DNA of 29,784 bases from Macrostomum lignano (GCA_002269645.1 NIVC01000588.1:1-29784), one strand, 5' to 3'; positions 1 through 29,784 are shown, numbered from the stretch's first letter. A program made the numbers and translations. The notes: a model not told the origin generated them from the sequence alone.

Positions 1-1818
1 TCATTTTGCGAGCTTGCAAATCAATAATGGAAGTCGTTTTAACCAGGGTCTGTGGGCAAGAATGGAAGATGGAAGTGTTTGGCGATGCGCCTTTAATAGG
101 TACAGGTCAGAGTACGGATGGTTTGAGGCTGTGGGATGCTGGCCGAAGGACCCCCAGTTTCAAAGCCTTATGCAATTTCAGTGGAAATATGGATGTTGGA
201 GATAAAATTTGTCTCAGTGATGGAACTTGCATAGCAAAATGTGAGAAACGGCGTTATCGCGAAAAGAAAGTCGCTCTCCTCGGAGATGGTCTCGCTTAAA
301 AATGTTGGCAAGGGCGCCAAATATAGACTACCGTACGAGAACTGGACTGACGACAGTGGATTCAATGCGACGTGCATTCCGATGGCCGATCAGTCCTCTA
401 AGTTCGGCGTCGGGGCGGAAACTATCCTCCGGGGAATGTAATAGCCAAGGTTGGTGACGACAATGTGGCTCCTGGAGCTTTGTATTTTGATAAAAATTTA
501 CTTGTTTATGAATGCAGCTACAATAGCTACCGGAGAGAGTACAATTTTGAAGAACTTGCGGGATGCTGGATGCATGACTCTAGTGGACAACGCATCACAA
601 TAGCTAATGGAGAAGCTTTTCAGCTTACGAGGAATCAGACTGTTGCAACTTGCCGAAAGAAAAGATACTCACGCGGTGCGTGAGTTTACTGTCGAGGTGT
701 GCTTTAAGGATAGCCAAGCATCATTGCTAAACTGGAGCAGTTCTCAAATTGCATTTCCAAAAGAGAAAATCAAATCGGTTCTACGATTCAAGAGTGCGAT
801 CCGGCTGCAACTTATTCCGATGGCGTCGACGCTAAGTGGATCGTATTCGGCTGTCCGCTGGAAACGGTATTGTTTCACCTGAACCAGAAAACATTCGGAG
901 GACGGAATTGTCTGGGAGTGTGCACACAATGATAGGCAAGGAAGCGGTGCGGCTTATTCTTGGGGTCAAACCGGTGGGTTGCTGGTTCAGCGACCATCAG
1001 AATCAATCTATTGTTATAAGAAATTCAGCTCTGTTTACAATCACTCTGGCACTGCGGCGGCTATTTGCGAGTATCGACGCTACAGTGAACCCAATCTCAA
1101 AATGCTTGTCTGCTTCTCTCAAGCCAATCGTCGCATTTACATTGAGGGAGATGTATGGACAGAAGAGACTACAGGATTGACTAAGCAGTGTGTCTCGACC
1201 TCCAGTGGCGGAGTGACAACAATTGACGCCGGCTGCTGGCTGCAAGCACCAAGCGGGACTAACTCAACCATTTCGCCGAGCAGCCTATTGTCACGAAACG
1301 GCTCTGTCGCAAGCGCTGCAAAAAACCGCGTTCTGCGATGCGACTTCAACGAACGCAGAGGACGGTACGAATGGAGTACAAGTGTAGCTTGCTGGTACAG
1401 GGACGACGAAGGTGCATTCACTGTTCTGCCTATTGACCGAGAGTACTGGTCCAACGGGATGCTGATGTACAAGTGCCTCCGAACAAGATCTGGTGCCCTA
1501 TTTGTAAAACACTCGTGCGAACACAATGGCACTTGGCACGCCGCTATGGACACATGGCGCGACGCTAACTATAAGTACAGGTGTTGGCCGGCGTCAGGCG
1601 AAAACAGTGCCAAGGTGCAGAAGACCCACTGCATCAGCGATGAAGGCACTCTGTTCACTGAATCGAAACAGATCAATGGTATCCAATACGTCTGTATGCA
1701 GATTTGCGGTTTCTGGGTCTTTATTAGACAGCCCACGCCTAAGCACTACCAGCTGCTGTTCAGCTTTATCAACAACTGTCATGCAGTCAATATGAACATT
1801 ATTAATAGCATTGGCTGA
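1..1818 (+). CDS. 3' part of a Cys/Trp-rich tandem-repeat protein, probably extracellular (about 4 x 140-aa repeats plus Fn1/VWC-like small modules); 5' partial, frameshifted in the first 1 kb
   Basis: A motif V-[WYL]-x-C-x-[FYH]-N ... Y-x-[WF] ... [GA]CW recurs at about nt 86, 512, 918 and 1338 (spacing 406-426 nt). Three units also carry a C-x-x-[RK]-R-Y motif. The pieces sit in different frames (ORFs 14..205, 6..299, 241..441, 465..683, 607..882, 836..1180) and join into the open ORF 979..1818. The C-terminal CEHNGTWHAAMDTWRDANYKYRC resembles Fn1/VWC-type modules (inference). AATAAA at 1984-1989. Confidence 0.55.
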
Positions 1819-2399
1819 TGGCTCCTGAGTTCGAGCAACCTGTGACATGCTCCTCCGTGGCTGTCATGGGAAAAGTTTCAAACCTTGATATCGATGCGCT
1901 TTGATTGATTTGCTTTGTAGAAGAAGACTATACTTTTTTCTTTAGACGCAAAGGAATCTGTTCGTTTTTTTCTCCATTAAAAAAATAAACTCTTGCGTAT
2001 TGTGACACTATTCTAATAATTTTATTATAAAATATATAAACATAAGCCCTCATTTTTCAAACGAGAAAGTAAATGAAGTTTAAGCGTGTACCCGAGAAAC
2101 CAATAGGCCAGGTTGAAGTAGAAACAGTAGGCGAAATTCGGAAATTCGGCGAAATTCTATGCCAGCAGAACTGTATGCAGCTCAGAAAGAGAGAAAACAA
2201 CTATTACATATCCGACGCAGATTTCCATATTGAATGTCAATTCGCAATTACCTTAGCAAATTTGCTATTTTAGCTGCGAGAATGCAACAAATGTAAATTG
2301 GGAAAGTTTCTGACTGAAAAAAGGAGTTTAAGCTGCAAAAATTTCGCCGAGTGCTTTAAAGCAGACGTAAAGCGTGACATGTGCAAGTACCCGTACATT

Positions 2400-2935
2400 G
2401 GTGATAGAAGGTTACCACGGACGCTTCACCAATTAGAGCAATCCAGGCACACGAGATTCAAGAACACGGGCCAACTTTTTGTTGCGCACCTTCGGACCGT
2501 CGAGATATTCAACAATTCTACCAGAAGGTCGGATTTTTCCTATAGGCGCCAATCAATACTGCGCCTCCAGTCCTCGCGGCACCACCTGCTGAAGGTGCCA
2601 ACGGCGTCTGGTTCGTGACTGAATTCTTGAGAGACCAACTGTGGATTTCCAGCAGTTTAGGCGTGCCAACTGTCGAGGCTTGGTCAGAGACATCAGAGAA
2701 ATTCCCAACAGGGTGTCCATAGTCGCCTGGGTCCTATACCTTCTTCTGACCTTCCTTCTCTTCAAGACCTTCTGGTAGAATCGTTGAATAACTCGACAAT
2801 CCGGATGGACTGGCCACTTGATTCTTGTTTGAGAAGGTGCTTGTGTTCTTGAAGTTCATGTGCCTGGGTTGCTCCGTTTCGGCGTAGCCAAAAATTTTCT
2901 GGGGGATACCAATCTTAGTAGTTCGACAGGTGAAA
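2400..2935. repeat. Two inverted partial copies of unclassified repeat family X (arms about 2443-2570 and 2760-2935)
   Basis: CCAGGCACACGAGATTCAAGAACAC...GTCGAGATATTCAACAATTCTACCAGAAGGTC (2443-2532) is the imperfect reverse complement of 2765-2868. Both arms align to 13650-13900. Confidence 0.7.
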
Positions 2936-3163
2936 AAATAATCTACAGATGACGCTTCGTTCAGAAAAGAGCAATGATTGACAAAATACTTGAATTCGTT
3001 TAAACTTTTCTAAGAAATATCTCAACGTCATGTCTAATAGTCCTATTGCTAGTGAGCTTTCAGCTGCTCATATCGGCGGCAAGGGCTTTGCATACCAACA
3101 GATTTTTACTTCTTGCGCAGCTACTGGTCTGTCCTCCTCTCCACTTTTGCTCTCTTATCGCAT

Positions 3164-3171
3164 TATAAATA
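3164..3171 (+). promoter_or_regulatory. Candidate TATA box of GGT paralog 1
   Basis: TATAAATA lies 100 nt upstream of the predicted ATG at 3264. Position only; no TSS data. Confidence 0.35.
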
Positions 3172-3263
3172 AGATATAATGAATTCGATTTAGCATATAG
3201 CTATCGCACTCAAAACAGTCCGACTGAAAAGCGACAAGGTTTTGCTACCTGCCTCGCCAAAGC

Positions 3264-6200
3264 ATGCAGCATTCACAGAAAAGGTGAGAATTAATTATTG
3301 GGATAACTGTAACAACTATTATAGTTTTTGCACAGTGAGATGAATCATAAATCTAAGTACACTCGTACTTATCAACCAAAATACACTGGTCTCACAATTT
3401 TATCCACTTTGATATTGGCATTGGCTCTTCCAGTGCATTTTTTACATTCAGAAACAGGCAAAAATGCCACCTCGTGCATATTGTACATAGTCAAAGAGAA
3501 CTTCTCATTCAAAATTTAACCCCCATGAGTTACACAACCTACGCCGCGAACTCAAAAGGTCAAAAACTCAAACTAAAATCACAATTAATAGCAACAGTCT
3601 ATTCAATTTAACTTCGCACAGGCATAACTTTATTTATCGTCAGGAATGTACACTTCACTGTGCCTTGGGGGTTGGCCCTCAAGCTAGGAGTTAATTGCAC
3701 GAGCAGAGCCAAGCTGAGATTCCAATTTAGCCCCAAATTAATGCATCTGCAATTGAAATCGAGCCCGGGCCGCTGGAACATTTACTTAGCAACATCGAAA
3801 AGTCGCCATCATAGAAGATTCCGTCTGTGGTCGCTACTTTTGACAGTGCAAGTAAAGTCTCTCAATCTTTGCGAGTGACGCAACTTAGCTACGCCAAGCG
3901 GCAGACTTGAGTTGAGGAGTTGAGGAATAAAGGGGGGAGCGGTGTACGAGGGCTGGGCGGATTAAAGCTACCCCGATCAATTTTCTTGTATCTTATATTT
4001 TACGAGCTAGAACTTGGTCCAAGAGAAATTGCTCACTGGCGCATAGAGTATCGACTTTTCAATGTGGCTGAGTATAAGAGCGCGCTAGACCAATAGGCTT
4101 CGCCCCCATGAAATGGTTTGAAAATACAAGCGTACAATAATAGCTTCTCTATGGTTTAGATCATTAGCTTTGCAAGACAACATTTGACGAAATACTCTGG
4201 AGAGAAATAGAATAGCAAAAATTCATTGCTTGTACGAGTTGTAGGAGTGAATTGTTATCAATAAACTAAGAAACTTTCAAAAATACTCGTACGCCTGTTT
4301 TTGTCATCCCACTACTAGCAACAATCACAATCCCAATCTCAACAGCAGGCTCCTGTTCGGCCTTCTCGCAGTCTTCCTCGCAACGCTGATTGTGCTGGTA
4401 ATTGTCTTCGCCGCGCTGTTCGCTCGGTGCAGCGGCAGCCATAGCGGTGGAGGCGGCGACAAGGGGACAGGTAAGATGCTCTTAGTCTGAGTTGTCAATC
4501 AATACAATCCTAGAGAGCATACCACCGGTACTTAAAAAACGTTGCTCTTGCATACGAACGTAGTTTCTGCTACTGACAATACTCCTATATCTTTCTGTCC
4601 ACCTATCTGTTAACCAACACGTGTAACGTGGATCACAGAAACACCCGAATGGCGAAGAAACTGCGTCTCCGACTCCGGCACTGACATCTATCAGTACAAT
4701 GCCGTCTCGTCAGACTCCGCAGTGTGCAGCACCATAGGAGATCACGTGCTCAATGTACTCGGCGGAAACGCCATGGACGCCGGAGTGGCCACGGTGCTGT
4801 GCGTCGGCGTCTCCAACTTCCACAGCGCAGGAATCGGCGGAGGCTCCTTTCTAGTTTACTACAACCGGTAGGCGCAGTTCTGTTTGTTTTACCATAATCA
4901 GTGACGGCCTATACTCGTAGAAAGTAAAGTCGTTTCCATTTCTTAATAAACACTATAGCATGAGCAGTTATGCAGTCTAGCAGTCTAACATGCATATAGA
5001 AGGTTAGGGTCTTGTTTTACTCCAGACGCAAAGGCGGCATCATAGTAGGGTATGTTATTTATAGGGCAGGTTACAAAGGGGGTTGTAGCCTAGTGGTTAG
5101 AGCGTCGGACTCACGACTTGAAGGTCTAGGGTTCGATTTTTGATCCCACTGGAACAATTTGTGTCCTTGAGCAAGACACTTAACTCTGCATTGCTTCAGT
5201 TCACCCAGCTGTAAAATGGGTGCCAGCATTAGCTGGGGTAATTGAGGGTGTGCGTGGCGACCCCCCAGTCCTTGAACTGAACAGCCGTACGCAGCCTTCA
5301 GATGCGCCGAGCAATAGCTGCGGCTGAGCTGTCGGTTGCACATCTGCACCAATTGAGGCAGGTGTAATGAAAAAAATCTGAATGTTGTTTATAAATCCAA
5401 AATGAAGTGTGTATTTAAACTGGTTATTAAAACATACTTCTACAAACCTGTCTCTTGCTGCATAAGACTAAGGGGTTATACAGCGGGTTTAAGAGGAACA
5501 ATAAAAAACAGACATGCCAAGCTCGCGTGCCAAACTTAAAACAGCACCTCCAAGACAGCCACCGCGTTTGACTTCCGCGAATCGGCGCCTGCCGCCGCGT
5601 ACCGCGACATGTACAACACCACCTCCGGCCTGCCGTCGAACGCTTCCCTCTACGGCGGTCTGGCGATCGGCGTGCCGGGCGAGGTCGCCGGTCTGGCAGC
5701 GGCTCACGCGGCGCACGGCCGCCTTCCGTGGCGCTCCGTGGTCGAGCCGGTCTCGCGAGTGCTTCGCGAGGGCCAGCGCGTGTCTCGCCCGCTGGCCGAT
5801 GCCATCGCGACAGTTTACCCGCGAGTGCCGGATGTGGCTCCATTTAAGGTGCTGAAGAACTGGATGGTCAATCCTAACACCAATAAACCGTACCGTGCCG
5901 GTGAGTTGCTGGTGGACCACGCAATGGCCAGTACAATGGACAAGATTGCAAGCGATCCGCAATCATTCTACAACGGGAGCCTCGCTGATGACATCCTGCA
6001 GGAGGTGCGGGCGGCTGGAGGCAACATTACCAAGGATGACCTTATGGTAAAAATTAAACATGAGCGTATTAAAAATTTAATTAACCTAATACATGGCAAT
6101 AGAGACCTCTGCAATACAGTACAAAAGAAAACGATGATAAGTTAATGATTTCCATCTTCAACCTAAACTGGTTTATTTTTTCCATTCTCTATCATTCCTA

Positions 6201-8707
6201 CATTATCACATATTTCAGAAGTACCAAACTAGGCGACTCACGCCGCTCACGGCGACCTTGCCGTCGAAGGGTCTGACGCTCTACTCGCTGCCTCCTCCGA
6301 GTAGCGGCGCCGTTCTTTCTCTCATTCTCGGCATCATGGACGGCTACGCCGGAGACTCTGCCCAAGCGAGGTCGACGCAGGATGGCTACGTCAACTTTCT
6401 CCACCGTCTCGTCGAGTCGTTCAAGTTCGCTTACGCGAAGCGCTCCGGTCTGGGCGACGCGGCATTCGTGGACGTGACCGAGCTGGTGGCCAACATGACG
6501 AGCAGCAGCTACGCGTCGGAGCTTCGCAGTCGCATCACCGACGACGCCACGCACGATATCAACTACTATGGACCAATGTTCGAGTGGAAAGAGGACTCTG
6601 GCACGACTCACGTGTCTCTTGTGGACTCTGACGGCAACGCAGTTGCTGTGACTTCAACCATTAATACATAGTAAGCGACGACTCAATTGCCGTTGACTCT
6701 ATAGGAACACTATTGGACAGCTTTTAAAATATTTTACAGAAGATTAGCCACGAACCTTGGTTCAATTGATTCACAAGCTAGTTTTTTCACGCTACAGAAC
6801 ATGTCTTGCTGTCACGCACATCTGGCATCCAACTTATTTGATTCAGCTCCTAGTAATAGAAAAATCAGGACCAAATAGAAAAAAGCGTCTTATTTCAAAG
6901 AGAAATCATACCGCTTGAAAAGTTTTGAAAGACATTTGTTACTATCTACAGTTTCGGCTCATTAGTTCGTGGCGAAAAGACCGGCATAGTCTACAACAAC
7001 GAGATGGACGACTTTTCACAGCCTAACAGGACCAATTATTACGGTCTGCCTCCGTCGCCCACCAACTTTATTGCGGCGAACAAGCGCCCGATGTCTTCAA
7101 TGGCGCCGGTGATCGTCGTTAGCGCCGATGGTGACGTCAAGTTTGTCAGCGGCGCTTCTGGCGGCTCGCGCATCACCACGGCTATCGCTTACACGCTGGC
7201 CAGACAGCTGTACCTGAATGAGACGGTCAAGGCGGCTGTGGACTCCTATCGACTGCATCACCAGCTGCTGCCGAATGTGCTCAACTACAATCCAGCCAAG
7301 TGCGATCCCCCTGAGGTAAGTCCGTGTTTGAGGACTCCGATTTTATGTTGGGGGGAGGCAAAGCCCAAGAACTAACAACTAACTAACGATACTTATTACG
7401 TGTAGCACAACCAAGTTCCCAAAGAGTTTTGGGGTGCCCCATGAACTAAATTTGGTGCTACTACTTGAAGTAATAAACACAACTTCGTAATCCATTATGA
7501 TGGAGAGACAGTCAGCTTTTTCAAGTTTTGGTTCACCAAAAATGTTACTGAAGAAATATCCCACAGTCTCGCGTTTTATTCGCCGATTCTGTCTTTCACA
7601 TGAATATATAATTATTTGTGCAACACAAAACATTTTAACAAACTGATATCTGTTTTAGTTTGATTTCTGGCGTAAAATTTATTCAAATAACAGAGATGGG
7701 GACAATTTTTTGTCCATCTAATTAAAACATAAGGCGAAGTCTTTCACATAAATGACGGATTGTTACGAGCTCGTAAGATTTCGTCAAATCTGGTAGAATC
7801 TCGTAAGATCTCGTAAGATCTCCTAGGATCTCGTAAGATTTAGTAAGATCCAGTAGGATCTCATAAGATGTCTTAGGATTTTGTAAGATCTCATAAGAGA
7901 TCTCGTAAGATCTATTCAGATCTCGTAAGATCTCATAAGATTTCGTAAGATCTCTTAGAATCTCGTAAAATATCATAGGATCGCGTCAGATCTCGTAAGG
8001 TCTCGTAATATCTCGTAATATCTCATAAGATCTCATAAGATCTCGAAAGGTCTCGTGGGATCCCGTAGTATCTCGTAGGATCTCTTATAGTATCTCGTAA
8101 GATCTCGTAGGATATCTTTTAGTATCTCGTAAGATCTCGTAGGATATCTTGTAGTATCTCGTAAGATCTCGTAGGATATCTTGTAGTATCTCGTAAGATC
8201 TCGTAGGATATCTTGTAGTATCTCGTAAGATCTCGTAGGATATCTTGTAGTATCTCGTAAGATCTCGTAGGATATCTGGTAGTATCTCGTAAGATCTCGT
8301 AGGATATCTTGTAGTATCTCGTAAGATCTCGTAGGATATCTTGTAGTATCTCGTAAGATCTCGTAGGATATCTTGTAGTATCTCGTAAAGTCTCGTCGGA
8401 TCTCGTAAACTTAGCTTAGGTTGTAAGTTAACTTTCAAAGGACTAATTTGCTCGCAAACCATGTTAAATTATTTCAACGTGCATGGTTTTACAAGAAACT
8501 GTAGATTTCGACGTGTTTCACTGAATTAAATCCTATCAAATGAATTGAATTTTGTTGCAGAGTATCAAGCAGCGGCTACGCCAAAAAGGTCACAAGGTGC
8601 AGCCGTTCAGTTCCACCAGCGTGGTCGAAGGGATTCAGCGACTGTCAAGCGGCCAGCTGCAAGCCAACGCTGACTTTCGCAAGCCGTCAAAGACCGGCGG
8701 TTTCTGA
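3264..8707 (+). CDS. ggt: Gamma-glutamyltranspeptidase / glutathione hydrolase paralog 1 (type II membrane, 621 aa)
   Basis: join(3264..3283,4319..4470,4639..4867,5545..6046,6219..6670,6952..7315,8561..8707) = 1866 nt, all GT-AG, phases consistent. N-terminal TM LLFGLLAVFLATLIVLVIVFAALF. Motifs GGNAMDAGVA, SAGIGGGSF, FRESAP, VPGEVAG, EDSG|TTHVS (catalytic Thr 6603-6605), TSTINTYFGS, NNEMDDFS, RPMSSMAP, SGGSRITTA, ADFRKP. The 20-nt first exon is inferred from phase fit. Confidence 0.93.
3625..3780 (-). mobile_element. 5'-truncated tRNA-derived SINE (family B) in GGT1 intron 1
   Basis: Aligns over about 155 nt to 9394-9548 (shared CCTTGGGGGTTGGC, GTTAATTGCACGAGCAGAGCCAAGC, GCCCCAAATTAATG). B-box variant GGCTCGATTTC on -; A box missing. 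Confidence 0.75.
5078..5376 (+). mobile_element. tRNA-derived CORE-SINE (MIR-like core) in GGT1 intron 3
   Basis: A box TAGCCTAGTGGTTAGAGC (5086-5103); B box GGTTCGATT (5130-5138); TGTGTCCTTGAGCAAGACACTTAAC...CTTCAGTT...CTGTAAAATGGG (5160-5220) matches the MIR/CORE consensus as I recall it (TGTGACCTTGGGCAAGTCACTTAAC...CTCAGTTT...CTGTAAAATGGG); ends in an A run at 5370-5376. Confidence 0.8.
7770..8408. repeat. Minisatellite in GGT1 intron 6: degenerate 10-mer (AGATCTCGTA) grading into a 32-bp higher-order unit
   Basis: 7770-8090 consists of imperfect decamers. About 8090-8390 holds 9 near-perfect copies of GTAGTATCTC-GTAAGATCTC-GTAGGATATCTT (32 bp). Confidence 0.95.
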
Positions 8708-9106
8708 TCCGATGGCATGATTTGCAATTTAGTTTCACCTTCTGCTTGGTAATCTTTAAAGACCGCGAAACAGACAACTTAAAGTGCATATGGTGCGTAT
8801 TTGTACGTGTATTTTCAATTTGACTTGAATACAATTTACATTTCTAGAAGGTCCATTCTGTCTGAATATTTATTGAAACAGAATACGCTTAACTACAATA
8901 ATATAAATCTCTAGTATATAGCATGCCAAACTCCAGAGAGTTTGCATCGAAAATTTCATAGTATATAGTACATACGTTCTAATTAATTATTTTATCTTGC
9001 ATCTAAGGTAAACAGGGGCAGGGTCGTCCTTGTTCACAACCCATGAGGACCAACCCCCCCCCCCCCCCCAAGGCACAGAGAGTGTACATCCTGATGACTA
9101 CACAGT

Positions 9107-9395
9107 CAGGGCCGCTGTACACCTTGTGTGAGCGTGTGTACGAGTGCGTGTCTGTGTACAGCATGCCTGGGTGTCTGCGGACAGACGGCCTCGGCGCTGG
9201 TTGTGGGATGATGTCGCCGAATTTATTATTATTAAAGGCAGGGGGGTTGTGTGCACCCTGGCGCACTTTAAGCGACATAGGCACACAACCGGCGAGAGGC
9301 ATTACTGCCCATTCCGCCGACTCCCCTGAGCAGGCATACAAGCGCGCGGATACGTACGCAGGCACACACTCACACAGGAGTGTACAGCCGCCCTA
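9107..9395. mobile_element. Possible MITE with about 60-bp imperfect terminal inverted repeats
   Basis: Left AGGGCCGCTGTACACCTTGTGTGAGCGTGTG (9108-9138) vs reverse complement of the right end AGGGCGGCTGTACACTCCTGTGTGAGTGTGTG (9363-9394). No TSD found. Confidence 0.35.
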
Positions 9396-9580
9396 ACTTT
9401 ATATTATCGTTAGGCATGTACATTTCACTGCGCCTTGGGGGTTGGCTTTCAAGACCGTTAATTGCACGAGCAGAGCCAAGCCAAGATTCCAATTCAGCCC
9501 CAAATTAATGTGACTGCACTTGGAATCGAGCCTGGGTCGCTGGTACACCAGAGCTTGCGCTAGACCGCTGAGCTACGCCC
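9394..9580 (-). mobile_element. tRNA-derived SINE (family B), apparently full length
   Basis: On -: GGCGTAGCTCAGCGGTCTAGCGC (A-box region, 9557-9579) and GGCTCGATTCC (B-box variant, 9522-9532). The body is shared with 3625-3780. Confidence 0.75.
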
Positions 9581-9806
9581 CCCCCCCCCCGATGTCGCCG
9601 AAGGTGTTGCGTCACAGCGTCAGGATGCCCTACAGTCCTCCTGCCCTACAGTCGCTGTATTCCAATGGCAAGGATCTGGTATCAGCCGAATCAAGGAAGC
9701 GGGTAATCCCAGTTCCTGTGTCTGGAGCAGATCCCGCATGTATGCCAATAGCTGCCGGGCAAGAAGGCGCGGTTGTTTTAACTGTTGAGTCAGCGACAAT
9801 GGTCAG

Positions 9807-11056
9807 TCAGTCAATACATGTACCGGCTGCCACTGTTTTGTTCAATTTCGAATTAAATAACGAGGCTGATGATCCAGACGAGACAAAAACGTTCTGCAGA
9901 ACATCAGAGGCCAGTCGAGCAACTTTAGCTGATGGCCCGATGTATCGCTCCATCGCAGATGAAGAATGACCGGTAAAACGAGCAATTTCTGGCCTTGAAA
10001 TTCCAGCATCCCGAAGCGTGGTGGCACAGGTCTTTCTAAGACTCTGATTCGTGTAGCGCCCTGAACTTGGTTCAGGTAGACCAACAAGCAGATTCCGAAC
10101 AACAGCTTCCAAACTGTGGACACCAAGCGATTGATTTTGGTACCACTTGCCGGAGCGAATAGTGTCTTCCTTGCGGATGCACGATAGAAATAGCTGCGGC
10201 TTAGAGCAGTCTGGCGGACGATAACCAACGTACTTCTTATACAGACACACTAGGCAACGAACGTGACCGGGAGTATGAAACACTGAATTTTGCTTGAGCG
10301 GCCTATTAAATGTCTTCAAACCACCAGGCCTTGTCTTTGAAACGGAACTCTCTTTGTACACGAGAACCTCGTCCGTTCCCTCGATAGATAGCTGCAGCTG
10401 CTTGTTGATTTCGAGTCTGTGTAACTCACTACCGCCTCGCAATCCAAAGACTTTACCGATCATGAATATTAGGGTGTTGAGTAGCACCTTCGGAGAATCA
10501 TCTCCTAATAGACCTCGCTCCCATAAGATATTCTCACTATCCGAAGCAATTGGTGCAGCTGCCCATCCACCATTTAATTGTCCTTCCCGGGCGGTCTCTC
10601 GCATGGCAGCATCTAGCGCACGTCGCGTTTCAGCGAACTCGGCATCAGTCCAGATGGAAAGAGTCCGTTTAAGTCCGTAAACAAAGTGGTGCTGGATCAT
10701 GGAGACTAGATCTTTGATGGTGCCAGGTGGAAACTTTTCTCCATTCTCTTTACGAACTTCGAACACAAAATACTGGAGCAAATGGTTCAGGTCGGATTTC
10801 GTTAGATCCTCGGTTGGCTTGAGAACCATAAGTCCCGACTCTTCGCCTGCCAATTGACGATTGACGCGCGTCTCTTTCCATAGATTAAATAACTTCATTG
10901 CCCATTTTTCCTTCGCTCGGGTAGCGGCAGGCAAACTTTCTTCGATTCTTTTTTTAGAGCAGCTTCGTCCAGGGACTCAGCAGAAACTCGAGTTGTCGAC
11001 TCTATTCCAACAGCAGCAAAAAAAGCGTCAAAATTGAGGTCTTCTAAGCCTTCCAT
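9807..11056 (-). CDS. Crypton-type tyrosine recombinase (DUF3504-like), about 416 aa if a 1-nt frameshift in an A7 run is corrected
   Basis: ORF 9807..10934 carries KWAMKLFNLW, LQYFVFEVRKENGEKFPPGT, FAETRRALDAAM, LLGDDSPKVLLNTL, FGLRGGSE, SKT, RCLVCLYKKY, WYQNQSLG, NQSLRKTCAT and TGHSSSAMERY, i.e. the R-K-(H>Q)-R-H-Y set of Crypton recombinases. An upstream ATG at 11056 (MEGLEDLNF...) joins in frame with one extra A at 10949-10955. Confidence 0.85.
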
Positions 11057-11266
11057 ATTGTATTTTTGATTCTATTTTGAAGAAGAAGCGACTCTGAATT
11101 TGGCTTTTACTTTTTGCCACCACTGATTGACTGGCTGCTTCGTGACTGCATCTTCGTGAGAAACGTATTTGATTTGTCTATGGTCGGAATCAAATGGCCT
11201 AAGCCTATAATGTCTATCAATCAGATGGGATGCCCCCGAAAAATAAGATATCGAAGTTCATATATG

Positions 11267-11411
11267 ATAAACGCCGCTTAATTCACCATAGTCTATGGTT
11301 AGAATATCCTCGGCTACAATCAATGGTCCTCGGCTCGCTTTGCTCGCCTCGGAACCATTAAATGCAGCCTCGGACATTCTAACCACAGAATGTGAATTAA
11401 ACGGCGTTTAT
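11267..11411. repeat. 145-bp imperfect palindrome with four CCTCGG hexamers
   Basis: ATAAACGCCGCTTAATTCAC...GGTTAGAATATCC pairs with GGACATTCTAACC...GTGAATTAAACGGCGTTTAT. CCTCGG at 11308, 11328, 11347 and 11368. Centre GGCTCGCTTTGCTCGCC. Confidence 0.9.
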
Positions 11412-11704
11412 TATTTACTTAACACACACAATAGCGAGATACAATGCGCTGATATATTCTTTCAGTAGCAAAACAAAGCGTTTTTTTCTATATTTGGAAA
11501 AGAAAGTTTTAATTTTACACGATATTTAAAGATTTTAGAGCCACAAAATTCGTTTGTGGCTTTCTACACGCAGACCCATTAAATTAGCATTTTTACCCTT
11601 TTGAAGCTGCAGCCAAGTCCATAGCGTGCATAGCGAACAAGAAAAATTGGTGGCGCCAGGGACTGCTTAAACTAGGGACGGGAAAGTGGCCAAATCATGC
11701 AGAA

Positions 11705-11876
11705 AATAGTTGGAGGCTGGTTTTTTAGTGCTCCCTAGAACTTATTACTAAACGCAGAAAGCTGTTTGTTCGCCATCCTGAACAGAATTTATCCCTCTAC
11801 AAGATGCACAACTCGATGTTTGTCAAGCTTCATTCTGAGAGGAGCAGTGAGCCTTTTTGTACAGGACCCCCTTTTT
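11705..11876 (-). repeat. Repeat family X copy
   Basis: 11775-11870 is the reverse complement of 13549-13644 with about 8 mismatches in 96 nt; weaker similarity extends left to about 11709. Confidence 0.8.
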
Positions 11877-12531
11877 TTCTAGGGAGTTAAACATAGCCAA
11901 CGCCTTATTGAGATGTCTAGGTCTTTTGCACAAGCATCATCGCTATTCAGTTAAGCTTGTAGTCAATTCTGCTGCTGCCTCGTGTTATTTGGTCCGACCG
12001 GGCGTAGCTTGGTTGGGTGTTAAACCAGTGGGGCGTGGCTCTTGTGCGTTGGTGCGGGGGGTGGTGGGCCGGGCCTTGGTCACGTGCCCGCGGCCTGGGT
12101 GGCGTTTATTTAATACGGTGCGGGCTGTCGCTGACCCGCCAAGCGCGTATTGATTTTTTTTTCTCGCTTTTAAGTCTCCAAGGTTTTTATTTGGCTTTTA
12201 AGTCCGGTAAATTAAAGTTAATAAATACGCTCGAATACTCGTACAATAGGGCCAGGCTCGAACCTGCGCCTCTCGTGCCAACTGCCTTTACTTCGTCTCA
12301 CTGGTTTAAGTGATGCATTTTATACCATAGACAACAAGCCGTCTGACTGCAGATTTTTATAAGACATTCTCTATGGTAGTGTGAGCATCTTTTGTGTAGT
12401 TTGCATTTTATTAGTTAGTTTCCATATTTTTAATTATTATTTTGCTTATTTGGTCACGCGTTTTAATGTACTTTTTTCTCTTAGTTTAGAGTTTGTTTTG
12501 CGTAAACAGGTTAGAAGTTAGACGCCAATTC

Positions 12532-13510
12532 TGTGACTCAGCGAAGGGTTGAGTTTTCCTGCGTACCCCAAGCTTTGCGCGGCCAGCCAATCAAGATCGG
12601 CCTGGACCCTGGCACGCGGCAAAATCCAAGTCTACCCGGCGCCTCGGGTCCAGTACAAGTCGGCTTAGCGAGCGGCCGGCCAGACACCCACCACCCGGCG
12701 TGAGGGGGGTTTGAGGGGTTTGAAAGTGACTATAAATGAATGTGTGTTTTGGCGGTCGGCTCTCATCTTCGGTTTTTCGGCCTTTAGCTTGTCCAATTTC
12801 CCGGCCGTTTTGCCCTCTGTTTTCGCGCTTTGAGGCGCTTGTTCTACTCGTCTCCCCCGGTCCGTGTTTTATTTCCCTCGCCCAACCGCACCAGTCTTGT
12901 GACGTAACGCCCACGATAACCTTGTCTGAGGGCGTCGTTATCAAGCGCGGTTTAGATAGACTTGACAAAGTATTGACAAAGTACGTGGCCTCGACCCGAG
13001 GGCCTCAGTGTCGCACTGAAGGGCAGCGCTGGTAGAACTTAGCCAGAGCTCCGCTGAACTGTCAATTCGTCAGGGCTCTCGTTTGAGTGTAGGTTCTGGA
13101 TTTAGGCCAGTGTTTAGGAGTCTTTCTCCGTGGTCCCGTGTTCGGTTCCTTTTTCTTCTTTAAAGCTGAGATCCGCTCGCCAGTTGCGTAATTAATTTAT
13201 TATCGTTGTTATCCGTGCTCAAACTTATCTGCGTCGCGAACTGCGTTGAGAACTTGTAATCAATTTTAAGTAACTAAAGTAAATCGTCTAAGTCAATTAT
13301 TAGCTATTCTTGAACTAGGATTATCACTCTCTAAATCTGCTTGAATCGTTTCACCCTTGTTTCTTCTTTACTTGTACCGTACCTGCAACTATCGGAGAAA
13401 GATTGGTAGAACTCGCCGACCGGTGATAGGCAATAGGGCTAATAGTTTAAAATCTCTGAACGCTTTAAAAGTAGGTTTGTCTAGGGCCTAATTTATTTGC
13501 CGTATCGCAT
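12532..13510 (+). other. Unclassified GC-rich, promoter-like segment (possible solo LTR)
   Basis: Starts TGTGAC; CCAAT at 12587-12591; TATAAA at 12731-12736 followed by a pyrimidine-rich tract and an AT-rich 3' part. A TG...CA segment 12532-13064 is flanked by ATTC on both sides, which is weak evidence. No coding domain recognised. Confidence 0.25.
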
Positions 13511-13542
13511 ACTGTATTTATCACACTATATAAAACACTGTG

Positions 13543-13910
13543 AAAGAGGGGGTCCTGTACAAAAAAGCTCACTGCTCCTCTCAGAATTAAGATTGACAAA
13601 AATAGAGTTGCGCATCTTGTAGAGAGATAAATTCTGTACAGGATGTCGGAAAAACAACGGAGGCGCACTGCTGATTGGCGCACATGGGTGTACTCAATGC
13701 ACCAGCGCTTACGGAAAAAACCGACCTCCAGAAGAATCGTCGAATATCTCGACGGTCCGGAGGGCTGGCGACTGGATTCTTGTTTGAGAAGGTGCGCAGC
13801 AAAAGTAAGTCCGTGTTCTTGAATTTCGTGTGCCTACGTTGCTCCGTTCCGGCGCAGCAAAAATTGTCAGGGGTCCCCCCTTGGTAGTTCGATGGGCGAA
13901 CAATGGCTTG
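13543..13910 (+). repeat. Repeat family X, longest copy
   Basis: Contains all segments seen in the 2.4-2.9 kb, 11.7-11.9 kb and 15.6-15.9 kb copies. Confidence 0.8.
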
Positions 13911-15624
13911 GTATTCCTACTTTCAAGTTGTAGAAAAAATGCTTCATACATACTCTTTATTCAAGGTCTCAAAGGCGCCAGAAAATTCTGTCGCATGGAC
14001 TTTTCCGGAGGAGCGGTGAGAAAGAAAAAATGTACGGAAAGGTGTAGAAATTATGCGAAAAGGGGGCACGCTATGACCCCCGTCGCGGTGTCACTCCAAA
14101 GTATCCTTGGCTGTGTGTTAACTTTCATAATATAATTATACACACGTGATCTCAGTCGGCAGGTTGCATGCAAACAGCTCATACCCACGGTAAGCTTCTC
14201 TGTCCGACACAGTCCGTCTCTCCCCATCTCTTTCTCTCTCCATTTCTTACCCACGTACCATTATTTATTTTCTTAAAAAAGATGAACTCGCTTTGCACTC
14301 ATTTTCCCCAGTAGCTTCGTTAGACTAAGAGGTCGAGCTTCGCATTCTGAGCACAACTGTATCCTTAAACTAACCGATCGAAGACAAATGCATCCTTCGC
14401 AGATTAGGTAAGAGATAAAAATGCATTTCTATAAGTGTGATAAGTGTGACGAATGCGTCGTCAAAAGGTGTTGTTAGTAGTATCCAAAACTTCTGTCCAC
14501 CACAAGCCGGCAGTTTGGAAGTTTTGCCTCGTTGAGGACGCAAGGAAACAAGCTGCAAAATGGATGCAGAGATGCTAGATTTTTTTGCAATATGAGCAAA
14601 AATTGATTTATCTGTAAATATTCTGGTTCATCGTTCCATATACTCGTACAATATACTCCATATGCTCGTTAGTTAATTTAAACGCTTAAGCCATAGAAAT
14701 CTCGGATGGGCCGTTCCGGTTTTGTGTGCCCAACTGATCGACATAGCACGACGAAAGTAGTACGCTCGTAGCTACTCGAACTCGTACAAGCCTGGAACTC
14801 GACGTGACTCAACTAATAATTCTGCGAAGCAGACCTCAGATTCCGTCTCCATTCTTGCCCTCAAATCCATAGGCAGAGCTGGTGTTGTCTTAGCATTTCG
14901 ACAACGCCACTAAGCATTAACCATAGACGCGACGAAACTAGCGGGCGCAGGTTTTGCGTTCTTGTATCACATTCTCATTTTACTCTGCCTGTTGTTTTGA
15001 TGTTTTTCCATAGACATCAGCAATCCTGCACGATTGAGGGTGCGGAACTGTCATATGTATCATTCTTACATGCAGAGTCAAACAAGAATGGATTCCTGCC
15101 CGCGTTCAAAAACCGCGGGCACAACTGACGATTCCATGGGCTCTGCGGCCGTGAGCCAAGTATAGTTATAGTGGCTGTTCTACTGAACATGAAAGTGAAA
15201 TGACCAGTTCGGAAAGGTTTTAATTACGATGACAATTGACAAAATGAACTCATATGCTTAAAGCATCAGTTCGCATAAACCAAATAGACAAAATTTTCGA
15301 GCTGTCAGCCCTAAACCATTGAGCTTGGCCTCAGACATCAGCCAAAAGCTGCTAAAGAAGAACCTAGCTTGCATTTGAAGCTGAGGTATCTTTGCCTTGC
15401 AGCATTTTGTAATTAATTGAATACAGAAAATCTCTGTGCGCAAGTTCACAAGGGACAGACTCACAGCTCAGACTCTTGCTCCGGCAGTATTTTCTGTGAA
15501 TTGCTTTTTATTTTGATGCAGACATAAATGCAAATTATTTTTTGCTCATCTAGTTAAAGTCTGGCCACTCACTGTGTATGTTCTTCTACTGCGTGGAGAT
15601 TGAAGTTTTTTAGCTGTAGGTTTG

Positions 15625-15889
15625 CAAAACCATTTCGCAACCCCCGTTTTCACCCCCCACCTCCCCACCTTACTGGCATTGTGCTGCGCCAGAAAGAGCA
15701 GCAGACACACGAAATCGAAGAGCAAGGCTAACTTTTTTGCTGCGCACCTTCTCAAACAGGAGTCGAGTGCTACGCTTCTAGAACATCGAGCTATTATTGT
15801 TATTAAAAGATTCTGGGCATGCTGCATTTTGTACCCCCCCTATGCGCCAATTAACACAGCGCCTCAGAATGTCCTTGACAAGCCTGACA
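15625..15889 (-). repeat. Repeat family X copy, ending at the Tc1 TIR
   Basis: CACACGAAATCGAAGAGC...TTTTTGCTGCGCACCTTCTCAAACAGGAGTC and TGCGCCAATTAACACAGCGCCTC align to the reverse complement of 13640-13910. Confidence 0.7.
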
Positions 15890-15891
15890 TA

Positions 15892-16989
15892 TACTCAGCA
15901 ACAGTCAAAAGTTCCACCCACCAAGCGAGATGAAAACTTTCTCACTTATTGCGACAAATTCTCACTCACAATTCAACCCTCAAGTTAGGCAGCTAAGCAG
16001 CCGTGAGGAACGGAAAGTTGACTGTATCAATAACTTGTAATATACTCAGCAACAGCTAAACCCCCCCCCCAACTCACGCTGTCACACGGCCCAAAAGTTT
16101 TGTATGCCATCGGTGACTCAGAAATGTGTGAAGGCTGCCGCCGCCAGACGCGAGCGCAAAGTGCGGCATGGGGGATTTGGGGAGGGGATGGCGCAACTCA
16201 AAGTCTCCAGACATGAACCCCATCGAGCATGTCTGGGACTTTGTAAAGCGAAGAGTTCAGCAGGATGCCCCACAGAATGCTGAACAGTTGCGACTGGCGG
16301 TGCTGAATGCCTGGCAGCAGCTGCCCCAAGAGTTCATCAACCGGCTGGTGATCAGGATGCCACGACGAGTCACGGCACTTTTGCATGCTCGTGGTTCCTA
16401 CACACGATACTGAGACTAGAATTAAAGACATTGCTTAACTTTTGTGCCCGTGTGACAGCGTGAGTTGGGGGGGGGAGTTTAGCTGTTGCTGAGTATAAAT
16501 GTCAGTCAAACAAAATCATAAAAATTTTTAATGCAATATTCAGTTAGAATCGCGATGCTTAATAACGCGTGAGGGATCCCCTCGCACGCAGAAGTGCGCG
16601 ATCCTGCGGGGCATCCCCAGGATGAGGCGGCGCAGAAAGTCCTGGAGAAGCTGCTGCCAAGCGTTTTCAATGGCATGACGCAGCTCCGCAACATTCTGTG
16701 GTGGATTCTCTTTTCGAATGCTGCGTTTTAGGAAGTTCCAGACATGCTCGATGGGATTCATGTCTGGGGACCGGGAAGGCCAGCGCAGAGTGCGCAGCTG
16801 TAGCTGTTCTTTCAGTTGACTGACAGCATCGGCTCGGTGTGGCGGCGCGTTGTCCTCCTGGACCATTAAGCAGACCCAAGCCACCCCCAAGTGGCAATAA
16901 GATTTGTTCGTGCCGTAAGTTGCGTCACTCGCAATAAGTGAAAAAATCATCTCACTTAGTGGGGTTGAACTTTTGACTGTTGCTGAGTA
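15892..16989 (-). mobile_element. Tc1 (DD34E) deletion derivative B with about 63-bp TIRs and TA flanks; host of nested element A
   Basis: TIRs TACTCAGCAACAGTCAAAAGTT... at 15892 (+) and 16989 (-); TA at 15890-15891 and 16990-16991. A minus-strand transposase fragment at about 16870-16540 reads QEDNAPPHR...WPSRSPDMNPIEHVW, with exactly 34 residues between D and E. Confidence 0.8.
16043..16495 (+). mobile_element. Non-autonomous Tc1 derivative A (453 bp) with about 57-bp TIRs and TA TSD
   Basis: Near-perfect TIRs TACTCAGCAACAGCTAAAC(C)nAACTCACGCTGTCACACGG..CAAAAGTT at 16043-16099 and 16438-16495; TA at 16041-16042 and 16496-16497. Internal C-terminal transposase fragment SPDMNPIEHVWDFVKRRV...RMPRRVTALLHARGSYTRY* (16204-16413). 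Confidence 0.9.
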
Positions 16990-17285
16990 TATGATGTGAG
17001 CCCAATCATCCAGAGCGACGCCTACAGCTGAACCCTGTTGGGAAGCTACGACCCCGAGGTCCCCAGTCAGAGCTCCCGTCCAGTGTCCCAGGGAGAAGCA
17101 GGAAAACAACAGAGCAGAACTCACGAGCTTCCGCGCAAAAGCCGATACAGTTCGCACTTGCTATGTGCTATGGTAGACAAGTAAGTTTGTTTTGAAGTAG
17201 CCAACGATAGGACCAACAGAACGCAAGGGCGCGGCTGCCTAGTAGACAGCAAATTCATTATATTTATTATCTGACCTACGAGTAC

Positions 17286-20200
17286 ATGAATACTTTTAGA
17301 ACAAATGTACGGTACGGTAGGGGGAGGTGGTGCGAGGTGGCGTGATCGGCGTACGCGTTGATTATTGATTGGAGGGGTGAGGCAGACTGGAAGGGTTGGG
17401 GCGGGGCAGGAGGGCAAAAAAGAACACGATTGCACAACAAATATTTCATCAGCACGTCGACCACTGGTATTTGCTATGCTGCTGACTTTCTTTTGCTGCT
17501 CAATTCCAGCGCAGTTAAAAAGTTGTATGGGGAATCCCCATGGTGGATCTACTGCCAATAATGATGCTAAATTTACTGTTATTGTCACTTCTACTCACTG
17601 TTAAACACGCAAACCACTTTGATTTTATTTAAACAGCAAGTACGTGTTCGCTCTTCTGGCAGCCGTCATCACTGCACTGACTGTACTGGTCATCGTTTTT
17701 GTCTCACTATACCTGCGCTGCATTAACGATGAAGCAACCAACAAGACAGGTGAGACCCTCCGTAGCACAAAGTTTAAACATCAGATGAAGTCGCTCGGAG
17801 CATGTTGGAGCATGCATGGTGGAGCACATTGATATGCAAAACCTTTCCAGAGACATCCGAGTGGCAGAACAACTGCGTTTCTGACTCGACAAAAGACATC
17901 TATCAGTACAATGCGATCTCAGCTGACTCGGCAGTGTGCAGCACAATTGGAGATTATGTGCTCAACATCCTCGGAGGCAACGCTATGGACGCAGGAGTCG
18001 CTACTTTGCTGTGCGTTGGCGTCTCCAACTTTCAAAGTGCAGGCATCGGCGGAGGATCATTCTTAGTTTACTACAATCGGTAGGTTTAAACTTTAAGGGG
18101 CTTACTCAGGCTTGACAAATGACTCAAAAATGAGTCTAAACACTCCAACAGATCCTCGCGAACGGCAAGCGCCTACAATTATCGAGAAACGGCGCCTGCC
18201 GCCGCGCATCGCGACATGTACAGCAGCGCTTCCGGCCTGCCGTCGAACGCCTCCCTCTACGGCGGTCTGGCGATCGGTGTGCCGGGCGAGGTCGCCGGTC
18301 TGGCAGCGGCTCACGCGGCGCACGGCCGCCTTCCGTGGCGCTCCGTGGTCGAGCCGGTCTCGCGAGTGCTTCGCAAGGGCCAGCGCGTGTCCCGCCCGCT
18401 GGCCGATGCCATCGCCTCAAAATATCCGCAAGTGCCGGATGTGGCTCCGTTCAAGGAGCTGAAAGACTGGATGGTCAATCCGGCTACAGGAAAGCCGTAC
18501 AAGGAGGGTGATGTGCTTGTTGACACTAAACTGGCCGACACCATGGACAAGATTGCAAACGATCCGCAGGTATTTTACAATGGGAGCTTAGCCGATGACA
18601 TTGTTCAGGAAGTGCTTTCGGCCGGAGGCAACATTACCAACGATGATCTTCTGGTATGCTTAAAAGATATATGATATTTTTATTTAAACAGGCTTTTAGC
18701 AGACTAATTGATTTTTAAGTCGCGCTCATTCCTTCAGAATTAGGACTGGTTTCCATCAATGCAAATACGCTCGTAGACTTGCAACTTCTAAATGACATTA
18801 TCGAATATTCACTTGACTTATTCTTCACACTATTATTTGGCTTTTGGGTCTTCTTAAGCAAAAATAACTTAAACAGCAGCATTTGAAAGTACCTAATGTC
18901 TTCTTTTTCAGTACAATTCTCTTGTAAACTTGCACTAATTCGAGCTAAATCACCCTGCTTGACATCGGGAATTATAGAACTACCGACCGAGGCGCCTCGA
19001 CCCGCTGATGGCGACTCTGCCGTCGAAGGGTCTGACGCTCTACTCGCTGCCTCCTCCGAGTAGCGGAGCCGTTCTTTCTCTCATTCTCGGCATCATGGAC
19101 GGCTACGCTGGAGATTCAGCAAACGCGAGGTCGACGAAAGACGGCTACGTCAACTTTCTCCACCGTCTCGTCGAGTCGTTCAAGTTCGCTTACGCGAAGC
19201 GCTCCGGTCTGGGCGACGCGGTATTCGTGAACGTGACCGAGCTGGTGGCCAACATGACGAGCAGCAGCTACGCGTCGGAGCTGCGCAGTCGCATCACCGA
19301 CGATGCCACGCACGATGTCAACTACTATGGACCAATGTTCGAGTGGAAAGAGGACTCTGGCACGACTCACGTGTCTCTTGTGGACTCTGACGGCAACGCA
19401 ATTTCTGTGACCGCCACCATCAACACGTAGTGAGTTGATATTGATAGCATTAGACGTAAAGTTTCCATTGTTTTTCTGAGGTCTTTAAGCTATAATACTG
19501 TGTAGTATGCTGTTCTTAAGCGGGCAGAATCTGCGCCATCAAAATTCAAAAACTGTTCAGCTTCTAAAATTCTTCCACCAATGCAGCTTCGGCTCAATGG
19601 TCCGCGGCGCCCGCACTGGCATTTTCTACAACAACGAGATGGACGACTTCTCCCAGCCCAACAAGACTAATTTTTTTGGCCTACCAGCCTCTCCCACGAA
19701 TTTTATCGAGCCCGGCAAGCGTCCGATGTCTTCAATGGCCCCGACTATTCTCGTTGACTCCAGCGGTGCCGTTCAGTTTGTCAGCGGCGCTGCTGGCGGC
19801 TCCCGCATCACCACGGCTATCGCCTATATGCTGGCTAGACAGCTGTACCTGAATGAGACGGTCAAGGCGGCTGTGGACTCCTACCGACTGCATCACCAGC
19901 TGGTGCCGAATTTTGTCACCTACAACCCCGATAAATGCGACGTACCAGAGGCAAGTTTCCTAATATTATTATATCGACGCTTTCTGCAACAGTTTTTCTC
20001 TTGATATCTGACATGACGACACTGGCTCGTTACCTCAACATATGCGCCTCACAGCCTTCAATTTCATAATTTAATTGCAAGATATACGTTAGGATATTAG
20101 TCGATTAAGCTTGATAATATAAAGATGATGCGGTTATTACATAGCGTTGCACAGCGTTTAGCAGCTCTTGATTTTGTCTTAAAAAATAACTTTTTTGGAA

Positions 20201-21144
20201 CGGGTTTTATTGTTGGGTGTTAGTCAACTCACTCAATTTTAAGGGCCAAAATGTGATTCCGCTTTCATCGAAAGGGTGTACATCGAGAAAACAGTGGCAC
20301 CTTTGAGTGCTCTTGAGTGCTGACCCTACTACTATATCAAGGACTACTGTAGTATAACAAGACGTAAAACTTAATGGTCGTGTAATTTTTAGGAGGCAAA
20401 TTTGCTGGAAAAAATACACAATGTTGTGTTCTGAAAGTTTTATTTTCATATTTTCTTTTTTCATAAGGCCAAGTTTTAAATGAGCACAAGTGAAATTTTT
20501 GTTTTGTTGCTTCTTGAGTGCAGTTTATTTGTAATAAAGTTTTTGCACGAAGGTACTCATTTTTAGACCCTTAAGCTAGGCCTTGGCTAAAAAATTGATA
20601 GCTTTCGAAAGACTAGGTCAGCAGCAATATGGAAAATGGTATTGGTAAACAGTTAATTATTTAGGCAGGTCTAGGAATCCATATACTACATCTAAAATGT
20701 AGCTACTAATTTACATTTAAATGGAGCTATAACTACACTAATGGCTTAAGAGTACCCATGCATGCAGCCATTTTTATTACAAAATTTCTTTGATTCAAAA
20801 AGCAACAAAACAAATGTTCCATTTGCGAGTATTTATAACTTTGGCTTGGGCTGAAAATTTTTTTCCTATCTCAGAAGTGCATTTTTCAAGGAGATTGGCC
20901 TCCTTATATGATTACACGTCTTTGCGTTTTGCGTCCTGTTATGCTACAGTGGTCCTTGAACTAAATACAGCTTTTCCACGTCGAAATGACTCTTCAGATC
21001 ATCAAATCGGAGCTGCGTCGCAAAGGCCACGCAGTTCAGCCCTCCAGTTCGCTCAGCGTGATCGAGGCGGTCCAGCGACTGCCGAACGGGAAGCTGCAGG
21101 CGAATTGGGACTTTCGAAAGCCGTCAAAGACGGGCGGCTTTTAG
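17286..21144 (+). CDS. ggt: Gamma-glutamyltranspeptidase paralog 2 (about 610 aa; first exon tentative)
   Basis: join(17286..17311?,17637..17749,17851..18079,18152..18653,18978..19429,19587..19950,20998..21144). Exons 3-7 are 229/502/452/364/147 nt, identical to paralog 1. TM VFALLAAVITALTVLVIVFVSLYL. All catalytic motifs present. Intron 6 donor is GC (GAG|gcaagt, 19951). The first exon was chosen only by phase fit with a weak donor. Confidence 0.9.
20338..20958. mobile_element. MITE with 33-bp TIRs, possibly P-superfamily, in GGT2 intron 6
   Basis: Left CAAGGACTACTGTAGTATAACAAGACGTAAAAC (20338-20370) vs reverse complement of 20926-20958 CAAGGACCACTGTAGCATAACAGGACGCAAAAC: 4 mismatches. Flanking 8-mers TACTATAT / AACTAAAT match 6 of 8. 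CAAGG fits the CANRG terminus of P elements. Confidence 0.6.
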
Positions 21145-21934
21145 CCGCACCTGCCTGCTGGCTGCTGTTGACAACTATACACTTCGTAAATATCGGCCGT
21201 TCTGATTCTCACTGGCTAGAGGCGTGCTGACTTTCCAAGAAAGATCTATTTTAAGTAACATAAATTTGAAAAGTTTTCATTTTCACAATAATAGCTTTAA
21301 TTATCAAGAATGTCAGCACTGAAGGCATCTTTCCAGTTTACTTTATATGAGTTGGATCTCAGTTCAACAAATTTCAATCCGTAAACTTTATACTCGAAAT
21401 TTCTTTCTTTTTAGAAACTTAAATTACCAGCGTACAGATAAATTAATTCAACTTCTTTTTCGAATAAATGTTTTTTTCAGAAAAAATGTGCCCACTACTC
21501 ATAATAGTTAGTATAATGTAGTAATCTAGGATCAGACTTTTTATCGTGTTACCTTAAAAAATCTTGGAATTCAAAATATAACTGAACTGAATCTTGCAGA
21601 ATATTTTTTACTACGGCACGAACTGTCGCTATAGGTTTTAGACAGGTTTTCAAAATGACTACAGACTTGTTTACATGTATAGTTGCGATTCACTAATCAC
21701 AAAGATAGTTAAGTTATGTTTCAAAGACATTACTTATTAGTCCGCCTATGTACTCAGGTAAAAACCTAGAAAGCAGGGATTGGGGCTGTAGCCTCCTATC
21801 AGTATCAGTGCTCTCTTATCGGCACTGGGCGGCTCGAATAAGCAGATAAAAATAGTCAGACTGCATGGCCATCCGCATGCAAGGCCGAATTGAATGTTTT
21901 GAGCAACTGCAGGCTCCACAAACACGCAAGAGAA

Positions 21935-26653
<4,719 letters not shown>

Positions 26654-26675
26654 TTCCATACAGTTGACCAATGAC

Positions 26676-27000
26676 GAGGGTATATCAACTGTTTGGCGTC
26701 TTTAAATGCCAAACTTTCAGTTGATAAGTCGTCGAGGCCCACTTAAGGACTACTAGACTACTGTCGTGACTTTTTAGTCATCTGACTTATCTCTTAAGTT
26801 CATCTATCGGATACGATTGTCTCTTTGTTTACTAGTTCTGTCTGTCTGGTTCATCTGATTTATCTTATCTCTCTCTCTCTCTCTTGATCGCTTCTTATTG
26901 GCTCTTCATTCATCTGAGAGAGTGGTTTTACGCAGTAAGGCGGGTTGGTGCGCCACTGAGGAAAGAGCTAGCTAAGATCGAAGAGCCAATCAGAAGCGAG

Positions 27001-27037
<37 letters not shown>

Positions 27038-27232
27038 AGATGAATCACATGAGCCAGACACAGAGAAATAGTAAACATAGACGAGCGCAGATGAACTGAA
27101 GAGAATAGTCACATGATTAAAAAGGCGCGAAAGTGGTCTAGTAGTCCTTGAATGGCCCTAGTCGTTTCCCCTAGTCGTTTCCTTCAACTGATGTTTCGTA
27201 TTCAAAGACGCCAAACAAGTTTGATCCATCTT
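26676..27232. mobile_element. Foldback/MITE-like element with about 230-bp imperfect inverted arms containing (TC)n/(GA)n
   Basis: Left TGTTTGGCGTCTTT...AAGGACTACTAGAC...GTTCATCT...TCTCTCTC...GCTTCTTATTGGCTCTTC pairs with right GAAGAGCCAATCAGAAGC...GAGAGA...AGATGAAC...GTCTAGTAGTCCTT...AAAGACGCCAAACA. The central spacer is about 70 nt. Confidence 0.8.
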
Positions 27233-27538
27233 GTTCTGTTGCAGCAAAGTTTCAAATCAAAAATTGTTCTCGTTTGATTAGATCGATTGATTGACAGATT
27301 AAATATAAATTGACTAGATTGTTTGGACGCTTGATTAGATATTTACATCTTTATTGTGCAGGCATAGAAGGCAATTTATCTAATATAGAAAGTTTGAATT
27401 ATGACCAGGCAAACAGTTTTTATAGGAAAAATTTCAGATTCTATGATCATATATTTACGTTTTAATAATGCTTTGTTATATTTGGCAATCAAACCGCTAG
27501 GCAGCACGATTTACCAGCTACTTGAACATATCAATCTA

Positions 27539-27608
27539 AATAAAAAGCATTGAAACTGCTGTTTTTAGGCCAGGTAGGGCATAGTGAATGCAAATTCATT
27601 CATTTATT
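27539..27608. terminator. Convergent candidate poly(A) signals of GGT3 (+) and GGT4 (-)
   Basis: AATAAA on + at 27539-27544 and AATAAA on - at 27603-27608, between the two stop codons (26653 and 27856). Use is not demonstrated. Confidence 0.3.
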
Positions 27609-27855
27609 CTTTCTTATTCGTTAATTTCGGTGCCTACTGTTTCTGTTGACTTGTTGACACAGCATTAAATGAGTTTCAGCTTACTATCTACTCATGAGTA
27701 GTATGGATAAAATATAATATTAATTAAGTAATCCGCATAGCTAGCCACGCTGGAGTAAGTTTATCATACAATAATGTATCAGAGCAGCCTTTTTAATAGA
27801 ACTTTAATCGTAGGAACATCACTAAGTAAACCCTCGTCAAGCATTCGTTCATCGA

Positions 27856-29784
27856 TCAGACACCGCCAGTCCTAGACGGCTTGTGATAGTCCGCATTCGC
27901 TTGAAGCTGCCCGTTCGACAGTCGCTCAATCGCCTGAACGGCGCACTGATCCGTCTGAATGGTTTCAGTTTGTGGCCTTTGCGACGAAGCTCCTCCTTGA
28001 TGATCTGGAGAGGGCAGTAAGGAGAGTGAGCAAACGTCTATCGGGAGTGCACGAAGACAATGTAGCTAAATTCTGACCGAATGGTCTACCGGAAACGGCT
28101 CACGATCTTCCTGTCAAACTTAGGGTGTTGAATTATGACGGCTTATACGAGCGTATCATGATATAAGATTGCCTCGAACACTACCAGACTGCCACAGTTG
28201 ATTAGCTGTCAGCAACCACAATCTTTTAGTACATACAATTTCAGTTGCTATTCAAAAGACAAGGGCTTGCCTCAGGTGGGTCACAAGCATCCGGATTGTA
28301 GTTGAGCACATTCGGCACCAGCTGGTGATGCAGTCGGTAGGAGTCCACAGCCGCCTTGACCGTCTCATTCAGGTACAGCTGTCTGGCCAGCGTGTAAGCG
28401 ACAGCCGTGGTGATGCGCGAGCCGCCAGCAGCGCCGCTGACAAACTGGACGTCACCATCGGCGTTAACGACGATCACTGGCGCCATTGAAGACATCGGGC
28501 GCTTGTTCGCCGCAATAAAGTTGGTGGGCGAGGCTGGTAGGCCAAAGTAATTTGTCTTGTTGGGCTGAGAGAAGTCGTCCATCTCGTTGTTATAAAAAAT
28601 TCCAGTGCGGACGCCTCGAATCAAAGAGCCAAAGCTGCAATGTGGGTTTTATGTTCAGAGTTTCCATCCGAAACGAGACGTCGAATTCTTATAGAATGCT
28701 TATAGTCAACAGCAAAGAAATTTCCTGGTAGGATTAGCAATCAACTCACTACGTATTGATTGTGGAGGTGATAGAAATTGCGTTGCCGTCAGAGTCCACA
28801 AGAGACACGTGAGTCGTGCCAGAGTCCTCCTTCCACTCGAACATTGGTCCATAGTAGTTGACATCGTGCGTGGTATCGTCGGTGATGCGACTGCGAAGCT
28901 CCGACGCGTAGCTGCTGCTCGTCATGTTGGCCACCAGCTCGGTCACGTTCACGAAGGCCGCGTCGCCCAGACCGGAGCGCTTCGCGTAAGCGAACTTGAA
29001 CGACTCGACGAGACGGTGGAGAAAGTTGACGTAGCCGTCTTTCGTCGACCTCGCCTTTGCTGAATCTCCAGCGTAGCCGTCCATGATGCCGAGAATGAGA
29101 GAAAGAACGGCTCCGCTACTCGGAGGAGGCAGCGAGTAGAGCGTCAGGCCCTTCGACGACAGAGTCGCTGTTAGTGGCGTGAGACGCCTTGGTCGGTAGT
29201 TCTGAGATATATTGTAATTTACTTCGAAATAGTTGAAAGGTTGAGAAAATTTATAACATAGATCTCGTGTATTCGATTTTTGTACTTAAAGGTAAAAGGT
29301 TTTCACCATCGTCTCACAGTAGAAAAAAGTTGCAAGGCATTGATGCGACTTACTAATAGGTCATTTTTTGTAATGTTCCCTCCCGGCCGCGCAAGCACTT
29401 CCTGAACGATGTCATCGGCTAAGCTCCCATTGTAGAATACCTGCGGATCGTTTGCAATCTTGTCCATGGTGTCGGCCAGTTTAGTGTCAACAAGCACATC
29501 ACCCTCCTTATACGGCTTTCCTGTAGCCGGATTGACCATCAGTCTTTCAGCTCCTTGAACGGAGCCACATCCGGCACTTGCGGATATTTTGAGGCGAACG
29601 CTTTCGCTAGCGGGGCGGGACACGCGCTGGCCCTCGCGAAGCACTCGCGAGACCGCTCGACCACGGAGCGCCACGGAAGGCGGCCGTGCGCCGCGTGAGC
29701 CGCTGCCAGACCGGCGACCTCGCCGGGCACACCGATCGCCAGACCGCCGCTAGAGGGAAGGCGTTCGACGGCAGGCGCTGTACA
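27856..29784 (-). CDS. ggt: Gamma-glutamyltranspeptidase paralog 4 (5' partial; frameshifts in exons 4 and 7, either pseudogene or sequence error)
   Basis: complement(join(27856..28004,28271..28634,28750..29201,29354..29784)). Exons 5 and 6 are intact (452 and 364 nt) with EDSG|TTHVS, TSTINTYFGS, NNEMDDFS and RPMSSMAP. Intron 6 donor is GC (GAG|gcaagc). Exon 7 is 149 nt rather than 147. Exon 4 has several 1-2 nt indels relative to paralog 2. Confidence 0.8.

Follow-up and report, generated by a model that had tools for sequence, protein, structure and literature searches.

A stretch of 29,784 nucleotides from a contig of the flatworm Macrostomum lignano (hereafter the window) holds four gamma-glutamyltransferase (GGT) genes of seven exons each, one of them inverted and broken off at the contig end, and it raises the question of why the closest relative of each gene changes from one exon to the next. 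The sequence-only reading that preceded this work had proposed recurrent ectopic gene conversion between old paralogs, the inverted copy included. Switching tree topologies, a local drop in synonymous divergence (dS) and saturation against an outgroup gene all support that proposal, and we regard it as very probable that the four old paralogs swap sequence by recurrent, short-tract, non-reciprocal interlocus (ectopic) gene conversion at the DNA level. The process is already known; the cluster is a new example of it.

The four genes of the cluster

Gene models were rebuilt from homology and with the two annotated proteins of the contig, P0003 (paralog 1) and P0001 (paralog 2), as guides. Both proteins were reproduced exactly by the spliced models, with GT-AG introns in paralog 1. 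Exons 3-7 measure 229, 502 or 493, 452, 364 and 147 nt in all four genes. Exons 1 and 2 of paralog 3 were located via P0131, an annotated protein of the third subgenome copy; the gene thus has an exon 1 and a TM exon of its own, which corrects the earlier note. For paralog 4 the guide was its homologue L4 (P0002), a complete copy on L002; relative to L4, its exon 4 carries seven indels and its exon 7 an inserted GT.

Paralog 1: 3264..8707, + strand, complete, 612 aa, equals P0003
Paralog 1, exons 1-4: 3264-3283, 4346-4470, 4639-4867, 5545-6046, + strand
Paralog 1, exons 5-7: 6219-6670, 6952-7315, 8561-8707, + strand
Paralog 2: 14388..21144, + strand, complete, 608 aa, equals P0001; PF01019
Paralog 2, exons 1-4: 14388-14407, 17637-17749, 17851-18079, 18152-18653, + strand
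Paralog 2, exons 5-7: 18978-19429, 19587-19950 (GC donor), 20998-21144, + strand
Paralog 3: 21935..26653, + strand, predicted 621 aa from a predicted start codon; open frame, canonical splice sites
Paralog 3, exons 1-4: 21935-21960, 22393-22538 (poly-Val TM exon), 22739-22976, 24113-24605, + strand
Paralog 3, exons 5-7: 25079-25530, 25789-26152, 26507-26653, + strand
Paralog 4: 27856..29784, - strand, inverted; ends at the contig end (29784) inside exon 4
Paralog 4, exons 7 and 6: 27856-28004, 28271-28634, - strand
Paralog 4, exons 5 and 4 (3' 431 nt of exon 4): 28750-29201, 29354-29784, - strand

Judged by their sequences, all four genes are members of the GGT family. Each protein matches PF01019, an Ntn-hydrolase family (MEROPS T03), over its full length, with 531-541 bits against a cut-off of 27 (full-length copies from other subgenomes were used for paralogs 3 and 4) and E = 1e-159 for paralog 1. 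SGT-THVSLVD, the catalytic/autoprocessing threonine region, occurs in each of the four; in an alignment with E. coli GGT (2e0w) the query 'ttH' falls over 'atH' of the chain, and we take the second Thr of the motif to be the nucleophile. The motifs NNEMDDF, PMSSM and GxxGGSRI, presumably those that bind the gamma-glutamyl group in the human and E. coli GGT structures, occur in paralogs 1, 2 and 4; paralog 3 retains the latter two and carries NNVMDDF (Glu to Val). Membrane-bound animal GGT enzymes have an N-terminal signal-anchor helix, and hydrophobic stretches of about 22 residues were identified by eye in exon 2 of paralogs 1, 2, 3 and 4.

An exon mosaic with changing partners

The segments that are compared below lie at the following positions.

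Tract A, paralog 1: 4639..4867, + strand, exon 3, partner paralog 3
Tract A, paralog 3: 22748..22976, + strand, exon 3, partner paralog 1
Tract C, paralog 1: 5586..5765, + strand, exon 4 nt 42-221
Tract C, homologues: 18193-18372 (paralog 2), 24154-24324 (paralog 3), 29638-29784 (paralog 4, - strand)
Tract D, paralog 2: 18373..18612, + strand, exon 4 nt 222-461, partner paralog 4
Tract D, paralog 4: 29398..29637, - strand, partner paralog 2
Tract F, paralog 1: 6268..6597, + strand, exon 5 core, homogenised in four genes
Tract F, paralog 2: 19027..19356, + strand, exon 5 core
Tract F, paralog 3: 25128..25457, + strand, exon 5 core
Tract F, paralog 4: 28823..29152, - strand, exon 5 core, holding a copy-specific block (exon 5 columns 138-147)
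Tract H, paralog 1: 7059..7148, + strand, mid exon 6, partner paralog 4 (28438-28527, - strand)
Tract H, paralog 2: 19694..19783, + strand, mid exon 6, partner paralog 3 (25896-25985)
Tract I, paralog 1: 7149..7238, + strand, exon 6 nt 198-287 including RQLYL..HHQL, homogenised in four genes
Tract I, homologues: 19784-19873, 25986-26075, 28348-28437 (- strand)

Some segments are shared by pairs of genes. Paralogs 1 and 3 differ at 18 of the 229 positions of exon 3, in exact agreement with the earlier count, and other pairs at 34-53, paralog 2 lying 42-53 differences from the rest; dS in Tract A is 0.26 as compared with 0.6-1.15 in the other pairs. The 3' part of exon 4 (SKYPQ..FYNG, 168 nt) joins paralogs 2 and 4, which differ at five positions against 42-69 in other pairs, and dS in Tract D is 0.12 versus 0.7-1.8. 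Over 72 nt of mid exon 6 there are two differences between paralogs 1 and 4, two between 2 and 3, and 21 in every cross pair. Tract H as a whole gives 2-3 differences within these pairs against 21-24 across them, and the 14|23 topology was recovered in 1000 of 1000 bootstraps. Each of these pairings had been claimed from the sequence, and each was recovered here.

Other segments are homogenised more widely. In Tract C, paralogs 1, 2 and 4 are near-identical (dS 0.07-0.09) and paralog 3 is close, with GC3 at 0.80-0.86. Every pair of paralogs differs at 0-1 positions of RQLYLNETVKAAVDSYRLHHQL (66 nt, RQLYL..HHQL), which had been described as near-identical in all four genes. The exon 5 core (MDGYAGDS..SDGNA, 306 nt) differs at 6 positions between paralogs 2 and 3, 8 between 3 and 4, 11 between 2 and 4, and 10-15 between paralog 1 and the others; with the window's own paralog 4 (308 nt) the respective counts are 8, 4, 6 and 15-16. 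Core dS is 0.10-0.19 for every pair, and the final 27 nt of the exon before the donor differ at 4-12 positions. The earlier description of a homogenised core followed by abrupt divergence thus stands, but paralog 1 is not as close as had been stated, since the counts place it two to three times further from the other three than those are from one another. Overall, dS between paralogs is 0.05-0.2 inside tracts and 0.5-1.8 in the adjoining flanks.

This alternation of partners was examined with several tests, of which the GENECONV-like and PHI tests were our own implementation. The 98 quartet-informative sites fall into 42 runs, as compared with 62.4 +/- 4.6 after permutation (p < 1e-5). Paralogs 2 and 4 are identical at 73 consecutive polymorphic sites in Tract D (global permutation p <= 1e-4), the GENECONV-like test gave p = 0.03 for a 2-3 tract, and PHI gave p = 0.0005. 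When the strict-run test was restricted to third codon positions, global significance was kept by the 2-4 tract alone; PHI on those positions gave p = 0.036. The 13|24 topology received 97-100% bootstrap support in the 3' part of exon 4 and at the exon 5 end/exon 6 start, and 14|23 received 94-100% in the core of exon 5, the middle of exon 6, and exon 7. The pattern that had been named as opposed to conversion, per-exon trees that agree with one another and a dS that is high throughout, was looked for; instead, topologies switch and dS drops about 10-fold in the tracts. The inverted gene takes part, as paralog 4 shares tracts with paralog 2 and others with paralog 1.

Probable exchange within exons and its alternatives

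Introns were found to be as unalignable between paralogs as had been claimed. Similarity ends 2-23 nt past each exon boundary, the one exception being paralogs 2 and 4, which match weakly over about 30 nt where intron 5 begins, and intron 3 measures 677, 72, 1136 and 180 nt across the paralogs. These observations bear on the alternative that the mosaic owes most to unequal crossing-over, or to duplications in which pieces of different genes were fused into chimeras. The genes do sit in a tandem/inverted cluster, and similarity between paralogs 2 and 4 spans the exon 5 end, the edges of intron 5 and the exon 6 start, with a GC donor of intron 6 common to both; this block may reflect true sister ancestry rather than conversion. 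Such events should leave breakpoints of one age with co-inherited flanking introns, yet for most tracts the data are the opposite. Introns between homogenised cores are unalignable (in the pair 2-3, for instance, introns 4 and 5), so each tract must be separate and short, partners switch several times per gene, and gene number and order are identical across three subgenomes even though the tracts differ. We therefore consider crossing-over an improbable main source of the mosaic.

Blending of paralogs by consensus building, or by Pilon polishing with multi-mapping reads, could in principle create false homogenisation limited to exons, and variants that only seem to be shared. The M. lignano assembly was polished by Pilon with short reads, both Illumina genomic and RNA-seq (PMC5730564), scaffolds that are chimeric between subgenomes make up 36% of the assembly length (PMC10733133), and the contig end of the window has homopolymer indels typical of long-read errors. 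However, short reads are not placeable across Tracts D and H, where the alternative state is 20-30% divergent. The same old mosaic is found in the subgenome copies L (L002, L004) and M (L003, L006), and for paralogs 1, 2 and 4 it is seen again in proteins of the ML2 assembly, which was processed differently. Since the old mosaic recurs in three separately assembled subgenome copies and in the ML2 proteins, chimeric assembly is unlikely as its source. In addition, majority-rule mis-polishing would spread the commonest state, but copy M4 holds a minority block of paralog 1 type, and the ML2 proteins P0122 and P0123 are distinguished by a diagnostic site of exon 5 (SAQARSTQ versus SAKARSTK). Some of the recent variants that paralogs share in exon 5 can be put down to such an artefact; as an explanation of the locus it is very unlikely.

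Selection without exchange, whether purifying or acting on synonymous sites through codon usage, splicing enhancers, RNA structure or antisense ORFs, is extremely improbable. The homogenised cores do encode conserved parts of the enzyme, are rich in GC3 and are overlapped by long antisense ORFs, but constraint cannot switch the closest pair between adjoining segments. We also looked for uniformly low synonymous divergence of the tracts from an outgroup GGT, Mlig025064, and found none. For the exon 5 core, pS is 0.62-0.64 to the outgroup versus 0.10 within the cluster, and for Tract I 0.53-0.59 versus 0.10. Synonymous sites of the tracts are thus saturated against Mlig025064, indicating that they are under no special constraint and that constraint does not explain the pattern. 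Amino-acid identity of the cores to the outgroup (0.68-0.70) is barely above that elsewhere.

Conversion templated by spliced mRNA or cDNA would explain why homogenisation is limited to exons but is scarcely credible, because it would also homogenise exon-exon junctions, whereas the mean pairwise third-position difference is highest beside them (0.55 in the 20 nt next to an intron, falling to 0.37 at 20-40 nt and to about 0.2 further in; rho = -0.25, p = 6e-9) and the junction-straddling segments E, G and J have dS of 0.4-1.7.

Unalignable introns and a divergence peak at exon edges fit short DNA-level conversion tracts within exon homology blocks. A break in one paralog would be repaired with another as template, in direct or inverted orientation, and about 70-350 bp would be copied per event. 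Because the introns have diverged beyond alignment, each exon would form an isolated homology block, and the start and end of a tract would both be confined to one such block. Interiors would consequently stay homogenised with donor-acceptor pairs that differ by exon, giving the switching of partners, and exon edges and the short exons 1, 2 and 7 would escape conversion and diverge. Purifying selection on non-synonymous sites would maintain interior similarity so that conversion continues, with synonymous sites carried along. Divergence-dependent conversion combined with purifying selection is predicted to yield homogenised exons and diverging introns (bioRxiv 10.1101/2025.10.29.685298), and identity and homology length set the conversion rate (PMC3924818). 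GC3 is 0.79 in the four-gene homogenised segments versus 0.64 in divergent ones (p = 0.002), which suggests GC-biased conversion.

The paralog-specific islands that had been noted (exon 2, the TSTIN-containing end of exon 5, the lid loop at the exon 6 start, and the C-terminus) do exist. That they are kept apart by selection is less certain, because they lie at exon edges and in short exons, and there conversion that depends on homology should fail in any case; they would need no special selection.

Among known systems, the ruminant stomach lysozyme genes, in work associated with Irwin and Wilson and with Wen and Irwin, are reportedly concerted in their exons by conversion while introns and flanks diverge. 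The flatworm GGTs show the same exon-only concert in a different gene family and taxon. The mammalian pairs BMP8A/B, DDX19A/B and TUBG1/2 display mosaic concerted evolution by interlocus gene conversion (PMC2720389) and have in common with the GGTs homogenised and divergent segments, incongruent segment trees, GENECONV-type tracts and raised GC3 in converted parts. Those pairs involve two genes and tracts that also lie in introns, whereas the GGT cluster has four genes, changing partners and tracts in exon interiors with introns excluded. In the model of the tandem HMA4 paralogues of Arabidopsis halleri (bioRxiv 10.1101/2025.10.29.685298), as here, exons including synonymous sites remain similar, long introns diverge, and an effective conversion rate that varies along the gene yields a mosaic; that work cites Teshima and Innan 2004 for divergence-dependent interlocus conversion. 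The HMA4 copies are young and very similar, whereas the flatworm paralogs are old, with dS of 0.5-1.8 in the flanks, and one of them is inverted; three subgenome copies take the place of population samples in our study. The cluster thus provides a clean case of a prediction of the divergence-dependent model, namely that conversion between old paralogs narrows to exon interiors.

Probable exchange since the subgenome split

Concerted evolution was assessed between the three M. lignano subgenome copies in place of between species. A search for a close Macrostomum homologue outside M. lignano returned none, the next matches having 46-48% identity. The old tracts predate the split of the three subgenomes, and exon 5 and mid exon 6 have probably continued to convert since. 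Between the copies, exon 5 diverges by 1.90%, as compared with 0.57% for the other exons and about 1.3% for introns. In Caenorhabditis paralogs, conversion is reported to lower divergence between paralogs and to raise variation within them (PMC3966223); exon 5 behaves in the same way, although that study draws on diploid population samples and ours on three subgenomes of a neopolyploid.

At 60 of 109 variable sites within paralogs, both alleles are found in other paralogs, as compared with 8.9 expected (p = 3e-36). Mean distances in the exon 5 core are 9.0 within and 12.6 between paralogs, and the nearest copies are W1 to M4 and M2 to M3. At the same place in exon 5, M4 carries a paralog-1-type block and M1 a 2/3/4-type block; in mid exon 6, M1 and M4 are identical. 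Given these copy-specific tracts and the scrambled orthology of exon 5, conversion after the subgenome split seems to be ongoing, with short-read polishing as the caveat. Short reads can mis-map among the 12 near-identical exon 5 cores and could thereby create or erase some shared polymorphisms.

A further reading combines two elements: conversion still running after the recent whole-genome duplication, its events recorded in three copies, and islands (lid loop, TM exon and C-terminus) selected apart for substrate access or localisation. We put this combination forward only tentatively and consider it rather doubtful. If conversion is indeed still running, the locus would lend itself, as a natural system, to measuring how fast ectopic conversion proceeds in a neopolyploid flatworm, how long its tracts are, how much homology it requires at minimum and how strongly it favours GC. 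The three copies supply a built-in time scale and make conversion unusually visible; the mechanism is not new.

GGT trees at this locus depend on the exon chosen. Because orthology of exon 5 between subgenomes is scrambled, short-read mapping, expression quantification, RNAi/CRISPR targeting and subgenome assignment cannot be relied on within the homogenised cores; discriminating targets are safely placed in exons 2 and 7 or at exon edges. Exon 7, used as a control, differs at 0-1 positions within paralogs and 39-56 between them, and groups strictly by paralog.

Gene models of the GGT cluster

The annotated proteins of paralogs 1 (P0003, 612 aa) and 2 (P0001, 608 aa) were both reproduced by exact spliced models in the window, each with seven exons. 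A tblastn search with the paralog 1, 2, and 4 TM exons as queries retrieved no counterpart in paralog 3. The TM exon of this gene was found only via the paralog 3 protein annotated in the third subgenome copy (P0131), and its sequence is unrelated to those of the others.

Gene models of the four GGT paralogs in the window (coordinates; strand; description)
3264-3283, 4346-4470, 4639-4867, 5545-6046, 6219-6670, 6952-7315, 8561-8707; +; paralog 1, exact spliced model of P0003
14388-14407, 17637-17749, 17851-18079, 18152-18653, 18978-19429, 19587-19950, 20998-21144; +; paralog 2, exact spliced model of P0001
21935-21960 (exon 1), 22393-22538 (exon 2); +; paralog 3, located via P0131, predicted 621-aa frame with canonical splice sites
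Exons 3-7 of paralog 3; +; identified by homology, reading frame open
27856-29784; -; paralog 4, exons 7, 6, 5, and the 3' 431 nt of exon 4, gene interrupted by the contig end

All four proteins are gamma-glutamyltranspeptidases with full-length PF01019 matches (531-541 bits), and the GGT proteins of the cluster align over their whole length with the E. coli and human GGT structures. In the alignment with E. coli GGT, the lid-loop stretch is QPNRTNYYGLPPS in paralog 1, QPNKTNFFGLPAS in paralog 2, QPNKTSNSTLPPA in paralog 3, and QPNKTNYFGLPAS in paralog 4, and it falls at the start of exon 6, within a divergent segment. Its placement in the cluster proteins is assumed from E. coli GGT residue numbering. 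The paralog 3 stretch, KTSNSTLPPA, is without the aromatic residue found in the other three. Exon 6 of paralog 3 (25789-26152) furthermore encodes NNVMDDF in place of the NNEMDDF of paralogs 1, 2, and 4, the Glu of which we take to be the residue that binds the substrate amino group in GGT structures. Judging from its sequence, paralog 3 may have altered or lost activity.

The donor of intron 6 is of the GC-AG type (GAG|gcaag) in paralogs 2 and 4, at 19951 (+) and 28270 (-), and GT in paralogs 1 and 3. A more distant M. lignano GGT gene (Mlig025064, protein P0005, L005 3001-7964) shares with the cluster an exon 3 of 229 nt and a last exon of 147 nt, but intron 4 is absent (fused 942-nt exon) and an extra intron lies within the exon 6 equivalent. 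The GGT family has therefore lost or gained introns.

Mosaic similarity among the paralogs

Pair-switching similarity had been proposed by the sequence-only reading and was recovered in every exon for which it was claimed. Exon 3 pairs paralog 1 with 3 (18/229 differences, with paralog 2 at 42-53 from the others), the 3' part of exon 4 pairs 2 with 4 (5/168 versus 42-69 in other pairs), and the middle of exon 6 pairs 1 with 4 and 2 with 3 (2/72 each versus 21/72 in cross pairs). The RQLYL..HHQL stretch, described as near-identical in all four genes, shows 0-1/66 differences. The exon 5 core differs at 6/306 positions between paralogs 2 and 3 and then diverges abruptly, with 4-12 differences in the 27 nt that precede the donor and contain the TSTIN strand. 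Paralogs 1 and 4 were thought to be similarly close in this core; this holds for paralog 4 but not for paralog 1, which is two to three times further off (10-16 differences from the other three, compared with 4-11 among them). An additional tract, at exon 4 nt 42-221, is common to paralogs 1, 2, and 4. Tracts appear to be about 70-350 nt long. These pair-switching tracts among four partners support recurrent ectopic conversion that includes the inverted copy, paralog 4.

The mosaic is not explained by chance. The 98 quartet-informative sites (44 for 14|23, 37 for 13|24, and 17 for 12|34) form 42 runs when 62.4 +/- 4.6 are expected, and 0 of 100,000 permutations gave a number as low. Bootstrap support for 13|24 is 97% in the 3' part of exon 4 and 100% at the end of exon 5 and start of exon 6, and support for 14|23 is 99.7% in the exon 5 core, 100% in mid exon 6, and 94% in the end of exon 6 plus exon 7. 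The PHI test across paralogs gave p = 0.0005. A strict-run, GENECONV-like permutation test reached global significance only for a 2-4 tract (73 successive polymorphic sites identical, p <= 1e-4) and, weakly, for the 2-3 tract in exon 6 (p = 0.03). Because later substitutions break up older tracts, the quartet-run, PHI, and bootstrap analyses are more informative than this test.

Purifying selection alone predicts congruent trees and uniformly high dS; the topologies switch, and Nei-Gojobori dS falls to 0.05-0.2 in tracts compared with 0.5-1.8 in their flanks. The P0005 gene, modelled here, served as the control for silent-site constraint. Compared with this gene, silent sites in the exon 5 core are saturated (pS 0.62-0.64), just as in the rest of the coding sequence, whereas the cluster genes differ among themselves by a pS of 0.10. 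Topology switches, the dS contrast, and outgroup saturation therefore exclude constraint alone as the cause of the mosaic. With no constraint on silent sites evident in the outgroup control, the antisense ORFs over exons 4-5 were rejected as genes and are regarded as a by-product of GC-rich codons.

Confinement to exon interiors

The introns had been described as unalignable, and between-paralog HSPs indeed end 2-23 nt beyond every exon boundary, the sole exception being intron 5, at the 5' end of which paralogs 2 and 4 still match weakly over about 30 nt. Third-position divergence is 0.55 within 20 nt of the nearest intron, 0.37 at 20-40 nt, and about 0.2 further inside. Divergent islands comprise the segments spanning exon junctions and the short exons 1, 2, and 7; the paralog-specific stretches named beforehand (TM exon, TSTIN strand, lid loop, and C-terminus) all exist, each of them in a short exon or at an exon edge. 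Island dN/dS is roughly 0.04-0.4 and gives no sign of positive selection in the islands. It is possible that selection keeps them apart.

The limitation to exons raised the idea of conversion templated by spliced RNA or cDNA, which is contradicted by an edge gradient opposite to its prediction. Conversion would proceed at the DNA level in short, homology-dependent tracts, with each exon acting as an isolated homology block, which would produce the edge gradient. Purifying selection would preserve the similarity of exon interiors, so that synonymous sites stay homogenised and introns escape. Conversion depends on identity and homology length (PMC3924818), and divergence-dependent models, in which the conversion rate drops with divergence, match a pattern of homogenised exons and diverged introns (bioRxiv 10.1101/2025.10.29.685298). 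GC3 is 0.79 in segments homogenised in all four genes versus 0.64 in divergent segments (p = 0.002), a contrast compatible with GC-biased conversion, which has served elsewhere as supporting evidence (PMC2720389). This per-segment contrast was used in place of a per-site correlation between GC3 and divergence (rho = -0.53), which was discarded as partly circular.

Interlocus gene conversion leading to mosaic concerted evolution is thus well supported for the cluster, which is a further example of an already well described process (PMC2720389, PMC3924818, bioRxiv 10.1101/2025.10.29.685298); PMC3966223 describes gene conversion between Caenorhabditis paralogs. Four partners with pair-switching, the participation of an inverted copy, the strict exon-interior confinement with its edge gradient, and post-duplication events recorded in three subgenome copies are notable, though not new in kind. 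A literature search by the cluster locus tags gave no match.

Subgenome copies and surrounding sequence

The assembly contains two further copies of the cluster. Copy L (NIVC01000330.1, loci L002 and L004) is colinear with window positions 11173-29784 at 97.4-99% identity, and copy M lies on NIVC01003402.1 and NIVC01001773.1 (loci L003 and L006). The three copies fit the neopolyploid subgenomes S, L1, and L2 of M. lignano, which differ by 1.4-2.4% (PMC10733133). The old mosaic is identical in all three and recurs in proteins of the earlier ML2 assembly for paralogs 1, 2, and 4, which makes it unlikely that the window was assembled as a chimera.

Exon 5 is the exon most alike among paralogs yet the most different between copies (1.90%, compared with 0.57% in other exons and about 1.3% in introns). 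The intron baseline leaves out paralog 1 intron 6, whose 112/1235 between-copy differences are probably minisatellite misalignment. Both alleles are also present in other paralogs at 60 of 109 within-paralog variable sites (8.9 expected, p = 3e-36). In exon 5 columns 54-147, paralog 4 carries a paralog-1-type block in copy M and a 2/3-type block in the window, and copy M paralog 1 has a 2/3/4-type block at columns 132-170. Mean distances in the exon 5 core are 9.0 within and 12.6 between paralogs, and the sequence nearest to window paralog 1 is copy M paralog 4; orthology between copies is scrambled here. In mid exon 6, copy M paralogs 1 and 4 are identical, and paralog 1 differs at 3 sites between window and copy M. 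Exon 7 clusters strictly by paralog (0-1 differences within, 39-56 between).

The assembly was polished by Pilon with Illumina and RNA-seq reads (PMC5730564), and the recent exon 5 signal could in part be an artefact of this step, since short reads can be placed on the wrong one of the 12 near-identical exon 5 cores. A full artefact is disfavoured, however, by the minority state in copy M paralog 4, as majority-rule mis-polishing would spread the commonest state, and by paralog 1 ML2 proteins that show two states at a diagnostic site in exon 5 (SAQARSTQ versus SAKARSTK).

In copy M, exon 5 of paralog 1 (L006 9725-10176) and paralog 4 (L003 16555-17006) carry the 2/3/4-type and the paralog-1-type block, respectively, at overlapping positions. 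This looks like a swap between the two inverted genes but could equally reflect two independent conversions.

Each of the three copies has one damaged paralog. Copy L has a 13-nt deletion in paralog 3 exon 3 (L002 ~10053), outside a homopolymer and probably real; copy M has a 1-nt deletion in a G run of paralog 1 exon 4 (L006 ~9185); and window paralog 4 has seven exon 4 indels near the contig end (29388-29777), mostly in homopolymers, and a GT insertion in exon 7 (27945-27946). Either redundant copies are at an early stage of being lost following the genome duplication, or these are long-read errors that went uncorrected.

In paralog 3, a GTT/GCT trinucleotide repeat in exon 2 (22393-22538) encodes the membrane-anchor helix as a poly-Val/Ala run, which varies across the subgenome copies (AVAVVLVLVVVVVVVVAVAFVL, AVAVVVVVVVAVVVVAVAFVL, and AVAVVVVVVVVAVVVVAVAFVL; exon 2 counterparts at L002 ~9494-9721 and L003 ~10462-10692). 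About 255 TTAG units make up a 1-kb microsatellite in intron 3 of this gene (23059-24077), and paralog 1 intron 6 contains a 32/64-nt minisatellite (7771-8407) that also gives rise to spurious minus-strand ORFs for repeat peptides. Between paralogs 1 and 2, an intact 375-aa ORF (9807-10934, -) has DUF3504 and QRICH1 matches and a faint tyrosine-recombinase (phage-integrase) match; we take it to resemble a Crypton-derived or domesticated recombinase-like gene. Tc1/mariner-type DDE_3 transposase remnants occur on both strands at 16168-17157, in the 3.2-kb intron 1 of paralog 2. Positions 11989-13525, in the spacer upstream of paralog 2, and 20550-20758, in its intron 6, are missing from copy L (L002) and are structural differences between subgenome copies. 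A Cys/Trp-rich repeat gene is represented at positions 1-1818 by its 3' part, whose fibronectin-type-I-like match falls below threshold (22.8 bits, cut-off 27); the corresponding gene of copy L encodes 887 aa and lies upstream of paralog 1 (L004 5575-8238).
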